A DNA stretch of 64,000 nt from positions 458,853 to 522,852 of the forward strand of contig CAWINB010000004.1 in the NCBI GenBank assembly GCA_963837465.1, written 5' to 3'. Positions 1 through 64,000 of this stretch are shown one piece after another. The notes beneath the pieces are model-generated. The model saw only the letters and a list, made by a program, of their open reading frames with translations. It made no database searches and had not been told where the DNA came from. The position numbers were made by a program, and so were the translations under genes. Each line of letters opens with the position of its first letter. Positions within the stretch are counted from its first letter, which is position 1. This DNA comes from Candidatus Doudnabacteria bacterium. Its GTDB lineage: Bacteria; Patescibacteriota; Doudnabacteria; UBA920.

Positions 1-899
1 CGCCTGCCGACTATACAGTTGAACAAACCAAACAGCTCTACACTTTAATGTACGATTCAGGCTGCAAAGGCGGCACAATTTACCGCGACGGCAGCCGCGA
101 CGAGCAGATTTTGGCCACTGACCATAAAAAACTGGGCAAAGACGCCTCCGACCAGGTTCAGGCCAAACAGGATTCCGACGCCGCCTCGGCTAAGGTTACC
201 GCGGACAGCACGGCGCAGGCTGTTTCCAATCCCAAGGAAGTAATGTCCGTCTCCGGCGATAACGTGCAGATTAAATTAGCTCCGCGCACCCGTCCGGCCG
301 TTATGCAGGGAATTACCTATAAAATGAATACCGCCTACGGCAACCTGTATATAACCATAAACGAAGACGCGCAGGGGCCGTTTGAGGTGTTTGCCGCCTT
401 AGGCAAAGCAGGTGGGTTCTTTAGCGCCCAAACAGAGGCAATTACCAGGATGATATCTTTGTCTTTAAGGTCCAACGTGGCCGTGGAAGAAATTATTGCC
501 CAGCTAAAAGGTATTCGCGGGCCGGACGTATCATTTTCCGACGGCGGCGTGGTATTTTCTTTGCCCGATGCCATTGCCAAAATTTTGGAAAAGCACATTA
601 AGAGAAATGACAAACAGTTGGCTTTGGACTTGCCATCAGTGTCATCAGGGGATGTAGGGGCGAGCTTTAGCCGCCCGTCCGAGGACAATGAAACGATTAT
701 AAAAACAGAAGAAAAAGTAATAGAAACAGTTACCGAAGAAAAGATAAAGACTAACGGTACTCTAACCTATAAATCCAGTCAAAAAGTTTCCATAGCCAAC
801 CTCGGCAACGCCCCAGTCTGCCCTGCTTGCGCCAACATGATGCTAATGGCGGAAGGGTGTATGAAGTGTGAGCATTGCGGGTATAGCAAATGCGGCTAA
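1..899 (+). CDS. nrdJ: class II (adenosylcobalamin-dependent) ribonucleotide reductase, C-terminal portion (5' end lies upstream of window)
   Basis: Frame is open from position 3 with no start or stop, so the gene enters from upstream. Motifs CKGGTIYRDGSR, TYKMNTAYGNLYITINED, GPFEVFAALGKAGG, RMISLSLRSNV and the C-terminal CPAC...CEHC zinc ribbon are typical of NrdJ. Confidence 0.8.
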   Translation, partial: PADYTVEQTKQLYTLMYDSGCKGGTIYRDGSRDEQILATDHKKLGKDASDQVQAKQDSDAASAKVTADSTAQAVSNPKEVMSVSGDNVQIKLAPRTRPAVMQGITYKMNTAYGNLYITINEDAQGPFEVFAALGKAGGFFSAQTEAITRMISLSLRSNVAVEEIIAQLKGIRGPDVSFSDGGVVFSLPDAIAKILEKHIKRNDKQLALDLPSVSSGDVGASFSRPSEDNETIIKTEEKVIETVTEEKIKTNGTLTYKSSQKVSIANLGNAPVCPACANMMLMAEGCMKCEHCGYSKCG

Positions 900-1109
900 C
901 GTCGCTGAAGGGACGCTGAAGACGGCAACGCTGATGTTACGCTGAATCTAAGTGGTGTCCATCCCGGAATTTTTTACGTCCTACGATTATCATCAGCCGT
1001 AAAAAATATCCGGGACCCAGAACGAAGTAAAAGGATATTGATAGAAATTAGGGAATTAATAGATATTAAACCAAAGGCGGCAGCTTAACAGCCGCCGCCT
1101 AATCTGTAG

Positions 1110-1649
1110 GTGTGTCATCCTGAATCCCGTATCAAGTACGGGGCAAGTTTATTCGCGGGCGTAAGAGCGGGAGAAATTAAATAGCTTGCTGTTTAATTTC
1201 CGAGCCGAAGGAGTCTTAATACAGGTTCAATACCGCGGAGCTCCGCTCCGAAAAGATAGCCGCTCCCGCGTTAATACCTCGTCAGCTCTGCCGCGAGGAA
1301 CCTTTATTTCAGGATACATATGAACTCTTATTGCGTTTACATATTATCCAGTAAATTTAACGGAATTTTATATATTGGAGTCACCGGTGATTTGGTGAAG
1401 CGCGTGTGGCAGCATAAAAATAACTCAGCTGATGGTTTTACAAAAAAGTATAAAGTACATGATCTGGTTTACTTTGAAGAAACCAGCGACATTGAATCAG
1501 CCATTCAAAGAGAAAAACAATTAAAGAATTGGCACAGACAATGGAAAATTAATCAGATACAAAAAAATAATCCTATTTGGAAAGATTTGTATCCTGGTTT
1601 ATTATAATTATAAATGTATGGATCCTGAAATAAATTCAGGATGACACAC
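1110..1649. mobile_element. putative mini-cassette: GIY-YIG gene bounded by 16-bp perfect inverted repeats (gtgtgtcatcctgaat at 1110-1125 / attcaggatgacacac at 1634-1649)
   Basis: Inverted repeat read directly from the sequence. The cassette sits exactly between the nrdJ stop region and the cobO start. The right IR is preceded by an 8-bp stem hairpin (1622-1642). Confidence 0.4.
1320..1607 (+). CDS. GIY-YIG nuclease family protein (small stand-alone, UPF0213/YhbQ-like)
   Basis: 95 aa with VYILSS...GILYIGVTGDLVKRVWQHK and ...REKQLKNW, the canonical GIY-YIG core. Confidence 0.85.
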   Translation: MNSYCVYILSSKFNGILYIGVTGDLVKRVWQHKNNSADGFTKKYKVHDLVYFEETSDIESAIQREKQLKNWHRQWKINQIQKNNPIWKDLYPGLL

Positions 1650-1651
1650 TT

Positions 1652-2281
1652 ATGACCCCCAAGAAACAAAAATTCAAAATGCCGAAAGAATTCTCCGACC
1701 AGCCCAAAGGCCTGGTGATTTGTTATATCGGCGCGGGCAAGGGCAAAACATCGGCCGCGATGGGATTGGCGGTTAGGGCGGCGGGGGACGGGAAGGATGT
1801 TTATATTTTGCAGTTTGTAAAGGCGAAAGCAGGGACAAGTGACAAGAGACAAGATGGCGAGTGGCCGGTGTCATCGGAAGTTAATTTTTTTGATAATGTG
1901 TCTTATTCCGGTCCTATCGGTCGTATAGAAAACGAACAAGTCGGCCTTGGTTTTGTGGGAATTTTGGGCGACAAAAAAGAGAAAGATGTTCATATCCGCC
2001 AGGCGTTAAAGGGTTTGGAACTGGCCAGGGAAATAATCCTGTCCGATGAATACGAACTCGTCATCTTAGATGAAATAATTTCCGCCCTGGAAGTCGGGCT
2101 TATAGAGGAGCGCGATATTTTGGATCTTATAAATATCAAACCGCCGCTAACCCATCTTGTAATTACCGGCCATAATAAATATCCTAAAATTTTAAAGCAG
2201 TGCGATCTTGTCACGGAAATGAAAATGATACAACATCCTTATTACAAAGGAATTTTGGCGCAGAAAGGGATAGACTACTAA
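1652..2281 (+). CDS. cobO: cob(I)alamin / cob(I)yrinic acid a,c-diamide adenosyltransferase (CobA/CobO/BtuR family)
   Basis: P-loop ICYIGAGKGKTSAAMGLAVRA, LDEIISAL, HLVITGHNKYP and C-terminal DLVTEMKMIQHPYYKGILAQKGIDY match the CobA_CobO_BtuR family. Confidence 0.85.
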   Translation: MTPKKQKFKMPKEFSDQPKGLVICYIGAGKGKTSAAMGLAVRAAGDGKDVYILQFVKAKAGTSDKRQDGEWPVSSEVNFFDNVSYSGPIGRIENEQVGLGFVGILGDKKEKDVHIRQALKGLELAREIILSDEYELVILDEIISALEVGLIEERDILDLINIKPPLTHLVITGHNKYPKILKQCDLVTEMKMIQHPYYKGILAQKGIDY

Positions 2282-2293
2282 GGGTGAGGTAGT

Positions 2294-2353
2294 TGTAGTT
2301 AGCCCATTTATGGGCTGTCCAGTCATTAACAGCCGATAAATCGGCTAACTACA
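2294..2353. repeat. miniature palindromic element, copy A (intergenic)
   Basis: Terminal inverted repeats tgtagttagcc / ggctaactaca with internal hairpins agcccatttatgggct and agccgataaatcggct. A near-identical copy lies at 22837-22892. Confidence 0.6.
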
Positions 2354-2425
2354 CTGGCATTAATCCAAATTATAATCCGCTTATATTAAGCGGGATTTTT
2401 ATTTTTGTGTTAGTATTAAGGCGTA

Positions 2426-3868
2426 ATGTCCAAGTCTAAAATTTTCATTTGGATAGTAATAACTTTTGCCGTGGGTATTTTGGCTGCTTCGGCTTTTGAT
2501 ATTCCGCGGCAGGGCGTTTATCTGTTTTTGGCGCTGTCTGCCGTTTGTTTTTGCGTGGCATTTGTGTCTGAAAAGAAAATTACCGCGCTGGTGACTTTAT
2601 TTTTAGTTTGCGCCGGAACGGGAGCTTTTAGGCTGCAAATATCAATTCATCCCGGTCAGTTTCAAAACCTGCTGGATGTCAGACAACAAATGGAAGGATA
2701 TATTGTGGAGGATGTTGAAATTAAAAATAACCTGCAGCAGCTTACGTTCCGCCCCAATAATTTTAAGCAGGATATTTTAATCAGCGAAACCTTGGGCCAG
2801 AAATTTTTTTACGGCGACCGGGTAGTGGCGACCGGGAAAATTGAGGAGGCAAAAAATTACGGCAATTTTGATTATCAAAAATACTTGCGGCGCTACAATA
2901 TTTACGGGCTTATGGATTATCCGCAGGTTTTAATTTTAAAAACCCGGCAATTAAACCCGCTTAAGTATTGGCTGCTTATGGCCAAGGCGGCATTTTCGCG
3001 AAAAATTTCCGTGATGTTCAGCCAGCCGCAGCAGTCTTTTTTGCTGGCCATATTAACGGGAGAAAAAGGGAATTTGCCGCAATCCGTAATCGGCAATTTC
3101 AGTAAAACCGGCGCTTCGCATATTATTGCCGCGGATGGTTACAAGGTCGCCGTTTTGGTAGGGCTTTTGTCTTCGCTGGCTCCTTTTTTTGGCCGCCGGG
3201 CGGCTTTCTGGCTGACAATTTTAGCCTTAACCGGGTTTGTGGTCATAACCGGCGCGCCGGCTTCGGTGGTTCGCTCGGCCATTATGGGTTTTTTGCTGGT
3301 TTTTTCCATTAATATAGGCCGTCAGTATTCCATTGTGCCGGCCTTGTTTTTTGCCGCGGCCCTGATGCTGCTGTTCAATCCGAAAATTTTATTTTGGGAC
3401 GCTGGTTTCCAGCTGTCTTTTGCCGCCACTTTGGGTATTGTTTATTTTATGCCGGTGCTTAAGCGGCTTAGCCGGGACCTGCCGGATTTGTGGTTTGTTA
3501 AAAATTTATTTTTAATTACTCTGGCCGCGGTGGTTTCCACCATGCCTTTTATTTTGCTGGATTTTGGCGTGTTAAGTCTGTCCGCTCCCGTTGTCAATGT
3601 CCTGATTATGCCCGCGCTGTCTTTTGCCATGGCTTTTGGCTTTCTGTCCGTACTGCCGTTTTTGGGCAAAGGCTTCGCTTTTATAGCCAACGGGCTTTTA
3701 TCTTACATTTTAAAGGTCACGGCTTTTTTCGCGCTGCTGCCTTATGCCAGTTTGAGCTTTAGTATTGCGCCCTGGATGTTTTGGCTGCTTCTGGCCGCGG
3801 TTTTCGGGCTGTATTTTTTGCTGAGATTTTTTGCCGGCCGCATGACGGCAAAGAATACGGATTCTTAA
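2426..3868 (+). CDS. comEC: ComEC/Rec2-family DNA-uptake channel protein (competence domain only, no metallo-beta-lactamase domain)
   Basis: Polytopic membrane protein. Competence-domain motifs are LAILTGEKGNL, TGASHIIAADGYKVAVL (the HLLAISGLHV equivalent), ASVVRSAIMG and WDAGFQLSFAATLGIV. Confidence 0.8.
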   Translation: MSKSKIFIWIVITFAVGILAASAFDIPRQGVYLFLALSAVCFCVAFVSEKKITALVTLFLVCAGTGAFRLQISIHPGQFQNLLDVRQQMEGYIVEDVEIKNNLQQLTFRPNNFKQDILISETLGQKFFYGDRVVATGKIEEAKNYGNFDYQKYLRRYNIYGLMDYPQVLILKTRQLNPLKYWLLMAKAAFSRKISVMFSQPQQSFLLAILTGEKGNLPQSVIGNFSKTGASHIIAADGYKVAVLVGLLSSLAPFFGRRAAFWLTILALTGFVVITGAPASVVRSAIMGFLLVFSINIGRQYSIVPALFFAAALMLLFNPKILFWDAGFQLSFAATLGIVYFMPVLKRLSRDLPDLWFVKNLFLITLAAVVSTMPFILLDFGVLSLSAPVVNVLIMPALSFAMAFGFLSVLPFLGKGFAFIANGLLSYILKVTAFFALLPYASLSFSIAPWMFWLLLAAVFGLYFLLRFFAGRMTAKNTDS

Positions 3869-4103
3869 GTCAAGGCCAAAAATATTGGCAATTTTCTTTG
3901 CCGCGGAACTCGTCGCCGCTCGGGCGGGCGCTAGTTCTTACACAGTACCCGCAGCAGAAAATTACCGATATTTTTCGGCCTTCGTTTTACCGGGTTAAAT
4001 AAATTTTTAAGTTTTTATCCTGTTGGTTGAACAAAATAAAAGCATATGGTAAGATAACGAATATGAAGATAGATTCCATAAATTAATTTTTTAAAGTCCT
4101 AAC

Positions 4104-4886
4104 ATGTCAAATAAAATCCTTGGTTTAGTCATTGCTTTAATTATTATTATCGGAGCGGCCATAGCAGGCTATTTTTACTGGCAGCAAACCCGGCCGTTAA
4201 AAGTTTCCACGCAAAACCCAAGCCTCATTCCGCCCCCTGATATGGATCGGCAAGCGCCCCAAGCTCCTGCCCAGCAGCCCGCGCAGGCCACATCAACCCC
4301 GGCAGCGTCTCCGGTTACGCGGAACAACACCGAATGCAAGCGTGATTTTAGCCAGGCGGAGCTGAACGAGAACGCCAGCATTAATATCCAGAATCGCGAA
4401 GTCGCCGTTGACGTGCAAAATTTTGGTACTATCACCCTGGGTTTTTACCCCAGCGACGCGCCTAAGGCTGTGGAGAATTTTTTGCGCTTGGCCGATGCCG
4501 GCTATTATGACTGTTTAACCTTCCATCGCGTGGCGGCCGGGTTTGTTATCCAGGGCGGCGACCCCAACGGCAACGGCAGCGGTGGAACCAGCGCTTATGG
4601 CGCCCCGTTTGCCGATGAACTTAATCCTGTCACCCAGAGCTATAAAACCGGCTATGTCGCCGGAGTGCTGGCCATGGCCAACAGCGGTCCGAACACAAAC
4701 GGCAGCCAGTTTTTTATTACCACGGCCAACGACACCCAGGCCCTGCAGCATCTTTACACAATTTTTGGCCATGTAATTTCCGGTATGGATGTAGCGGAAA
4801 AAATCGGCGCGTTGCAAACCAATCCGCCGGGAGACGGCATGCCGCTTACACCTGTAATAATGACGAGCGTGAAAATTATTAAATAG
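4104..4886 (+). CDS. ppiB: peptidyl-prolyl cis-trans isomerase, cyclophilin type, with N-terminal TM anchor and Pro/Gln-rich linker
   Basis: FHRVAAGFVIQGGDPNGNGSGG, GVLAMANSGPNTNGSQFFITT and the MIVPKF-type hydrophobic core. N-terminal hydrophobic helix. Confidence 0.9.
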   Translation: MSNKILGLVIALIIIIGAAIAGYFYWQQTRPLKVSTQNPSLIPPPDMDRQAPQAPAQQPAQATSTPAASPVTRNNTECKRDFSQAELNENASINIQNREVAVDVQNFGTITLGFYPSDAPKAVENFLRLADAGYYDCLTFHRVAAGFVIQGGDPNGNGSGGTSAYGAPFADELNPVTQSYKTGYVAGVLAMANSGPNTNGSQFFITTANDTQALQHLYTIFGHVISGMDVAEKIGALQTNPPGDGMPLTPVIMTSVKIIK

Positions 4887-4924
4887 CGTATAGCGGATAG
4901 TGATTGGCGTTTAGAAACAAAGTC

Positions 4925-4966
4925 CTAAACGCTAAACGCTAAACGCTAAACGCTAAACGCTAAAAC
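4925..4966. repeat. 7-bp tandem microsatellite (ctaaacg)x5 plus a partial unit; with upstream ggcgtttag it forms a hairpin after ppiB
   Basis: Directly visible tandem repeat. Confidence 0.8.
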
Positions 4967-4967
4967 T

Positions 4968-5462
4968 ATGGAAAGAACACTTGTTTTGCTCAAGCCCGAT
5001 GCCGTTGACCGCGGATTAATCGGCGAAATTATCACCCGCTTTGAAAAGGTTGGCCTTAAAATAGCCGGCCTTAAAATGGCTTGGCCGGAAAAAGAGCACG
5101 CGGCGAAACATTATACCGAAGACTTGGCCAAAAGGCGAGGCCAGCATGTGCGTGATTTAATGATAGAAATGCTGACTTCGGGCCCCGTGGTCGCCATTTG
5201 CCTGGAAGGTGTGGAAGCGGTGGAGCAAGCACGCAAAATGGTCGGTCCAACAGAGCCCAAGGCCGCGGCGCCCGGCACCATTCGCGGCGATTTTGCCCAC
5301 GTTTCTTTTAAGCATGCCGACAGCAAACAAATGGGCGTAATGAACCTTGTCCACGCCTCCGGCAACCTGGAAGATGCGGCCTTGGAAATTCCCGTTTGGT
5401 TTTCCGAAAGCGAACTGCATGGGCATAAGCCGGGGTATACTAAGCATACGATTGCTTATTAG
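4968..5462 (+). CDS. ndk: nucleoside diphosphate kinase (longer than typical, C-terminal extension)
   Basis: LVLLKPDAVDRGLIGEIITRFEKVGLKI, HASGN and the NDK fold motifs. Confidence 0.9.
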   Translation: MERTLVLLKPDAVDRGLIGEIITRFEKVGLKIAGLKMAWPEKEHAAKHYTEDLAKRRGQHVRDLMIEMLTSGPVVAICLEGVEAVEQARKMVGPTEPKAAAPGTIRGDFAHVSFKHADSKQMGVMNLVHASGNLEDAALEIPVWFSESELHGHKPGYTKHTIAY

Positions 5463-5474
5463 GTTTTAGGTTAT

Positions 5475-5504
5475 AAAAAACTCCCTCACTTAAGGGAGTT
5501 TTTT
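5475..5504. terminator. bidirectional rho-independent terminator between ndk (+) and rel (-)
   Basis: aaaaaactccctcacttaagggagtttttt: GC stem flanked by A-run and T-run. A second perfect palindrome tagtgtcaagggtcacccttgacacta lies at 5524-5550. Confidence 0.7.
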
Positions 5505-5547
5505 GATTTTGACAAATAGAGAATAGTGTCAAGGGTCACCCTTGACA

Positions 5548-7065
5548 CTATTTTTTCCTAAAAAACCTCGGCAAGCTTAAATCTTTCAGCTTCAGTTCCC
5601 TAACTCTCTGGATTATGCCTTTATCGTGCTCGTTAAGATAGTGGCGGATGCGGTTGCGCGCGTTGTGGGTTTTGGCGGCTTTGAGCCAGTCGCGCGAAAT
5701 TGTGGCCGGTTTTTTTGTTTTAATAATTTCCACCACGTCTTCGTTTTCCAGCTCGTCAAAAATACTGGCCATTTTGTGGTTAATTTTAACACCCATCATG
5801 TGATGCCCCAGGTCCGTGTGCACGGCAAAGGCGAAATCTATTACCGTGGCGCCGGCAGGCAAATCTTTAATGTCGCCTTTGGGCGTGAACACAAAAATCC
5901 GGTCGCGAAAAAAATCTATCTTTAAGCTTTCCAAAAACTCCTCGGGATTTTGGGCTTCTTCCTGCCAGGAGCGCAGCTCTTTTATCCATTTGGCCTGCAG
6001 CCGTTCGGGAAGATTATCCGGCTTGCCTTCCTCGGCGTAAAACCAGTGGGCCGCGACGCCGCGTTCGGCTTCCTCATGCATCAAGTCGGTGCGGATCTGG
6101 ATTTCAAACGTCTTGCCCTCCCGGCCAAAGACCGTGGTATGGATGCTCTGGTAGCCGTTGGGCTTGGGCGTGGCGATGAAATCTTTAATCCTGCCCGGCG
6201 CCGGCTGGAAGTGTTTGTGGATGACGCCCAAAGCCGCGTAACAGTCGGCCGTGGATTTGGTGATAACGCGCAGAGCGATGACATCATGGATTTTGCTTAA
6301 GTCGCCGCCGTATTTTTCCAGTTTTTTCCACAGCGAATAAATTCTTTTTACCCGGCCGGAAATATCCAGGTACTTAATACCCTCGCTCCTTAGGGTGTGC
6401 CCCAGATTTTTTTCCATAAGCTTGACGCTGTCCTGCCGGCTTTGCAGCTCCGCTTCCAAAAGTTCGCGCGTCTGTTCGTACTCCCTGGGGTAAACGACTT
6501 TAAAAGACAGGTCTTCCAAATCGTCTTTCCAGCCGCTAATGCCCAGGCGCGCGGCAATAGGGGCGTAAATTTCCAGGGTTTCATTGGCGACTTTAATCTG
6601 TTTTTCCGGGGCGATGAATTCCAAAGTCCGCATATTGTGGAGGCGGTCGGCCAGCTTAACCAAAATAACGCGAATGTCCTGGCTGGTGGCGATGAACAGT
6701 TTGCGCAGGTTTTCCACGTAAAATTTATCCTTGCTGTTTTTCATCCGCACCTGGCCGAGCTGGGTTACGCCGTCTATAAGCCGGGAGATTTCGTCGCCGA
6801 ACTGGCCCCGGATTTTTTCCAGTGAGACGCTGGTATCTTCGGGTACATCGTGCAGCAGAGTGGCGGCCAGGGTGGAAACATCGGGAAAAATTTGCCCTAA
6901 AATTACGGCTGACTGGCTGACATGCGTAAAGTAGTCCTCGCCGCTGCGGCGTTTCTGCCCGTGGTGGGACTGTTTGGCCAAATCATAAGCCTGTTTTAAA
7001 AGTTCGTTTTCCTGGGTGGAAAATTTATGGGGAATGGAATTTAAAAAATGGGTAAAATCATTCAT
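5548..7065 (-). CDS. rel: bifunctional (p)ppGpp synthetase/hydrolase, RelA/SpoT (Rel) family, short form (HD + synthetase + TGS; no ACT/regulatory C-terminus)
   Basis: HD motifs (HGQKRRSGEDYFTHVSQSAVIL, LLHDVPEDT), synthetase motifs (RVKRIYSLWKKL, DVIALRVI, GYQSIHTTV) and TGS (FVFTPKGDIKDLPAGATVIDFAFAVHTDLG). 505 aa, against roughly 730 for full-length Rel. Confidence 0.9.
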   Translation of the reverse strand: MNDFTHFLNSIPHKFSTQENELLKQAYDLAKQSHHGQKRRSGEDYFTHVSQSAVILGQIFPDVSTLAATLLHDVPEDTSVSLEKIRGQFGDEISRLIDGVTQLGQVRMKNSKDKFYVENLRKLFIATSQDIRVILVKLADRLHNMRTLEFIAPEKQIKVANETLEIYAPIAARLGISGWKDDLEDLSFKVVYPREYEQTRELLEAELQSRQDSVKLMEKNLGHTLRSEGIKYLDISGRVKRIYSLWKKLEKYGGDLSKIHDVIALRVITKSTADCYAALGVIHKHFQPAPGRIKDFIATPKPNGYQSIHTTVFGREGKTFEIQIRTDLMHEEAERGVAAHWFYAEEGKPDNLPERLQAKWIKELRSWQEEAQNPEEFLESLKIDFFRDRIFVFTPKGDIKDLPAGATVIDFAFAVHTDLGHHMMGVKINHKMASIFDELENEDVVEIIKTKKPATISRDWLKAAKTHNARNRIRHYLNEHDKGIIQRVRELKLKDLSLPRFFRKK

Positions 7066-7074
7066 GGCAGATGC

Positions 7075-7210
7075 ATTATATCACGGGGAAGGCTTGATGG
7101 TATAATAGAATTGACAAAAATGACATAATTGACAAGATTGAACAAAATTAGCTCCGCGCTGCCCCCTCAATTTTGTCAATTTTATTTAATTTTTTAAATT
7201 TTGTTCAATT
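7075..7210. promoter_or_regulatory. divergent rel/fpg control region: extended -10 TGgTATAAT (7098-7106, plus strand, fpg), extended -10 TGaTATAAT on minus strand (7075-7084, rel, near-leaderless), plus repeated AATTGACAA and ATTGAACAAAATT / AATTTTGTTCAAT operator-like motifs
   Basis: Motifs read directly. Three TTGACAA copies (7111, 7129, revcomp 7172-7180) and an inverted pair of ATTGAACAAAATT (7137-7149 / 7198-7210). Confidence 0.5.
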
Positions 7211-7215
7211 AACTT

Positions 7216-8172
7216 ATGCCCGAACTCCCCGAAGTCCAAACCATTGTTTCCGAGTTAAACAGGAAGCTAAAAAACCGAAAGCTAAAATCGGTTAAAGTTA
7301 ACGCGCCTAAAATGGTGCATGTTGGCCCGCGTACGGTAAGTAATATCAGAACAGCCAATCAGCGGTCAGTTGATAAGTTTATCGGCCTGCTGGCAGGACA
7401 ACGCGTACTTTCCGTAAAGCGGCGGGCAAAATTACTGATCTTTAATTTTTCTCCGACTTCGCCAAGGCTTCGTCGGACAAGGGGTTCTTTGTCAATGCTG
7501 GTCCATCTTAAAATGACCGGGCAGTTTATTTTTGAAGACGCGAAATTGCGGCAAAAGACAAACGGTAAGTATCGGATGCTAAACAGGCTCAACGCGCCGT
7601 TTGTCCAGCTCCCAGGCAAGCATACCCACGTAATTTTTTATTTTACCGATGGTTCGGTTTTATATTTTAACGATGTGCGAAAGTTTGGCTATCTTAAGCT
7701 GGTGCGCCGCGACGAACTCAGTCAGGTTAAGGAGCTTCAAGGTTATGGACCTGAGCCATTGGAAAAAAAGTTTACTTTAAGTATTTTTAAATCCATCCCG
7801 CTAAAAAGGCCCAAAGGTAAAATCAAGCAGGTTTTAATGGACTCCGCTCTAATAGCCGGCATCGGCAACATTTACAGCGATGAAATTTTATTCCACGCTG
7901 AAGTGCGGCCGGCGCGGGTGGTATCATCTTTAACCCCAAAAGAAATGTCGGCAATCCATAAATGGATAAAACCCGTCCTGCTAAAAGGCATAGCGGCCAA
8001 AGGCTCCTCCGTGGGCGACTTTGTCCGCACGGACGGCACCTGGGGCCGAATGGGCAAATTCCACTATGTCTACGGACGAAAAGGACGGAACTGCAAAAAG
8101 TGTGGTACCATTATAGAAAGTATTAAATTAAACGGCCGGACAGGATCTTACTGTCCCGTCTGCCAAAAATAA
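7216..8172 (+). CDS. mutM: formamidopyrimidine-DNA glycosylase / endonuclease VIII family (Fpg/Nei) with insertions
   Basis: N-terminal MPELPEV (catalytic Pro2/Glu3), LHLKMTGQF, and C-terminal zinc finger CKKCGT...RTGSYCPVCQ. Confidence 0.85.
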   Translation: MPELPEVQTIVSELNRKLKNRKLKSVKVNAPKMVHVGPRTVSNIRTANQRSVDKFIGLLAGQRVLSVKRRAKLLIFNFSPTSPRLRRTRGSLSMLVHLKMTGQFIFEDAKLRQKTNGKYRMLNRLNAPFVQLPGKHTHVIFYFTDGSVLYFNDVRKFGYLKLVRRDELSQVKELQGYGPEPLEKKFTLSIFKSIPLKRPKGKIKQVLMDSALIAGIGNIYSDEILFHAEVRPARVVSSLTPKEMSAIHKWIKPVLLKGIAAKGSSVGDFVRTDGTWGRMGKFHYVYGRKGRNCKKCGTIIESIKLNGRTGSYCPVCQK

Positions 8173-8173
8173 T

Positions 8174-8338
8174 TAAGAACCTGTTTTAAAAATACTCCGG
8201 GCCGCGATTTAAGAATTTTGGCCAAAATCCCAAAAAAATTGTTCCGTTTAACTTAGGTTAAACACCAAAATTTATATTGAAATTTTGTCACAAAATTCTT
8301 AAATTCCGCCCGCGAATTATTTTTCAAACAGGTTCTAC
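8174..8338. repeat. ~165-bp long imperfect palindrome (nested inverted repeats, centre gtttaacttaggttaaac at ~8245)
   Basis: Outer IR agaacctgtttt / aaaacaggttct (8176-8186 / 8326-8336). Inner IR cgcgatttaagaattttg / caaaattcttaaattccgcccgcg. MITE-like, or a large terminator hairpin after fpg. Confidence 0.5.
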
Positions 8339-8346
8339 CAAAAAAT

Positions 8347-8607
8347 ATGGAAATGAACCAAAAATCCGCTCCTGAGCCGACCCAAAATCTAACCCCGGAA
8401 TCATCCGTCCCTAAGGATATGGATGAAAGGCAAATGATAGCCGAAATTCATAAGTTTACCAAACAAACGCGAAATTATATGCGCTGGCAGATTTATATTA
8501 CTTTGGTTTTGGTGGTTTTGCCGCTTTTGGCGCTGCTGTTTTCGCTGCCTTTTTTGGTAAGGAGCCTGGAAGCTTCCGCCATAGCCCCAATGCAGGGGGT
8601 GCAATAA
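8347..8607 (+). CDS. hypothetical small membrane protein
   Basis: 86 aa, one predicted TM helix (YITLVLVVLPLLALLFSLPFLV). No recognisable family. Confidence 0.35.
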   Translation: MEMNQKSAPEPTQNLTPESSVPKDMDERQMIAEIHKFTKQTRNYMRWQIYITLVLVVLPLLALLFSLPFLVRSLEASAIAPMQGVQ

Positions 8608-8680
8608 TTTTTAATTTAAACATATAAGCATTAAAGTATCTCCATCAATGCCCCATGCTTTAATGTTAACATGAACTCAT

Positions 8681-9025
8681 ATGCAAGATGAAAAATGGGA
8701 ACAATTGGCGGAGGCCGCGCAAAAGCATTTTAAAAATGTGAGTTTGGCTCACGAGGATTTAATAATGGATTCCCAAGATGGGCCAATTAAGCAGGGGACC
8801 CAAGATGTTTTGACTTTAGAAAATCCCGCGGGCAGATTTAAGCTTGTGCGCGAAAACCGCCCGGCAGTTTTGGAAAAAAAGGAACTTTATTCCCACCGCG
8901 CCGGACAGTCGGCGCAAACACAATATAAATTTTCGGAAACGGAATTCTCCCACAAGTTAAAAGTTTATAAAGAAGTGGACTTTGACGATTGGGAAGAGGT
9001 CACCTTAGATAAGCTGGGGCTATAA
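8681..9025 (+). CDS. hypothetical protein
   Basis: 114-aa ORF, 4 nt upstream of the next gene (likely an operon). No recognisable motif. Confidence 0.4.
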   Translation: MQDEKWEQLAEAAQKHFKNVSLAHEDLIMDSQDGPIKQGTQDVLTLENPAGRFKLVRENRPAVLEKKELYSHRAGQSAQTQYKFSETEFSHKLKVYKEVDFDDWEEVTLDKLGL

Positions 9026-9029
9026 TCTT

Positions 9030-9947
9030 ATGCTAAGAGAACGAATTATTTCCGCCCTAAGTTTTTTTGATTTGCAGGATTATCCTTTAACTCTGCTGGA
9101 GTTGCGGGAATTTTTATTGGCCGATTTGCAAAATCTAAGTCTTGATGAACAGGGTGAAATAAATAATGAAGTTTCCGGCCCGGCGGCCAAGGTGGTATCG
9201 GCTGATGAAATTTTGCATTGCTTGGAAAGCGATTGCGCCTCCCAGGTTGGGAATTATTTGGGCTTTTACCATCTGGTCGGCAGAAAACACATTGCCGAAA
9301 ACCGTTTGCAAAATTATTTTTTCGGCATTGGCCGCGAAAAACTGATTAGAAAATATATCGGCGGTTTAAGGTATCTGCCTTTTGTGCGGGGCGTGGCTTT
9401 GGCCGGAAGCCAGGCCATGGGCCAGCAAAAAGCCAATTCCGATATTGATTTGTTGATTATTACCGACCCCAAATTTATGTGGCTGGCCCGCACCGCGGTG
9501 ACCGGTTATTTCCAGGTTTTTGGCCAAAGACGCCACGGGCAAAATATCGCCAACCGTTTTTGCCTGAACCATTATCTGGCCGGCCCTAAACCAATCCGCC
9601 AGTTAAAGAACCTTTATACAGCCGTGGAGTATTTAAAGCTGCGGCCGCTGGTTTACGGCCGGGTCGTCCGGGAATTTCAGGATAACAACCATTGGATAAA
9701 GTCGTTTTTGCCCAACGGTGGCTTCCTCTACGCGGAAGCGGACCGCCAGACCGCGGTCCAAAAAAAGCTGGAGGAATTTTTCGGCGGCAAATTCGGCCCG
9801 TGGCTGGAACAAAAATTAAAAAACTGGCAGCTGCCAAAAATCCGCCGGGAAAAATTTATCGTGGTTGAGGAAGACGAGCTGTCGTTCCATCCTTCCAGCA
9901 AGCAGCAGTCTTTATTGTCAGACTTTCTCAAATTCCAGCAGCAATAA
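9030..9947 (+). CDS. nucleotidyltransferase-domain protein (pol-beta superfamily)
   Basis: GVALAGSQAMGQQKANSDIDLLIITD equals the hG[GS]-x11-DhD NTase signature. Flanking helical regions unassigned. Confidence 0.55.
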   Translation: MLRERIISALSFFDLQDYPLTLLELREFLLADLQNLSLDEQGEINNEVSGPAAKVVSADEILHCLESDCASQVGNYLGFYHLVGRKHIAENRLQNYFFGIGREKLIRKYIGGLRYLPFVRGVALAGSQAMGQQKANSDIDLLIITDPKFMWLARTAVTGYFQVFGQRRHGQNIANRFCLNHYLAGPKPIRQLKNLYTAVEYLKLRPLVYGRVVREFQDNNHWIKSFLPNGGFLYAEADRQTAVQKKLEEFFGGKFGPWLEQKLKNWQLPKIRREKFIVVEEDELSFHPSSKQQSLLSDFLKFQQQ

Positions 9948-10655
9948 AAGAGGGTAGCGGTAAAGCTGGTAAGCAAGATCGAACTTTTTGCTGTCTTTCG
10001 TTGTCCGCAACTGCTTTACGGCGGTCATGCTGAGTTTGGCACCGCCGCCGGCGCTTTGGTAGTCTTTAAGGTTGTAATAAAAAGATTTAATTTTTGAGCC
10101 CTTGTTAAATTCCCTGCAAATTTCCGCGCCGGAAACGGGCGGGGTTTTTAATCTCAGCCCGGGTTTTTTAAACAGCAGAATATCCAGCCAGGTTCGTTTC
10201 CATTCCGCGGCCGGGTAAGTATAGGCCGGGTTGGGAATAGTCGCCAGTAATTTACCGCCCGGTTTTAACACCGCGGCCAGGTTTTTAAAAGCCGCGGCCA
10301 GGTTTTTTAAATCCGGCGCGGCCATGTTTAAAATAACGGCGTCAAAAAAATTTTGTCCGTACGGCAACGTCTTATCCAGGGTCGCGGTTTTAAAATCAAC
10401 GTTACCGTAATGCGCGCGCCCGAACTGGATAAAAAAATCCGAAGAGTCGCAGGCATCAATTTTATTGAAATGCATTTTCAGCTCCCCGGCCAGCCAGCCC
10501 GTGCCGCAGGCCGCGTCCAGCAGCGCCGTATCCCTGTTTTTTGGCAATGTGTCCAGGACAGCGCCGGCCAAAATTTTTTGCTGGATTTGTCCGTTTTCGG
10601 AATTCAAAAAACCCAGATATTTAAGGGCGATATTGGAATCTTGATAAGAATTCAT
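9918..10655 (-). CDS. class I SAM-dependent methyltransferase
   Basis: Motif I LDAACGTGWLAGEL, acidic D after beta2 (ACDSS), post-I region NVDFKTATLDKTLPYGQNFFDAVILNMA. Confidence 0.7.
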   Translation of the reverse strand: MNSYQDSNIALKYLGFLNSENGQIQQKILAGAVLDTLPKNRDTALLDAACGTGWLAGELKMHFNKIDACDSSDFFIQFGRAHYGNVDFKTATLDKTLPYGQNFFDAVILNMAAPDLKNLAAAFKNLAAVLKPGGKLLATIPNPAYTYPAAEWKRTWLDILLFKKPGLRLKTPPVSGAEICREFNKGSKIKSFYYNLKDYQSAGGGAKLSMTAVKQLRTTKDSKKFDLAYQLYRYPLLLLLEFEKV

Positions 10656-10695
10656 CGTATTGTTATTATATCATAATGTTCTTGTGTAAAACTGT

Positions 10696-10735
10696 TTATC
10701 ACTCCGCTTGACAGAGTGATAAAAACTGTTAGAAT
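10696..10735 (+). promoter_or_regulatory. CIRCE-like HrcA operator (TTATCACTC-N9-GAGTGATAA) overlapping a sigma70-type promoter (-35 TTGACA 10708-10713, 16-nt spacer, -10 TAGAAT 10730-10735) for groES-groEL
   Basis: Each arm is a 7/9 match to consensus TTAGCACTC-N9-GAGTGCTAA with the correct 9-nt spacer, directly upstream of groES. Confidence 0.7.
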
Positions 10736-10772
10736 CAAATTAGAATAAATAATTAAGCAAAGGAGTTTGGAT

Positions 10773-11078
10773 ATGAAAGTAAAACCTTTAGGCAACCGGG
10801 TGCTGGTAAAACAGCTCTCCAGCGAGGAAGTTACCAAGAGCGGAATTGTTTTGCCGGACACGGCCGATAAAGAAAAAAAGGCCCAGGGAAAAATTGTGGA
10901 ATTGGGCAACGGCGAAGAAGTTAAAACGCTCGGATTAAAAGTCGGCGATACCGTGGTCTTTGGCAAGTACGCCGGCGAAGAAGTGGAAATGGAAGAAGAC
11001 GGCAAAAAGATTGAGTACAAAATTTTATACGTCGGGAAAGAAAAGGACGATTCCGATGTGTTGGCGATTATTGAATAA
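10773..11078 (+). CDS. groES: co-chaperonin GroES
   Basis: MKVKPLGNRVLVKQ...GIVLPDTA...GDTVVFGKYAG. ATG at 10773 with an AAGGAG RBS 7 nt upstream; the ORF-track TTG start at 10767 is unlikely. Confidence 0.95.
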   Translation: MKVKPLGNRVLVKQLSSEEVTKSGIVLPDTADKEKKAQGKIVELGNGEEVKTLGLKVGDTVVFGKYAGEEVEMEEDGKKIEYKILYVGKEKDDSDVLAIIE

Positions 11079-11218
11079 ATATGAAATTCGAATACCGAAA
11101 TCCGAAATAAATTCCAAATCAGAAAATCTAAAATCTTAAACCGTCGGAGTTTAAAATTTAGGATTTAATTATTGTTTTGAATTTAGGATTTCGCGCTTCG
11201 AATTTTTGAAAGGAATAT

Positions 11219-12883
11219 ATGGCAAAAGATATTAAATTTGGTTATCAGGCAAAAATGGCTATTAAGGCCGGCGTGGACAAAGCCGCCAATGTGGTTAAAT
11301 TGACTTTGGGCCCCACAGGCAAAACCGTAATTTTGGACAAAGGTTTTGGCAGCCCCACAATTACAGATGACGGCGTTACCGTGGCCAAGGACATTGAGCT
11401 GGAAGATAAATTTGAAAACGTGGGCGCTTCCTTAATCCAGGAAGTGGCCAATAAGACAAACGAACAGGCCGGCGACGGTACCACAACCGCCACTGTTTTG
11501 GCTCAAAAAATGATAGAAGAAGGCATTGGAGCCGTGGCTTTGAATTCTTCCCGCGCCGGGGACATTAAAAAAGGCATGGATAAAGCCGTGGCTTTTGTGG
11601 TCAGCGAGCTTAAAAAAGTTAAGAAGGACGTAAAAAACAAGGAAGAAATCCAGCAAGTCGCCACCATCGCCTCTTTGGATGCCGAAGTCGGAAAACTGAT
11701 TGCCGAAGCCATGGAAGAAGTCGGCCACGACGGCGTTATTACGGTGGAAGAAGGCCAGACTATCGGCATTGAAAAGGAAGTCGTTAAAGGCATGCGTTTT
11801 GACAAGGGCTTTGTAAACCCGTATATGGTTACCAACGCCGAAAGAATGGAAGCGGTGTGGGAAGACTCCTATATTTTAATTACCGATAAAAAAGTTTCAT
11901 CCGTCCAGGATATTTTGCCGGTTTTGGAAAAAGTCGCGCAAAGCGGCAAAAAAGATTTGGTGATAATTGCCGATGAAATAGAAGGCGAAGCGTTAACCAC
12001 TTTTGTGCTTAACAAACTGCGCGGCACATTCAATGTTCTGGCCGTAAAGGCTCCGGGTTTTGGCGACCGCAGAAAAGAAATGCTCCAGGATATAGCCGTG
12101 CTTACCGGCGGTAACGTTGTTACCGAAGATATGGGCTTAAAGCTGGACAAAACCGAGCTGACGGATTTGGGCAAAGCGCGCAAAGTTATTGCCACAAAAG
12201 AATACACCACCATAGTAGACGGGCACGGCGACAAAAAGAAAATAGAAGACCGCGTCAGCCAAATTAAGATGGAGCACAAAAATTCCACTTCCGATTACGA
12301 CAAGGAAAAACTCCAGGAACGCATGGCCCGTTTGGCCGGCGGCGTGGGCGTGATTAAAGTTGGCGCGTTTACCGAAACGGAAATGAAAGCCAAGAAATTT
12401 AAAATCGAAGACGCGCTTAACGCCACTCGCGCGGCCGTGGAAGAGGGTATTGTGGCCGGCGGCGGCGCTGCTTTGGCCAAAATCGCCCCCAAGCTGGATT
12501 CCTTTGGCGAAGACTTAAGCGATGCCGAACGCGCGGGCGTAAGGGTAGTGCGCCAGTCCCTGGAAGCGCCGCTTAGGCAGATAGCGGTAAACTCCGGCGT
12601 GGAAGTAACCGGCATTTTGCATAAAATCCAAAGCGACAGCAACCCCAACCTTGGTTTTGACTTTGCCAATTTTACGGAAAAGAACTGGCAAAAGGGCATG
12701 ATGGATATGATGCAGGCCGGTATTGTAGATCCTTTAAAAGTTACCCGCCTGGCTCTTGAGCACGCGGTTTCCATAGCCTCTACCTTAGTCACCTCCGAAG
12801 CCATAGTTGTGGACAAACCCGAACCTAAAACCCCCTCCGCCCCAGGCGGCATGGGCGGCGGCATGGGTGGAATGGATTACTAG
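11219..12883 (+). CDS. groEL: chaperonin GroEL (Cpn60)
   Basis: MAKDIKFG..., [13 protein letters not shown], and the C-terminal GGM repeat tail [12 protein letters not shown]. Confidence 0.97.
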
Positions 12884-12934
12884 ACTAGGGGATAGAGAAT
12901 AGAGAATAGGGGTTAGGGGTTAGGGATTAGTATG

Positions 12935-12969
12935 AAAAAGCCCGGGGCTGTTAGAGCTTCGGGCTTTTT
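12935..12969 (+). terminator. rho-independent terminator after groEL
   Basis: aaaaagcccggggctgttagagcttcgggcttttt: GC stem plus T-run. Confidence 0.65.
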
Positions 12970-13063
12970 GGAATAAATTTTTATTTTTCACGCAATTATG
13001 AAGCATAGGTTGTGTTTTTTTATTTTAAATTTAAAATATAACCATCCCGTCCAAGGAGGAATA

Positions 13064-13402
13064 GGGATGGATGAGAAGATAAAAGAATTTATAAAGCTTC
13101 TCTTTAATCACGCGCGAGCGGTCGGCTACAGTCATCCTGCAGTCGACATTCTGGACAAGCCCTTGTACCGGCTCGGTATCCAGTGCTTGGCTTTTCGCCT
13201 GCGCATGATGTCAGGTCTCTTTAGTGAGGGATTTGTCGCCTTTATCATTGAAGAGCTTGAAGTAGCTTATCCCGGATTAGATTTTTACAATACCAGGAAG
13301 CTATTTACTCTCAACGCACCTCCCCCAAATTATCCAAAAAATCCTCCCCCGGATTTTTTACGTCATCATAAAGATTTTACTCACCCGCGGCTTTTCGCTT
13401 AG
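13064..13402 (+). CDS. hypothetical protein
   Basis: Strong RBS AAGGAGG 7 nt upstream of the ATG at 13064 (the ORF-track start at 12998 lacks one). No family recognised. Confidence 0.4.
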   Translation, partial: GMDEKIKEFIKLLFNHARAVGYSHPAVDILDKPLYRLGIQCLAFRLRMMSGLFSEGFVAFIIEELEVAYPGLDFYNTRKLFTLNAPPPNYPKNPPPDFLRHHKDFTHPRLFA

Positions 13403-13886
13403 CGGGTTTTGGTTTTATATAAGCCAAAATTTAACTTTAGAATCTAAAACCCTTGACCCCGTTAGAAGTTAGTAATATCATCAAATTTATATTATATATA
13501 AAGGCTAAATTTATATTTTAATCTTAAATAAGGCATTAAGCTTCTAACGGGGTTGACAAAACAGCTAAAGTGGCGTATAGTAAGTGGTTATTGTCGTAAT
13601 GGCAGTACGTTTTAAAAACTCAATACTTTGTATCAATATATTTTTACAGGAGAATATACGGATACTCCCCGCGCCAATCTTCACCAAGTTAATTTAGAAT
13701 AAAATTTTCCACATTACAGATTCAGAGAATTATTTATCCGGAAAAATTTTGATGGAGATTGACGCGGGGAAACTTATGCTCCTAATCGCGGGTTAAACCC
13801 TATTGGGGGCGCTAAAAAGCCGTATATTGCATACTAGAACGTTTTTACTAAGGTTCTCCTGTATTGAATATGCGGTTTTTATATAT

Positions 13887-13984
13887 CGAATATACGAATG
13901 GGGCGAATCAACGAATGCCTACGAATTTACGAATACTGTGTTCATTTGTAATTATTCGTATATTCGTTTCAATTCGTAAATTCG
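13887..13984. repeat. iteron-like array: six direct CGAAT pentamers (starts 13887, 13895, 13904, 13912, 13922, 13930) converging on four inverted ATTCG pentamers (13954, 13962, 13972, 13980) at 8-10 bp spacing
   Basis: Counted directly. Highly regular, about one helical turn apart, inside a ~1.7-kb gene-poor region. Confidence 0.6.
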
Positions 13985-15119
13985 ATCTACTTGTTTACGC
14001 GATCGTGGGCCTTTGGAGGGCAAATTATATTTTCCCGCCGAGCGGGATTGGCCTGTTTCTCAAAGACTCACTATTGCTTAAATAATTCAACAAAGTATAA
14101 TATAAGAGGGCGAAAACCCTCTTTTTTTGTGGCCCAAAAAAGAATCTAAAAACATCCCTTTCGGAACTTTCGCCGTTATACTATAATTAGCGACAAGTAG
14201 AGGCAAAAGTTCTGGAAGGGAGCATGCAACCTGACCAGAAATAAGGAGGTCCCCATGATAAGGATCATAATCCGGCTCCATGAGCCGGATCTCTCCTTAA
14301 ACCATACGGCCAGTAGGTTTAAGGCGTGGCTGGAGAAAGACCAGCCGATCCTAAATACACTGGGAGAAGTCTTTGTGTACGCGATTACGTTTGTTTTGGT
14401 CGCCGCCATAGGCTACTTCGCAGCAGCCGGATTTTTCCATTAAATTCGGCAAAACAATGGGGTGGTTTTGCTCCGTCCACCCCTCCTTACTTTTCCCCCC
14501 CAAATTTGTAAATCATAAAAATGGTTTATAGGTTTGGAGGTAAAATGCAGGCATTATATATCGTTGGTTTTTTTGCAGCCCTGTTCGGGGCTGCGCGTTT
14601 GGCCTATGTCTGCCATGGCGAGACGTTTTGGCCAGAGTGGATCCTGCTAAGGATCCACAGGATCCGTGAATTGAGGAATTCCTTGAGCCGCTTAATAAGC
14701 GGCAAATGGATTCTCCCCGGAGGAGGATGATTGGATAGAATTTTTCGCCCGAATATTTTGTTTGTTTGGGCGGTCGTAGCAGCCGTTGGTTTATTTTTCC
14801 TTGCCATCCTCATATCTGCCATTCGGGATTTCTGGGCGACGGCAAAGAAAAACGGCAAGGGGTGACAAGCGGGCCGTTGTGCCGTCTGCTGTCACCTCCG
14901 CTTTCCTTGAACATCGTATATTATTTCTTCCAATCCGTTGGTGATGTGCTAGCTTGGATTTTTATCGCGAGATAAAAGTTTAGGCCGGTATCCTGTCATC
15001 GCCCGCGGATTGGAGGCCGGAATGTTAAGTTTTATTTTCGAGACAATTGACGAAAACCCCCGCTTTGATTATACTTATGGCACTTTACAACTTTTTACTT
15101 TTAACTTTCAACTAATTTT

Positions 15120-15290
15120 ATGGGTGTTCCAAAAAAGCATAAGACCCGGAGTGGCCGGAATCAACGCAGGAGTCATCACGCTTTAAAAAAGGTTTCTTTC
15201 GCGGTATGCAAAAATTGCGGCCAGCCGGTTATGCCGCATTTGCCGTGCAAGAATTGCGGATTTTACAAGGGCAGAAAAATTACGAAGTAA
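15120..15290 (+). CDS. rpmF: 50S ribosomal protein L32 (bL32); absent from ORF track because it is under 60 aa
   Basis: Manual translation gives MGVPKKHKTRSGRNQRRSHHALKKVSFAVCKNCGQPVMPHLPCKNCGFYKGRKITK (56 aa). It matches L32 consensus MAVPKR..S..R...RRSH.AL....L..C..CG.....H..C..CG.Y.G. Confidence 0.9.
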   Translation: MGVPKKHKTRSGRNQRRSHHALKKVSFAVCKNCGQPVMPHLPCKNCGFYKGRKITK

Positions 15291-15380
15291 CAGCGCAAGC
15301 GGTTAGGGGTTAGCGTTTAGTAACCCAAAGCCCATCGTGGTTCCCTATACCCTAAACGCTATACCCTAAACGCTACTCCA

Positions 15381-15806
15381 ATGGCCAACAGACATCTCTC
15401 CCGCACCATTGCCATGCAGGCTTTGTTTGAGTGGGATTTCAACCAGCGGACCGAAGATTTAAAACAAATCATTACCCGCCAGGCCGACGAATCCGTCGGC
15501 CACAGCGAAGACGGGGGATTTGTTTTTGAATTGGCCGAAGGCGTAGCCAAAAATATTACAGCCATAGATGAAATTATTACCAAGCACGCTCCCGAATGGC
15601 CAATGGAGCAAATTCCGCCGGTGGACCGCAATGTTTTGCGCCTTGGCGTTTACGAGCTTATGTTTTTAAAGCAGGTGCCGCCAAAAGTGGCTATTAACGA
15701 AGCCGTGGAGCTGGGCAAGAGTTTTGGGGGTGAATCCAGCGGCAAATTTGTAAACGGGGTTTTGGGAACCCTTTATAAAGAACTGGATTTAAAACAGGAA
15801 AAGTAG
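15381..15806 (+). CDS. nusB: transcription antitermination factor NusB
   Basis: [17 protein letters not shown]...[12 protein letters not shown]...[10 protein letters not shown] matches the NusB family. Confidence 0.85.
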
Positions 15807-15843
15807 TTTAGGCCATTTTTATTGTGGTTAATTATCTTGATTT

Positions 15844-15868
15844 CAGCTTACTCTAAGCTGAATTTTTT
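15844..15868 (+). terminator. rho-independent terminator after nusB
   Basis: tcagcttactctaagctga followed by atttttt. Confidence 0.6.
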
Positions 15869-16122
15869 ATTAAAATATAAAAATTAGACCATTTCCCGAT
15901 AAACTTGGCTTTTAAATATGGCTTATTAATAAGGATTATCTGAATATCTAAAAATAAAGGCCAATTTTATAAAATAAATCTAAAAAAAACTAGAAATTTT
16001 AATAAAAAAGGCTTATAATAAATGTATAGCCTAAAAATTCCTGCTTAGTGAAACCATTTTGAAAATATAGACGTATAAATATAAGCACGAACATTAATAT
16101 AAATTTACGAAAGGAAAAAAAT

Positions 16123-16407
16123 ATGAATAAACTCCAGCTAACCGAACTATTAGCCGCTAAATTGGGCATTACCCATACCGAATGCGAAAGGTTTTTAAAC
16201 ACTTTTATCGGCATGGTTTACGAGCAGCTGCGCGGCGGCAATAAAGTTAATATTTCCGGCTTCGGACAGTTTAGCGTCAGTCACCGCGCTCCGCGCATTG
16301 GCGTTAACCCGAGAAATCCTTCCCAGCGCATTACCATACCCGAACTTAACACTCCCAAGTTCAAAGCCGGCGAAGCCTTTAAGGAAGCGGTAAAATTAAG
16401 GCCGTAG
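16123..16407 (+). CDS. hup: DNA-binding protein HU (HU/IHF family)
   Basis: MNKLQLTELLAAKLGITHTECERFLNTFIG...GFGQFSVSHRAPRIGVNPRNPSQRITIPELNTPKFKAG. Confidence 0.9.
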   Translation: MNKLQLTELLAAKLGITHTECERFLNTFIGMVYEQLRGGNKVNISGFGQFSVSHRAPRIGVNPRNPSQRITIPELNTPKFKAGEAFKEAVKLRP

Positions 16408-16444
16408 TTCACGTATTACGCGGATAAAACATATAACACGGATA

Positions 16445-16477
16445 CAAAAAAACCTCTTTTCAAAAAGAGGTTTTTTT
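16445..16477 (+). terminator. rho-independent terminator after hup
   Basis: aaaaaaacctctttttcaaaaagaggttttttt. Confidence 0.7.
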
Positions 16478-16516
16478 GATAGAATTGGTAAAGAATTTAT
16501 AAAGCTAATTTAGCAT

Positions 16517-16591
16517 GCGGGTATCGTATAACGGTTATTATCTCAGTTTTCCAAACTGATGATGCGGGTTCGACTCCCACTACCCGCTCCA
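16517..16591 (+). tRNA. tRNA-Gly (anticodon TCC), CCA encoded
   Basis: Manual fold: acceptor GCGGGTA/TACCCGC, anticodon stem TCAGT/ACTGA with loop TTTCCAA (TCC), T-arm GCGGG-TTCGACT-CCCAC (one C:A mismatch), 4-nt variable loop. Confidence 0.85.
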
Positions 16592-17056
16592 AGAGAATTA
16601 GAAAAAGTTGTACCAACTTTACAGGTAAAGTTTCCAGAATTTAGTAAAACCAATATAGAATTTACTGCGGTAAACTACAGAAGCAATCCCGGAGAAATCT
16701 TGGAAAAAGCTCGTAAAATTATCGGGCAATTAAAAGTGGAGTTTTCGGAATTTACCGAGAAAGATATCGAATATATTGTTATTGCCTACAAAGATAAAGC
16801 CGAGGGAAGACTGAAATCATTTCGTGAAAAAATACCCGATTTGCAAGCTAGTTTTCCTGATTTTGAAATTTGGATAATAAGATCCGTATTAGTTAATCAC
16901 CCGAATACCTATAAATTGTATTTGAAAAACCTAAAAATTAGAGTTGATGCCCTAAAAGCAAAGTACCCCTCTTTGGATTATAAAAATATTGCCGGTATTT
17001 GTGTTTTTAATAATCAAAAAGCGGAGCAAATATTAAAGGAAAGGTTTAAAGTTTAA
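16559..17056 (+). CDS. hypothetical protein with three internal ~40-aa repeats (xLxVxFxEFxxxxIEYxxIAY). Start uncertain: the only ATG lies inside the tRNA-Gly 3' half; an alternative TTG at 16700 has a GGAG RBS.
   Basis: ORF continuity. Repeat units VVPTLQVKFPEFSKTNIEFTAVNY, IIGQLKVEFSEFTEKDIEYIVIAY, IPDLQASFPDFEIWIIRSV. Confidence 0.35.
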   Translation: MMRVRLPLPAPRELEKVVPTLQVKFPEFSKTNIEFTAVNYRSNPGEILEKARKIIGQLKVEFSEFTEKDIEYIVIAYKDKAEGRLKSFREKIPDLQASFPDFEIWIIRSVLVNHPNTYKLYLKNLKIRVDALKAKYPSLDYKNIAGICVFNNQKAEQILKERFKV

Positions 17057-17067
17057 TTTTATAATTT

Positions 17068-17859
17068 ATGAAAAAATTATTATTTGTGTTTCCAATTGTT
17101 GCTCTCTTAGCCACAGGATGCAATGTCAGCAAATCATCGCCCACCAACCCAGTGTCCACAAATTCCACAACCAGCACAATAGCTGTTGGCCAGCCTTGTG
17201 ATTTCCATAGTATTCAGTCTTATGGAGCTGGCGGCTCCATTACCAATACCCATGGCCTACAATGTTATTTGTACGGCCCTGGAGGGGCAACCCGAAACGG
17301 TATATGGATAATGCCAAACAATGTTCCTGGATTAAGCTTCGCTGGTTACAATAGTGACCCAGCACTACCAGATATTTATGGAAATGCCCTAGCTGCAATC
17401 ACCCGTACTTGGCAATCTTATAGCAGCCCGGATAAATCAGTAAGCTTTAAATACTCCTCCCAATATTGGTATTTAGATGACAGCCAGTGGAGTTCAAGTC
17501 ATTCAATTAATTTGCAGGAACACGATTCAGGGCCTGTGGTTAATATTCAGTATTATCCTAATACAAATTTTCAGGATAGTATGGAAGGGCAAATAACCAG
17601 TAGCGACAGATTTCCAGGAGGCACCGATTCTTTAAATAATAATTTAGAAGTATTGGCGGACTTTCAGTTAAATGGCAAACAGGCCTACGCAATAATAAAA
17701 TTACCGCAAGTGAATTTAGCCGAAGGCGAGACCCCGGACCAAGTAACTGTTTACATTGTTGGCAAGAATGATTACCTAACCGTTACTTATTCAAGATACC
17801 GAGAAACCAACCAAGACCTGCCAACAGAAGCTTTAATTAGCTCCATCCAAATAAAGTAA
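17068..17859 (+). CDS. lipoprotein, function unknown
   Basis: Signal peptide and lipobox MKKLLFVFPIVALLATGC. Mature part Ser/Thr/Gly-rich. Confidence 0.6.
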   Translation: MKKLLFVFPIVALLATGCNVSKSSPTNPVSTNSTTSTIAVGQPCDFHSIQSYGAGGSITNTHGLQCYLYGPGGATRNGIWIMPNNVPGLSFAGYNSDPALPDIYGNALAAITRTWQSYSSPDKSVSFKYSSQYWYLDDSQWSSSHSINLQEHDSGPVVNIQYYPNTNFQDSMEGQITSSDRFPGGTDSLNNNLEVLADFQLNGKQAYAIIKLPQVNLAEGETPDQVTVYIVGKNDYLTVTYSRYRETNQDLPTEALISSIQIK

Positions 17860-17898
17860 TTAGGCCCGCATTTTAACTATTTCCGTTCGAACTTCGTT

Positions 17899-17913
17899 CC
17901 ACTACCCGCTCCA
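17899..17913 (+). repeat. direct repeat of the tRNA-Gly 3' end (ccactacccgctcca; identical to 16577-16591, with gttcga also shared just upstream)
   Basis: 15-bp perfect repeat 1.3 kb downstream of the tRNA: an att-site-like duplication. Confidence 0.55.
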
Positions 17914-18018
17914 GACAAATTTACCCATTGTTATGGATATTTTTGGCATTCGGGTACAAAAGTTAGAACCAAGTGTGGTATAATACATTTAAAGTAAAAT
18001 TATCTTCAAGAAACAAAA

Positions 18019-18843
18019 ATGGACAATACAAATGAATCTCAAATTCCGCAACAAGCTCCAATGCCGCCAGCTATTAAAAAGTGGCATCAGCATAAAGGCA
18101 TTATTTCAATCATCGTATTAGCCGTCATTGCGGCTGTTCTAGTTTGGGTTTATTTTATCCTAAACCAGCCGCAGGTTTTAGGGCCTGTAGCGGTTCATCA
18201 TAAATCAAAATCTATAATTCAAACTCAACAGCTAGCAATCTCAACACCAGCCAACACGAGCGGCTGGCAGACATCTACTGCCACTCAGCAGACTGCTTTA
18301 AATACCTTGCAAGATGACGGAATAAATTTTCCTATCCCGGCCATATATTCAAAAGATGAATGGTACTCTGCGTCCGCCACTTCATCCGAATCTGATATTG
18401 GATCTAATGAGTTTGATATAAATGGCAATGCATTATCTCTGACCGGTCAGTTCTACCAAGCAACAAATACAGACCCTGGCATATTGGCATGGGAACAATC
18501 AAATACCAATGGTACCAATACAGATGGCGGTTTTTACGGCGGTGACCAAAACTTTTTGACTTATTATGAGCAAACTTTGACCAATACAGGATATAAAACA
18601 GAGGTTGATTTGGACCAAAACTTAAATGTGATACAGAATTGGCAAGCTGGCACAAACCAAGCAAACCCAGCCTATACCCTGTTGCCCTCATCTGGCGATG
18701 GACCGCTTGGGACTATAACTGGATATATAAAATACTACCAGGGCAGAGCAAGAGTCATTGACATTTCAAGTAGTACTACCGAAAACGAGGTCTTTATCAG
18801 TAATGTGTTTAATGTTCAAAGTCTTATTTCCTTTAACCAGTAA
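18019..18843 (+). CDS. membrane-anchored secreted hypothetical protein
   Basis: N-terminal TM (IISIIVLAVIAAVLVWVYFIL), Thr/Asn/Gln-rich ectodomain. Extended -10 promoter tgtggtataat at ~17975-17990. Confidence 0.5.
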   Translation: MDNTNESQIPQQAPMPPAIKKWHQHKGIISIIVLAVIAAVLVWVYFILNQPQVLGPVAVHHKSKSIIQTQQLAISTPANTSGWQTSTATQQTALNTLQDDGINFPIPAIYSKDEWYSASATSSESDIGSNEFDINGNALSLTGQFYQATNTDPGILAWEQSNTNGTNTDGGFYGGDQNFLTYYEQTLTNTGYKTEVDLDQNLNVIQNWQAGTNQANPAYTLLPSSGDGPLGTITGYIKYYQGRARVIDISSSTTENEVFISNVFNVQSLISFNQ

Positions 18844-19037
18844 TTGTTTCAAGCAAGAGTAGTAGCGATAATCTGTCCAAACATAATTCCATAGGCCACA
18901 AGCTTACTTGGTTAAGTAGCAGCTTTCGCTGATAAACTCGGTATTCTAAACCTCTTTCCACTCATCCAAAAGAGGTTGTCCGTTGTCCGTTGACGGTTGA
19001 ATAAATATAGTATAAGATTGTAGTATAAATTAATATT

Positions 19038-19174
19038 AACTTATCCAGAGAGCAGTTAGGGATCTAGCCCGTTGACCTGCCGGCAACCAATCGGTTTTCA
19101 CCGATAAGGTGCTAATTCTAGCCCGTAAAGGGAAAGATGAAAATTTATCTGACCCTTACAAAAGGGATTTTTTT
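19038..19174 (+). ncRNA. SAM-I (S-box) riboswitch with terminator expression platform, leader of metK
   Basis: CTTATCCAGAGAGCAGTTAGGGATCTAGCCCGTTGACCTGCCGGCAACC...GGTGCTAATTCTAGCCCGTAAAGGGAAAGATGA matches the SAM-I consensus (P1 CTTATC/GATGA, GGGA..GCCCG.TGA, CGGCAACC, GGTGCTAATTC, AAAGATGA). Terminator gacccttacaaaagggattttttt at 19151-19174. Confidence 0.8.
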
Positions 19175-20356
19175 ATGCCAAAAAATAATAATCAGGTTAA
19201 GCTGTTTACATCGGAGTCCGTAACCGAAGGGCATCCGGACAAAGTTTGCGACCAAATTTCGGACGCCATTTATGACGAGATGCTGCGGCAGGACAAAAAG
19301 GCGCACGCCGGCATAGAATGTTTTGCCACCACCGGTTTGGTCGTGGTGGGCGGCGAGGCGCGGACTAAAGCTTACGTTGACATTCAGTCCGTAGTGCGGA
19401 GGACGCTTAAAAAAATCGGTTACGATAAACCGGAGTACGGTTTTTGTTTTTCCGACGTGGGAGTAATTTCCACTTTGCATGAACAGTCGCCGGACATTGC
19501 CCAGGGCGTGGACGAAGGCAGGGGAGAATTTAAGGAACAGGGCGCGGGAGACCAGGGTTTGATGTTCGGTTTTGCCTGCGACGAAACCAAGGAGTTAATG
19601 CCGCTGCCGATTTCTCTGGCTCATCGCTTAACGCGTAAACTTGCCGAAGTCCGCAAGAACGGAAAACTTGCCTATTTGCGTCCGGACGGCAAGTCCCAGG
19701 TCAGCATTGAATATGTAAACGGCAGGCCCAAATCGGTAACTACCGTAGTAATTGCCGCGCATCATTCCGAAGACGTGAGTACGGAAAAATTGCGCGCGGA
19801 TATTACCCGGCAGGTTATAAAGCCCGTGCTGGGAAAATGGTTTAACAAAAACATCAAAATTTTTATTAATTCCACCGGCAGGTTTGTGCTTGGCGGGCCG
19901 CCGGCGGACGCGGGGCTCACGGGGCGCAAGATCATAGTAGATACTTACGGCGGTTACGCGCCGCACGGCGGCGGTTGCTTTAGCGGCAAATGCGTTACCA
20001 AGGTTGACCGAAGCGCGGCTTACGCCGCCCGCTATATTGCCAAAAATATTGTCGCGGCCGGCTTGGCCAAAAAGTGCCTGGTCCAGTTAGCTTACGCCAT
20101 TGGCGTGGCCAAACCGGTTTCCGCCATGGTGGATACTTACGGCACGGGAAAAATCTCGGACAATCGCCTGGAACAAATTGTTGAGCAAATTTTTCCTTTA
20201 AAACCGGCTGATATAGTCAAGCAATTAAATCTGGAACGCCCCATTTATGAACAAACCGCGGCCTACGGCCACTTTGGCCGCACCGACGTTAAGTTTCCAT
20301 GGGAGAAGACGGATAAGGTCAGACAGCTGAGAGGTTTGGTAAAAAGTAAAAAGTAG
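19175..20356 (+). CDS. metK: S-adenosylmethionine synthetase
   Basis: [37 protein letters not shown], and the remaining MetK signature. The start at 19175 follows the riboswitch; the ORF-track start at 19109 overlaps it. Confidence 0.95.
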
Positions 20357-20363
20357 AAAGGAC

Positions 20364-20402
20364 AAGGGCGCCCCTTTGCAACAAAGGGGCGCCCTTGTTT
20401 GC
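20364..20402 (+). terminator. rho-independent terminator after metK (same cccctttgc.gcaaagggg core reused at 44307-44339)
   Basis: acaagggcgcccctttgcaacaaaggggcgcccttgttt. Confidence 0.7.
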
Positions 20403-20429
20403 GGGCTCAAATCGGTTATAATTAATTAT

Positions 20430-22361
20430 ATGAACAATAATTTGCCGGAATTAGCAAAACTTATCCGTTATTATTCCCTTGTATCCACCACCGCGGCCGG
20501 GAGCGGGCATCCTACATCATCTTTGAGCGCGGCGGATGTAATGACGGTGCTGATGTTTGGCCGAAGGTCGCCCGAAGCTTTGGCGAAGGGGGAAGGGTTT
20601 TTCCGCGCTGATCTAGAAAATCCGGAATATATTAACAACGACCGGTTGATATTTAGCAAAGGCCACGCTTCTCCTTTGTTTTATTCTTTGTACGCGGCGG
20701 CCGGAAAAGTCAGTGAGCAGGAAATGCTGTCGCTCCGCAAAATGGGTTCCCATTTGGAGGGTCACCCTACAATGCTGTTTCCTTATACGGAAGTGCCTAC
20801 GGGTTCGCTTGGCCAGGGTTTATCCGTGGGTGTCGGTATGGCGCTAAATGCCAAATTAGACAAATTATCTTACAAAACTTATGTCTTATTGGGCGACAGC
20901 GAGATGGCCGAGGGCAGCGTTTGGGAGGCTATGGCCGCGGCATCCTTTAATAAACTGGACAACTTGGTGGCGATTTTGGATTGCAACCGCCTGGGCCAGC
21001 GCGGCGAGACTATGTACGGGCATCACGCCGAAATTTATGAACAGAGGGCCAAAAGTTTTGGCTGGGAAACTGTTGTGGTGGATGGGCATGACATCGGCGA
21101 AATCGGTAAAGCTTTCGGGCAAATCACGGGGTCGGTAAATCAGAAACCGAAAATGATTATCGCGAAAACCCTTAAGGGCAAAGGCGTGTCGTTTATGGAA
21201 GACAAAGACGGCTGGCACGGCAAGGCTTTGTCGGCCGATGAATTAAAAAAGGCTTTGGAAGAGCTGGGGGAAGCTGATAAGAGTCTGGTGGGGAAAATCG
21301 CGATGCCGGAGCAAGTTAAAACTGAAAAGTTGAAAGTTGAAAGCTGGGATCAAAAAATCAAATTTACGGATTATCCCAAAGACCAAAAAGTTGCCACGCG
21401 CGAGGCTTACGGCAACGCGCTGGTTAATTTGGTGGAAGCAAATGATCGCGTAATTGTTTTGGACGCCGAGACCAGCAATTCCACGTATTCGGAATTTGTA
21501 AAGAAAAATCATCCGGAAAAGTTTTTTGAAATGTACATTGCCGAACAAAATATGGTGGGCGTGGCTTTGGGATTTTCCCGCCGCGGAAAAATTCCTTTTG
21601 TGTCCACTTTCGCGGCTTTTTTTAGCCGGGCGTTTGACCAAATCAGGATGTCGCAGTACGCGCGCGCCAACATTAAGTTCGTGGGCTCCCACGCTGGCGT
21701 CAGTATTGGCGAAGACGGTTCATCACAAATGGCTTTGGAAGACATTGCTATGTTCAGGACCAATTTAAACGGCGCGGTTTTGTATCCTTCTGATGCCGTG
21801 TCGGCCGAAAAGTTAGTGGCTGAAGCGGCTAAACACCGGGGCAACGTTTACATCCGTACCACGCGCAAGGACACGGCAATTTTATATAGCAATAAGCAGA
21901 CAGCAGACAGCAGACAGCAAGATGGCCTTGTTCAACACAATTTTAAAATAGGAGGGTCATGCGTTTTAAAATCATCCTCTAACGATCAAATAACCGTAAT
22001 AGGCGCGGGTATAACTTTACACGAAGCTTTGGCCGCTTATGAGGATTTGAAAAAAGAAAATATAAATATCCGCGTGATAGATCTTTACTCTATAAAACCG
22101 CTGGATGTTGAAACCCTAAAAAAAGCCGCGGCCGAAACCAAAGCAATAATCACTGTGGAAGATCATTTTCCCGAAGGCGGAATTGGTGAAGCGGTCGCGG
22201 CGGCAATAAGCACACAGCAAACAGCAAACAGTTGCTTCGTCTGTGCTCTGTGTGTTCGCAAAGAACCCCACAGCGGAAAGCCGGACGAGCTACTCTCGTA
22301 TGAAGAAATTGATAAAAATGCTATTATGAAAGCAATTAAAGAGCAATTAGCAAAAAGCTAA
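20430..22361 (+). CDS. tkt: transketolase (single polypeptide) with low-complexity microsatellite-encoded inserts
   Basis: TAAGSGHPTSSLS, GHASPLFYSLYAAAG, GDSEMAEGSVWEA, and C-terminal GGIGEAV...DELL. The likely start MNNNLPELAKL is at 20430. (agcagac)x3 at 21899-21919 and (acagcaa)x2 near 22207 lie inside the CDS. Confidence 0.9.
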   Translation: MNNNLPELAKLIRYYSLVSTTAAGSGHPTSSLSAADVMTVLMFGRRSPEALAKGEGFFRADLENPEYINNDRLIFSKGHASPLFYSLYAAAGKVSEQEMLSLRKMGSHLEGHPTMLFPYTEVPTGSLGQGLSVGVGMALNAKLDKLSYKTYVLLGDSEMAEGSVWEAMAAASFNKLDNLVAILDCNRLGQRGETMYGHHAEIYEQRAKSFGWETVVVDGHDIGEIGKAFGQITGSVNQKPKMIIAKTLKGKGVSFMEDKDGWHGKALSADELKKALEELGEADKSLVGKIAMPEQVKTEKLKVESWDQKIKFTDYPKDQKVATREAYGNALVNLVEANDRVIVLDAETSNSTYSEFVKKNHPEKFFEMYIAEQNMVGVALGFSRRGKIPFVSTFAAFFSRAFDQIRMSQYARANIKFVGSHAGVSIGEDGSSQMALEDIAMFRTNLNGAVLYPSDAVSAEKLVAEAAKHRGNVYIRTTRKDTAILYSNKQTADSRQQDGLVQHNFKIGGSCVLKSSSNDQITVIGAGITLHEALAAYEDLKKENINIRVIDLYSIKPLDVETLKKAAAETKAIITVEDHFPEGGIGEAVAAAISTQQTANSCFVCALCVRKEPHSGKPDELLSYEEIDKNAIMKAIKEQLAKS

Positions 22362-22525
22362 CAGCAGACAGTATGTATATCCAGAATTTTAAAGATATCA
22401 GTTATTTTTATCGAAAGATTTAAGATATATATCTGAAAAAGACTATGAAGATGGGGAATTTTTAGCGGAAGAGGTTGCAAAATTATTATACGCATGGAAA
22501 ATAAATCAAAAGTAATTTGAGAGGC

Positions 22526-22591
22526 TGTCAGCAGTCAGCAGTCAGCAGTCAGCAGTCAGCTGTCAGCTGACTGCTAATTGCTAATTGCTAA
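22526..22591. repeat. tandem 7-mers (cagcagt)x4-5 with embedded palindrome cagtcagctgtcagctgactg, followed by (ctaattg)x3
   Basis: Directly visible. Lies between tkt and glpX. Confidence 0.8.
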
Positions 22592-22602
22592 TTGCTACCA
22601 CT

Positions 22603-23593
22603 ATGGACAGAAATCTTGCTTTAGAATTTGTAAGGGTTACCGAAGCCGCGGCCATTGCGGCATTGTAAGTGGGTGGGTAAAGGCGATGGTAAAAAAGCTG
22701 ATGCCGCGGCCGTGGACGAAATGCGTGACCGATTTAATCAAATAGATTTTGCCGGGACTGTTGTTATTGGCGAGGGAAGTAAGGATGAATCCGCGGAATT
22801 GTATCAGGGTGAGAGATTAGGAAAAGGCTGGGGAAGTGTAGTCAGCCCATTTATGGGCTCAAAAAGAACAGCCGATAAATCGGCTAACTACATTGATTTA
22901 GCTATTGACCCATTAGAGTGTACCGACAGCGTGGCTTTTGGACGATATAATGCTTTAACTGTGATTGCAGCAGGCAGTCACGGTTCGTTGCTTAATGCCC
23001 CGGATACATACATGGAAAAAATCGCGGCCGGGCCAAAGGCGGCTAAGGTTATAAAATTAGACGCGCCGACATCGGTAAACATAAAAAATACAGCCAAAGC
23101 CCTGGGTAAAAAAGTGGGGGATATTACGGTTTGTATTTTGGACAGGCCGCGTCATCAGAAATTAATCGAAGAAGTGCGCAAGGCCGGCGCCCGGGTGCGC
23201 TTAATTACCGACGGCGACGTGGCCGGCGGCATTGCCCCATGTATGCCAGAGTCGGGGATTGATCTTTTGATGGGCATCGGAGCGTCAGCAGAAGCAGTTC
23301 TGGCTGGCGTAGCGATTAAAATCCTCGGCGGCCAAATGCTTTGCCGCTTTAAACCAAAAGACGACCACCATTCATCACTCATTAAAAAAGCCGGGCTTAA
23401 CACTACTAAAGTTTATTCGGTCAACGATTTGGCCAAAGGTAATCAATTAACTTTTACCGCCACCGGCGTCATAGACGGCCCGCTTTTGCAAGGCGTTCGC
23501 TTTGCCGACCCGTTTATCATAACCCACTCAATTGTCATACGCGGGCAAAGCGGGACAATTAGGTATATAACTACCCATCATAAAGGAAAATAA
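22603..23593 (+). CDS. glpX: fructose-1,6-bisphosphatase class II (GlpX). The conserved N-terminus MDRNLALEFVRVTEAAAIAAL is in frame 1 (22603-22665) and the rest in frame +1 (from 22655), an apparent single-base +1 frameshift at ~22664-22667. Carries an in-frame 18-aa insertion from a palindromic mini-element.
   Basis: Both parts match GlpX consensus (M.R.LALE.VRVTEAAA.A...W.G.GDK..AD.AAV; DP..GT; LNAPD.YMEKI; ILDRPRH; ITDGDVA; GIGA.EAVL). Frame 1 hits TAA at 22666; skipping one T restores AAL-KWVGKGDGKK. Confidence 0.8.
22837..22892. repeat. miniature palindromic element, copy B, inserted in-frame inside glpX (encodes roughly VVSPFMGSKRTADKSANY)
   Basis: tgtagtcagcccatttatgggct...aacagccgataaatcggctaactaca is near-identical to copy A at 2294-2353, including the terminal IRs. 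Confidence 0.65.
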
Positions 23594-23594
23594 T

Positions 23595-23789
23595 ATGTGG
23601 CACCATCATCATAATATTGAGAGAGAGAATGCTTTAGCGGCTCAAAAAAAGTTTGAGGAAGCTTTTCAAAATTTAAAATTAGGTATGGAGGCCGAAAGGG
23701 GAAAACCATTCGATAAAGAGGATGAGGAAGAATTGCGTAAGAAGGTTGGAGAGTATATCAGAAACAAGATGAAGCAGGAGGGCGTATAA
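23595..23789 (+). CDS. hypothetical small protein (N-terminal His run MWHHHH)
   Basis: 64-aa ORF with AAAGGA RBS. Start overlaps the glpX stop. Confidence 0.3.
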   Translation: MWHHHHNIERENALAAQKKFEEAFQNLKLGMEAERGKPFDKEDEEELRKKVGEYIRNKMKQEGV

Positions 23790-23821
23790 TTAAGGCGGCT
23801 ATAATTAATTAATTTTAAAAT

Positions 23822-24727
23822 ATGAACAAAGAAACAGGCTATACAAAACCACTGTTTATTATGGCGTTTGACCACCGCGCCAGTTTTGCCAAAATGATTA
23901 TGGGCAAGGAAGATCTTTCGGCCGCGGAAGTTGAACAGGTCAGGCATTATAAGTATTTAATTTACCAGGGCTTGCTTAAGGCCATTGAGCAGGGTGTGCC
24001 CAAAGAGCAGGCCGCGGTTTTGGTGGATGAATATTCCGGCGACAAAGTTTTGCAGGACGCCCGGGCGCAAGGTTTGACTACCATCCTCACAACGGAAAAA
24101 AGCGGCAAGCCGGAATTTATGTTTGAGTACGAGGATTTTGGCGCGCATATAGAAAAGTACAAACCAACCTTTACCAAAGCCCTGGTACGTTATAATCCGG
24201 AGGGAGATATGGCCACCAACGGGCGCAGCAGGGAACAGTTAAAAATTTTGGGAGATTATTCCCACAGCCACGGCTATAAATTTTTAATTGAACCGCTTAT
24301 TCCGGCCATCGACGCCCAACTTGCCCAGGTTTCCGGCGACAAACATCGCTACGATCTGGAATTGCGCCCGGACTTGACCGTGCGAATGATTAAGGAAATG
24401 CAACAAGCCGGCGTTAATCCGGACATTTGGAAAATAGAGGGCTTGGATGAATCTGTATCTTACGAACAAGTGGTGGCGCAAGCAAGAAGCGGCGGCAGGG
24501 ATAATGTCAGTTGTGTAATTTTAGGTCGCGGCGAAAGTAATCAAGGCGTGGAAAAATGGATTAACGCCGGAAAAAATGTTTCCGGAATGGTGGGTTTTGC
24601 CATCGGCCGCACGATTTTTGCCGAAAGTTTAGCCGCCCTGCATCAACAAAAAATTTCCGAGGCCGAAGCTGTAGAGCAAATTAGTAAAAATTATTTTCAT
24701 TTTTACCAAGTGTTTACGAGTAAATAA
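23822..24727 (+). CDS. class I aldolase of the LacD (tagatose/fructose-1,6-bisphosphate aldolase) family
   Basis: LFIMAFDHRASFAKMIM aligns with LacD ISALAFDQRGALKRMM, with further collinear patches. Sits in a tkt/glpX/tal sugar-phosphate cluster. Confidence 0.55.
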   Translation: MNKETGYTKPLFIMAFDHRASFAKMIMGKEDLSAAEVEQVRHYKYLIYQGLLKAIEQGVPKEQAAVLVDEYSGDKVLQDARAQGLTTILTTEKSGKPEFMFEYEDFGAHIEKYKPTFTKALVRYNPEGDMATNGRSREQLKILGDYSHSHGYKFLIEPLIPAIDAQLAQVSGDKHRYDLELRPDLTVRMIKEMQQAGVNPDIWKIEGLDESVSYEQVVAQARSGGRDNVSCVILGRGESNQGVEKWINAGKNVSGMVGFAIGRTIFAESLAALHQQKISEAEAVEQISKNYFHFYQVFTSK

Positions 24728-24817
24728 AAAATCGTTCCGGTGGTCGGATTGGTTCAGTGGCGATTATTGGTTTGATTTGATAATTCACTTGATAACTTTT
24801 AACTTTATAACTTACCT

Positions 24818-25525
24818 ATGGCCTACGTCCAAAAACCCCAATTTAAACCCATTGAACATCTGGAAAAAGTCCGTAAAGGGCATATTAAGGAAATTCCGCG
24901 GTGGATGATAGATAAGATTACCGCGGAGTTTATTAAAGGGTTTGAGTTTTTAAGGCATTATAAAAAAGCCGTGAGCGTAATGGGCAGCGCCCGGCCGAAT
25001 TTGCAAAACGGTGTTTACGAAGAGGCTACCAAGCTTGGCGGCAAGCTGTCCAAAGCCGGGCTTGCGGTTATGACCGGGGGCGGCCCGGGCATTATGGAAG
25101 CGGCCAACAAGGGCGCTTTTGAGGCCGGAGGGATGTCAGTGGGCATTAATATCCGCCTGCCTTTTGAACAGCGCACCAACCAGTACGTAAAACAGTACGA
25201 ATCGTTTTCTTTTTTCTTTACCCGCAAAGTCATGCTGGAGTACGCCTCCCAGATTTACGTTTTTTTCCCGGGCGGTTTTGGGACTTTGGACGAGTTTTTT
25301 GAAATGGTGACTTTGACCCAGACAAAAAAAATAAAAGCCGTGCCTATTATTTTGGTCAACAAACAATTCTGGCAGCCGTTGCTTGACTGGCTGGAAGAAA
25401 CCGTTTACAAAAAAAATAAAGCCATCAATAAAGAAGATATGGATTTGTACCATTTGGTGGATAATGCCGAGGAAGCGTATGAGCTGATAAAGGAGTTGTC
25501 TAAAGACAAACATTTGTTTAACTAA
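24818..25525 (+). CDS. LOG-family protein (TIGR00730; cytokinin riboside 5'-monophosphate phosphoribohydrolase-like)
   Basis: [28 protein letters not shown], and the [12 protein letters not shown] motif. Confidence 0.85.
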
Positions 25526-25565
25526 TGGTAAATATAAGGATAGTAAGGATAGTAAGGATACAAGT

Positions 25566-25928
25566 ATGTCCATAAAAGATTTTAAGGAAAAATATGCTTG
25601 GCAAAAAGCTCATGAGTTGACGCTTTTGGTTTATAAATTAACCAGGAATTATCCAAAAGATGAATTATATGGACTTGTCAGTCAAAGTCGGAGAGCTGCG
25701 GTTTCCATTCCATCTAATTTGGCTGAAGGCTTTAAGCGCCGTGGTATGCAGGAAGATGCCCGTTTTTGCAATATTGCCCAAGCTTCGTTGGAAGAGTTGA
25801 AATATCAGTTGCTTTTAGCCAAAGATTTGGAATATGTTACGCATGCGGAATTCGATAACGCGGAAAAATTATGTCAGGAAACCGCAAAACTGATTCATTT
25901 ATGGATTAAAAGCAAGGATAAGAAATAA
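25566..25928 (+). CDS. four-helix-bundle protein (23S rRNA intervening-sequence protein family, TIGR02436)
   Basis: KEKYAWQKAHELTLLVYKLTRNYPKDELYGLVSQSRRAAVSIPSNLAEGF...EYVTHAEF. Flanked by imperfect inverted 'aaggata' repeats at 25527-25565 and 25945-25975. Confidence 0.85.
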   Translation: MSIKDFKEKYAWQKAHELTLLVYKLTRNYPKDELYGLVSQSRRAAVSIPSNLAEGFKRRGMQEDARFCNIAQASLEELKYQLLLAKDLEYVTHAEFDNAEKLCQETAKLIHLWIKSKDKK

Positions 25929-25977
25929 AGATACTCATAAGATACTTATATCCTTATCATACTTAAATCCTATCCCT

Positions 25978-26826
25978 ATGAAGCTTCTCGATATGAAAAC
26001 TAAGATCTTTTTAGACAGCGGCGACCCATCCGAGACTCAGGATGCTTTGTCGTTGCTCGGTTTTTTGGACGGCCAGACTACCAATCCATCCCTTATAGCC
26101 AAAAATCCGGAGACGGCAGGCAGGAAATTTTCCAAAAATGAACTCCTGGATTTTTATAAAGGAGTCGTTAAGGAAGTTTCGTCCTTAATTCCCCAAGGGT
26201 CAGTGTCCATAGAAGTTTACGCCAATGCCAAAACATCGGCTGAGGAAATGCTGGAACAAGGCAGGCAATTTTATACCTGGATTCCCAATGCTCATATTAA
26301 ATACCCCACAACGGCTGAGGGCTTAAAAGCGGCTGAAATAAGCGTAAAAAGCGGTACGCGGGTTAATATGACCCTGGTTTTTAGCCAACAGCAGGCCGCG
26401 GCGGTTTACAGGGCAACCCTCGGAGCCAGCCGCGGGCAGGTTTACCTTTCGCCGTTCATAGGCAGGCTGGACGACAAAAGAGAAAACGGGATGGATTTAA
26501 TAGAGAATATTATTAAGATGTACGGCTACGGCGACGGGCACGTTGAAGTATTAACGGCAAGCGTAAGGTCCGTTTACCATTTTACCCGAGCCACTGAGCT
26601 TGGATCGGATATTATTACATCGCCGCTGAAAATAATTAAGGGATGGGCGGAGGCGGGGATGCCGGTTGTGAGTGACGGGTTACAGGTGACGAGTAACGAG
26701 TTGAAACAGATTCCATATCAAGAGTTATCTTTAAACAAACCCTGGCAGGAATATAATATTCGGCACGAGCTTACGGACAAAGGTTTGGAAAAATTTGCCG
26801 CCGATTGGAATAATTTAATTGAATAA
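25978..26826 (+). CDS. tal: transaldolase / fructose-6-phosphate aldolase family (short type with C-terminal extension)
   Basis: KIFLDSGDP, GQTTNPSLIAK, VSIEVYAN and SPFIGRLDD motifs. Confidence 0.8.
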   Translation: MKLLDMKTKIFLDSGDPSETQDALSLLGFLDGQTTNPSLIAKNPETAGRKFSKNELLDFYKGVVKEVSSLIPQGSVSIEVYANAKTSAEEMLEQGRQFYTWIPNAHIKYPTTAEGLKAAEISVKSGTRVNMTLVFSQQQAAAVYRATLGASRGQVYLSPFIGRLDDKRENGMDLIENIIKMYGYGDGHVEVLTASVRSVYHFTRATELGSDIITSPLKIIKGWAEAGMPVVSDGLQVTSNELKQIPYQELSLNKPWQEYNIRHELTDKGLEKFAADWNNLIE

Positions 26827-26862
26827 AATTGACAAAAATAAATAAAATTGAGCATAATTTTA

Positions 26863-26896
26863 AAACCCCGCCGATTGGCGGGGTTTAATTTTTTGC
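26863..26896 (+). terminator. rho-independent terminator after tal
   Basis: aaaaccccgccgattggcggggtttaatttttt. Confidence 0.7.
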
Positions 26897-27050
26897 CGCT
26901 CGTACCGCGAAGCTTTAGCGAAGCAGTGGTCGGCCAATTCGACACAGGTGGAAAACCTACTTGGCTTTGGTTAAAGAGATTTTTGAATGCTTTAGGAGTG
27001 GTGGCATGCCCGTACCTATGTTTGTGTAAATACAAACGTCATTTTTATAT

Positions 27051-28508
27051 TTAGTTTCCCTGCACTTCAAACCCAAAGCCCTCAGTAGTGGCCGCAGGAG
27101 TATTAGCATTCAAAGTAATTTGGAAGGTAAAATTACCACTTTGGGTAGGTGTTCCAACAATAAAGAGTCGGCAAGTGTCAGTTGGGTCAGGTTGTCCAGT
27201 TATGTTAGCCAAGCTAGTAGGACCTCCAAGACTTAGGCCGGGTGCCAAACCTTGCGAAGTGGTTTGTCCATAATAAGAAGCGCAGGGAGTGAAATCCACG
27301 CTTCCTTTATAAGACTGCCCTAGTATAGCTACTGGTAAATTTGGATTAATAAATTTATAGCCAGATGGGCTTGTATTATTGGATACAGTATTATCAGTTT
27401 GGGTGTTCGTCGATTGTGGGATCGGGGTAGTATAATTACTAAAATTTGATGGCTGCTGATATTGCGTTTGCATTGCTCTCTTCATATAAATGCCAGGCAG
27501 AGCAAACATAAGATAGAAAATACCAACGACAAAAGCAATTAGGATTAATGACATTATTATTATCAAAAATTTACTTGATTTATCTGAAGGTATTTCAGAC
27601 TCACCTTTGATAGATTTTAAGTTTGCGTAGAGCTGATAACAATAGGCAGCAAATACTGGAGGGAATAGGGCATATAGAACTATTTCTACTAGCAATAATA
27701 TTAGAGTACTAAATAAAGCCGCGGCCCCTTTTAAGAAAGTTGAGAACAATATGATTAACAATAATACCGCAAGCCAGAGTATAATTAAGCACATCCCAAT
27801 AAACAGCAATCGCCAAAAAATCGGCCACCAGTAACCGCGGGTATAGTCGAAGCTGCGCCTGGCTGCGGGCAATGCTTTGGCGTTATCCCCAACCACAATG
27901 AACGTAGAAAGACAAAAACGAACACTTAAATAGGCGGTGGAGATTATACAAAGCAACCCTATAAAATATCCGAGATAGACGGGTATGGCGACTCCATAAA
28001 TTAAGGAAAATACTACTGTTGCCGCCACATATAAAATAATAACTCCGGTACTGGCTAACCCCGCAACAACAGCAGCCCCAAAAAATGAACCGATTTTATG
28101 TGATGATTGCTTAAAAGATTCTTTAAAACTAATATTTTCACCTGCTCCTTTGATTGCAAATATTAAGGCCGTTTGAGACCAAAAAGTAATAAACAAAACT
28201 GCAAGATAAACTAGTACCGCCAATATTATCCCCGCAAGTGCCGTTGCGCTACTAAATCCTGCGCTAAGCTTTAACGCTAAAAATAGAAAACTTGTGGCAC
28301 TAAAACCGCCGATTACTACAATAAAATAACCGAGCATTAAAGCGATTGGCAGCAATGAAATAAAAATTAAAACCCAAAAACGGCTTTTAAAGATTCCCCA
28401 AGCTTGCTTGAATATTACAGTAGGGCCTGGTAATTTTGCACCCTGCATACTCTTTGATTCAACCGGGGAAGGCTGGGAGGTAGGTAGGTTTATGTCATTA
28501 TTTTCCAT
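27051..28508 (-). CDS. polytopic membrane protein with C-terminal extracytoplasmic Ser/Thr/Gln-rich domain, function unknown
   Basis: About 8 hydrophobic helices after FKQAWGIFKSRFWVLIF, then a secreted-looking C-terminal region. Confidence 0.5.
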   Translation of the reverse strand: MENNDINLPTSQPSPVESKSMQGAKLPGPTVIFKQAWGIFKSRFWVLIFISLLPIALMLGYFIVVIGGFSATSFLFLALKLSAGFSSATALAGIILAVLVYLAVLFITFWSQTALIFAIKGAGENISFKESFKQSSHKIGSFFGAAVVAGLASTGVIILYVAATVVFSLIYGVAIPVYLGYFIGLLCIISTAYLSVRFCLSTFIVVGDNAKALPAARRSFDYTRGYWWPIFWRLLFIGMCLIILWLAVLLLIILFSTFLKGAAALFSTLILLLVEIVLYALFPPVFAAYCYQLYANLKSIKGESEIPSDKSSKFLIIIMSLILIAFVVGIFYLMFALPGIYMKRAMQTQYQQPSNFSNYTTPIPQSTNTQTDNTVSNNTSPSGYKFINPNLPVAILGQSYKGSVDFTPCASYYGQTTSQGLAPGLSLGGPTSLANITGQPDPTDTCRLFIVGTPTQSGNFTFQITLNANTPAATTEGFGFEVQGN

Positions 28509-28647
28509 GGTTTTTGTTTCTAAAGCTTAATTTTGTTATATTATACACCTTTTTGGTTATAAATAAAACAAAAAAGTTTTCCAGTGCCAGATGGCCAAGC
28601 AACTTGCCTCTGGAAAACTTTTTATTTTTTATATCAGATTAGTTTTC

Positions 28648-29385
28648 TTAAACAGGTTTTTTATATTGGTGGTTAAACTTTAGACCCCTTTGCAGGCCAG
28701 TAAGAGTTATTGTCTTAGGTACATAGTGAACAGCTACTTCTTCCCAACCAATCTTAAGTTGTTCAAAGAACCGCATTACTTCCTCAAAGCAATTTTTATA
28801 TTTGCCACTGACGACCCAAGCATGCGGAACTTGCGCCCAATCTATTACATTATATATGGTACTGGATTTTGGATGGTTAAAGCTATGTCGTATTTCTTGC
28901 AACTCTGAAATTAAAGCCGAATAACCTTTATTATTAATTAAATCCGGCTTATTGATTATTTTCGTTATTATGTGCCTAAGTTTTTGACTTAATTCTTTTT
29001 TTTCAAGTTGGGCTAATATGGCTGGAGCGCTATTTGCGTATACATATCTTAAAATATTTAAGCTATAGTATTCAAATGTCAGATATGTATGTATTACCAA
29101 GTTAAACCCTTCTTTATAAGAAGCAGTATTTAACTCCGCGTCAGCTATTAACCGAGAATTAGTTTTTGCATTTGGTTCCGTTTGTAAAATCTTTTGTTCA
29201 ATATCTTTAAGTTTTTCATAGGCATCGTTTGCAAAGTTAAAATGCAATGTCCAGTGTATTGGCCAACCAAAATTTATTACCCCCATTTGATGGTGCAAAA
29301 CAGTCTGGTTAATCATAACCGTAGACCCTTCTTTATGGGGATGAGCTAGGTTTTGGTCGCTTTCGGATTTAATTTGTTTACCCAT
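28648..29385 (-). CDS. hypothetical protein with C-terminal Rx4H (EIRHSFNH) HEPN-like motif
   Basis: 245 aa, predicted all-alpha. Last gene of the AT-rich minus-strand block, 25 nt downstream of the NTase gene. Confidence 0.4.
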   Translation of the reverse strand: MGKQIKSESDQNLAHPHKEGSTVMINQTVLHHQMGVINFGWPIHWTLHFNFANDAYEKLKDIEQKILQTEPNAKTNSRLIADAELNTASYKEGFNLVIHTYLTFEYYSLNILRYVYANSAPAILAQLEKKELSQKLRHIITKIINKPDLINNKGYSALISELQEIRHSFNHPKSSTIYNVIDWAQVPHAWVVSGKYKNCFEEVMRFFEQLKIGWEEVAVHYVPKTITLTGLQRGLKFNHQYKKPV

Positions 29386-29410
29386 AGTTTTTAGCTACTT
29401 AATAATTCAT

Positions 29411-30184
29411 TTACCAAATTGCTTGCTTCCAAGAGCCATTTAAGGTATCTACGGCCGCCTGCTGAATTGTCTTTTTTTCATCTGCCGTCAGTTCATCTGA
29501 GACAATATTACCGGAATTAGATGGGTCAACCATAGTTTTATCAACAAAATCATTTGCCAGATAATTCATAACAGTAACGAAATTAGCAGAGGGGCTACCG
29601 CCTAATAATGATTTACCCTTTAATGCTTCAATAACAGACAATTCTAAGTAAAATGAGGGAAAACTTAAGTCCCTAAGCTTTCTCCAAATTTTAATTGCTT
29701 TTATGTCCAATATACGGCCTGAATTTTTTACATAACTTATGTGTTGGTCAATATTTGTTTTTGTCCAACTTTGAGCTTTTCTTTTCCAAACCGAATGGTC
29801 ATATCCCAAAATATGATGCTTTACACCCGCTACAATATCTACTTTTAATCCGCCATGATTAATCCCCAAAGAAACATTTTGCTCTCTAGCAGTATAACCT
29901 GCGCCGTTGAGCCTATTTCGAAGTGTTTTGTATACGTTTTCAAGTGTGTTGTAATCACTAACTGAGGGGTCGAGAGAAATAAATAGATCTATATCAGTTG
30001 TGCCAGTGATTCCTGTTCCTTTAGCTAGGGATCCAGACGGTTTTATGGTATATGAAAAGCCATTTGCCCAGGCAAAAATATGAGGGTTTAGTTCATTTAT
30101 TTTATCCTGAACCAAATAAGTAATGTTGGGTGTATGCATCACCACTATTTGCCGAATATAATTATCGCTCATAGAATTTTTCAT
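29411..30184 (-). CDS. polymerase-beta-superfamily nucleotidyltransferase (minimal SMODS/CD-NTase-like core + helical C-terminal domain)
   Basis: PSGSLAKGTGITGTTDIDLFISL (hG[GS]-x11-DhD) and a downstream third acidic strand GGLKVDIVAGV. Overlaps the upstream gene by 23 nt. Confidence 0.6.
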   Translation of the reverse strand: MKNSMSDNYIRQIVVMHTPNITYLVQDKINELNPHIFAWANGFSYTIKPSGSLAKGTGITGTTDIDLFISLDPSVSDYNTLENVYKTLRNRLNGAGYTAREQNVSLGINHGGLKVDIVAGVKHHILGYDHSVWKRKAQSWTKTNIDQHISYVKNSGRILDIKAIKIWRKLRDLSFPSFYLELSVIEALKGKSLLGGSPSANFVTVMNYLANDFVDKTMVDPSNSGNIVSDELTADEKKTIQQAAVDTLNGSWKQAIW

Positions 30185-30680
30185 AACTCGTAGTTACCAT
30201 TGAGGTTACTACATCATTAAGTAATCTTCCCCTAAAATTTGTAACTGCTGTATGCCTTTTCCCATCTAATTTTTTCATTTGATCCGTAGGAATTTTATCT
30301 TTGTCATACGGAGCATAAACAACTAATGCGCACTTGTCTGGTTTGATATCCAAAATTTTATCAATCTGCTCTGTCCAGTCATGCCAAAATACCAGATACA
30401 CTGAAGCTTTTTCCGCTCTTCCGAGATCATCATCTCCAGTAATAAGTATTATATTTTTTTCTTTGAATAACCCCGAATCACAGAGCAAGCCCTGTAAGCT
30501 GGTACTGTTATCCCCCTTAGCAAAAATAGCAATTTTTCTTTTTGCTAAACCATTCCCTAACCTATAAAGAGCGGGAGAAATACCCCTAACCCATAAAACA
30601 ATTCCCCAAATAATCACACCCATAAGAACAATTGTGTCGGCAACGCCTACTATAGCAATAATTATTATTAAAATATTCAT
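30162..30680 (-). CDS. membrane-anchored protein: ~30-residue hydrophobic N-terminus (1-2 TM) + C-terminal Rossmann/flavodoxin-like alpha/beta domain (TIR/SLOG-like guess)
   Basis: MNILIIIIAIVGVADTIVLMGVIIWGIVLWV then alternating beta-strands KIAIFAKGD, NIILITGDDD, VYLVFWHDWTEQ, CALVVYAP. Confidence 0.5.
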   Translation of the reverse strand: MNILIIIIAIVGVADTIVLMGVIIWGIVLWVRGISPALYRLGNGLAKRKIAIFAKGDNSTSLQGLLCDSGLFKEKNIILITGDDDLGRAEKASVYLVFWHDWTEQIDKILDIKPDKCALVVYAPYDKDKIPTDQMKKLDGKRHTAVTNFRGRLLNDVVTSMVTTSYEKFYER

Positions 30681-30962
30681 ATTTTTGAATTAACTTTCTT
30701 TAAAATTAAAACCAGCAACCTATAAATGAAGTTGCTGGTCTTGATTTCCAAAATAAGATTTGGCGAAGCTAAAAACTGCAGTCGTTATAGCTGTAGATTG
30801 GCAGTTTTGTTCTGCTGATTTTGTTTTTGCGCGAATGTAGACATAACCACTATTTTGTGGTTGCCTCTTATGACTAGCCATATTAATTTTGACTTTAATT
30901 TTTTGGTTTGCATTTTAACTAAGTGCATTTTAGCAAAAATTAGCAGACTCGTCAAGCGAGTG

Positions 30963-31601
30963 CTAATAAGTAATATTTCCACCGCTTGCCTTGATTAGCT
31001 GAAGTAGCCTTGTTAATTCACTATGTTCAGGCGGGGAAACTTTTATATCGGTCATTACTTCGTCAACCATAGTTTTCATATCCAGAAGTCTTATTTCGCA
31101 ACCAGTTAGGTTTTGCTTAAACAAACTATAATTTTCCCATTGACCTCTTAATTCCTGGTCAAATTTTACGCAGATAACATAAAAAGTAAAGCAATCATCG
31201 CCTGTCTGTTTCTTAACTTCTTGCTTTAAAGCTTCTGACCAGTCTTTTAAAGCCACCTCCCTAAATATTTTTTTGGTTTTAACGAAATCTGCTTCAATTT
31301 CTTTAATACAATTTTTTATATTTAACCCCGTATTCCAACTTTTACAACTTGCTACGCAAACTCTTGGCAGATTGTTTTGTTTAGGTTGAGGGTGTACAGC
31401 AATAATATCAATATCAGAAGATACGGCAAATGCCGAACCTTTTTTATTTGGCCTATATCTTACATTGTGCTGAGTAAAGTAGCCTTTGTATCTAAAATAC
31501 TCTTCGCCTAATTGTTCTAAAATATCGTTGACCATAAAAAGCAATAATTTGATTTGAGATGCGACGCTCCTCTCCAACCTTGTTGGCTTGGTTGAGGGCA
31601 A
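30963..31601 (-). CDS. hypothetical protein (KKGSAFAVSSDIDIIAV acidic strand; possible degenerate NTase or nuclease fold)
   Basis: 212-aa ORF in the same AT-rich block. No confident family. Confidence 0.45.
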   Translation of the reverse strand: MPSTKPTRLERSVASQIKLLLFMVNDILEQLGEEYFRYKGYFTQHNVRYRPNKKGSAFAVSSDIDIIAVHPQPKQNNLPRVCVASCKSWNTGLNIKNCIKEIEADFVKTKKIFREVALKDWSEALKQEVKKQTGDDCFTFYVICVKFDQELRGQWENYSLFKQNLTGCEIRLLDMKTMVDEVMTDIKVSPPEHSELTRLLQLIKASGGNITY

Positions 31602-31631
31602 AATTACTACCTAATTATTTTGGAATTTTTA

Positions 31632-31862
31632 TTACCAAACCCAACCTGCAAATTGGTTAGGCTGATGGGTTATTGCCATATTGCAAAGGCTGACGCCGTT
31701 TATAAAATTATAGTTTGGATTACTTGTCTCGTTGACTTTCGCATTTGATTGGTTGCATTCAATATACTCATTAAATTTTTGATTTTCGATGAAGCTGTAT
31801 GCAAACCAGGCTACCACTAGTAGTAACATAATTTTGAACCAGTTATTTTTGACCCAGGTCAT
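31632..31862 (-). CDS. small N-terminal-TM protein
   Basis: 76 aa, WFKIMLLLVVAWFAYSFI helix, 31 nt upstream of the 212-aa gene. Confidence 0.35.
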   Translation of the reverse strand: MTWVKNNWFKIMLLLVVAWFAYSFIENQKFNEYIECNQSNAKVNETSNPNYNFINGVSLCNMAITHQPNQFAGWVW

Positions 31863-32155
31863 ATTTTGTTCGTTAATGTTCTTGGTGCCGGAGCGGATAA
31901 CACAAAGCCCGCCGCGGAATTCAGCGAACGGCGTGCGGCGTTAGACCGCGCAGATAACGCTACTGTGGATCAGATCGCTACAATTGGAAAACTTTTACAG
32001 AAACCTACACAGAGTTATACATCAGCGAAGTCAGAAGAGAAAAAACGTTTTCTTGTGAAGTCGTTGGTTGGAAAACTTTCTTATGACGGAAAAAAGATAA
32101 CAATCCATTGGTTAAAACAGTATGAAGTGATCGCGAAAAGACCTAAGAATGACCT

Positions 32156-32229
32156 TGGTCGGGCTGCTGGGAATCGAACCCAGTCTATCTGCTCCCAAAG
32201 CAGACGTACTACCGGTATACTACAGCCCG
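32156..32229 (-). tRNA. tRNA-Pro (anticodon TGG), CCA encoded
   Basis: Reverse complement cgggctg-ta-gtat-accggta-gtac-g-tctgc-tttggga-gcaga-taga-ctggg-ttcgatt-cccag-cagcccg-a-cca. Perfect cloverleaf, G37. Confidence 0.9.
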
Positions 32230-32309
32230 ACGTTTTAAGACGTTTTTTTAGTTGAATCTCAAGCGGTTTTTAATATTTCCGCCAATATCAACCTTAATTA
32301 TCTATCTTT

Positions 32310-32415
32310 TTGTTCAATAACATTGAACAAAGAATATCATTTTAGCTGCCATATGGCAAGCTGCCATTATAGCGCCATTTTTAGTTTGACGCCTTTGTTA
32401 ATAAGGCTGTATATT
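32310..32415 (+). promoter_or_regulatory. perfect palindrome TTGTTCAAtaacaTTGAACAA (32310-32330) and sigma70-like promoter (-35 TTGACG 32386-32391, 17-18-nt spacer, -10 TATATT 32410-32415) upstream of the first giant surface-protein gene
   Basis: Read directly. The same TTGAACAA half-site recurs upstream of ppiB and between rel/fpg. Confidence 0.5.
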
Positions 32416-32465
32416 TAGAAATATAAAGAAAAATAGGCAAGAAAAATTTTTTAAACAATATCAAT

Positions 32466-35400
32466 ATGGTAAAAAGACCGGGCTTATTCGGAAAGGGATG
32501 GAGTTTTTTTCCGGCGTTGTTTTTTGGCGGCCTTGTTGTCCTTTCGTCGCTGCTGTTTTTGCCCAAAGCGGCCTATGCCTCCGGAGACCGCTATTGGGTT
32601 GGGGGAACTGGAAATTGGTCCGACACTTCCCATTGGTCGGCAATCAGCGGCGGATCGGGCGGCGCGAGCGTGCCGGACAACTCGACCAACTGTTATTTTG
32701 ACGCAAGCTCATTTTCCGGCAGCGGCCAAACCGTAACTTTGGATGAAAGCGGCGGGTGCGATACTATGGATTGGACCGGAGCGACAAACTCCCCGACATT
32801 CACGATGAGCAACCCGCTGACCATCGGCGGGTCTTTCACGCTGACAAGCGGCATGACCGTCAACGGTCTTTCCCCAGGCATCACTTTCAACTCCCTGGGC
32901 ACGAACACAATTACTTTGGCCGGACACGCTTTGCCACTTATCAATGTTGAGATGATTTTTGCGGGCGGGGGTACCTGGACGCTCCAGGATGCCTGGAATA
33001 TGCCCAGCCTTCAGGTATATATGGCACAAGGTACACTCAATACCAATAACCAAAATTTTCTGGTTAGGCAGATATACGATAATACCAATAACGATGGCGG
33101 CGGCCTTGATGACCCCGGTAACGTTACGGTGAACTTCGGTTCTTCAAACGTTACCATAATTGATACTCTGGCTCTGGCCTTAGACAGTACGACCTTGATA
33201 GGCACTTCATCGAACATAACCATAGCCCCCGATGTTGATAATACGATATTTTTTGTCAACGGTACCGCTCAATTTAACAGTTTTCACGCGGAGGCGGGAA
33301 CCCCATCCGAACCCACCAGTAATAGACTGCAAACCTTTGGAACAATCTTTGCCGATACCCTGACCCTTGACCCCATCGGAACCTCCACCTGGCCGGTGGG
33401 GGCATTTGAGACGGATGACTTAGTTTCAAATGGCAATTCAGGGAACCTGGTCAACATCAGCGGAAACTTTCAAGCTGAGGCTCAAATATCCGCAGATTAT
33501 TTGGATATTACCGATTCCACCTGCTTGGGCGTTACACCCTGCTATGCCGGGACGCATAGTGTCGATGGGGGCGGGAATGCCAACTGGATTTTTACAGCTC
33601 CCCCTCCTCCGGACGTAATCTCCGTTACCGGACAAAACCCCGCTTTGGCAACCACCAGCACGCCCTCAATAACCATTAATGGTTCGGGGTTCGCCCCAAC
33701 GCCTACGGTTACTGTGGGCGGCACAGCCGCGACCAATGTTACATATGTTGACGCGGGCACCCTTACTGCCACAGCTCCGGCAAAAGGGCTTGGTAGTTAT
33801 GATGTGGTGGTAACCAACCCTGACACCAGCACCGCGACTTGTGCCGGTTGTATGCTTTACGTCAGCGCGCCCGGCGTGCCCACTGATGCAACCTCGACCC
33901 CCGGTAACGACCAAGCCTCCCTGTCATGGTCTGCTCCTGTTTCAGATGGCGGCTCTCCTCTTATAGACTATCTGGTGCAGTACAAACTAAGCGCTTCATC
34001 AACTTTTGACAGTACCTTTGACACTAACTCAACGAGCACAATGACAATTGTCACCGGCCTGATGAACGGATCAAGCTACGACTTTGAGGTTGTGGCGGAA
34101 AACGCCGCTGGCAGTTCAACTCCCTCTAGCATTGTTTCGGCTTCGCTCGCGGCAACGGTTCCGGACCCACCCACTTCGGTTTCCGCCACGGCCGGCAACG
34201 GGCAGGCGGTTGTATCATTCTCGGCTCCGGACAATGACGGTGGCTCTCCGATTACTGCGTATACTGTAACCAGTAATCCGGGCAACATTACGGCAACAGG
34301 TTCTTCCAGTCCCATTACCATAACCGGCCTGACTATTGGCGTTGGTTATACTTTTACTGTTACAGCCGGCAACACGTTGGGGGACTCCGTTTCCTCGAGT
34401 CCTTCAGGCACCGTGACCCCGTTTGTACCCTACGCGGCTTCGGCGCTTTTGGGCCAGGTTGATGGCAGCGGTAACCCGCTGTGGACAGACTCTGGCTCCA
34501 ATAACTCTTCTGGCTCGGTTAACCTGCAGGGATTCCATAACCCTTCTGATGTAACTGTTGACTCTGTGAACCATCGCCTGTTTGTTTCCGATACGGGCAA
34601 CAAGCGAGTTTTAGTATTTAGTCTTGATACAACCGACAACATTGCCTCAACCACTGCTTTGTACGCGCTGGGAAGCGGCATTAGCAGCTTTGAGCCGGAA
34701 TATCTTTCCTATGACCCAATAAACCAGCGTTTGTTTGTCGGCGATGACGGCAATCAGACAGTTGAGGTATTTAACGTCGCCACCTCCACCATCAGCGACA
34801 GCGAGAGTCCGGATAATACCCTGAACTATCTGACTGATAATGGGGCTGTTCCTGCTGGTTTAGCTTACGATTCCGTAAACCAGCGTTTGTTTGTCGGCGA
34901 TGACGGCAATCAGACAGTTGAGGTATTTAACGTCGCCACCTCCACCATCAGCGACAGCGAGAGTCCGGATAATACCCTGGACTACCTCGCTGATAGTGGG
35001 GCTGCTCCTATTGGCCTGGCTTACGATTCCGTAAACCAGCGTTTGTTTGTCGGCGATTATAATAATGAGACAGTCTACGCTTTTAACGTCGCCACCTCCA
35101 CTATCAGCAACAGCGAGAGTCCGGACAATACCCTGGACTACCTCGCTGATAGTGGGGCTGCTCCTATTGGCCTGGCTTACGATTCCGTAAACCAGCGTTT
35201 GTTTGTCGCTGATAATAATAATGACACAACCTGGGCTTTTAACACCTCCACCTCCACCATAAGCGACAGCGAAAGTCCTGAAATTTACTTACCAAACGGC
35301 GCAAGAGGAGCGGCTACTCAAAGCAGCTTTCTTGAAAACGCAGGTCTTGCTTATGACAGCGGGAATTACCATCTGTTTTTGGTTGACCAGAATGCCAACC

Positions 35401-36416
35401 GGGTCATGCAGTTTAACCTCATCAAACTTACAACCGGCAGTCTTGCTTCGGCAACTGTAGGTTCAGCCTATTCCCAAACTTTAACCACTGCTTTCAGCCA
35501 AGGCATAGTTGCCTTCTCCCTTTATGCCAGTTCTACTCTGCCTTCCGGTTTGGTCTTAAATTCTTCCACGGGTGTTATTTCCGGCACTCCCGCATCCCCG
35601 GGAACGTATTCTTTTGTGGTTGAAGCCGATGATACTATTGGTGGAAACGGAAATTTCTTTGACCGCCAGCCATACAGCATGACCGTTTCCGCGCCCAGCC
35701 TCGGAGGAGCAGGCGGCGGTGGAGGTGGCGGCGGTGTATCTTACGGCAGCGGGAACTACACCCCTCCCGCCAACCAACAGCCAGCCTCCAGCCTTCCAAC
35801 TTCCTCTCCCGCGTCATCCCTGCCTTTTATGCCTTCAGCCCCTGTGTCTGCTGCCCCAAACCTAAAACTCATCAATAACAAAGGCACCTTTTACTTCATT
35901 GACAACGGCATTAGCTATGGTATTGCCAACCCGGGTATCCTAAACAGTTACGGCTTAACCTTTAAGGACGCGGTTTCTCCCACAGCGCAAGACTTGTCCC
36001 TGCCACAGGGCGGTCTTCTCACCCCTGCCGACGGTTCCCTGGTTAAAACTTTAAAAGATCCCACAGTTTATTTTATCAGTAACCAAACCAGGTATGGTTT
36101 TACTTCAGCCAAAGTCTTTTTGGCTTTAGGCTTTAAGTTCTCCTCTGCCCTGGTGGTCACTACTCCCGAACTCCAGGCCTTGGCCGCAGGCCCTGTTATT
36201 AAAGATGCTACAGCCGCCCACCTGCCCGGCACGGACATAAATTATAAAGGCACCATCTACTACATAGGCAGAGACTATTTGAGACACCCCTACCTGTCTT
36301 TAGCTGTTTACAACTCCTGGAATATTGCCAATAATTTTAGTGCCGTTGTCCCTGCCAACGCTGCAGATTTAAAGCTGGGAGCGGGAAGCGCCGTAAGCCA
36401 GAGAACTTTAAACTAA
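32466..36416 (+). CDS. giant secreted surface protein (1316 aa): signal peptide, beta-helix-like Gly/Thr/Asn repeats, IPT/TIG-like and FN3 domains, NHL/YVTN-type beta-propeller repeats, Ig-like domain, Gly/Pro/Ser linker, C-terminal triple ~55-aa repeat module
   Basis: Signal MVKRPGLFGKGWSFFPALFFGGLVVLSSLLFLPKAAYA. FN3 (ASLSWSAPVSDGGSPLIDYLVQY). Repeated LAYDSVNQRLFVGDDGNQTVEVFNV units. Three C-terminal repeats (GTFYFIDNGISYGI..., TVYFISNQTRYGFTSAKVFLALGF..., GTIYYIGRDYLRHPYLSLAVYNSW...). Confidence 0.8.
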   Translation: MVKRPGLFGKGWSFFPALFFGGLVVLSSLLFLPKAAYASGDRYWVGGTGNWSDTSHWSAISGGSGGASVPDNSTNCYFDASSFSGSGQTVTLDESGGCDTMDWTGATNSPTFTMSNPLTIGGSFTLTSGMTVNGLSPGITFNSLGTNTITLAGHALPLINVEMIFAGGGTWTLQDAWNMPSLQVYMAQGTLNTNNQNFLVRQIYDNTNNDGGGLDDPGNVTVNFGSSNVTIIDTLALALDSTTLIGTSSNITIAPDVDNTIFFVNGTAQFNSFHAEAGTPSEPTSNRLQTFGTIFADTLTLDPIGTSTWPVGAFETDDLVSNGNSGNLVNISGNFQAEAQISADYLDITDSTCLGVTPCYAGTHSVDGGGNANWIFTAPPPPDVISVTGQNPALATTSTPSITINGSGFAPTPTVTVGGTAATNVTYVDAGTLTATAPAKGLGSYDVVVTNPDTSTATCAGCMLYVSAPGVPTDATSTPGNDQASLSWSAPVSDGGSPLIDYLVQYKLSASSTFDSTFDTNSTSTMTIVTGLMNGSSYDFEVVAENAAGSSTPSSIVSASLAATVPDPPTSVSATAGNGQAVVSFSAPDNDGGSPITAYTVTSNPGNITATGSSSPITITGLTIGVGYTFTVTAGNTLGDSVSSSPSGTVTPFVPYAASALLGQVDGSGNPLWTDSGSNNSSGSVNLQGFHNPSDVTVDSVNHRLFVSDTGNKRVLVFSLDTTDNIASTTALYALGSGISSFEPEYLSYDPINQRLFVGDDGNQTVEVFNVATSTISDSESPDNTLNYLTDNGAVPAGLAYDSVNQRLFVGDDGNQTVEVFNVATSTISDSESPDNTLDYLADSGAAPIGLAYDSVNQRLFVGDYNNETVYAFNVATSTISNSESPDNTLDYLADSGAAPIGLAYDSVNQRLFVADNNNDTTWAFNTSTSTISDSESPEIYLPNGARGAATQSSFLENAGLAYDSGNYHLFLVDQNANRVMQFNLIKLTTGSLASATVGSAYSQTLTTAFSQGIVAFSLYASSTLPSGLVLNSSTGVISGTPASPGTYSFVVEADDTIGGNGNFFDRQPYSMTVSAPSLGGAGGGGGGGGVSYGSGNYTPPANQQPASSLPTSSPASSLPFMPSAPVSAAPNLKLINNKGTFYFIDNGISYGIANPGILNSYGLTFKDAVSPTAQDLSLPQGGLLTPADGSLVKTLKDPTVYFISNQTRYGFTSAKVFLALGFKFSSALVVTTPELQALAAGPVIKDATAAHLPGTDINYKGTIYYIGRDYLRHPYLSLAVYNSWNIANNFSAVVPANAADLKLGAGSAVSQRTLN
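34724..35300 (+). repeat. near-identical 156-bp (52-aa) tandem repeats, 3 full + 1 partial copy, inside the giant surface-protein gene
   Basis: Period 156 bp verified (copies start 34724, 34880, 35036, 35192). Copies differ at only a few positions. Confidence 0.85.
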
Positions 36417-36433
36417 AAATCCGATAATTTTTT

Positions 36434-36462
36434 TGACAAATATCAATAGTTGTCTTATAATA
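36434..36462 (+). promoter_or_regulatory. consensus sigma70 promoter TTGACA-17-TATAAT, ~720 nt upstream of the second giant surface-protein gene
   Basis: ttgaca (36434-36439), 17-nt spacer, tataat (36457-36462): perfect match to consensus. Confidence 0.6.
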
Positions 36463-37019
36463 AGTAAAATATTTGATTAATCTCTTAATTACCTAAGAAT
36501 GATAGCAATCCGACCAGGTTTTTGATAGAAGTCGGAAAAAAGCCATAAGCTAAATATAGCCTTATTTAAGACTAAATTTATGACTTTTTTCTGGCTTTTT
36601 GCGTGGTCAGCGCATTTAAGCTATTTTGGGCATAAGGTTGTAACAAAGGACAATCGCAGCCGTCTGCCTATATGTACAACAAAAGTGAGATTTTAGGGTT
36701 TTGGCTTAAAGCCTAATCAGCCTAATCCTTGTAGAAACAAAACTAAAACCTCATTACGCAAGGTTTGTTGTATTTTAACATCAGTTATTGAGTTTGTTTT
36801 AAAGCCAGTTAACCGCGGTTTCAATTAATTTGTTTACCTGGGTCGATCGGTTAGCGTATAAGCTTTAAAACGGCTTTTCAATAATCACTTACTTTTTAAC
36901 CAAAGCTTTGGTGATCTCTAGAGCTCCAAAACTTTCAAGCTAAAAGGGGAGTGTCCCGACATCGCTATTTTTTATTGGCAGATATCGGGAGAAACAATTA
37001 ATTAAATTTTTTAGGTTTA

Positions 37020-37119
37020 CCCCACACCAATTGCCCTGAATTTGGTTTATTATTACCAAAAGGCGTTGGAGCAACAATTGCAAATCAAAAATTACTGATT
37101 TAAGGCAATTGGTGTGGGG
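37020..37119 (+). promoter_or_regulatory. long 5'-leader hairpin: perfect 16-bp stem (ccccacaccaattgcc / ggcaattggtgtgggg) with 68-nt loop, ~65 nt upstream of the start codon at 37185
   Basis: Inverted repeat read directly. Lies in the untranslated region between the consensus promoter and the giant gene. Confidence 0.55.
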
Positions 37120-37184
37120 CAAGTTGATTATCTCAATTGAATAATTAACCTGATACAAACCTAAAAATGGAGTATTATTAAAAA

Positions 37185-40100
37185 ATGCAAAATTCTGTCG
37201 CAAAGAAATTCTTTGCTGTAGGATCCGCGGTAGTTATGACTTTGGCCATGGTGGCTCCGTTAGCGGCTCACGCTGCTGCCGACCCCGTTGGCACCAATGT
37301 CGTTGACTCATCCGGTACCGTTTGGATGGTTATGCCAGACGGCACCCGCCGCGCCTACACCTCAGCCGGCGCCTTTCTCTCTTACGGCTTCAACTCTTGG
37401 AGCCAAGTAGTTCCGGCCAGCGCTTCCGACTTAGCTTTGCCCACTGGATCCTTTATTCCTCCTCAGGATGGCTCCATTATCTGCTCTAACAAGGGCAGCG
37501 ACACCGGCACTTGCTACGAAATCAGCGGCGGCCAAAAGTTTGGCTTTACCTCGGCCGCGGTATTTACCGGCCTTGGTTTTAGCTTCTCCAATTCCTTACC
37601 CGGTGATGTTTCCTTTTTAGCTATGGGCAATATGTTGCTCAACAACAGCTCCATGGCTCACTTGCCCGGTACCTTAGTTAATAACAACGGTACCGTACAA
37701 TTAGTAGGAACCAGCGGTGTTTTGGGTATTCCGGACTTAGCCACCTTTAATTCCTGGGGCTATTCCTTTACCAAAGTTGTCCCGGCCAATGCCGCGGATA
37801 AAACCATGACCCAAACCGGCGTTATGGCTGCCCGCACCCCGGGCCAGCTTAGCCCGATTGCCACAACCGGAAGCACCGGCACAGGCACCGGCACCGGTAG
37901 CACGGTAATCAGCGGTAACGTATCCGTCAGCTTGTCATCCGACACCCCGGCGGCCGGTACCGTAGTTGCCAACAGCAACGGCACTTCTCCCGGACAAACC
38001 GGAGCTGACATTGCCAACTTTACCTTTAGCGGTACAGGCACTGTCACCCAGGTTGTAGTTAACAGGATTGGTGTTTCCGCCGACAACAGCTTAAGCAATG
38101 TTTACCTTTACCAGGGTAACAACCGCATTACCTCCGCCGGAAGCTTCAGCAACGGCCAGGTAACCTTTAGCAATTCCAACGGATTGTTCACTGTCAGCGG
38201 TTCTACCGAAGTTTCGGTCAGAGTTGACATTGCCGCTGGCGCCACCTCAGGCCAAACCCTGGGCGCGCAATTGGCTTCTTACACTGTCGCCAACGGCACC
38301 CCGATGACCGCCAGCATTTCCGGCAATCTGTTCCAGATTGCTTCGGTCAACAACTTGGCTACTGCCCAGTTAAGCGGTACTAGCGTTAGCAATAGTGGTA
38401 TTATCTCTTCCGGTGCTTCAAACAACACCCCGGGAACCCTTAATGCCGGTACCAGCAATGCCATTTTGTGGCAAGCTCCTATTAGCATCGGCCAGCGCAC
38501 CGTGCTGTTAAAGCACGTCGCGTTTACCCAGATCGGTTCCATTCAAAGCAGCGCCATTACCAACCTCCAGCTGTATGTTGACGGCAACCCGGTAGGAACT
38601 ACCGGCACCTTAACCACAGTTGGCGGCCAAAACCAGGTAGTGTTTGATTTCAGCGGCAACCCGGTTAGTTTGTCTACCGGCAGCCACACGCTTTCTTTGG
38701 AAGGCAATGTCGTAGGTGGAACTTCCTTTACCTTTGAATTCAGCCTCCAGACTGCGGCTGATATCGTTCTTTACGATACCAACTACAACGTCAACATTCC
38801 GCTGACTTACAGCGGCGGCGGTACTATCTTCCAGATAGCTCCGGGCTTGACCACCATTAACAGCGGCACGGTTTCGGTTCAATCCGACCCGACCTTTACC
38901 GCTACGCAGTTTGTGACCAATTCATCCCAGGTTCTTTTGGGACAGTGGGACTTAACTGCTTACGGTGAAAATGTTAATGTCAACCAATTACAGGTTTCAT
39001 TGCATTATACCGGCACTTTGGTTGCCGGCGTAGACGGCTTTAATAATTTGAGCATCTATGTAAACGGTGGCACCGTCGGTTCTTCGCAAGGCGCTTTAGC
39101 TACTACTGGCGGAGCTTGTCCTGCAGGAACCAACCCGACGTGTGCATATAGCTTTGGTACAACCAACCTCTTTACCATCCAGGCCGGACAAACTGTTACG
39201 GTTCAGGTAAAGGGCGACTCTGTTGTCAGCGGCAGTGATATTACCGCGGTACAAGCCAGCTTGGTTGTCCCGGCCAATACCATCCAGGGCCAGACTTCTT
39301 ACGCCTTGACCCCGTCTTCAACCCAGACTTACTCTGCCAACACCTTAACTACCGGCAGCAGCGTTGGTACCTTAGCCGAAAACACCGGTTACACCAACCA
39401 AACCATTGGCTCTAACCAGAACAACCAAGAAATTGGTTCTTACACTGTTCAGGCAAGCAGCATTGATGGTGTCAGGGTTAACCAGCTAACCGTTGGCTTA
39501 GGCGGTTCGTTTAACAACGGCAGCGCGACCACCGGTTTGACCAGCTTGTACTTGTCTGTCTCCTACCCGGGCGGCAGCGCGACTACAACTCCGGTCAATC
39601 CTTCGGCCAGCAATACGTTTACGTTAAACAACGTAACTATTCCTGCCAACCAAACGGCTACCGTAAACGTTATGGCTAACGTCAGCAACGCCACCGGTAC
39701 CGTAATTACCACTATGTCCGGCAGCGGCCAGGGTTTAAGCAGCAACCAATCGGTTTCTCTTAGCTCCGTCCAGGGCCAGACTATCACTGTGGGCAACGGC
39801 ACAATCAACGCGCCGACTTTGCAGACTTCTTCCCCGGTAGCTTCCTTTGTTATTGGAGGCACGCAAAACCAGCCAGCCGCTACATTTAACTTTGTGGCAG
39901 GCAGCGGTGGCGCGACCATTCAGGAATTGGACTTCTTAGTTGCCACTTCTTCGGGCGCTACTACCATTCCGGTTACAGCGGTAACCGTAAACGGCGTAAC
40001 TTCCCCGATTGTGGGCGTCACCTCCTCCGTTACAGGTTTGAGCATTGCTGTTCCGACCAGCTACGGTGGTATTAACGTTCCTGTCACTGTGAACTACCAG

Positions 40101-40724
40101 GCGGTAGGAAACAATGGTATTCCGTCCAACCAGATCTTCACCCTGAATTTGACTCGCGTGAAGTACCTCTCGGGCTCCAATACTATGTACCTCTACCCGA
40201 ACGTGGCTTCCAACAGCCAGGATTTGGTAGCTTCCGCTCCGACCGTTACTTTGGCGGGCGTAAACAACCTGCTTACAAGCGGTACGGTTATAATTGGCCA
40301 GGTTACAGTTTCAGCTAACTCTGCCGGTAACATTGTCTTAGACAACTTACCGATCACAGTTTCTGCCAACAATGCTACGATTACTTCCAGCACTGTATTG
40401 GCGGTTGATTCCGCTACCAGCCAACAGGCCGGCACTCTTACCGGTTTTGCTGTTAACGCCAACAGCTCGGCTACGGGTACCATTGCCTTCTCAACCGACA
40501 ACAATATTTCCGCGGGTACTTCCAAGACCTACAATATTGAAGTCGTTGTTAACGCGATTGGCAACTCCACCAACGGTACGCCTTCCATCTCCCTCGGTCT
40601 TGGCAACGCCAGCCTGTTTACATTTAATGATGTCAACGGCGGCGTAAACAACATCGCGGGCGCAAAGGCCGGCAACGTCTACCTCAGCAACTACCCGACT
40701 ACTTCGGTTTCTATCCAGAACTAG
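37185..40724 (+). CDS. giant secreted surface / S-layer-like protein (1179 aa): signal peptide, N-terminal triple ~55-aa repeat module homologous to the C-terminus of the preceding protein, then a long Thr/Ser/Gly/Asn/Val-rich beta-rich region
   Basis: Signal MQNSVAKKFFAVGSAVVMTLAMVAPLAAHAA. Repeats FGFTSAAVFTGLGFSFSNSL...MAHLPGT and FNSWGYSFTKVVPANAADKT match those of the upstream protein. Confidence 0.8.
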   Translation: MQNSVAKKFFAVGSAVVMTLAMVAPLAAHAAADPVGTNVVDSSGTVWMVMPDGTRRAYTSAGAFLSYGFNSWSQVVPASASDLALPTGSFIPPQDGSIICSNKGSDTGTCYEISGGQKFGFTSAAVFTGLGFSFSNSLPGDVSFLAMGNMLLNNSSMAHLPGTLVNNNGTVQLVGTSGVLGIPDLATFNSWGYSFTKVVPANAADKTMTQTGVMAARTPGQLSPIATTGSTGTGTGTGSTVISGNVSVSLSSDTPAAGTVVANSNGTSPGQTGADIANFTFSGTGTVTQVVVNRIGVSADNSLSNVYLYQGNNRITSAGSFSNGQVTFSNSNGLFTVSGSTEVSVRVDIAAGATSGQTLGAQLASYTVANGTPMTASISGNLFQIASVNNLATAQLSGTSVSNSGIISSGASNNTPGTLNAGTSNAILWQAPISIGQRTVLLKHVAFTQIGSIQSSAITNLQLYVDGNPVGTTGTLTTVGGQNQVVFDFSGNPVSLSTGSHTLSLEGNVVGGTSFTFEFSLQTAADIVLYDTNYNVNIPLTYSGGGTIFQIAPGLTTINSGTVSVQSDPTFTATQFVTNSSQVLLGQWDLTAYGENVNVNQLQVSLHYTGTLVAGVDGFNNLSIYVNGGTVGSSQGALATTGGACPAGTNPTCAYSFGTTNLFTIQAGQTVTVQVKGDSVVSGSDITAVQASLVVPANTIQGQTSYALTPSSTQTYSANTLTTGSSVGTLAENTGYTNQTIGSNQNNQEIGSYTVQASSIDGVRVNQLTVGLGGSFNNGSATTGLTSLYLSVSYPGGSATTTPVNPSASNTFTLNNVTIPANQTATVNVMANVSNATGTVITTMSGSGQGLSSNQSVSLSSVQGQTITVGNGTINAPTLQTSSPVASFVIGGTQNQPAATFNFVAGSGGATIQELDFLVATSSGATTIPVTAVTVNGVTSPIVGVTSSVTGLSIAVPTSYGGINVPVTVNYQAVGNNGIPSNQIFTLNLTRVKYLSGSNTMYLYPNVASNSQDLVASAPTVTLAGVNNLLTSGTVIIGQVTVSANSAGNIVLDNLPITVSANNATITSSTVLAVDSATSQQAGTLTGFAVNANSSATGTIAFSTDNNISAGTSKTYNIEVVVNAIGNSTNGTPSISLGLGNASLFTFNDVNGGVNNIAGAKAGNVYLSNYPTTSVSIQN

Positions 40725-40833
40725 TCAGTTAGAGCCAGGTAATCCAATTACAACTTTGTTCACCGGCTAAAATTTCTTTCCGAAATTCGGCAGGTAAAAG
40801 TTTAAGCGGATACAGTTTCCAAAAACTTTAAAT

Positions 40834-42009
40834 TTGGCAAAACCCCCGTTTCATTTTGAGGCGGGGGTTTTGGTATGCCCTGAAACTCTTTGTGTTATAA
40901 TTAATTTAATTTATTCAATTAACCATCCCGCGCGAACAAACACGAACAAAACAGTGAATAAAAACTCTCAAAATAAAAGGAGATTTTTTAAAACTTCCCG
41001 ATTTTTATTTATTTATTGCGCCATAGCTTTTGTGGCCGGGGCCGGGGCGGCGTCTTTATTTTGGCGCGCGGGCAATAACCGGCTTATTGAGCAGTTGTCC
41101 GCCCAGGTCAGGCCGCTGCGGCAAAAAAATAACCCTTATACTTACATCAACCCTTTGCTGGGATATGAAGTCCCCGGTGACGTAAAAGAATTTGACGAGT
41201 ACAAACCTTTAAAAAACGATATCCAAAAAGCCGCGCCAATTAAAAGCCCGCAGGTCCAGAGCTATTCGGTTTATTTTCGGGATTTGACCCTGGGAAGATG
41301 GGCGGGAATTAACGAAGATGCCGCGTACGCGCCGGCCAGTATGATGAAGGTCGCTATTATGATTGCCTATTTTAAGGAGGCCGAAGACGGTTTATCCGTA
41401 CTTGGACAAACTCTGGTTTATTCTTCGTCCACGGCTGATCAAATTAATGGCGTACCCTTTGAAACCCCTTCCGACCTAAAAGTAGGACAAAAGTACACGG
41501 TGGAGCAGTTAATAGAAGCTATGATAATATCTTCCGATAACGGGGCCAAAAATATCCTGCTGGATAATATTAACCAGCAGGATTTGGATGAAATTTATAG
41601 CGACTTGGGCCTGCCCAACCCGGACAACAGCGCCGATTATACCATTTCCGCCAAGCAGTATACCGTGCTTCTGCGGGTTTTGTACAACGCCACTTATTTA
41701 AGCCGCGCGGATTCCGAAAAAGCCCTGCAAATTATGTCGCGGGCCGAGTACAGCCAGGGCCTGGTGGCCGGGGCGCCAAAAGGGACAATGGTGGCGCAAA
41801 AATTCGGGGAGAATGTGGACGCCTCAAACCCCCAGGCGCCGGAAATTTCACTGTCCAACTGCGGCATTGTTTACCATCCAACTTATCCTTATATTTTATG
41901 CGTTATGACCAAGGGTACTGACGCGGAATCTTTGCAAAAAACAATCGCCGCCATTTCCCAAACCGTTTGGCGTGATGTCAGTGACTATGCCGCCACGGAT
42001 AATTATTAG
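40834..42009 (+). CDS. membrane-anchored serine hydrolase, class A beta-lactamase-like (SxxK, SDN motifs). The true start is probably downstream (~40950), since the first codons of the ORF-track start overlap the terminator.
   Basis: TM SRFLFIYCAIAFVAGAGAASLFW, then PASMMKVAIM (SxxK), ISSDNGAKN (SDN), AQKFGE (KTG-like). Confidence 0.6.
   Translation: MAKPPFHFEAGVLVCPETLCVIINLIYSINHPARTNTNKTVNKNSQNKRRFFKTSRFLFIYCAIAFVAGAGAASLFWRAGNNRLIEQLSAQVRPLRQKNNPYTYINPLLGYEVPGDVKEFDEYKPLKNDIQKAAPIKSPQVQSYSVYFRDLTLGRWAGINEDAAYAPASMMKVAIMIAYFKEAEDGLSVLGQTLVYSSSTADQINGVPFETPSDLKVGQKYTVEQLIEAMIISSDNGAKNILLDNINQQDLDEIYSDLGLPNPDNSADYTISAKQYTVLLRVLYNATYLSRADSEKALQIMSRAEYSQGLVAGAPKGTMVAQKFGENVDASNPQAPEISLSNCGIVYHPTYPYILCVMTKGTDAESLQKTIAAISQTVWRDVSDYAATDNY
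40841..40870 (+). terminator. rho-independent terminator after the second giant gene
   Basis: aacccccgtttcattttgaggcgggggtt with flanking A/T runs. Confidence 0.65.
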
Positions 42010-42077
42010 GGATATGCTATAATTAAACGACTTGCCTGTTTCCCCGGGCTGATTTATCCTTATAAATAAAGTTTTCT

Positions 42078-44285
42078 ATGCAATCAAAATTCGTCAAAGG
42101 TTTGTTTTGTTTTTTGGTTATTGCCGCTTTATTAACGCCGTTTTGGGTCTTTAAAGAACTATTGTTCCCGTTCATTACCTCCAAAGCTTTTTACCTCCGG
42201 ATTCTGGTGGAGATTACTTTGCCGCTGTACGTTTATTTGCTGATGAAGTATCCGCAATACCGGCCTTCCTGGAAAAACCCACTGACAATTTCCATAACCG
42301 CGTTTTTATTTCTGAATTTTATTGCCGCCATTTTTGGAGTTAACCCGCTCCGCGGCATTTGGGGCAACTTTGAACGCATGGGCGGCGTATTTTATCTGGC
42401 CCATCTGACCATGCTGTATTTTTATGTTCTGCTTTTGGGCCAAATGGGGGGCAGGTATATGCGCTGGTTTTTGGATGCGGTAATTTGGTCCGCCGCTCTT
42501 ATTACCTTAGACGGCATTTTAGTCCAGTTGACCCATAATCACTTTTTGCTCAGTGACCCTTCTTATCCGCGTGTTTCCGGCACCTTTGGCAACCCGATTT
42601 TTATTGCCAGCTACCTGGTCATCCCCATGTTTTTAAGCTGTTATTATATGGTTTTGGAAGACAGGCGCTGGCTGAAAATTGTTTATGGGATTGTCGCTTT
42701 TTGCGAACTTTATCTTATTGTATTAAGCCAAACCCGCGGCGCGGTGGTGGGGGTTGCGGCCGCTTTGTTTGTAGGCGGCGTGACTTATGTTTTTTTGACC
42801 AAGCAAAAGCAGGTCCGGAAATGGGGTATCATAGCGGTTGTAATTTTTATCGCCTTAACGGCCACGGCGTTTACCCAGCATGCCAAGTTCAAAAAAGGCT
42901 CCTTACCTTACCGCGTGCTTAACCTAAAAGACTCCAACACCGAATCCAGGTTAATCCAGTGGGGCGTGGCCTTAAAAGGCTACACGCATTATCCGATTTT
43001 AGGAGTGGGTCCTGAAGATTATTATTTCCTTTCCAACAAGTACTACAATCCGGCCATTTACCAATACGACCCCAGCTGGTTTGATAAGCCCCACAATTAC
43101 CTTATAGAAGTTCTGGTGACCACGGGCATTGTGGGTTTTGGGGCTTACGCCGCGATCTTAGGATTTTTTATCTGGATTTTGTACCGCGCTTACAAAAAAG
43201 ACCTGCTTTCTTTGATGGAATTTTGTCTGCTTCTCAGCGGTTTTTTGGCTTACGAATTCCAGAATCTGACCGTGTTCGATACCATTTCCGCCAGCCTTAT
43301 GTTTTTCGCTTTTTTAGGTTTCGGCGCGTTTTTATGGCAGGAATCCATGGAAGTAAAAAAGCCCAATTTAAAGGGTTTGGATGCGTTTTTTATCGCCATC
43401 TCAACCGGTTTGACCGCGGTTGTCATGATTTATGTAATCTATGTCTGCAATGTTTATGGCATTCGCATCGCCAAGGATATTAATTACGGTTACGCCTACA
43501 GCACCGTAGACCCGCAAATCGCTTACAATTATTTTCAGACGGCCGGTAGCCTGCCCTTTGACTTTGACCCCATACAATTCTCCTCCAAATACGCGGACTT
43601 TGCCAGCGCCCTGGCCGCCAATCCCGGCGGCCAAAGCCCTCAGTTTGTAAACCAGGTCATGCAGGACGCCATAACCGCGCAGCAGGACGCCATTAATGAA
43701 ATATCCAATGATCCCACAGCCTGGCAGGAGCTTTCCAATTTATATTTAAATGAATCCATTGTAAACAAAACTTCTCCTGATCCAAAAGCGCTCGAGGCAG
43801 CCGACGAAGCTATCAGTTTAGCTCCCAGACGGCCGGAACCGTTGCTGCAAATGGCCAGGGTGGAATTGATACAAAATAATCTTACCGGCGCCGAGCAAAC
43901 ACTGCTGAAGTTATTAAGTTACATTCCGGAAGAACAGCAGGCCAGCTTTGAGCTGGCGCTGGTCTATAATTATTCCGAACAAACCGCCAAAGCGGTGCCC
44001 TATGCCGAGCAGGCTTTGGCAGAGGGATTTACGCCGACTCAGGCGGCTCAGATTGACTGGCTGGCCCAGTATTATACCCAGAAACAGGACTGGTCGGATG
44101 CCGAACGGATTTTCCAAATGGCCGTAAAAATAGACCCCGCCAACTTTAACGATGACTTCAATCTGGCCCAGGTTTATTACGAGCTCGGGCAAAAGTCCCA
44201 GGCTGTCAGTTTGGCGCAGCAGGTAGCGCGGACGGATCCTTCACAAGCCGCTTACGCTCAAGGGCTGATTGCTTCGTTTAAGTAA
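42078..44285 (+). CDS. O-antigen ligase/polymerase-like polytopic membrane protein with C-terminal TPR repeats (candidate oligosaccharyl-transferase/ligase)
   Basis: About 12 TM helices with a Wzy_C-like core (GNFERMGGVFYLAHLTMLYF, SQTRGAVVGVAAALF). The C-terminal ~250 aa are helical repeats (ELALVYNY..., LAQVYYELGQKSQAVSLAQQ). Confidence 0.6.
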   Translation: MQSKFVKGLFCFLVIAALLTPFWVFKELLFPFITSKAFYLRILVEITLPLYVYLLMKYPQYRPSWKNPLTISITAFLFLNFIAAIFGVNPLRGIWGNFERMGGVFYLAHLTMLYFYVLLLGQMGGRYMRWFLDAVIWSAALITLDGILVQLTHNHFLLSDPSYPRVSGTFGNPIFIASYLVIPMFLSCYYMVLEDRRWLKIVYGIVAFCELYLIVLSQTRGAVVGVAAALFVGGVTYVFLTKQKQVRKWGIIAVVIFIALTATAFTQHAKFKKGSLPYRVLNLKDSNTESRLIQWGVALKGYTHYPILGVGPEDYYFLSNKYYNPAIYQYDPSWFDKPHNYLIEVLVTTGIVGFGAYAAILGFFIWILYRAYKKDLLSLMEFCLLLSGFLAYEFQNLTVFDTISASLMFFAFLGFGAFLWQESMEVKKPNLKGLDAFFIAISTGLTAVVMIYVIYVCNVYGIRIAKDINYGYAYSTVDPQIAYNYFQTAGSLPFDFDPIQFSSKYADFASALAANPGGQSPQFVNQVMQDAITAQQDAINEISNDPTAWQELSNLYLNESIVNKTSPDPKALEAADEAISLAPRRPEPLLQMARVELIQNNLTGAEQTLLKLLSYIPEEQQASFELALVYNYSEQTAKAVPYAEQALAEGFTPTQAAQIDWLAQYYTQKQDWSDAERIFQMAVKIDPANFNDDFNLAQVYYELGQKSQAVSLAQQVARTDPSQAAYAQGLIASFK

Positions 44286-44306
44286 CGTAATAATACCGCG
44301 TAAATA

Positions 44307-44339
44307 AAGGGTGCCCCTTTGCGGCAAAGGGGCGCCCTT
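44307..44339. terminator. bidirectional rho-independent terminator between convergent genes
   Basis: aagggtgcccctttgcggcaaaggggcgccctt. Confidence 0.65.
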
Positions 44340-44353
44340 TAGAGTAAGCTTTT

Positions 44354-45463
44354 TCAGGCAGTTGGCTTTAAAACTTGCCGGTAAACCGCGGCAGTTTGCT
44401 CCAGCATTTTTGTTTGGGTAAACATTTTTGATCTTTCCAGGGCTTTGGCGGATAAAGCTGCTGCAGCAGCGTTGCTGTTTGCAATCTCGGTAATCGCCCG
44501 GGCCAGTTGAGCCGGGTCCTCCGGGTCAATCACAATTGCCGCGTCTGCCACAGCTTCGGGGTTGCCGCCGACGTTGGTTGTAATTAGGGGCAAACCCGCC
44601 TGCATGGCCTCTAAAAGGGTATAAGGAAGGCCTTCTTTGCGTGAAGCCAGTACAAAAATATCAAAGGCTTTAATGGCGGCAGGCGTGTCCGAGCGGTAGC
44701 CCAAAAGTTTAACTTTATCCTTCAGACCCAGGTCCGAAATTTGTTGTTCCAGAGCTTTTCTTTCCCTGCCTTCGCCGATTATCGCGCATAAAACTTTGCT
44801 TTTGGTCGCGTCATCCAGCAGGGCAATGGCGCTTATTAAAACATCCAGACCTTTGGTTTTATAAAAATTGGCCACCGAGCCGATTATGATTTTATCGTCC
44901 GGCAAATTCAGGGCCGTTCGCGCCGAATTACGGGGCAAGAATTCTATTTTTGGAATGCCGTTATAAACGGCGCCCATTTTATTTTTCGCGATCAGCCTAT
45001 GGCGCAAAGCGGATTTTTTGTCGTTTTGGGAAACGCAGATTATGTAATTGCGAAAAAAACCCGCGAATTTTTCCAGGGCCAGGTAGAATGTTTTTGCCGG
45101 CCAGGGCAGCGGTTCGTTAAAAATAAACCCGTGGGCGGTAAAAATTATTTTGGCCTTTACAAAAGGCTTGGCCAGGCTGCCGAGAAAACCGGCCTTGCTG
45201 GAGTTTAAATGAATAATGTCCGGTTTCTCCTCCCGGGCCAGTTTTATTATTTCAAACAGGGCCAGAACATCGTAAAATGGATGGATATTGCGTTTTAAGC
45301 AGCGCAACTCAATACAGCTAACGCCCGCTTTCCTGGCATCGTAAAAAAGCTTCACCCCTTCATTGCCGGCCGCTATGGTGCCGTTAAAATTTTTAGCCAA
45401 ATCCAGGACGTATTTCTGCGCCCCCCCGCCATCTGCCTGGGTTATAATATAGAGAATTTTCAT
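44354..45463 (-). CDS. glycosyltransferase family 4 (GT-B)
   Basis: MKILYIITQADGGGAQKYV and the EGLPYTLLEAMQAGLPLITTNVGGNPE motif. Confidence 0.85.
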   Translation of the reverse strand: MKILYIITQADGGGAQKYVLDLAKNFNGTIAAGNEGVKLFYDARKAGVSCIELRCLKRNIHPFYDVLALFEIIKLAREEKPDIIHLNSSKAGFLGSLAKPFVKAKIIFTAHGFIFNEPLPWPAKTFYLALEKFAGFFRNYIICVSQNDKKSALRHRLIAKNKMGAVYNGIPKIEFLPRNSARTALNLPDDKIIIGSVANFYKTKGLDVLISAIALLDDATKSKVLCAIIGEGRERKALEQQISDLGLKDKVKLLGYRSDTPAAIKAFDIFVLASRKEGLPYTLLEAMQAGLPLITTNVGGNPEAVADAAIVIDPEDPAQLARAITEIANSNAAAAALSAKALERSKMFTQTKMLEQTAAVYRQVLKPTA

Positions 45464-45560
45464 TGCTGTTATTATAGGGCAAAAATGGTTGATTTAAAAG
45501 GAGTTTTATGATAAATTATAAGTATTTGGAGCTTGGGCTAGAAATGATATAATTTTACTT

Positions 45561-46634
45561 ATGTTAAAAGTTTTATTTGCAGCCTTAAAATACGATTACG
45601 GCCGGCCCGAGCAGGGGTTATCCGTTGAACATACCAATTTTTACGACAGTTTATTGCAAATGTCGGACGTGCAGACCGACTTTTTTGGCGTCGATGAAAA
45701 CATGCTCAGCTCCAGCCGGGAGGAAATGAACCAAAAACTTATTCAGCGCGTGGAGGAAACCAAGCCGGATTTATTATTTTGTTACCTGCTTAGCGAAGAG
45801 CTCAAAAGAGAAACAATCGGCTACATTACAAAAAAAACCAAAACGAAAACTTTTAACTGGTTTGCCGACGACCACTGGAGAATCCCGATTTTTTCCCGGC
45901 ACTGGGCGCCGCTGTTTACCATGGTCTCCACCACGGATGCCGAAGCATTGGACAGGTACAAGTCTTACGGTATCACCAATGTCATAAAAACCCAGTGGGG
46001 CGCCAACCCGCATTTGTATTTTCCCCAGGATCAGGCTTTGAATCCCGGTAATTTAGATTTAACTTTTGTGGGACAAAAATTCGGCAAGCGCGGCGGGTAT
46101 TTAAAAGAAATCCAAGGCTCTGGCTTGCACGCCGAAGGTTTTGGAAGCGGCTGGCCTGGAGGGCGGGTAAACCACCAAAAAATGCTGGAAATATTTTCTT
46201 ACAGCAAAATTAATTTGAACTTTGCCGAAACCTATTATTACGGCTTCACTTCTTTACTCAAACGCGCGGCCAAGCTGTTCATTGCCAAGGAAATGGGCAG
46301 TTATAAGTTTACCGGGCATCATTTTACCGATAACTGGCGCTCAATGAAAGGCACCCAGAAAAAATGCATTAAAGGAAGGGTATTTGAGGTCCCGGCAGCA
46401 GAGGGGTTTTTGCTTACCGCCGAATCCGACGACGACATTGGCGAATATTATGTCCCCGGTAAAGAAGTCGTTGTTTTTAAAAATATTCCCGAGCTTGTTG
46501 AAAAAGCCAAATACTATTTGGAGCATGAGCAGGAAAGGAACGCTATTGCCAAAGCGGGATTTGACAGGACAATGAAGTACCACACTTACCAAAAAAGGTT
46601 TACCGAAATTTTTAAAGCAATGGGTTTAATGTAG
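45561..46634 (+). CDS. CgeB-family (DUF3880 / Glyco_trans_1_2) glycosyltransferase-like protein
   Basis: C-terminal KGRVFEVPAAEGFLLTAESDDDIGEYYVPGKEVVVFKNIPELVEKAKYYLEHEQERNAIAKAGFDRTMKYHTYQKR matches the CgeB C-terminal signature. Confidence 0.7.
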   Translation: MLKVLFAALKYDYGRPEQGLSVEHTNFYDSLLQMSDVQTDFFGVDENMLSSSREEMNQKLIQRVEETKPDLLFCYLLSEELKRETIGYITKKTKTKTFNWFADDHWRIPIFSRHWAPLFTMVSTTDAEALDRYKSYGITNVIKTQWGANPHLYFPQDQALNPGNLDLTFVGQKFGKRGGYLKEIQGSGLHAEGFGSGWPGGRVNHQKMLEIFSYSKINLNFAETYYYGFTSLLKRAAKLFIAKEMGSYKFTGHHFTDNWRSMKGTQKKCIKGRVFEVPAAEGFLLTAESDDDIGEYYVPGKEVVVFKNIPELVEKAKYYLEHEQERNAIAKAGFDRTMKYHTYQKRFTEIFKAMGLM

Positions 46635-46689
46635 TAGACCAGGTTGTTTTAAATCGGCGCCCGGTTAAAAAAACCCAAGAAGCATAAAT

Positions 46690-47983
46690 ATGGAAACTGC
46701 AATTGTCGGCGTCCAGACCGAGCCTGAGAGAAAATTAAGTGTGTTGGATAAAATCTATTCTCGTCTGCGCAGGACCACCAATAATACATCTTTTATACCG
46801 CATATAGACGGATTGCGGTTTTTGGCAATTCTTCTCGTGGTCATGGAGCATGTCCACGGTTTGATTTTTAACAAATCGCCAATACCTTTTGCCGGTAACC
46901 CGACCATCAGCCAATGGTGGTTTTATGTTTTATTCCAAAACGGGCGCAAAGGGGTTTTATTGTTTTTTGTAATCAGCGGTTTTATTTTGGCTTTGCCTTT
47001 TGCCAAATATTATTGGCGTAACGAACAGGGTCCAAAAGGGGACAGCTCGCAATTGCAAAACAATAAACAAGCTAAGCCGGTTAATTTGAAAGCTTATTTT
47101 ATGCGCCGGTTAACCCGGCTGGAGCCGCCTTATATATTTAATTTAATTGCCTGTACTTTTTTATTAATCTGGTTTGGCCACCCGGATTTTGCCGGCCGCT
47201 TTGCCCATTTAAATTTTTTTGGCATCCTGCCCAGCCTGGCAGAGTCATTGGTTTACCTGCACAATATTATTTCGCCCAACGGTATGTACGTAAATACCGT
47301 AACCTGGTCGCTTGAGGTGGAAATCCAGTTTTATTTACTGGTACCACTTTTGGTGCAGATTTTAAAACTAAAAAAGCTTTACAGGCGTACGGCACTCGTT
47401 TTTTTAATCGGTTTTTTTATTTTTTTACAGCAGGTTTTTCCCACAAATTTATTGACCCTATACAGCTTCATTCAATACTTCCTGCTTGGCTTTTTGCTGG
47501 TTGACCTTTATCTTTCCGGATGGCAAACAAGCTTAAACAAATGGCTTTCCCTGTTAATTGGCATGTTGGTGTTGTTTAATATTTTATATATAGATATTTA
47601 CAGGACGTCTTGGACCGAATATCTTTTCGTTATTCTGGTGTTCGGTTTTTATACTTTGGTTTTTTGCAGTGACGTTTGGAAGAAAATTTTTAGTTGGCGC
47701 TTTTTCACTACCGTCGGCGGTATGTGTTACACCATTTACCTTTGGCACAACCCTATTGCTTCGGGGCTTGGTAACCACACCGTTTTGTCTGCAGCTGACT
47801 AATAACTACATTTTGGAAACATTGTGGCAGATGGCTTTACTGCTGCCTATGGTTTTGTTTTTTTCCGTTTGTTTTTTCCTGCTTATTGAACAGCCCTGCA
47901 TGGATAAAAATTGGCCAAAAAATTTATGGGGCTGGGTAAAAGCTAAATATTTACAGCTCCGCACAGCTGCAAAGCCGGTATAG
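46690..47983 (+). CDS. acyltransferase family 3 (OatA-like membrane O-acyltransferase). An apparent +1 frameshift at ~47790 truncates frame 1 at 47802, and the conserved C-terminal motif continues in frame +1 to 47983.
   Basis: HIDGLRFLAILLVVMEHV, CYTIYLWHNPIASG in frame 1. LETLWQMALLLPMVLFFSVCFFLLIEQPCMD (canonical ...IE.P end) in the +1 frame. Confidence 0.7.
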
Positions 47984-48007
47984 GTTTTTGATACCATATG
48001 ACCTTTA

Positions 48008-48036
48008 TTGACACCTAAAAACCCTTTTGCTATTAT
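48008..48036 (+). promoter_or_regulatory. sigma70-like promoter TTGACA-17-TATTAT upstream of a small HTH gene and wzx
   Basis: ttgaca 48008-48013, 17-nt spacer, tattat 48031-48036. RBS AAAGGGA before the ATG at 48054. Confidence 0.55.
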
Positions 48037-48053
48037 GGGATAAAGGGATTTTT

Positions 48054-48300
48054 ATGTCTGAAATTAAGCCAAACGAGGTTTATACCACCGCTGAAACCGA
48101 GCATTCTGCTAAAAGTCAGCAACAGCACAATAAAGCGCATGCTTAAAAGCGGACTGCTTAGGGCCAATAAAGTCGGCAAGCAGTACCGTATTTTAGGGCA
48201 TGAAATTTTGCGCCTAGTTTCACCGCGAGTTGAGGAAAAAGCGGTTAAGGCCTACCAAAAAATAAAAACCAAAACCAGGGAAAAAATTAACCAATGGTAG
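48054..48300 (+). CDS. small excisionase-family/MerR-like helix-turn-helix DNA-binding protein, split by an apparent +1 frameshift at ~48104-48106
   Basis: Frame 0 gives MSEIKPNEVYTTAETEH... and frame +1 gives LLKVSNSTIKRMLKSGLLRANKVGKQYRILGHEILRLV..., ending at TAG 48298-48300. Joined, it matches the excisionase-type HTH pattern (.T..E.A..L.VS..T..R....G.L.A.K.G...RI....L). Confidence 0.5.
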
Positions 48301-48301
48301 C

Positions 48302-49834
48302 ATGCAACCGGACGAAGTTTCGTTGAGCCAAAAAACCATAAAAAATTCCGCGTACTCTTTTTTGGGCTACACCTGGCCTATTGTTTTTTCTATTTTTATA
48401 ACCCCGGTGGTAGTAAAAAAATTGGGCATTACAGACTTCGGCGTTTACACCCTTGTTAATACTATTATAGGTTTTTTAACGCTGATTGACTTAGGCCTCA
48501 ACATTGCATTGGTCAAGTATATTTCCGAGTATTACGCAAAAAAAGATTTTATTAGCCTGGAGAGGCTGCTGTCTTCGGCCAGGTCGCTTTACGCTATTAT
48601 TGGTTTTGTGGGGCTTGGGGTTTTTGTTGTATTGGGCAAATATGGCATGTCTGCATTTAATATTTCCGGCGCTTACCAGGCTCAGTTATTTCCGGTGTTC
48701 CTGTTGGCCGGGCTAACCTTTTTTGTTAATTCCCTGGGCTGGGTCTATGCCAACTGTTTTCCCGGCCTGCAGCGTTACGACATTTATCATAAGTTGAACA
48801 TAAGCCAGCTGACTTTTTTAAATATTTTAATTCTAGTTGCCGTACTTATGGGCTATAAGCTCAAGGTTATTTTTGCCCTAAATGTTTTGGCTGTAGGGGC
48901 TTTGTACATTGGCTACCGGTTAAACATAAAAAAAGTATTGCCGGGTATAAAAATAACTTACGCCTGGCATTGGGAAGAAATAAAAAAGAGCTATAAATTT
49001 GGTTTTATTGCTGCAATGGGCAGCCTGGCCCAAAGTGCCTTGGTGCAGCTGGACAGGCTAATTATTCCAGTATTTACAGGGCCGGCCGTTTTGTCTTATT
49101 ATAGCTTGCCGGGAAACGTTGCGCAGAAAACATCCGGTATTACAGCCAGCCTGGCAGCTTCCGTATTTCCCATGGCCAGTAGCTTAAACGCTTCCGGTGA
49201 GGATGCCAAAAACAAGAACCTTTACAGGAAAATGGTCCGTTTGGTTACAATTATCGCCGCAGGTTTTACTGTTGCGATTATGGCTTTTTCCTATAAAATT
49301 CTACTGTTTTGGCTAAATAAAGATTTTGCAGACAAAGGCTACATTATTTTAATTATCCTTGCGGCAGTGTATTTTATTTTAGCGCTTTACGCGCCGCTAA
49401 CCAATTATTTAATGGGTATTGGCAAGATAAAATTTTTAACTTCCTGGTCAATTACCCTTGCTGTACTAAACCTTATTGCCCTGTTGCTGCTGGTGCCTTA
49501 CTATGGCATACTGGGCGCGGCCTGGGCTTATGCTATTGGCGTTTTGCCCATCCCGTTAATTTTTTTAATGGTAGAAAGGAATTTTTTAAAATTCACAGGC
49601 ATAGGAATTTTTTACTTAAAACTCTATTCAAAAATAGTTTTTACTGCCGCGGTTTTTTTGCTACTGTCTAAATTTGTCCTTATTCCCCTGATAGTCAATT
49701 TGTTCAGCTTGCTGGTAATTGGGCCTTTGTCCGTTGCACTGTACTTTGTTCTGTATAAGGTTTTTGGTTTTGTCGATCCCGAAGACTGGGATATGTTAAA
49801 AGTTTTTTTACGAAAATTAAAAAGTAAATTTTAA
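48302..49834 (+). CDS. wzx: polysaccharide biosynthesis protein / oligosaccharide flippase (Wzx, MOP superfamily)
   Basis: About 12-14 TM helices. SQKTIKNSAYSFLGYTWPIVFS start, typical Polysacc_synt organisation. Confidence 0.8.
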   Translation: MQPDEVSLSQKTIKNSAYSFLGYTWPIVFSIFITPVVVKKLGITDFGVYTLVNTIIGFLTLIDLGLNIALVKYISEYYAKKDFISLERLLSSARSLYAIIGFVGLGVFVVLGKYGMSAFNISGAYQAQLFPVFLLAGLTFFVNSLGWVYANCFPGLQRYDIYHKLNISQLTFLNILILVAVLMGYKLKVIFALNVLAVGALYIGYRLNIKKVLPGIKITYAWHWEEIKKSYKFGFIAAMGSLAQSALVQLDRLIIPVFTGPAVLSYYSLPGNVAQKTSGITASLAASVFPMASSLNASGEDAKNKNLYRKMVRLVTIIAAGFTVAIMAFSYKILLFWLNKDFADKGYIILIILAAVYFILALYAPLTNYLMGIGKIKFLTSWSITLAVLNLIALLLLVPYYGILGAAWAYAIGVLPIPLIFLMVERNFLKFTGIGIFYLKLYSKIVFTAAVFLLLSKFVLIPLIVNLFSLLVIGPLSVALYFVLYKVFGFVDPEDWDMLKVFLRKLKSKF

Positions 49835-49837
49835 AAA

Positions 49838-50596
49838 ATGAATTATCAAAAAGTTAATTATTCCTGGAGGGTAAAAATAGAAAATATTTTGGACAAAACG
49901 CTAGGCTTGTTTTTGTTCCAGTATAAAAAAAGGGACAACATGTTTAACTTTTTTTATAACTGCCTGGTCTACCAGCATATTACCTGCGCCGACTACAGCC
50001 CCAAGTATAACTACTATGAATTCGGGGTGGCCGGCGGCGGCTCAATAGAAATTTATATTTTGGCTTTAAAAAAGTTTTGTAAAAAATATAAGTTTAACAT
50101 AAATAAATTCCATATTTACACTTTTGACAGCTTTTCGGGACTGCCGGAAGTTAAAGAAGGGGACGAACACCTGCACTGGTACAAGGGGCTTATGGCCCAC
50201 CAGGAGCAGGAAGTTATGGCCAAAGTTAAGCGCCACAGCTTTCCGGAAAGAAACTTCCATATTGTAAAAGGCTATTTTGAAAATTCTCTGACCCCACAAC
50301 TGCAGGAGCAGCTTAAGCAATTCAAACCTGCATTCATAAACATAGATTGCGATTATTATTCTTCAACTATGACCGTATTTAACTGGTTGTTACCCCTGCT
50401 TGGCAGCGGCGCGATTTTTAGGTTTGATGACATTTGGGCTTTCCAGGGTAACCCGGAATACGGAGAATTAAAAGCTATTAATGAGCTCAACAAAAAGCAA
50501 GTTGGTTTTTTAACTCCTTTCCCGATTTGCGGCTTGCCCTCTTATGCCTATATTTTTTCCCGGCCGAAATTTGAATACAGCCGGGAAGGGCAGTAA
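49838..50596 (+). CDS. TylF/MycF-family SAM-dependent (sugar) O-methyltransferase
   Basis: EFGVAGGGS glycine motif and INIDCDYYSST (the DgDlYeST metal-binding signature). Confidence 0.65.
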   Translation: MNYQKVNYSWRVKIENILDKTLGLFLFQYKKRDNMFNFFYNCLVYQHITCADYSPKYNYYEFGVAGGGSIEIYILALKKFCKKYKFNINKFHIYTFDSFSGLPEVKEGDEHLHWYKGLMAHQEQEVMAKVKRHSFPERNFHIVKGYFENSLTPQLQEQLKQFKPAFINIDCDYYSSTMTVFNWLLPLLGSGAIFRFDDIWAFQGNPEYGELKAINELNKKQVGFLTPFPICGLPSYAYIFSRPKFEYSREGQ

Positions 50597-50606
50597 TCCA
50601 ACGACT

Positions 50607-51509
50607 ATGACACAAAAAAAAGTCAGTGCCATAACCTCGGTGTATAAAGGCGAAAAATATTTGGCCGCATTTTTGGCCAACTGCTCAGGCCAAACCATAA
50701 AAAATAGCTTGGAAATTGTTTTGGTTCATAACCAGCCTTCGGACAAGGAAACAGAAATAGTTAAGCAATTCCAAAACCAGCACCCGGGCCTGCTTAACCA
50801 TATTGTAGTAGCAAGGGAGCCTTTGGCTATTTCTACCAACAGAGCTATAAAAGCGGCGGCCGGAGAGTATGTTTGCATTTGGAACGTAGACGATTTGCGC
50901 ACTCCCGACTCTTTGGAAATAATGGCCCGTACTTTGGACTCAAACCCCAAAGCAGGTTTTACTTACGGAGACTATATAATTGTCCGCCAATGGGAGTCTA
51001 AAAATGGCCGCCTAATAACCGAGCCGGAATTTGAAAAAAAAATTTTCATACAAGGCATGCACCTGGGTCCGTTTTACATGTGGCGCAAAAGTTTGTGCGA
51101 AAAGTTAGGCTATTGGGATGAGCAGTTTAAAAGCGGCGCGGATTTTGACTATGCCGCGCGCCTGGCTTTGGAAGCAGCCGGTAAAAAAACCAACGGCCTT
51201 TTGGGCTATTATTTAGACGAAGGCCTGGGTCTTTCTACCGGCAAGACACCCTGGCAGCCAATTGAGCGCACTACCATTGAGCTTCGGTTCGGGGTTTATA
51301 AAAAGCTGGATTTTTGGTATTATAATAGGGCAAAAAAATACCGGGTTAACAATATCCTTTTAGACGGCCAGTGGTATGCCGTTGAGCATTTTGCGCCAAG
51401 CATCCAGGCAGCCACGCAAAGTAAATTTTTTGTGCTTTACGCCATAATAAGATATCCGTTTTGGGTTTTAAAAAGGATTTACAATAAAGTTGCGAGAAGT
51501 TTAATTTAA
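50607..51509 (+). CDS. glycosyltransferase family 2 (GT-A)
   Basis: ITSVYKGEKYL start and DxD-type IWNVDDLRTPDSL. The start MTQKKVSAI at 50607 is preferred over the ORF-track 50544 start, which overlaps the previous gene. Confidence 0.8.
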   Translation: MTQKKVSAITSVYKGEKYLAAFLANCSGQTIKNSLEIVLVHNQPSDKETEIVKQFQNQHPGLLNHIVVAREPLAISTNRAIKAAAGEYVCIWNVDDLRTPDSLEIMARTLDSNPKAGFTYGDYIIVRQWESKNGRLITEPEFEKKIFIQGMHLGPFYMWRKSLCEKLGYWDEQFKSGADFDYAARLALEAAGKKTNGLLGYYLDEGLGLSTGKTPWQPIERTTIELRFGVYKKLDFWYYNRAKKYRVNNILLDGQWYAVEHFAPSIQAATQSKFFVLYAIIRYPFWVLKRIYNKVARSLI

Positions 51510-51515
51510 TTTTTT

Positions 51516-52499
51516 ATGGATAAAAAAACAGCATTGGTTTGTGGCGCGGGCGGGTTTATTGGCAGCCATTTGGTCAAACAGCTAAAAAAAGAAGGCTACT
51601 GGGTTAGGGGAACGGACTTAAAAGACCCGGAGTTCAGCAAGACAGAGGCTGATGATTTTGTGCTGGGTGATTTACGCGACGTAGAAGTATGGAAAAAAAT
51701 ACTAGACCAGCCATTTGACGAAGTTTACCAGCTGGCGGCGGACATGGGCGGCGCAGGGTATATTTTTACCGGGGAACACGATGCCGATGTTATGCATAAC
51801 TCGGCAACCATAAACTTAAACGCGGTTTACTACGGCAACAAAGCGGGCATAAAAAAGATTTTTTATTCGTCCTCAGCGTGCATTTACCCAAAACGTAACC
51901 AGCTGGACCCAAATAACCCCATGTGCAGTGAAGACTCTGCTTATCCGGCTGAGCCTGACAGCGAGTATGGCTGGGAAAAACTTTTTAGCGAACGGGTTTA
52001 TTTTTCATTTAAGCGCAATTACGGCTTAAACGTAAGAGTAGCCAGGTTCCACAATATTTTTGGTCCGGAAACCGCCTGGACAGGCGGGCGAGACAAAGCC
52101 CCTGCTGCAATTTGCCGCAAAGTCGCGGAAGCTCCGGACGGAGGAGTGGTGGAAATTTGGGGCGACGGCAACCAAACGCGCTCGTTTTTGTACGTGGATG
52201 AATGCGTAGAAGGTATAAGACGTTTTATGGACAGTAAAGATTTTGACGGGCCTTTAAACATAGGCTCTGAAGAAATGGTTACCATAAACGAACTGACTGA
52301 AATGGTTATTGCCTTGTCCGGTAAAAAACTGGAAATAAAACATATCGCAGGGCCGCTTGGGGTAAAAGGGCGTAATTCCCACAATGAACTTATTCGCAAC
52401 AAGCTGAATTGGGAACCTACCGTGAAGCTAAAAGACGGCATGACAAAAATGTATGCCTGGGTTTCGGAGCAGGTTGAAAAAGCAAAAAATAATAAATAA
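51516..52499 (+). CDS. NAD-dependent epimerase/dehydratase (extended SDR) family protein
   Basis: ALVCGAGGFIGSHLV Rossmann motif, SSSACIY, YxxxK (YGWEK). Confidence 0.8.
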   Translation: MDKKTALVCGAGGFIGSHLVKQLKKEGYWVRGTDLKDPEFSKTEADDFVLGDLRDVEVWKKILDQPFDEVYQLAADMGGAGYIFTGEHDADVMHNSATINLNAVYYGNKAGIKKIFYSSSACIYPKRNQLDPNNPMCSEDSAYPAEPDSEYGWEKLFSERVYFSFKRNYGLNVRVARFHNIFGPETAWTGGRDKAPAAICRKVAEAPDGGVVEIWGDGNQTRSFLYVDECVEGIRRFMDSKDFDGPLNIGSEEMVTINELTEMVIALSGKKLEIKHIAGPLGVKGRNSHNELIRNKLNWEPTVKLKDGMTKMYAWVSEQVEKAKNNK

Positions 52500-52510
52500 T
52501 AAATAATTTT

Positions 52511-52954
52511 ATGCAAAAAATTTGGCTGTCGGATAAAGACTACAATTTTATTTATGGCCGGGTGCCCAGGCTTTGCGTGGATTTGGTTATAAAAGACAAA
52601 AATGGGCTTTTGTTGACGCTGCGGGATATTGAGCCGGGAAAAAATACCTGGCACTTTCCTGGAGGCCGGGTTAAATTCAGGGAAACAATAACCCAAGCCG
52701 CCTCCAGGATAGCCAAAGCCGAGCTGGGCGTAAAAATAAAGCTTATTAAGCCTTTAGGCGTACTGGAATTTTTAGACGAAGTACAGGACAAAAACCTCCG
52801 CCACAGTGTGAGTTTGGCCTTTGCGACAAAAATTGTTTCCGGCAAGCCCATGGGCGGCTGGCAAGCGCAAAAAATTGGGTTTTTTAAAAAACTTCCCAAG
52901 CGTGTATATCAGGGACATAAAAAGTTTTTAGTTAAGAATAAAATACTTAAATAA
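52511..52954 (+). CDS. Nudix hydrolase, GDP-mannose mannosyl hydrolase (Gmm/WcaH)-like
   Basis: Nudix box PGGRVKFRETITQAASRIAKAELGV. N-terminal PRLCVDLVIKDKNGLLLTLRDIEPGKNTWHFPGG is collinear with E. coli WcaH. Confidence 0.6.
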   Translation: MQKIWLSDKDYNFIYGRVPRLCVDLVIKDKNGLLLTLRDIEPGKNTWHFPGGRVKFRETITQAASRIAKAELGVKIKLIKPLGVLEFLDEVQDKNLRHSVSLAFATKIVSGKPMGGWQAQKIGFFKKLPKRVYQGHKKFLVKNKILK

Positions 52955-53028
52955 GTTTTTAAAAAAAATAATATACCCCACAAACTTGACTACAGGTTTG
53001 TGGGATATTGTTGCTTGTTGGTTTGCCG

Positions 53029-53790
53029 CTATTGGCCCTGGCTTTGCTCTGCTGCAAGAACCGCTTCATGTATGAGCATGGGCAATTCAAACGGGCTCAC
53101 CTCCGGTCCTACCAGGGCGGCAAGAAGCGCCTCTACGCGTTTGCCAACATAACGTTGGGCTTCGTAGGCGCTTTGGCCGAAGAAGTAGCTGCGCCCCTGC
53201 ATGTTGAGCAAGGCGTAGTTGGCGTTGGCTTCTTTGGCGTCCATGCGCCTATCGAAGTCGTTCTTGCCCTACGCAGCGGGCTGAACCGGTTCGGTTCCTT
53301 TGGTGAAGTCGTCGACGTAATGGATGGCCAGCCTGGACAACTGAAGCTCGTTTATCCCTCCCGGCACGTTCAACAAGGCTTGGATGCCGTCTTCCCTGAG
53401 CAGGGAGTCGTGACCAACGGAATCGGCCAGCATAATGAGATGCCCGGCAAAGCCTTGATCGGAGATTAATTTGGTGGCCTTGCGGTACGCCGCATTGAAC
53501 GCCTTCCAGGTTTTTCCGTGTTTCTTAATGAACTCGATCTCCTGGCGTTTACAGGCATCATGCAGCAACGCGCCAATCACCGCACTGCTCAGGTAGCCTT
53601 CGTTAATTCCAAGCATGCCGCAGAGCACAGCCATCCCATGTCTTCGGCCTCTGTGCCAACTTGCAGCAGATGCTTATGGTAAAACTCCTCGACCAGCTTT
53701 TCCTTCAAACGATAGGAAGGAATTTGCTTCTTATCGTTAAAAAACAATCCGGTACCAACATTTTCTTTACCCCTTAAACTTGTATTACAC
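53029..53790 (-). pseudogene. decayed HD-domain phosphohydrolase gene (multiple frame disruptions) in a conspicuously GC-rich ~0.8-kb segment
   Basis: Minus-strand fragments KKQIPSYRLKEKLVEEFYHKHLLQVGTEAEDM, then AVLCGMLGINEGYLSSAVIGALLHDACK and HLIMLADSVGHD in different frames, then a further fragment. GC visibly above flanks. Confidence 0.5.
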
Positions 53791-53919
53791 AGCTAAAAAT
53801 TATATCGTTAATTGGTCATTATGTCAACCATCCAGTATAAAAACCGGTTATATTGCAGCATGTATTAAGGTCTGCTACTATTATTTGTATTGGATATATT
53901 TTACTTAGTTTTTTGAACT

Positions 53920-54861
53920 ATGGATTTAAAAAATAAAAAAATTCTGGTAACAGGGGGCGCCGGTTTTATTGGCTTTCATTTGGTAGCGGCTTTGCTTAAA
54001 CAGGGGGCTAAAGTAGTTGTGGTAGATAGTTTAATTACAGGCCGAAAAGAAAATTTGCACAAGCAGGCAACATTTTATAAACTGGATATTAATGACCCGG
54101 CTTTTGAAACTGTGTTTAAAAAAGAAAAGCCCGAAGTGGTTTATATGTTGGCTTTTAACACCAATGTGCCCAGGTCAGTTAAAGACCCGGTGTTCGACAA
54201 CGCCAGCATTACAGGCAGCCTTAAGACTTTGGAATTTTCCAGGAAATACGGGGTAAAAAAAGTTGTTTTTTCCTCAACCAGTTTTGTTTACGGAAACACC
54301 AAAAATTTACCTACACCGGAAACAGAAGCCGCCAGTCCGGAAAACCCGTATATTATTTCCAAACATACCGTGGAAAACTATGTCAGGTTTTACGGCCGCA
54401 CCTACGGGTTGGATTATGTAATTTTCAGGTACGCCACAACTTATGGCCCCGGGCAAACCGGCGGAGCCATGGCCGACTATGTTCGCTGTATTGATTCCGG
54501 CAAACAGGCGGAAATTTATGGCGACGGTAAAAAAACCAGGGACTACATGTACGTGGGGGACATAGTCAGAGCCAACATTATGGCTGCCTCTTACAAACCA
54601 CAAAAAGGAATTTTGCCCCTGTTTAACTTAAGTACCGGCAAAGAAACAACGCTTTACCAATTGTACAAAAAAATCGCAAGGCTTTTGGGGAAGCCACAGG
54701 CAGAACCGAAGTTTTGCCCCGACCGCCCCGGGGAAATGTACCGCTCCAAACTGAATAATTCAAAAGCAAAAAAATATTTTAAATGGCAGCCAAAATTTAG
54801 TTTAGATGCAGGCTTAGCGGAAACAATAGGTTATTTTAAAAAATTAAACGGCAAAAAATAG
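53920..54861 (+). CDS. NAD-dependent epimerase/dehydratase (UDP-glucose 4-epimerase-like)
   Basis: ILVTGGAGFIGFHLV, SSTSFVYG, YxxxK (YIISK). Confidence 0.8.
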   Translation: MDLKNKKILVTGGAGFIGFHLVAALLKQGAKVVVVDSLITGRKENLHKQATFYKLDINDPAFETVFKKEKPEVVYMLAFNTNVPRSVKDPVFDNASITGSLKTLEFSRKYGVKKVVFSSTSFVYGNTKNLPTPETEAASPENPYIISKHTVENYVRFYGRTYGLDYVIFRYATTYGPGQTGGAMADYVRCIDSGKQAEIYGDGKKTRDYMYVGDIVRANIMAASYKPQKGILPLFNLSTGKETTLYQLYKKIARLLGKPQAEPKFCPDRPGEMYRSKLNNSKAKKYFKWQPKFSLDAGLAETIGYFKKLNGKK

Positions 54862-54868
54862 TACGGGC

Positions 54869-55621
54869 ATGCTCAATACTACAAAAAAAAGTTTAAACGA
54901 TATTCTTTCTGCTGTTCCGGTAGGCCATAAAGTTTTAGATGTTGGCGGGGCTGCTGCCCCAATGAAGCGGGCCGACTATGTAATAGACATTGTCCCTTTT
55001 GAAGGCGTGAATTTTGGTTATGCCAAAGGCTTGGGTGAAGTTCGTTTGGACAAAAGCCGCTATACCCAGCATGATATTTGTAACCGCCAGCCCTGGCCGT
55101 ATCCGGATAAGTTTTTTGACTACGTAATTTGCTCGCACGTTTTAGAAGACGTCCGCGACCCTCTTTGGGTTTGCTCCGAGCTTATTAGGGTTAGCAAAGC
55201 CGGTTACATAGAAACCCCGTCGCGCATGTATGAAACAACTTTTAACATTGAGGCCAATGGCCTTGCCGGAGCTTCCCACCACCACTGGATTGTAGAAGTG
55301 GTAAAGTCAAAACTTCAGTTTACTTTTAAGTATTTTTTTGTGCATAGTAGGTACGTGAACAAAAGTAAGACTCGGCTTTCCAGTTTGGGGCAAAATGCTA
55401 TTTTACAGGCAGAATGGCAGGACAGTTTTGACTATTCGGAAAATTGGCTGGCAGACGATAAGGCTATATTTGAATATTATTTAAACCGGCCAATAACTAA
55501 TAAAGAAAGGTGGAAAATCCGTCGGCAGGTAGGGCCCAGAAATTTTATTGTTGAGTGGCTGGCTTACTTTAAAAACACCAGCCCAGCGGCAGGACGAATG
55601 TTTAAGAAATGGAAAAAATGA
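54869..55621 (+). CDS. putative SAM-dependent methyltransferase (divergent)
   Basis: VLDVGGAAAP glycine-rich motif, DYVICSHVLEDVRDP post-I region. Confidence 0.45.
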   Translation: MLNTTKKSLNDILSAVPVGHKVLDVGGAAAPMKRADYVIDIVPFEGVNFGYAKGLGEVRLDKSRYTQHDICNRQPWPYPDKFFDYVICSHVLEDVRDPLWVCSELIRVSKAGYIETPSRMYETTFNIEANGLAGASHHHWIVEVVKSKLQFTFKYFFVHSRYVNKSKTRLSSLGQNAILQAEWQDSFDYSENWLADDKAIFEYYLNRPITNKERWKIRRQVGPRNFIVEWLAYFKNTSPAAGRMFKKWKK

Positions 55622-56583
55622 AAAAAATTGTAGTCATGCCCGTAAAAAATGAAGCCTGGATTATAGAAAAAACTCTGCAGGCTTTGTCTTTGTGGGCCGA
55701 CAACATTATTATTGCCGACCAAAACTCAACAGACGGCTGTTTGGAAATTTATAAAAAATTTCCAAAAGTCATAGTAATAAATAATCCCGCAAACTACCAT
55801 TCCAGCAACGTCAGGAAATTACTTTTGGAGCAAGCCAGGAAAGTGTCGGTTAACAGTGCAATTTTTAGTTTTGACGCAGACGAAATTCCTACCGTAGAAA
55901 TATTGCAGCCAAAATTTTGGCAGCAAGTTGAAAAATTACCAATTGGTTCTGCCATAGAAATGCAGTGGGTGCAGTTATGGCGTTCAGCAGAACAGTACAG
56001 GGACGACGCATCGGTTTGGTCAAACAGCTGGAAAGTTTTTGGTTTTATAGACGACCCGAGCATGGAGTACGACAACCTAAATGTAATAAACGACCATACT
56101 TCCCGCGTGCCCCAGGCCTCGCTAAAAAATGTTATAAGGTTTTCAGAGCCTAAGGTTCTGCATTACCAGTTTACCAACTGGCAGCGGATGTTGGTTAAAC
56201 AAGTTTATTACAGGATAATGGAATTAATTAAGCGTCAGGCTGGTTTTTGGCAAACGCTTAAAATTAACCTGCGCTACCGTATAACAGAAGACGAACGAGG
56301 TTTGGTATTAAAAGACGTGCCGGAAACTTGGGTAAAAGACTACGAGCTCCAGGGTATAAGTTTAAAAAATTTGCCTGCTGGGCAGTCGTCCTGGTTTGAA
56401 CAAGAGATTGCCGAGTTGTTTAACCGTTACGGTGTAAAGAAATTTTCCGGGCTGGATATTTGGGATAACGCAAAGAACTCCAAGCAAAAAGACCCGCGCG
56501 GCAAATTTACAAAATGGTGGCAAGGACGCCTGGATTTAATAGGGGACTTGGTCAATTGGTTCCGTAAACAGAAAAGTAACTAA
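55609..56583 (+). CDS. glycosyltransferase family 2-like protein
   Basis: VVMPVKNEAWIIEKTLQAL...IIIADQNSTDG (GT2 N-terminal signature), SFDADEIP. Confidence 0.6.
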   Translation: MEKMKKIVVMPVKNEAWIIEKTLQALSLWADNIIIADQNSTDGCLEIYKKFPKVIVINNPANYHSSNVRKLLLEQARKVSVNSAIFSFDADEIPTVEILQPKFWQQVEKLPIGSAIEMQWVQLWRSAEQYRDDASVWSNSWKVFGFIDDPSMEYDNLNVINDHTSRVPQASLKNVIRFSEPKVLHYQFTNWQRMLVKQVYYRIMELIKRQAGFWQTLKINLRYRITEDERGLVLKDVPETWVKDYELQGISLKNLPAGQSSWFEQEIAELFNRYGVKKFSGLDIWDNAKNSKQKDPRGKFTKWWQGRLDLIGDLVNWFRKQKSN

Positions 56584-56592
56584 CTTTTTATT

Positions 56593-57429
56593 ATGGCAGA
56601 TGAGGATATAACTAAAGTCGGTATAATTGGCGTTGGCTTTGTCGGCGGTGCCGCGAGGCAGTATTTTGAAACCCTGCCACTGGAACTATTTTTATACGAC
56701 AAATATAAAAAGTTGGGCTCGGTAGAAGATGTTAACCGGGCGCAGGTAATTTTTGTAGCAACACCTACGCCTTTTGTCCCGGAAACAGGTTTTGATTTGT
56801 CTTTTGTGGAAGGTGCGGCGGCAATTTTAACAGCCCCAAAAATAATTGTCATTAAGTCCTCTGTAGTGCCCGGGACAACCGACAAGCTTCAGGAACAATT
56901 TCCGCAGCATAAGTTTTTGTTTAACCCGGAATTTTTAAGGGAAGCTTCCGCATATAACGATTTTATAAACCCCGACAGGCAAATACTCGGCACCACCGCG
57001 GCCAGCTTGGATGTGGCGGAAAAAGTTTTAAGGCTCCTGCCAAAGTCTGCTTATGAAAAAATTATGCCTGCCAATGAAGCAGAGGTTGTAAAATACATGG
57101 CCAATACTTTTTTGGCCATGAAAGTAGTGTTTGCCAATGAATTTTACAGTCTCTGTAAAGACTTGGGGATTAATTACGAAACAGTTAAAGAAGCAGTCTC
57201 TCAAGACCCCCGTATTGGTGCCTCACACCTGGATGCCGATCATGGCGGTTACCGCGGTTATGGCGGAAGTTGTTTTCCAAAAGATGTTAATGCAATAATC
57301 CAGTTTGCCAACAACAAAGGAATAAAAATGCCGTTGCTGGAAGAAATGAGGGCAATAAACAGGGGACTGCTTAAAAAAAGTAATTTGGACGAAGATTATT
57401 TTTTAACCGGTAAACATAAGAAAACCTAA
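56593..57429 (+). CDS. UDP-glucose/GDP-mannose dehydrogenase family protein, short form (NAD-binding + catalytic-Cys central domain; no C-terminal UDP-binding domain)
   Basis: GIIGVGFVGG, FNPEFLREASAYNDFINPDRQILGTT, catalytic GGSCFPKD. Only 278 aa, against ~390 for canonical Ugd. Confidence 0.6.
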   Translation: MADEDITKVGIIGVGFVGGAARQYFETLPLELFLYDKYKKLGSVEDVNRAQVIFVATPTPFVPETGFDLSFVEGAAAILTAPKIIVIKSSVVPGTTDKLQEQFPQHKFLFNPEFLREASAYNDFINPDRQILGTTAASLDVAEKVLRLLPKSAYEKIMPANEAEVVKYMANTFLAMKVVFANEFYSLCKDLGINYETVKEAVSQDPRIGASHLDADHGGYRGYGGSCFPKDVNAIIQFANNKGIKMPLLEEMRAINRGLLKKSNLDEDYFLTGKHKKT

Positions 57430-57431
57430 GT

Positions 57432-58367
57432 ATGCCAAAAATAACAGTACTAATAGCCGGCGGTGCCGGATTTGTGGGGTCGCATTTGTGCGACCATTAT
57501 GTTAAAAAAAATTACCGGGTAATTTGCCTGGATAATTTAGCCACCGGCAGCCGCGAAAATATTAAGCATTTACTGCCAAAAAAAAACTTTTCTTTTTTAC
57601 GGCAAAGCGTTACCAAGCCTTTGTCTTTGAAAGTCGATTATATTTTTCACCTGGCCTCGCCGGCTTCTCCCGCGCATTACCAAAAAGACCCAATTGCAAC
57701 CTTTGAAGCAAACGTTTTTGGCGCCAAGAATTTATTGGAGCTGGCTAAAAAAAATAAAGCCATGCTGTTGCTTGCGTCCACTTCGGAAGTTTACGGCGAC
57801 CCGCTAGAGCATCCGCAAACAGAAAAGTATTGGGGTAATGTTAACCCTGTGGGCATTCGCAGCTGCTATGACGAAAGCAAGCGAGCGGCTGAAACCTTAT
57901 GCATGGATTATTCTCGTAAATTCGGTGTAAACGCAAAAATAGTAAGGATTTTTAACACCTACGGCCCGCGTATGGGGGCTAAAGACGGCAGGGTTGTGTC
58001 CAATTTTATTGTCCAGGCTCTCTCCGGTAAACCTTTAACAATTTATGGGAGCGGAAAACAAACCCGCAGCTTCCAGTATATAGGCGATCTTATACAGGGT
58101 ATTACAGCAATGGCAGAAAGCAAAAAATTTACCGGCCCGGTAAATTTGGGGAATCCAGTAGAATTTACCATGCTGGAGCTGGCAAAAAAAGTTTTGAGTT
58201 TAACAGGTTCAAAGAGCAAGCTGGCATATAAACCTTTGCCGCAAGACGACCCAAAACAGCGCAGGCCGGACATAAGTTTAGCTAAGTCAAAACTTAACTG
58301 GCAGCCCAAGGTAGGACTTAATCAGGGACTGGAGCACGCAATAAATTATTTTCGCCAAGTCGTTTAA
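57432..58367 (+). CDS. uxs: UDP-glucuronate decarboxylase (UDP-xylose synthase)
   Basis: VLIAGGAGFVGSHL, SEVYGDPLEHPQTEKYWGNVNPVGIRSCYDESKRAAETL is a close match to the UXS/ArnA-decarboxylase signature. Confidence 0.85.
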   Translation: MPKITVLIAGGAGFVGSHLCDHYVKKNYRVICLDNLATGSRENIKHLLPKKNFSFLRQSVTKPLSLKVDYIFHLASPASPAHYQKDPIATFEANVFGAKNLLELAKKNKAMLLLASTSEVYGDPLEHPQTEKYWGNVNPVGIRSCYDESKRAAETLCMDYSRKFGVNAKIVRIFNTYGPRMGAKDGRVVSNFIVQALSGKPLTIYGSGKQTRSFQYIGDLIQGITAMAESKKFTGPVNLGNPVEFTMLELAKKVLSLTGSKSKLAYKPLPQDDPKQRRPDISLAKSKLNWQPKVGLNQGLEHAINYFRQVV

Positions 58368-58381
58368 TTAATTTAAAATAT

Positions 58382-59698
58382 ATGCAAGCGGTCATTTTAG
58401 CAGGGGGCGCAGGGGCTCGCTTAGGGAAGCTAACAAAAAATTTACCTAAGCCTTTGGTAAAAATTGGCAGTAAATCTGTTTTGGAACACCAAATTATCCT
58501 TTTAAGGTCCTTTGGTATTAAAGATATTTTTATTTTAACGGGGTTTAAAGGTGAAAAAATTCACCAGGCTTTGGGCAATGGCCAAAAGTTAGGGGTAAAA
58601 ATTCGATATGATCACGGGCCCGTAGAATGGAATACCGCAGACCGGGTAATGCACGCAAAAAAATATATTAAGAACGACTTTTTGCTTTTGTACGGCGACG
58701 TAATGATCAATTTTGACTTAAAAAAATTTATTAAATTCCACAAAAGCAACCACAAAAACCAACTGGCAACTTTGGTGATCCATCCTAATAACCATCCGTT
58801 ACATAGTGATGTAGTTGAGCTTGGCAGCGACAATAAAATAAAAGCTTTCCACCCAAAACCCCACCCGGAAAATGTTTATTTCCGAAATTTGGTTAATGCC
58901 GGAGTTTATATTATGAGCCCAAAAATTTTCCCTATACTCAAGCGGCACCCGGGCAGCGATTTTGGCCGTACAATTTTTCCTTATATTGTAGCTTCAAAAA
59001 AAACTTTGTTGGCTTATAATTCAACAGAGTATTTCCGTGATATGGGAACTCCGGAACTGCTTGAGCAGGTTACACGGGATTACAAGGCCGGCGTTTATAA
59101 AAAAGGGAGCTTGACATTCAAACGCCAGGCAGTGTTTTTAGACAGGGACGGCGTGCTTAATGAAGAAGTTAACCAGTTAAGCAGCCCCAAAGACCTGCAT
59201 GTTTACCCTTTTTCTGCCAAAGCCCTAAAGCTTTTCAACCAAGCGGGATGCCTGGTTGTGGTTGTAACAAACCAGCCGCAAATTGCTCGCGGCTATATAA
59301 CAGAGCAGGACTTAAGATTAATTCATAATAAACTGGAATGGGAATTGGGCAAGCATGGGGCAAAAATTGACGCCATATACTATTGTCCGCACCATGTTAT
59401 TGACGCCACAGTTGTTCGCCCTGTAAAAAAGTACGCAATTGAATGCAACTGCAGGAAGCCAAAACCCGGGCTTATATACCGCGCAGCTAAAGACTTAAAT
59501 ATTGACCTAAAAAAAAGTTTTTTTGTAGGCGACAGCTTCCGCGACAGTGAGGTTGCAAAAAATGCCAAATTAAAATTCTTGGGCGTGGCTACGGGTTATG
59601 GCTGCAAAGATGCGAGTTTGAATACAGGCAGGGAACCTGAAATTTACAAAAATTTATTAGTTTTAGTTAAGAAGATGTTTAAATACCCCAAAAGGTAA
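58382..59698 (+). CDS. bifunctional D-glycero-alpha-D-manno-heptose 1-phosphate guanylyltransferase (HddC-like NTP-transferase) / D,D-heptose 1,7-bisphosphate phosphatase (GmhB, HAD)
   Basis: N-terminal MQAVILAGGAGARLGKLTKNLPKPLV. C-terminal HAD motifs AVFLDRDGVLN, VVTNQPQIARG, CPHH...CNCRKPKPG, VGDSFRDSEVAKNA. Confidence 0.8.
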   Translation: MQAVILAGGAGARLGKLTKNLPKPLVKIGSKSVLEHQIILLRSFGIKDIFILTGFKGEKIHQALGNGQKLGVKIRYDHGPVEWNTADRVMHAKKYIKNDFLLLYGDVMINFDLKKFIKFHKSNHKNQLATLVIHPNNHPLHSDVVELGSDNKIKAFHPKPHPENVYFRNLVNAGVYIMSPKIFPILKRHPGSDFGRTIFPYIVASKKTLLAYNSTEYFRDMGTPELLEQVTRDYKAGVYKKGSLTFKRQAVFLDRDGVLNEEVNQLSSPKDLHVYPFSAKALKLFNQAGCLVVVVTNQPQIARGYITEQDLRLIHNKLEWELGKHGAKIDAIYYCPHHVIDATVVRPVKKYAIECNCRKPKPGLIYRAAKDLNIDLKKSFFVGDSFRDSEVAKNAKLKFLGVATGYGCKDASLNTGREPEIYKNLLVLVKKMFKYPKR

Positions 59699-60009
59699 TC
59701 CACCGGTTCCACCGGTGTGACTAGAACAGGTTTAACCGTTCCGTTAACAACAAAAAACATAGTATACTTCCCCTTGGCTTGATGAGTTAAGTCATCCGGA
59801 CAAAGGACAGTATACTATGTCAGACCTTTATCACAGTTTAGCTCATTCAAAAAACAAAATATCCTGGAAGCTCTGCCCAAGCTCCTGACCCTGCCAGGCC
59901 AGGGCTACACGGTGGCTTTGGGAAAAGGTGAATAGTTACTTTTTAAAGATTTGTAAACAACATCTAAAACTGTTAAAATCATAAGTAATTATGCTTTTTA
60001 GATAAACTT

Positions 60010-60996
60010 ATGATTATTTCGAGGACGCCCTTTCGGGTTAGTTTTGTGGGAGGGGGGAGCGACTTGCCCGCTTTTTACAAGAATTTTCCCGGAGCAGTAC
60101 TGACTACTGCGATTGATAAATATGTTTATATAACCGTTAATAAAAATTTTGATTCCAGCATTCGCCTTAAATATTCGGAAGTTGAAGAAGTTGAACAACT
60201 CTCCCAAATTAAGCACCATTTAATTCGGCAGAGTTTGGAATTAATGGGCATAACAAGCCAGATTGAAATTACATCTTTGGCAGATATTCCTGTAAAAGGC
60301 ACAGGGCTTGGTTCGTCGTCTTCTTATTTAGTTGGTGTTTTAAATGCCTTGCATGCTTATAAAAAAAAGAACTCTTCGCCCGAAATTTTAGCGCAAGAAT
60401 CTTCTCGTATTGAAATGGATGTTTTAAGGCGGCCTGTTGGAAAACAGGATCATTATATTGCGGCTTATGGCGGCTTGAATTTAATAAAATTTATGCAGGA
60501 TGGGTCGGTTATTGTAGAGCCCGTGGAAATTCCGGAACATGCCAGGGCCAAACTCCAGGAGCAGTTGCATATGTTTTATACAGGCATTAGCCGGGATACT
60601 TCGGATATCCTTTCCGTGCAAACCAAAAATTTTGAAACCGGCGGACAGTATTATGCCTCTATGGAGCGCATGGTAGAGCTGGCGCATAACATGGCCGAGG
60701 ATCTGGGGCAAGGGAAGATTGAAAAGTTCGGTGAAATGCTCCATGAAAATTGGGAACTGAAGAAACAAATGGCCCATAATATTAGCAATGCCCAAATAGA
60801 CGCCTGGTATGAGGCAGCTCTAAATGCCGGAGCTACGGGCGGAAAAATTTTGGGAGCCGGCGGCGGCGGTTTTTTGTTATTGAATATTCCTCCGGAAAAA
60901 TACGAAGCGGTAAAAAAAGTTTTGCATCCCTTAGAAGAGCTGCCTTTTAATTTTGAACCCAAAGGCAGTGTAATTTTTAATATGCAAGAATTCTAA
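60010..60996 (+). CDS. hddA: D-glycero-alpha-D-manno-heptose 7-phosphate kinase (GHMP kinase, HddA-like)
   Basis: SRTPFRVSFVGGGSDLP and the GHMP motif PVKGTGLGSSSSYLVGVLNAL. Confidence 0.8.
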   Translation: MIISRTPFRVSFVGGGSDLPAFYKNFPGAVLTTAIDKYVYITVNKNFDSSIRLKYSEVEEVEQLSQIKHHLIRQSLELMGITSQIEITSLADIPVKGTGLGSSSSYLVGVLNALHAYKKKNSSPEILAQESSRIEMDVLRRPVGKQDHYIAAYGGLNLIKFMQDGSVIVEPVEIPEHARAKLQEQLHMFYTGISRDTSDILSVQTKNFETGGQYYASMERMVELAHNMAEDLGQGKIEKFGEMLHENWELKKQMAHNISNAQIDAWYEAALNAGATGGKILGAGGGGFLLLNIPPEKYEAVKKVLHPLEELPFNFEPKGSVIFNMQEF

Positions 60997-61042
60997 AAGT
61001 ATTCTCCAGCCGTTGTAAGTTTAATTTTGTAAGGTAGTTCGT

Positions 61043-61594
61043 ATGGAAATAAATTCTTATTTAGAACATATCCAAAAATCTTTACCGTTAATTGATCCTG
61101 TTCAAATAGAGGCATTAGCCTGGGCAATAAGTAAATGCCGGGGGACAAATGCACGTATATTTGTTTTTGGTAACGGGGGCAGCGGGGCCAATGCCAGCCA
61201 TTTTGTGCAGGATCTGCTCAAATGCCCGGTTAAAGATTTTTCCTCAAGCTCCGGCAGGTTTGCTGCTATTTGTTTGAACGATAACACCCCGGTTGTTATG
61301 GCCTATGCCAACGATTTAGACTACAGCGAAGTTTTTCGCCAGCAGCTCATGAATTTTGCGCGTCCGGGGGACTTGGTTATAGCCATAAGCGGCAGCGGCA
61401 ACAGCAAAAATGTGCTTAAGGCCATAGAGTACGCCCTTACCGAGAAGCTGGATACTTTTGGCATATGCGGGTTTGAAGGCGGCGTCCTTTTGGGACTGGT
61501 AAAAAATGCCATACATTTTAAAACCTCAAACATGCAGGTTTTTGAAGACCTATGTTCCATTACCCTTCATGCCGTAGTAAGTAATTTATTATAA
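61043..61594 (+). CDS. gmhA: phosphoheptose (sedoheptulose-7-phosphate) isomerase, SIS domain
   Basis: ARIFVFGNGGSGANASHFVQDL, ISGSGNSKNV. Confidence 0.85.
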   Translation: MEINSYLEHIQKSLPLIDPVQIEALAWAISKCRGTNARIFVFGNGGSGANASHFVQDLLKCPVKDFSSSSGRFAAICLNDNTPVVMAYANDLDYSEVFRQQLMNFARPGDLVIAISGSGNSKNVLKAIEYALTEKLDTFGICGFEGGVLLGLVKNAIHFKTSNMQVFEDLCSITLHAVVSNLL

Positions 61595-61602
61595 ATATAA
61601 AA

Positions 61603-62829
61603 ATGCGACAAAAATATAATTTACTTTTTTTCCACCCCCAAGGCTTGTTTTACGGCGGTACGGAAAAGTTGCTGCAAATTTTTGCCAAGTATTTAAGCTC
61701 TGAGTTTAATGTTTTTTACGCTTACGCGCCGCAGTGCGGAGAGGAGCGAAAAGAATATTTTTCCGGAACAGCGGTAAAATTAGTGCCGTTTTCGTTTAAG
61801 AGCCAACGGGCGTATGAACCTTTTGACTATGCCGGTTTAACCCCTAAGGTTGAAGATTTGATAAACAAATACCATATAGACTGTATTTGCCTGCCCGTAT
61901 ACAGTAAGTACCAGTTTCCGCTGAATACAATTTCTGCCGCCATGCCGTTTGTGTTAACTTCTCCGTTCGGGCATTTTGCCACTAACGGGAGCGTGCAAAG
62001 GGTTTTTGTTTCCGGTAAAAGTAACCTGGAGCGCATGCAAAGGACCGGAGTGAAAATTGCGGAATTAATTTATGACCCCATAGAAGACTTTGAGCCGGGC
62101 TATTTAAACAAAGGGCCAGTTAATGATGTTGTGGTTTTTGGCAGGGTCGGCAGGGCAGATAATAATATTTTTGACCCGATATCTTTAAAGGCCTACGCGA
62201 AATTAGAAAAAAAGTACGGCAATAAGGTGAAGTATGAATGGCTTACCCCGCCGCCTGCCGCCGAACAACTGGCTAAAGAGCTGGGGCTGAATAATTTTAC
62301 AGTTGACCCCGGAACCCAGCAGGATTATTTACCCAAATTCTACCAGCGCGTAGATATTTTGGCTCACGCCCGCAAAGACGGAGAGACTTTTGGTAAAGCA
62401 ATTGCCGAGGCTATGTTGGCCGGGTTGCCAATTGTTACGCACCGTTCCCACGGTTACAATGAACATCTCTATCTTTTGGACCAAAGCTATGCCCGTTATT
62501 CGGAACCTGATGACGTAGAAAAATATTTTGAAAATATGGAGGGGTTTGTTCTTAATAAAGAAAAAATCCGTCCCATGGGGCAACTGGCCAGGAAACGTGC
62601 TTTGGAATTGTGCAGCCCAAAAGCGCAGATGCCTCATTTGCAGGAAGTGTTTTACGAGGCCGCGGAAAAGTGTACTTACTATTCGCGCCCTTCTTTTTAC
62701 CGGGGTAAAATAGTTATGTGGTGGAATAATTTTAAGCAATTCCCTTACTTTGCGGCCAAAAGGACTCTTTATAATTTTCCGTTTTTGAGCAAAAAAGCCT
62801 TGGCATTTTACCAAAAAATAAATCCATAA
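61603..62829 (+). CDS. GT-B fold glycosyltransferase-like protein (GT1/GT4-type E..G...EAM..G.P motif)
   Basis: FGKAIAEAMLAGLPIVTHRS. N-terminal region unassigned. Confidence 0.55.
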   Translation: MRQKYNLLFFHPQGLFYGGTEKLLQIFAKYLSSEFNVFYAYAPQCGEERKEYFSGTAVKLVPFSFKSQRAYEPFDYAGLTPKVEDLINKYHIDCICLPVYSKYQFPLNTISAAMPFVLTSPFGHFATNGSVQRVFVSGKSNLERMQRTGVKIAELIYDPIEDFEPGYLNKGPVNDVVVFGRVGRADNNIFDPISLKAYAKLEKKYGNKVKYEWLTPPPAAEQLAKELGLNNFTVDPGTQQDYLPKFYQRVDILAHARKDGETFGKAIAEAMLAGLPIVTHRSHGYNEHLYLLDQSYARYSEPDDVEKYFENMEGFVLNKEKIRPMGQLARKRALELCSPKAQMPHLQEVFYEAAEKCTYYSRPSFYRGKIVMWWNNFKQFPYFAAKRTLYNFPFLSKKALAFYQKINP

Positions 62830-62833
62830 AACC

Positions 62834-63745
62834 ATGACTTGGAGCAAGCAGGAAATAATTTTAAAATCTTTAAGCTTTTTGAGCCGGCTTTTGGGCAAGG
62901 AATTTATTTATTATTCCAAAAATGAACATAATGGCCTCGGCATGACTGCAGTCAAATCGAGCTACGGGTTTTGGTATGCTGGCAATCTGCTGTCGCCTAA
63001 AGACATTGCCTATGGTATTTTAAATAACGGCTTAATGGAAAAAGAGGGGAGTGAATTGGTGGAAAAGATTTTGGGCTTTGAGCTGAAAAACAAAGCGGAG
63101 TTTACTTTTTATGATATTGGTGCCAACACCGGATACTTCGGGGTTTTAGCCTCATTTTTGGGAAAAGGCAAAGTTATTACCTATGCTTTTGAGCCGCTAA
63201 AGGAGTATAATGTAGTGGAGAATGAAACAATCCGCCTTAACCGTTTGGAGGGGATTTGCTCTGTTTTTAGTGTTGCTTTGGACAGTAAGCCCGGGTACGC
63301 CGATTTTTTCCTTGCCGGAACCGGCTCTACGCTGGATCCGAGTTTTTTGGGCAAAGGACAATACGGCAAAAGGCAAGTTGAGAAAGTTGTTTTAGACCAG
63401 TATATTCAAACTCAAAAATTAAAAGTCCCGGATTTTTTAAAAATAGACGTAGAGGGCCTTGAGTACGGGGTGCTAAGCGGTTCCGCGGCAACGTTAAAAC
63501 AAAATTTACCCGTAATTTGGTACGAAACCGCGGCGTATAATAAGTCGAGGCGGTACGTAAACCCTAATTTTTTAAATACAATAAATTTATTGGAGCAGCT
63601 GGGTTATGAAATTTTTACTACCACAAATAAGGCCTTGCAAAAAGTAAACGGAGAATTTAGCCAAGACGGCTCCCATATGTTTTTAGCTTTACATAACCAA
63701 AAGCACCGGGACTTAAAACTTTTTTTAAACAGCAAAAATAATTAA
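62834..63745 (+). CDS. FkbM-family methyltransferase
   Basis: FYDIGANTGYFGVLASFLGKGKVITYAFEPLKEYNVVENETIRLN...SVALDSKPGYADFF matches the TIGR01444 pattern. Confidence 0.75.
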   Translation: MTWSKQEIILKSLSFLSRLLGKEFIYYSKNEHNGLGMTAVKSSYGFWYAGNLLSPKDIAYGILNNGLMEKEGSELVEKILGFELKNKAEFTFYDIGANTGYFGVLASFLGKGKVITYAFEPLKEYNVVENETIRLNRLEGICSVFSVALDSKPGYADFFLAGTGSTLDPSFLGKGQYGKRQVEKVVLDQYIQTQKLKVPDFLKIDVEGLEYGVLSGSAATLKQNLPVIWYETAAYNKSRRYVNPNFLNTINLLEQLGYEIFTTTNKALQKVNGEFSQDGSHMFLALHNQKHRDLKLFLNSKNN

Positions 63746-63754
63746 ATTATTAGA

Positions 63755-64000
63755 ATGAACCTTAAGGAAAAGTTCAAAAATAAATTAAAAAAGCTCTCAG
63801 GGGTTTTACAAAAACCAACCAGCAGTTATAACGACCACGAAATGTGGTTTCAAAGTCCTGATGTTGTTGAACAAGAGCGTAAGCTGGCTTTGGAAAAAGA
63901 AGATTCAAATACTTTTAACAAGCCGGAGTTTAGGGTTTTGGATTTGCTGGCAAAATATCCCGCGGTGCGCGGTGTAGCCGTAGATATTGGCTCCGGGGCC
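63755..64000 (+). CDS. putative class I SAM-dependent methyltransferase, 3'-partial (runs off window)
   Basis: ATG at 63755, open to the window end. VLDLLAKYPAVRGVAVDIGSG resembles motif I. Confidence 0.45.
   Translation, partial: MNLKEKFKNKLKKLSGVLQKPTSSYNDHEMWFQSPDVVEQERKLALEKEDSNTFNKPEFRVLDLLAKYPAVRGVAVDIGSGA

Follow-up and report, generated by a model that had tools for sequence, protein, structure and literature searches.

Among the closest described counterparts of the locus analysed here are the slg clusters of Paenibacillus alvei and Geobacillus stearothermophilus and the O-oligosaccharyltransferases (O-OTases) PglL and PilO (TfpO) of Proteobacteria. Two O-OTases, PglL and the S-layer enzyme WsfB, are reported to combine a Wzy_C domain with C-terminal TPRs; for WsaB, the TPR protein is separate and its gene lies upstream (PMC2943079). 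O-OTase genes usually adjoin their target genes, and sequence cannot distinguish WaaL, Wzy and O-OTases from one another; an Arg/Arg/His triad is formed by R215/R288/H338 in WaaL and by R224/R298/H349 in PglL (PMC3643930). Of the same Pfam clan are WpaA and WpaB of Bacillus anthracis which, like TuaE of B. subtilis, take part in wall-polysaccharide synthesis; depletion of WpaA/WpaB disturbs S-layer assembly (PMC6030368).

We analysed a window of 64,000 nucleotides, in which Pfam and further homology searches assigned about 22 glycan genes to positions 42078-64000. All features described below lie on the forward strand, except where indicated. This region is a genuine sugar-coat gene cluster of a Patescibacteria (Doudnabacteria-like) bacterium, a very small organism of the candidate phyla radiation. 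Each gene class listed by an earlier, sequence-only reading was recovered where it had been placed, at Pfam E-values between 1e-9 and 1e-54; the catalogue holds five glycosyltransferases (GTs), Wzx, one acyltransferase, three methyltransferases and GmhA, HddA and an HddC-GmhB fusion, and past position 64000 the locus goes on, adding a further two methyltransferases and a GT candidate. The view of the region as a surface-glycan locus is upheld, and homologues, drawn from Patescibacteria, Doudnabacteria and Azambacteria, point to a lineage without LPS. Patescibacteria are regarded as devoid of both LPS and an outer membrane.

The likeness to the slg clusters lies in a Wzy_C enzyme with a C-terminal TPR region or a separate TPR protein, in a glycan locus that adjoins, in a host lacking an outer membrane, the gene of a large surface protein with several domains, and in the clustering of genes for nucleotide sugars, GTs and a transporter, the central part being strain-specific and of lower GC (PMC2943079); WsfB and WsaB are likened to the present enzyme by their reported architecture. 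The present locus differs in having a Wzx flippase in place of the typical Wzm/Wzt ABC transporter, in that no WsaP/WsfP-type initiating enzyme was found in it, in a presumed target family without SLH or any Pfam domain, and in an enzyme with 13 TM helices that is often duplicated. With PglL/PilO it shares the Wzy_C domain with Arg/Arg/His at matching positions, and a gene adjoining that of the presumed acceptor, the acceptors bearing low-complexity S/A/P-rich regions (PMC3643930). However, a Pfam search did not detect the PglL-specific PglL_A motif (PF15864), the neighbouring gene encodes a giant beta-sandwich protein rather than a pilin, and the host has no outer membrane.

The Wzy_C-TPR enzyme and its conserved neighbours

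The central gene (42078..44285) encodes a membrane enzyme of the O-antigen-ligase superfamily, a candidate O-OTase, whose Wzy_C domain, with 75.9 bits, exceeded the cut-off of 31.7. In its AF2 model (pLDDT 92), a WaaL-like core of 12 TM helices is joined by a 13th and by an external TPR domain of 255 aa at the C-terminus. The best structural match of the TM core was WaaL (PDB 7tpg, chain B; Foldseek TM-score 0.63), which likewise has its catalytic loop on the outer face. Unlike WaaL, however, the enzyme carries the additional helix and the TPR domain, and there is no LPS acceptor in the lineage; no sequence-level match was detected to WaaL or to solved O-OTases. The C-terminal domain of the model matched the TPRs with which OGT and SPY bind proteins and, by the positive-inside rule, both this domain and all the invariant motifs are placed on the outer face. 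Specifically, the invariant R220, R291 and H339 have residue numbers near those of the WaaL and PglL triads. In addition, the TPR part matched PEP-CTERM/EPS TPR proteins below cut-offs.

Throughout its length, the enzyme shares 40-60% identity with more than 120 homologues from Patescibacteria. Such conservation, while the downstream sugar genes vary, is what one expects of a ligase or transferase whose acceptor is conserved, and not of a repeat-unit-specific Wzy. In 21 of 65 related loci two tandem paralogues are found, which could equally be a polymerase and a ligase; in one annotated relative (L068), a separate TPR protein is encoded upstream of one paralogue, as for WsaB.

The 65 loci share a core only, consisting of a 1179-aa giant protein, Wzy_C-TPR (often duplicated), a GT4 on the opposite strand, a CgeB-like GT and an epimerase. 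In 27 of the 40 loci whose upstream DNA is long enough, the gene directly upstream of Wzy_C-TPR encodes a homologue of the 1179-aa protein, including Azambacteria at 26% identity; the link between the locus and a neighbouring giant is much stronger than the sequence-only reading could know. Of the two giants that it had tied to the locus, the 1179-aa protein belongs to the conserved unit, whereas the other, of 1316 aa, had a homologue in none of the 65 loci. Between the 1179-aa gene and that of Wzy_C-TPR lies a Beta-lactamase2/Peptidase_S11-like serine hydrolase (40834..42009), whose position recurs in relatives. The convergent GT4 (44354..45463, reverse strand) is found downstream of Wzy_C-TPR in 40 of 52 related loci, and matches TuaC, EPS-type GTs and, below cut-off, a PEP-CTERM-associated GT. 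The core is completed by the CgeB-like Glyco_trans_1_2 glycosyltransferase (45561..46634) and by a GME-like SDR, a GDP-mannose 3,5-epimerase (51516..52499; Arabidopsis GME, E 1e-94), of which about ten relatives encode a copy with 65-81% identity downstream of their Wzy_C-TPR gene, in most cases beside the CgeB-like GT.

The giant proteins and the leader of the 1179-aa gene

The secreted 1179-aa protein (37185..40724) is a candidate S-layer-like protein and a candidate glycan acceptor. It consists of a signal peptide, a 190-aa N-terminal module of triple alpha/beta type, a TG-rich disordered linker and about nine beta-sandwich domains; it is rich in Ser and Thr (26%) and poor in charged residues (5%). 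No Pfam domain, SLH included, was detected in it, and by fold it matched multi-Ig proteins of a generic kind. The family numbers 2280 representative clusters at E<=1e-30, and many members differ in their N-terminal region. The candidate S-layer nature of the protein is read only from its architecture, composition and expression signals.

As to these signals, a motif search located a perfect sigma-70 promoter (TTGACA-17-TATAAT) at 36433..36461, one of two perfect matches in the window, where 0.04 were expected. Of 27 related loci, 18 have the same perfect promoter 500-760 nt upstream of the gene homologous to that of the 1179-aa protein and a 19th has it at about 1430 nt, and two further loci have it with one mismatch. 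It is followed by a structured 5' leader (36462..37184), supported by alignment, covariation and a fold z-score of -6.65, which is conserved and covarying across related loci at a length of 500-750 nt: compensatory changes were seen in 14 of 16 pairs, as against 0 of 500 shuffles. Specifically, the leader contains a terminator-like hairpin followed by a U-run (36530-36596), another hairpin, whose loop GAUCUCUAGAGC is conserved (about 36908-36930), a 100-nt hairpin insertion that is specific to the window (37019-37120) and an invariant 25-nt block (37124-37148), a motif unique to its position in 26 loci. No Rfam family matched the leader. Given the perfect promoter and the conserved leader, the 1179-aa protein is apparently expressed at a very high level.

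The strain-specific 1316-aa protein (32466..36416) is a secreted fn3/NHL/He_PIG protein, whose last 180 aa (about 35868-36413) share homology with the module at the N-terminus of the 1179-aa protein (phmmer E 5.5e-26). Two giants that are otherwise unrelated carry the 190-aa module at opposite ends, in both cases beside a disordered, low-complexity S/T/G/P-rich linker. The module is also present on other proteins encoded directly upstream of Wzy_C-TPR: in loci without a giant homologue, the upstream gene often encodes either a module carrier or another S/T-rich protein. The Azambacteria giants lack the module and retain the Wzy_C-TPR neighbour.

Strain-variable sugar genes

The GDP-D-glycero-alpha-D-manno-heptose pathway serves the S-layer glycan of Aneurinibacillus thermoaerophilus and capsules or O-antigens of Campylobacter, Burkholderia and Yersinia. 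All its enzyme types are encoded here: a GmhA-like sedoheptulose-7-phosphate isomerase of the SIS family (61043..61594), an HddA/WcbL-like GHMP heptose-7-phosphate kinase (60010..60996; PDB 4usk/4usm at E about 1e-42 and C. jejuni 4n3o) and an NTP_transferase-HAD fusion (58382..59698). The latter joins an HddC-like sugar-1-phosphate nucleotidyltransferase (residues 1-235), resembling GDP-mannose pyrophosphorylases and HddC, to a GmhB-like heptose-bisphosphate phosphatase (residues 248-433). The sequence-only reading was correct about the fusion, though not about the order of its halves, HddC being N-terminal and GmhB C-terminal. Unlike in the described pathway, the two are fused, an architecture that is widespread and, to our knowledge, uncharacterised. 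Every NCBIfam equivalog match of the heptose enzymes fell below its curated cut-off, so the assignments stand at family level and the nucleotide specificity is predicted. At that level a GDP-type branch, as had been proposed over the ADP/LPS type, is supported: the kinase is of the GHMP/HddA type, and neither an HldE PfkB-type kinase nor HldD is present at the locus.

Nevertheless, HddA, GmhA, the methyltransferases and the acyltransferase were found in none of the 65 related loci, which identifies them as strain-variable decoration and not as the defining feature. The remaining genes of the region encode an acyltransferase-3 (Acyl_transf_3, O-acyltransferase; ORF 46690-47802, frameshifted gene 46690..47983), a small HTH_17 protein (48027..48300), a Wzx/MOP-family flippase (48302..49834), a TylF-type sugar O-methyltransferase (49838..50596), two GT2 glycosyltransferases (50544..51509 and 55609..56583), a weakly Gmm-like Nudix hydrolase (52511..52954), a class-I SAM methyltransferase (54869..55621), a GT1/GT4-like glycosyltransferase (61603..62829) and an FkbM-family methyltransferase (62834..63745). 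In comparison with an independent assembly, single-T insertions in the window frameshift the acyltransferase (at 47788; intact there at 430 aa) and the HTH_17 gene (at 48104; 90 aa in contig L001). A GalE-like UDP-sugar 4-epimerase (SDR; 53920..54861; E 1e-74) and the GDP-mannose 3,5-epimerase now specify what had been noted as two epimerases/dehydratases, both SDRs being present.

A UDP-xylose synthase, or UDP-glucuronate decarboxylase (UXS; 57432..58367; human UXS1, E 4e-110), is preceded by a UDP-glucose-dehydrogenase-like (Ugd-like) protein of 278 aa (56593..57429), which retains the Rossmann motif GVGFVG and the catalytic cysteine of GGSCFPKD but not the C-terminal UDP-binding domain, which is missing entirely. 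Its shortness had already been remarked upon; the same form adjoins UXS in L047 and is also found in L041, and by its sequence it is a conserved short form.

Proposed glycan transfer onto the giant protein and rival explanations

We favour, with a probability of about 0.5, a system resembling S-layer glycosylation, in which Wzy_C-TPR would transfer a lipid-linked glycan onto the giant protein. The region would then be a Wzx-dependent cell-surface glycan locus in two layers. The conserved layer would comprise the 1179-aa protein, serine hydrolase, Wzy_C-TPR, opposite-strand GT4, CgeB-like GT and GDP-mannose 3,5-epimerase; the strain-variable one would provide GDP-D-glycero-alpha-D-manno-heptose (GmhA, HddA, HddC-GmhB), UDP-xylose (UXS and the atypical short Ugd), a UDP-sugar 4-epimerase, further GTs, at least five methyltransferases and an O-acyltransferase. 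A polyprenyl-linked oligosaccharide would be built on the cytoplasmic side, with the initiating transferase encoded elsewhere, flipped to the outer face by Wzx, and moved en bloc by Wzy_C-TPR to Ser/Thr/Tyr of the adjacent S-layer-like giant. The TPR domain, predicted to face outwards like the catalytic loops, may recognise the acceptor, and proteins with the same 190-aa module beside a low-complexity linker are probably further acceptors. This logic would be that of the WsfB/WsaB slg clusters of Paenibacillus and Geobacillus and of PglL/PilO. In its favour are the WaaL-like core, the outward placing of the invariant motifs and TPR domain, the conservation of the enzyme beside varying sugar genes, the synteny with the giant family and the signals of high expression. 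Counting against it are the missing PF15864, the lack of a sequence match to a solved O-OTase or WaaL, the tandem paralogues, the generic fold matches of the giant, and the lack of an initiating polyprenyl-phosphate glycosyl-phosphate transferase anywhere in the 64-kb window or in L068.

The main rival fits most of the same data, and we consider it possible, if rather doubtful. Here Wzy_C-TPR would be a polymerase or ligase, comparable to WpaA/WpaB, TuaE or Wzy, in the synthesis of a secondary cell-wall polysaccharide (SCWP); the core GTs would make a conserved polymer and the 190-aa module would be a wall-binding domain docking onto it, so that the glycan would anchor the giant instead of modifying it. 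SLH domains bind to pyruvylated SCWP in this way, and Bacillus S-layer genes adjoin SCWP-modification genes, a neighbourhood that speaks for this explanation. The module itself behaves as a swappable anchor, being placed at opposite ends of two otherwise unrelated surface proteins and recurring on other proteins encoded upstream of Wzy_C-TPR, and many members of the giant family have another N-terminal region. Compatible with it are also the weak TuaE match (46.6 bits), the GT4 matches to TuaC and EPS-type GTs, the tandem paralogues, as polymerase and ligase, and the kinship with WpaA/WpaB, same-clan membrane proteins of a host without outer membrane that affect S-layer assembly (PMC6030368). 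These proteins, however, like TuaE, belong to another Pfam family, PF13425, with no TPR domain reported, whereas an external TPR is a feature of the protein-targeting WsfB and PglL (PMC2943079). Moreover, no LCP (LytR-CpsA-Psr) ligase is encoded in the window or in L068, the Azambacteria giants adjoin Wzy_C-TPR even without the module, and the strain-variable heptose/methyl block fits a conserved anchor ligand poorly.

An improbable alternative is a free capsule, exopolysaccharide or glycolipid, that is, a released or lipid-anchored Wzx/Wzy-dependent polymer, with Wzy_C-TPR as a polymerase bearing a TPR export scaffold and the giant adjacency reflecting a general cell-envelope neighbourhood. 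Wzx, a Wzy_C protein and many GTs form the standard capsule/O-antigen layout, the sugar genes vary between strains as in capsule loci, and the TPR part and GT4 have their PEP-CTERM/EPS-related matches, below cut-offs. Yet Wzy polymerases are normally hypervariable, while Wzy_C-TPR stays 40-60% identical lineage-wide as the sugar genes change; synteny with the giant family holds down to 26% identity, and no Wzz/PCP chain-length regulator, Wza-like exporter or ABC transporter was found at the locus.

Finally, that Wzy_C-TPR is a WaaL ligating O-antigen to lipid A-core, with heptose in the LPS inner core, is hardly credible in a host regarded as free of LPS and outer membrane, with no lipid A or core genes seen across the 64 kb, as the sequence-only reading had noticed, and with a GHMP/HddA-type kinase in place of HldE and HldD; what speaks for it is the structural match of the TM core to WaaL.

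Conserved core and strain-specific sugar block

By comparing the window proteins through BLASTP with the six-frame ORFs of 65 related loci, retrieved by a scan of species-representative genomes, a conserved gene order became apparent. Specifically, this order starts with GlpX/DUF2090/LOG/transaldolase, followed by tRNA-Pro, by a homologue of the secreted 1179-aa protein (37185-40724) and sometimes by a beta-lactamase-like hydrolase. One or two genes encoding Wzy_C-TPR, a membrane enzyme with an O-antigen-ligase superfamily core and C-terminal TPRs (42078-44285), come next, then an opposite-strand GT4, an SDR and a CgeB-like glycosyltransferase; the order ends with a GDP-mannose 3,5-epimerase (GME, up to 81% identical) and sometimes Wzx. 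The 1179-aa homologue was found upstream of Wzy_C-TPR in 27 of the 40 loci whose upstream sequence spans 5 kb or more, and the GT4 downstream of it in 40/52 loci. The annotated relative L068 showed the identical gene order, with the addition of a small separate TPR protein.

HddA, GmhA, all the methyltransferases, the acyltransferase and the second giant secreted protein, of 1316 aa (32466-36416), found no homologue in any of the 65 loci by the same BLASTP comparison. The synteny counts, together with the gene order in L068, lead us to conclude that the locus is composed of a conserved core to which a strain-specific sugar block is attached; at this block the window shows a lower-GC stretch. 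The sequence-only reading had asked for the co-occurrence of the locus and the giant genes in relatives, and had included both giants in the unit. The link is strengthened for the 1179-aa protein, which is conserved, whereas the 1316-aa protein was dropped as a member of the conserved unit. Patescibacteria are the source of the homologues of Wzy_C-TPR and the 1179-aa protein; most of their genomes bear the label Candidatus Doudnabacteria, and distant homologues are found in Azambacteria and Paceibacterota. The remainder of the window (ComEC, RelA, GroEL, MetK, transketolase, transaldolase, GlpX) is consistent with a small CPR genome.

Pfam and NCBIfam scans revealed a dense run of glycan genes across 42078-64000, bearing out, with corrections, the gene list first drawn up for this region. 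In addition to the Wzy_C protein with C-terminal TPRs, the GT4 on the strand opposite to it and the Glyco_trans_1_2 (CgeB-like) glycosyltransferase, the run includes Acyl_transf_3, a Wzx-type flippase, TylF, class-I (54869-55621) and FkbM methyltransferases, two GT2 and one further, GT1-like glycosyltransferase, three SDRs, a Nudix protein, a short Ugd-like protein, an NTP_transferase-HAD fusion, a GHMP kinase and a SIS isomerase. The SDR at 51516-52499 is a GME (E 1e-94 versus the Arabidopsis enzyme), a label preferred to the "Fcl/GDP-fucose synthase" that was dropped; comparison with solved structures identified 53920-54861 as GalE-like, and 57432-58367 is a UDP-xylose synthase (UXS; E 4e-110 versus human UXS1). 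Glycan genes, among them more methyltransferases, go on in the approximately 2.4 kb known beyond position 64000. No initiating phosphoglycosyltransferase was found in any sizeable ORF of the window.

The short Ugd-like protein (56593-57429, 278 aa) keeps the Rossmann motif and the catalytic Cys and lacks the UDP-binding domain. The idea of a random pseudogene was dropped, since the same form of about 280 aa occurs in two other genomes (L047, 3493-4362; L041, 11736-12593), and the gene adjoins UXS both in the window and in L047. Compared to an independent Logan assembly, single-T insertions at 47788 (acyltransferase) and 48104 (a small HTH_17 gene) produce frameshifts; the Logan assembly itself carries a 2-nt deletion in the 54869-55621 methyltransferase (about position 1579 of its contig L002). 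These indels are either assembly errors or population variants. Two independent Logan contigs end at about 53571-53576, where the conserved and the variable halves of the locus meet. Mid-locus, on the minus strand, a perfect sigma-70 promoter, the second of the window (53799-53827), faces leftward into fragmented ORFs (53029-53747) with an HD-like motif, ALLHDACK.

A GDP-type heptose pathway had been emphasised in the sequence-only reading. Homologues of its parts are present, with NCBIfam equivalog scores that lie under the cut-offs for all the heptose enzymes. The GmhA-like isomerase carries a SIS domain, and its best PDB matches are phosphoheptose isomerases (5by2, E 1e-21). The HddA-like kinase carries GHMP N and C domains, matches WcbL 4usk/4usm (E about 1e-42), 3k85 and the C. 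jejuni 4n3o in the PDB, and finds its best family match in HddA, NF049969 (157 bits, cut-off 600). The fusion protein is HddC-like at its N-terminus and GmhB-like at its C-terminus, the reverse of the order first assigned. Its HddC part, an NTP_transferase domain, matched PDB GDP-mannose pyrophosphorylases with 82 bits, HddC 5xhw/6jq8 with 51-53 bits and NF049965 HddC with 73 bits (cut-off 300); its GmhB part (residues 248-433) reached 153 bits with NF006506 (cut-off 178) and matched GmhB 2gmw and 3l8e in the PDB. This fusion is common among metagenomic bacteria (3527 matches).

As judged from the GHMP/WcbL-like kinase, the HddC-GmhB-like fusion and the GmhA-like isomerase, the heptose branch is, by homology, of the GDP (HddA) type and not of the ADP/HldE type. 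The ADP-heptose (LPS-type) enzymes that had been named as counter-evidence were not what we found: the kinase is GHMP/HddA-type, no PfkB kinase (HldE type) is encoded in the glycan locus, and the best assignments for its SDRs are GME, GalE-like and UXS, leaving no HldE/HldD pair. The transketolase and transaldolase of the window can be considered a possible source of sedoheptulose-7-phosphate. With HddA and GmhA found in none of the 65 related loci, the emphasis on this pathway is not borne out.

The Wzy_C-TPR enzyme and its candidate acceptor

Wzy_C-TPR matches Wzy_C (PF04932) over residues 207-357 with 75.9 bits (cut-off 31.7) and belongs to a family of about 740 residues with more than 120 homologues. 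Strong divergence with glycan structure, with serotypes sharing very little identity, as taken to mark a Wzy repeat-unit polymerase, was not observed: the family keeps 40-60% full-length identity throughout the lineage while the downstream sugar genes vary. A confident AlphaFold model (AF2, pLDDT 92, alignment of 52 sequences) presents twelve TM helices in a WaaL fold (Foldseek 7tpg_B, TM-score 0.63), a thirteenth TM helix and an all-helical TPR domain, the latter being most similar, by fold search, to the substrate-binding TPRs of OGT and SPINDLY. The likeness to WaaL is one of multi-TM fold with a large external loop; the TM core gave no match to PDB sequences, and a profile search yielded mostly TPR proteins.

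Invariant motifs of the family are WGNFERMGG, DPSYPRVSxTFGNP, R220, R291, DKPHN and QNxxVFD. R220, R291 and H339 are invariant in the 52 sequences, and their numbering almost equals that of the catalytic Arg/Arg/His triad of WaaL and PglL (PMC3643930), a match by position and motif rather than by residue-level superposition. Since Lys/Arg-rich loops mark the cytoplasmic side, all the invariant motifs and the TPR domain are predicted to be placed on the outer face. Unlike PglL, the enzyme lacks the PglL_A motif PF15864 (Pfam matches, E<=0.001), which sets PglL apart from WaaL (PMC3643930).

Two tandem Wzy_C-TPR paralogues, 35-45% identical to the query, are found in 21/65 loci (among them L009, L010, L012-L014, L017-L019, L022, L023, L027, L028, L031, L035, L038 and L068). 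Full-length homologues with 31-35% identity also occur in MAGs labelled as non-CPR, some of them beside S/T-rich proteins (L040; L044, a Gammaproteobacteria MAG; L046, Bryobacterales; L049, Methylomirabilota); mis-binning or horizontal transfer could account for them.

The neighbouring 1179-aa protein has a signal peptide, 26% Ser+Thr and 5% charged residues, and shows no Pfam domain; neither SLH nor CWB2 is present. In its model (pLDDT 84.5), three small alpha/beta repeats occupy residues 35-225 and are followed by a disordered linker rich in TG and then by about nine beta-sandwich domains; the fold search with this protein returned generic multi-Ig proteins only, one of them an archaeal S-layer protein. 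As a candidate S-layer protein it combines the signal peptide with a possible anchor module and the row of beta-sandwich domains, and its gene has the perfect promoter and long leader described below. A profile search at E<=1e-30 assigns at least 2280 representative clusters to the family, which is wholly unannotated. Many members align from about position 220 onward only, which means that the N-terminal region differs among them; the beta-sandwich body would thus be conserved and the N-terminal region swapped.

The N-terminal triple repeat forms a 190-aa module (37287-37859) that has a homologous counterpart at the C-terminal end of the 1316-aa protein (35868-36413, E 5.5e-26), where an S/P/A/G-rich low-complexity stretch precedes it. 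In loci without the giant, the gene just upstream of Wzy_C-TPR can encode another protein with this module; the Azambacteria giants lack it and retain their Wzy_C-TPR neighbour. Searched at a threshold as lenient as E 0.5, Pfam gave no match to the module, whose role could be wall anchoring or acceptor recognition.

The best-supported reading, to which we assign a probability of about 0.5, is that the locus is an analogue of the Paenibacillus/Geobacillus S-layer glycosylation clusters. WsfB, a Wzy_C enzyme with a C-terminal TPR, and WsaB, with a separate TPR partner (WsaB/WsaA), take a glycan from its lipid carrier and attach it to the S-layer protein encoded next to them (PMC2943079). Both arrangements have a counterpart here, with Wzy_C and TPRs joined in the window and a separate 229-aa TPR protein encoded upstream of one Wzy_C-TPR paralogue in L068. 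PglL/PilO transferases, which modify low-complexity regions of their targets, are usually encoded beside the target gene (PMC3643930); likewise, the candidate acceptor gene is adjacent to Wzy_C-TPR in those same 27 of 40 loci, and the window holds no LPS genes. By analogy, Wzy_C-TPR would act as an O-oligosaccharyltransferase from a lipid-linked glycan to the S-layer-like 1179-aa protein. The surface-protein O-glycosylation proposed in the sequence-only reading is partly supported, and in one respect strengthened by the conserved synteny with the 1179-aa family; its heptose and 1316-aa parts turn out to be strain-specific.

According to the main rival, which we consider possible and clearly less probable, Wzy_C-TPR would be the polymerase or ligase for a wall polysaccharide, and the 190-aa module would dock the giants onto that polysaccharide; in B. 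anthracis, WpaA/WpaB have been proposed to act in wall-polysaccharide polymerisation/ligation (PMC6030368). A free capsule or EPS is compatible with the gene types and is rather improbable, given the unusual conservation of the Wzy_C protein and its deep synteny with the giant family. An LPS/WaaL reading is essentially excluded because of the lineage, the GHMP-type kinase and the absence of LPS genes from the 64-kb window.

Promoter and leader of the 1179-aa gene

A perfect TTGACA-17-TATAAT promoter (36433-36461) precedes the 1179-aa gene; two perfect matches were observed in the window versus 0.04 expected. Among 27 related loci, 18 have this perfect promoter at a distance of 500-760 nt upstream of their homologue and a 19th has it at about 1430 nt; two more carry it with one mismatch. 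The 500-750-nt leader that follows is conserved, and can be aligned even though the proteins are only 38-54% identical (loci L005-L051). Specifically, a terminator-like hairpin (36530-36596) followed by a U-run shows compensatory changes in 14/16 pairs, with 93.8% of cells paired, values reached in none of 500 shuffles. A second hairpin carries a conserved GAUCUCUAGAGC loop and covariation in all nine pairs. Further invariant blocks are TGTAACA, CGTCT, GGTCGATC and, just 5' of the ribosome-binding site, a 25-nt block (37124-37148) with a single occurrence, at this position, in each of 26 loci.

No Rfam family matched the leader at gathering or lenient thresholds, and its sequence and covariation make it a candidate new cis-regulatory RNA or attenuator. 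A perfect promoter combined with a long structured leader is what would be expected for a very abundant envelope protein. Inserted in the leader of this genome only is a 100-nt hairpin (37019-37120) with a perfect 16-bp stem and a fold z-score of -6.65, possibly a small insertion of a mobile or REP-like kind.

Taken jointly, and only tentatively, the 1179-aa family may represent the main protein of the S-layer/envelope in Doudnabacteria-like and related Patescibacteria, expressed from a perfect promoter through an undescribed covarying leader RNA with a terminator-like attenuator, and O-glycosylated by a dedicated lineage-wide Wzy_C-TPR with a strain-variable methylated-heptose/xylose/L-galactose glycan. 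A very large part of bacterial diversity belongs to the Patescibacteria (CPR), which live attached to other cells; to our knowledge, their envelope proteins and glycans are essentially uncharacterised, and our literature search found no publication describing this gene module. If true, the locus would name a candidate major surface protein family and the enzyme decorating or anchoring it, a first molecular handle on the surface that an episymbiont shows to hosts and phages, which would see the strain-variable sugars (methylated heptose, xylose, L-galactose). The synteny block, the diagnostic 25-nt motif and the candidate cis-regulatory RNA can be searched in metagenomes and metatranscriptomes. 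Should this interpretation prove wrong, an ordinary Wzx-type glycan cluster, correctly annotated, is still described.

Two further features map upstream of the giant genes. A low-GC (35%) island on the minus strand (27051-31601), inserted between the transaldolase gene and tRNA-Pro (32156-32229), contains unknown genes and a CBASS-like pair, in which 29411-30184 encodes an oligonucleotide cyclase (PADLOC E 5e-77) and 30162-30680 a 1-TM effector (E 7.5e-60). In addition, the stretch 19038-19143 upstream of metK is a SAM riboswitch (58 bits with Rfam RF00162); because the listed GTG at 19109 falls inside it, the true metK start is probably later.
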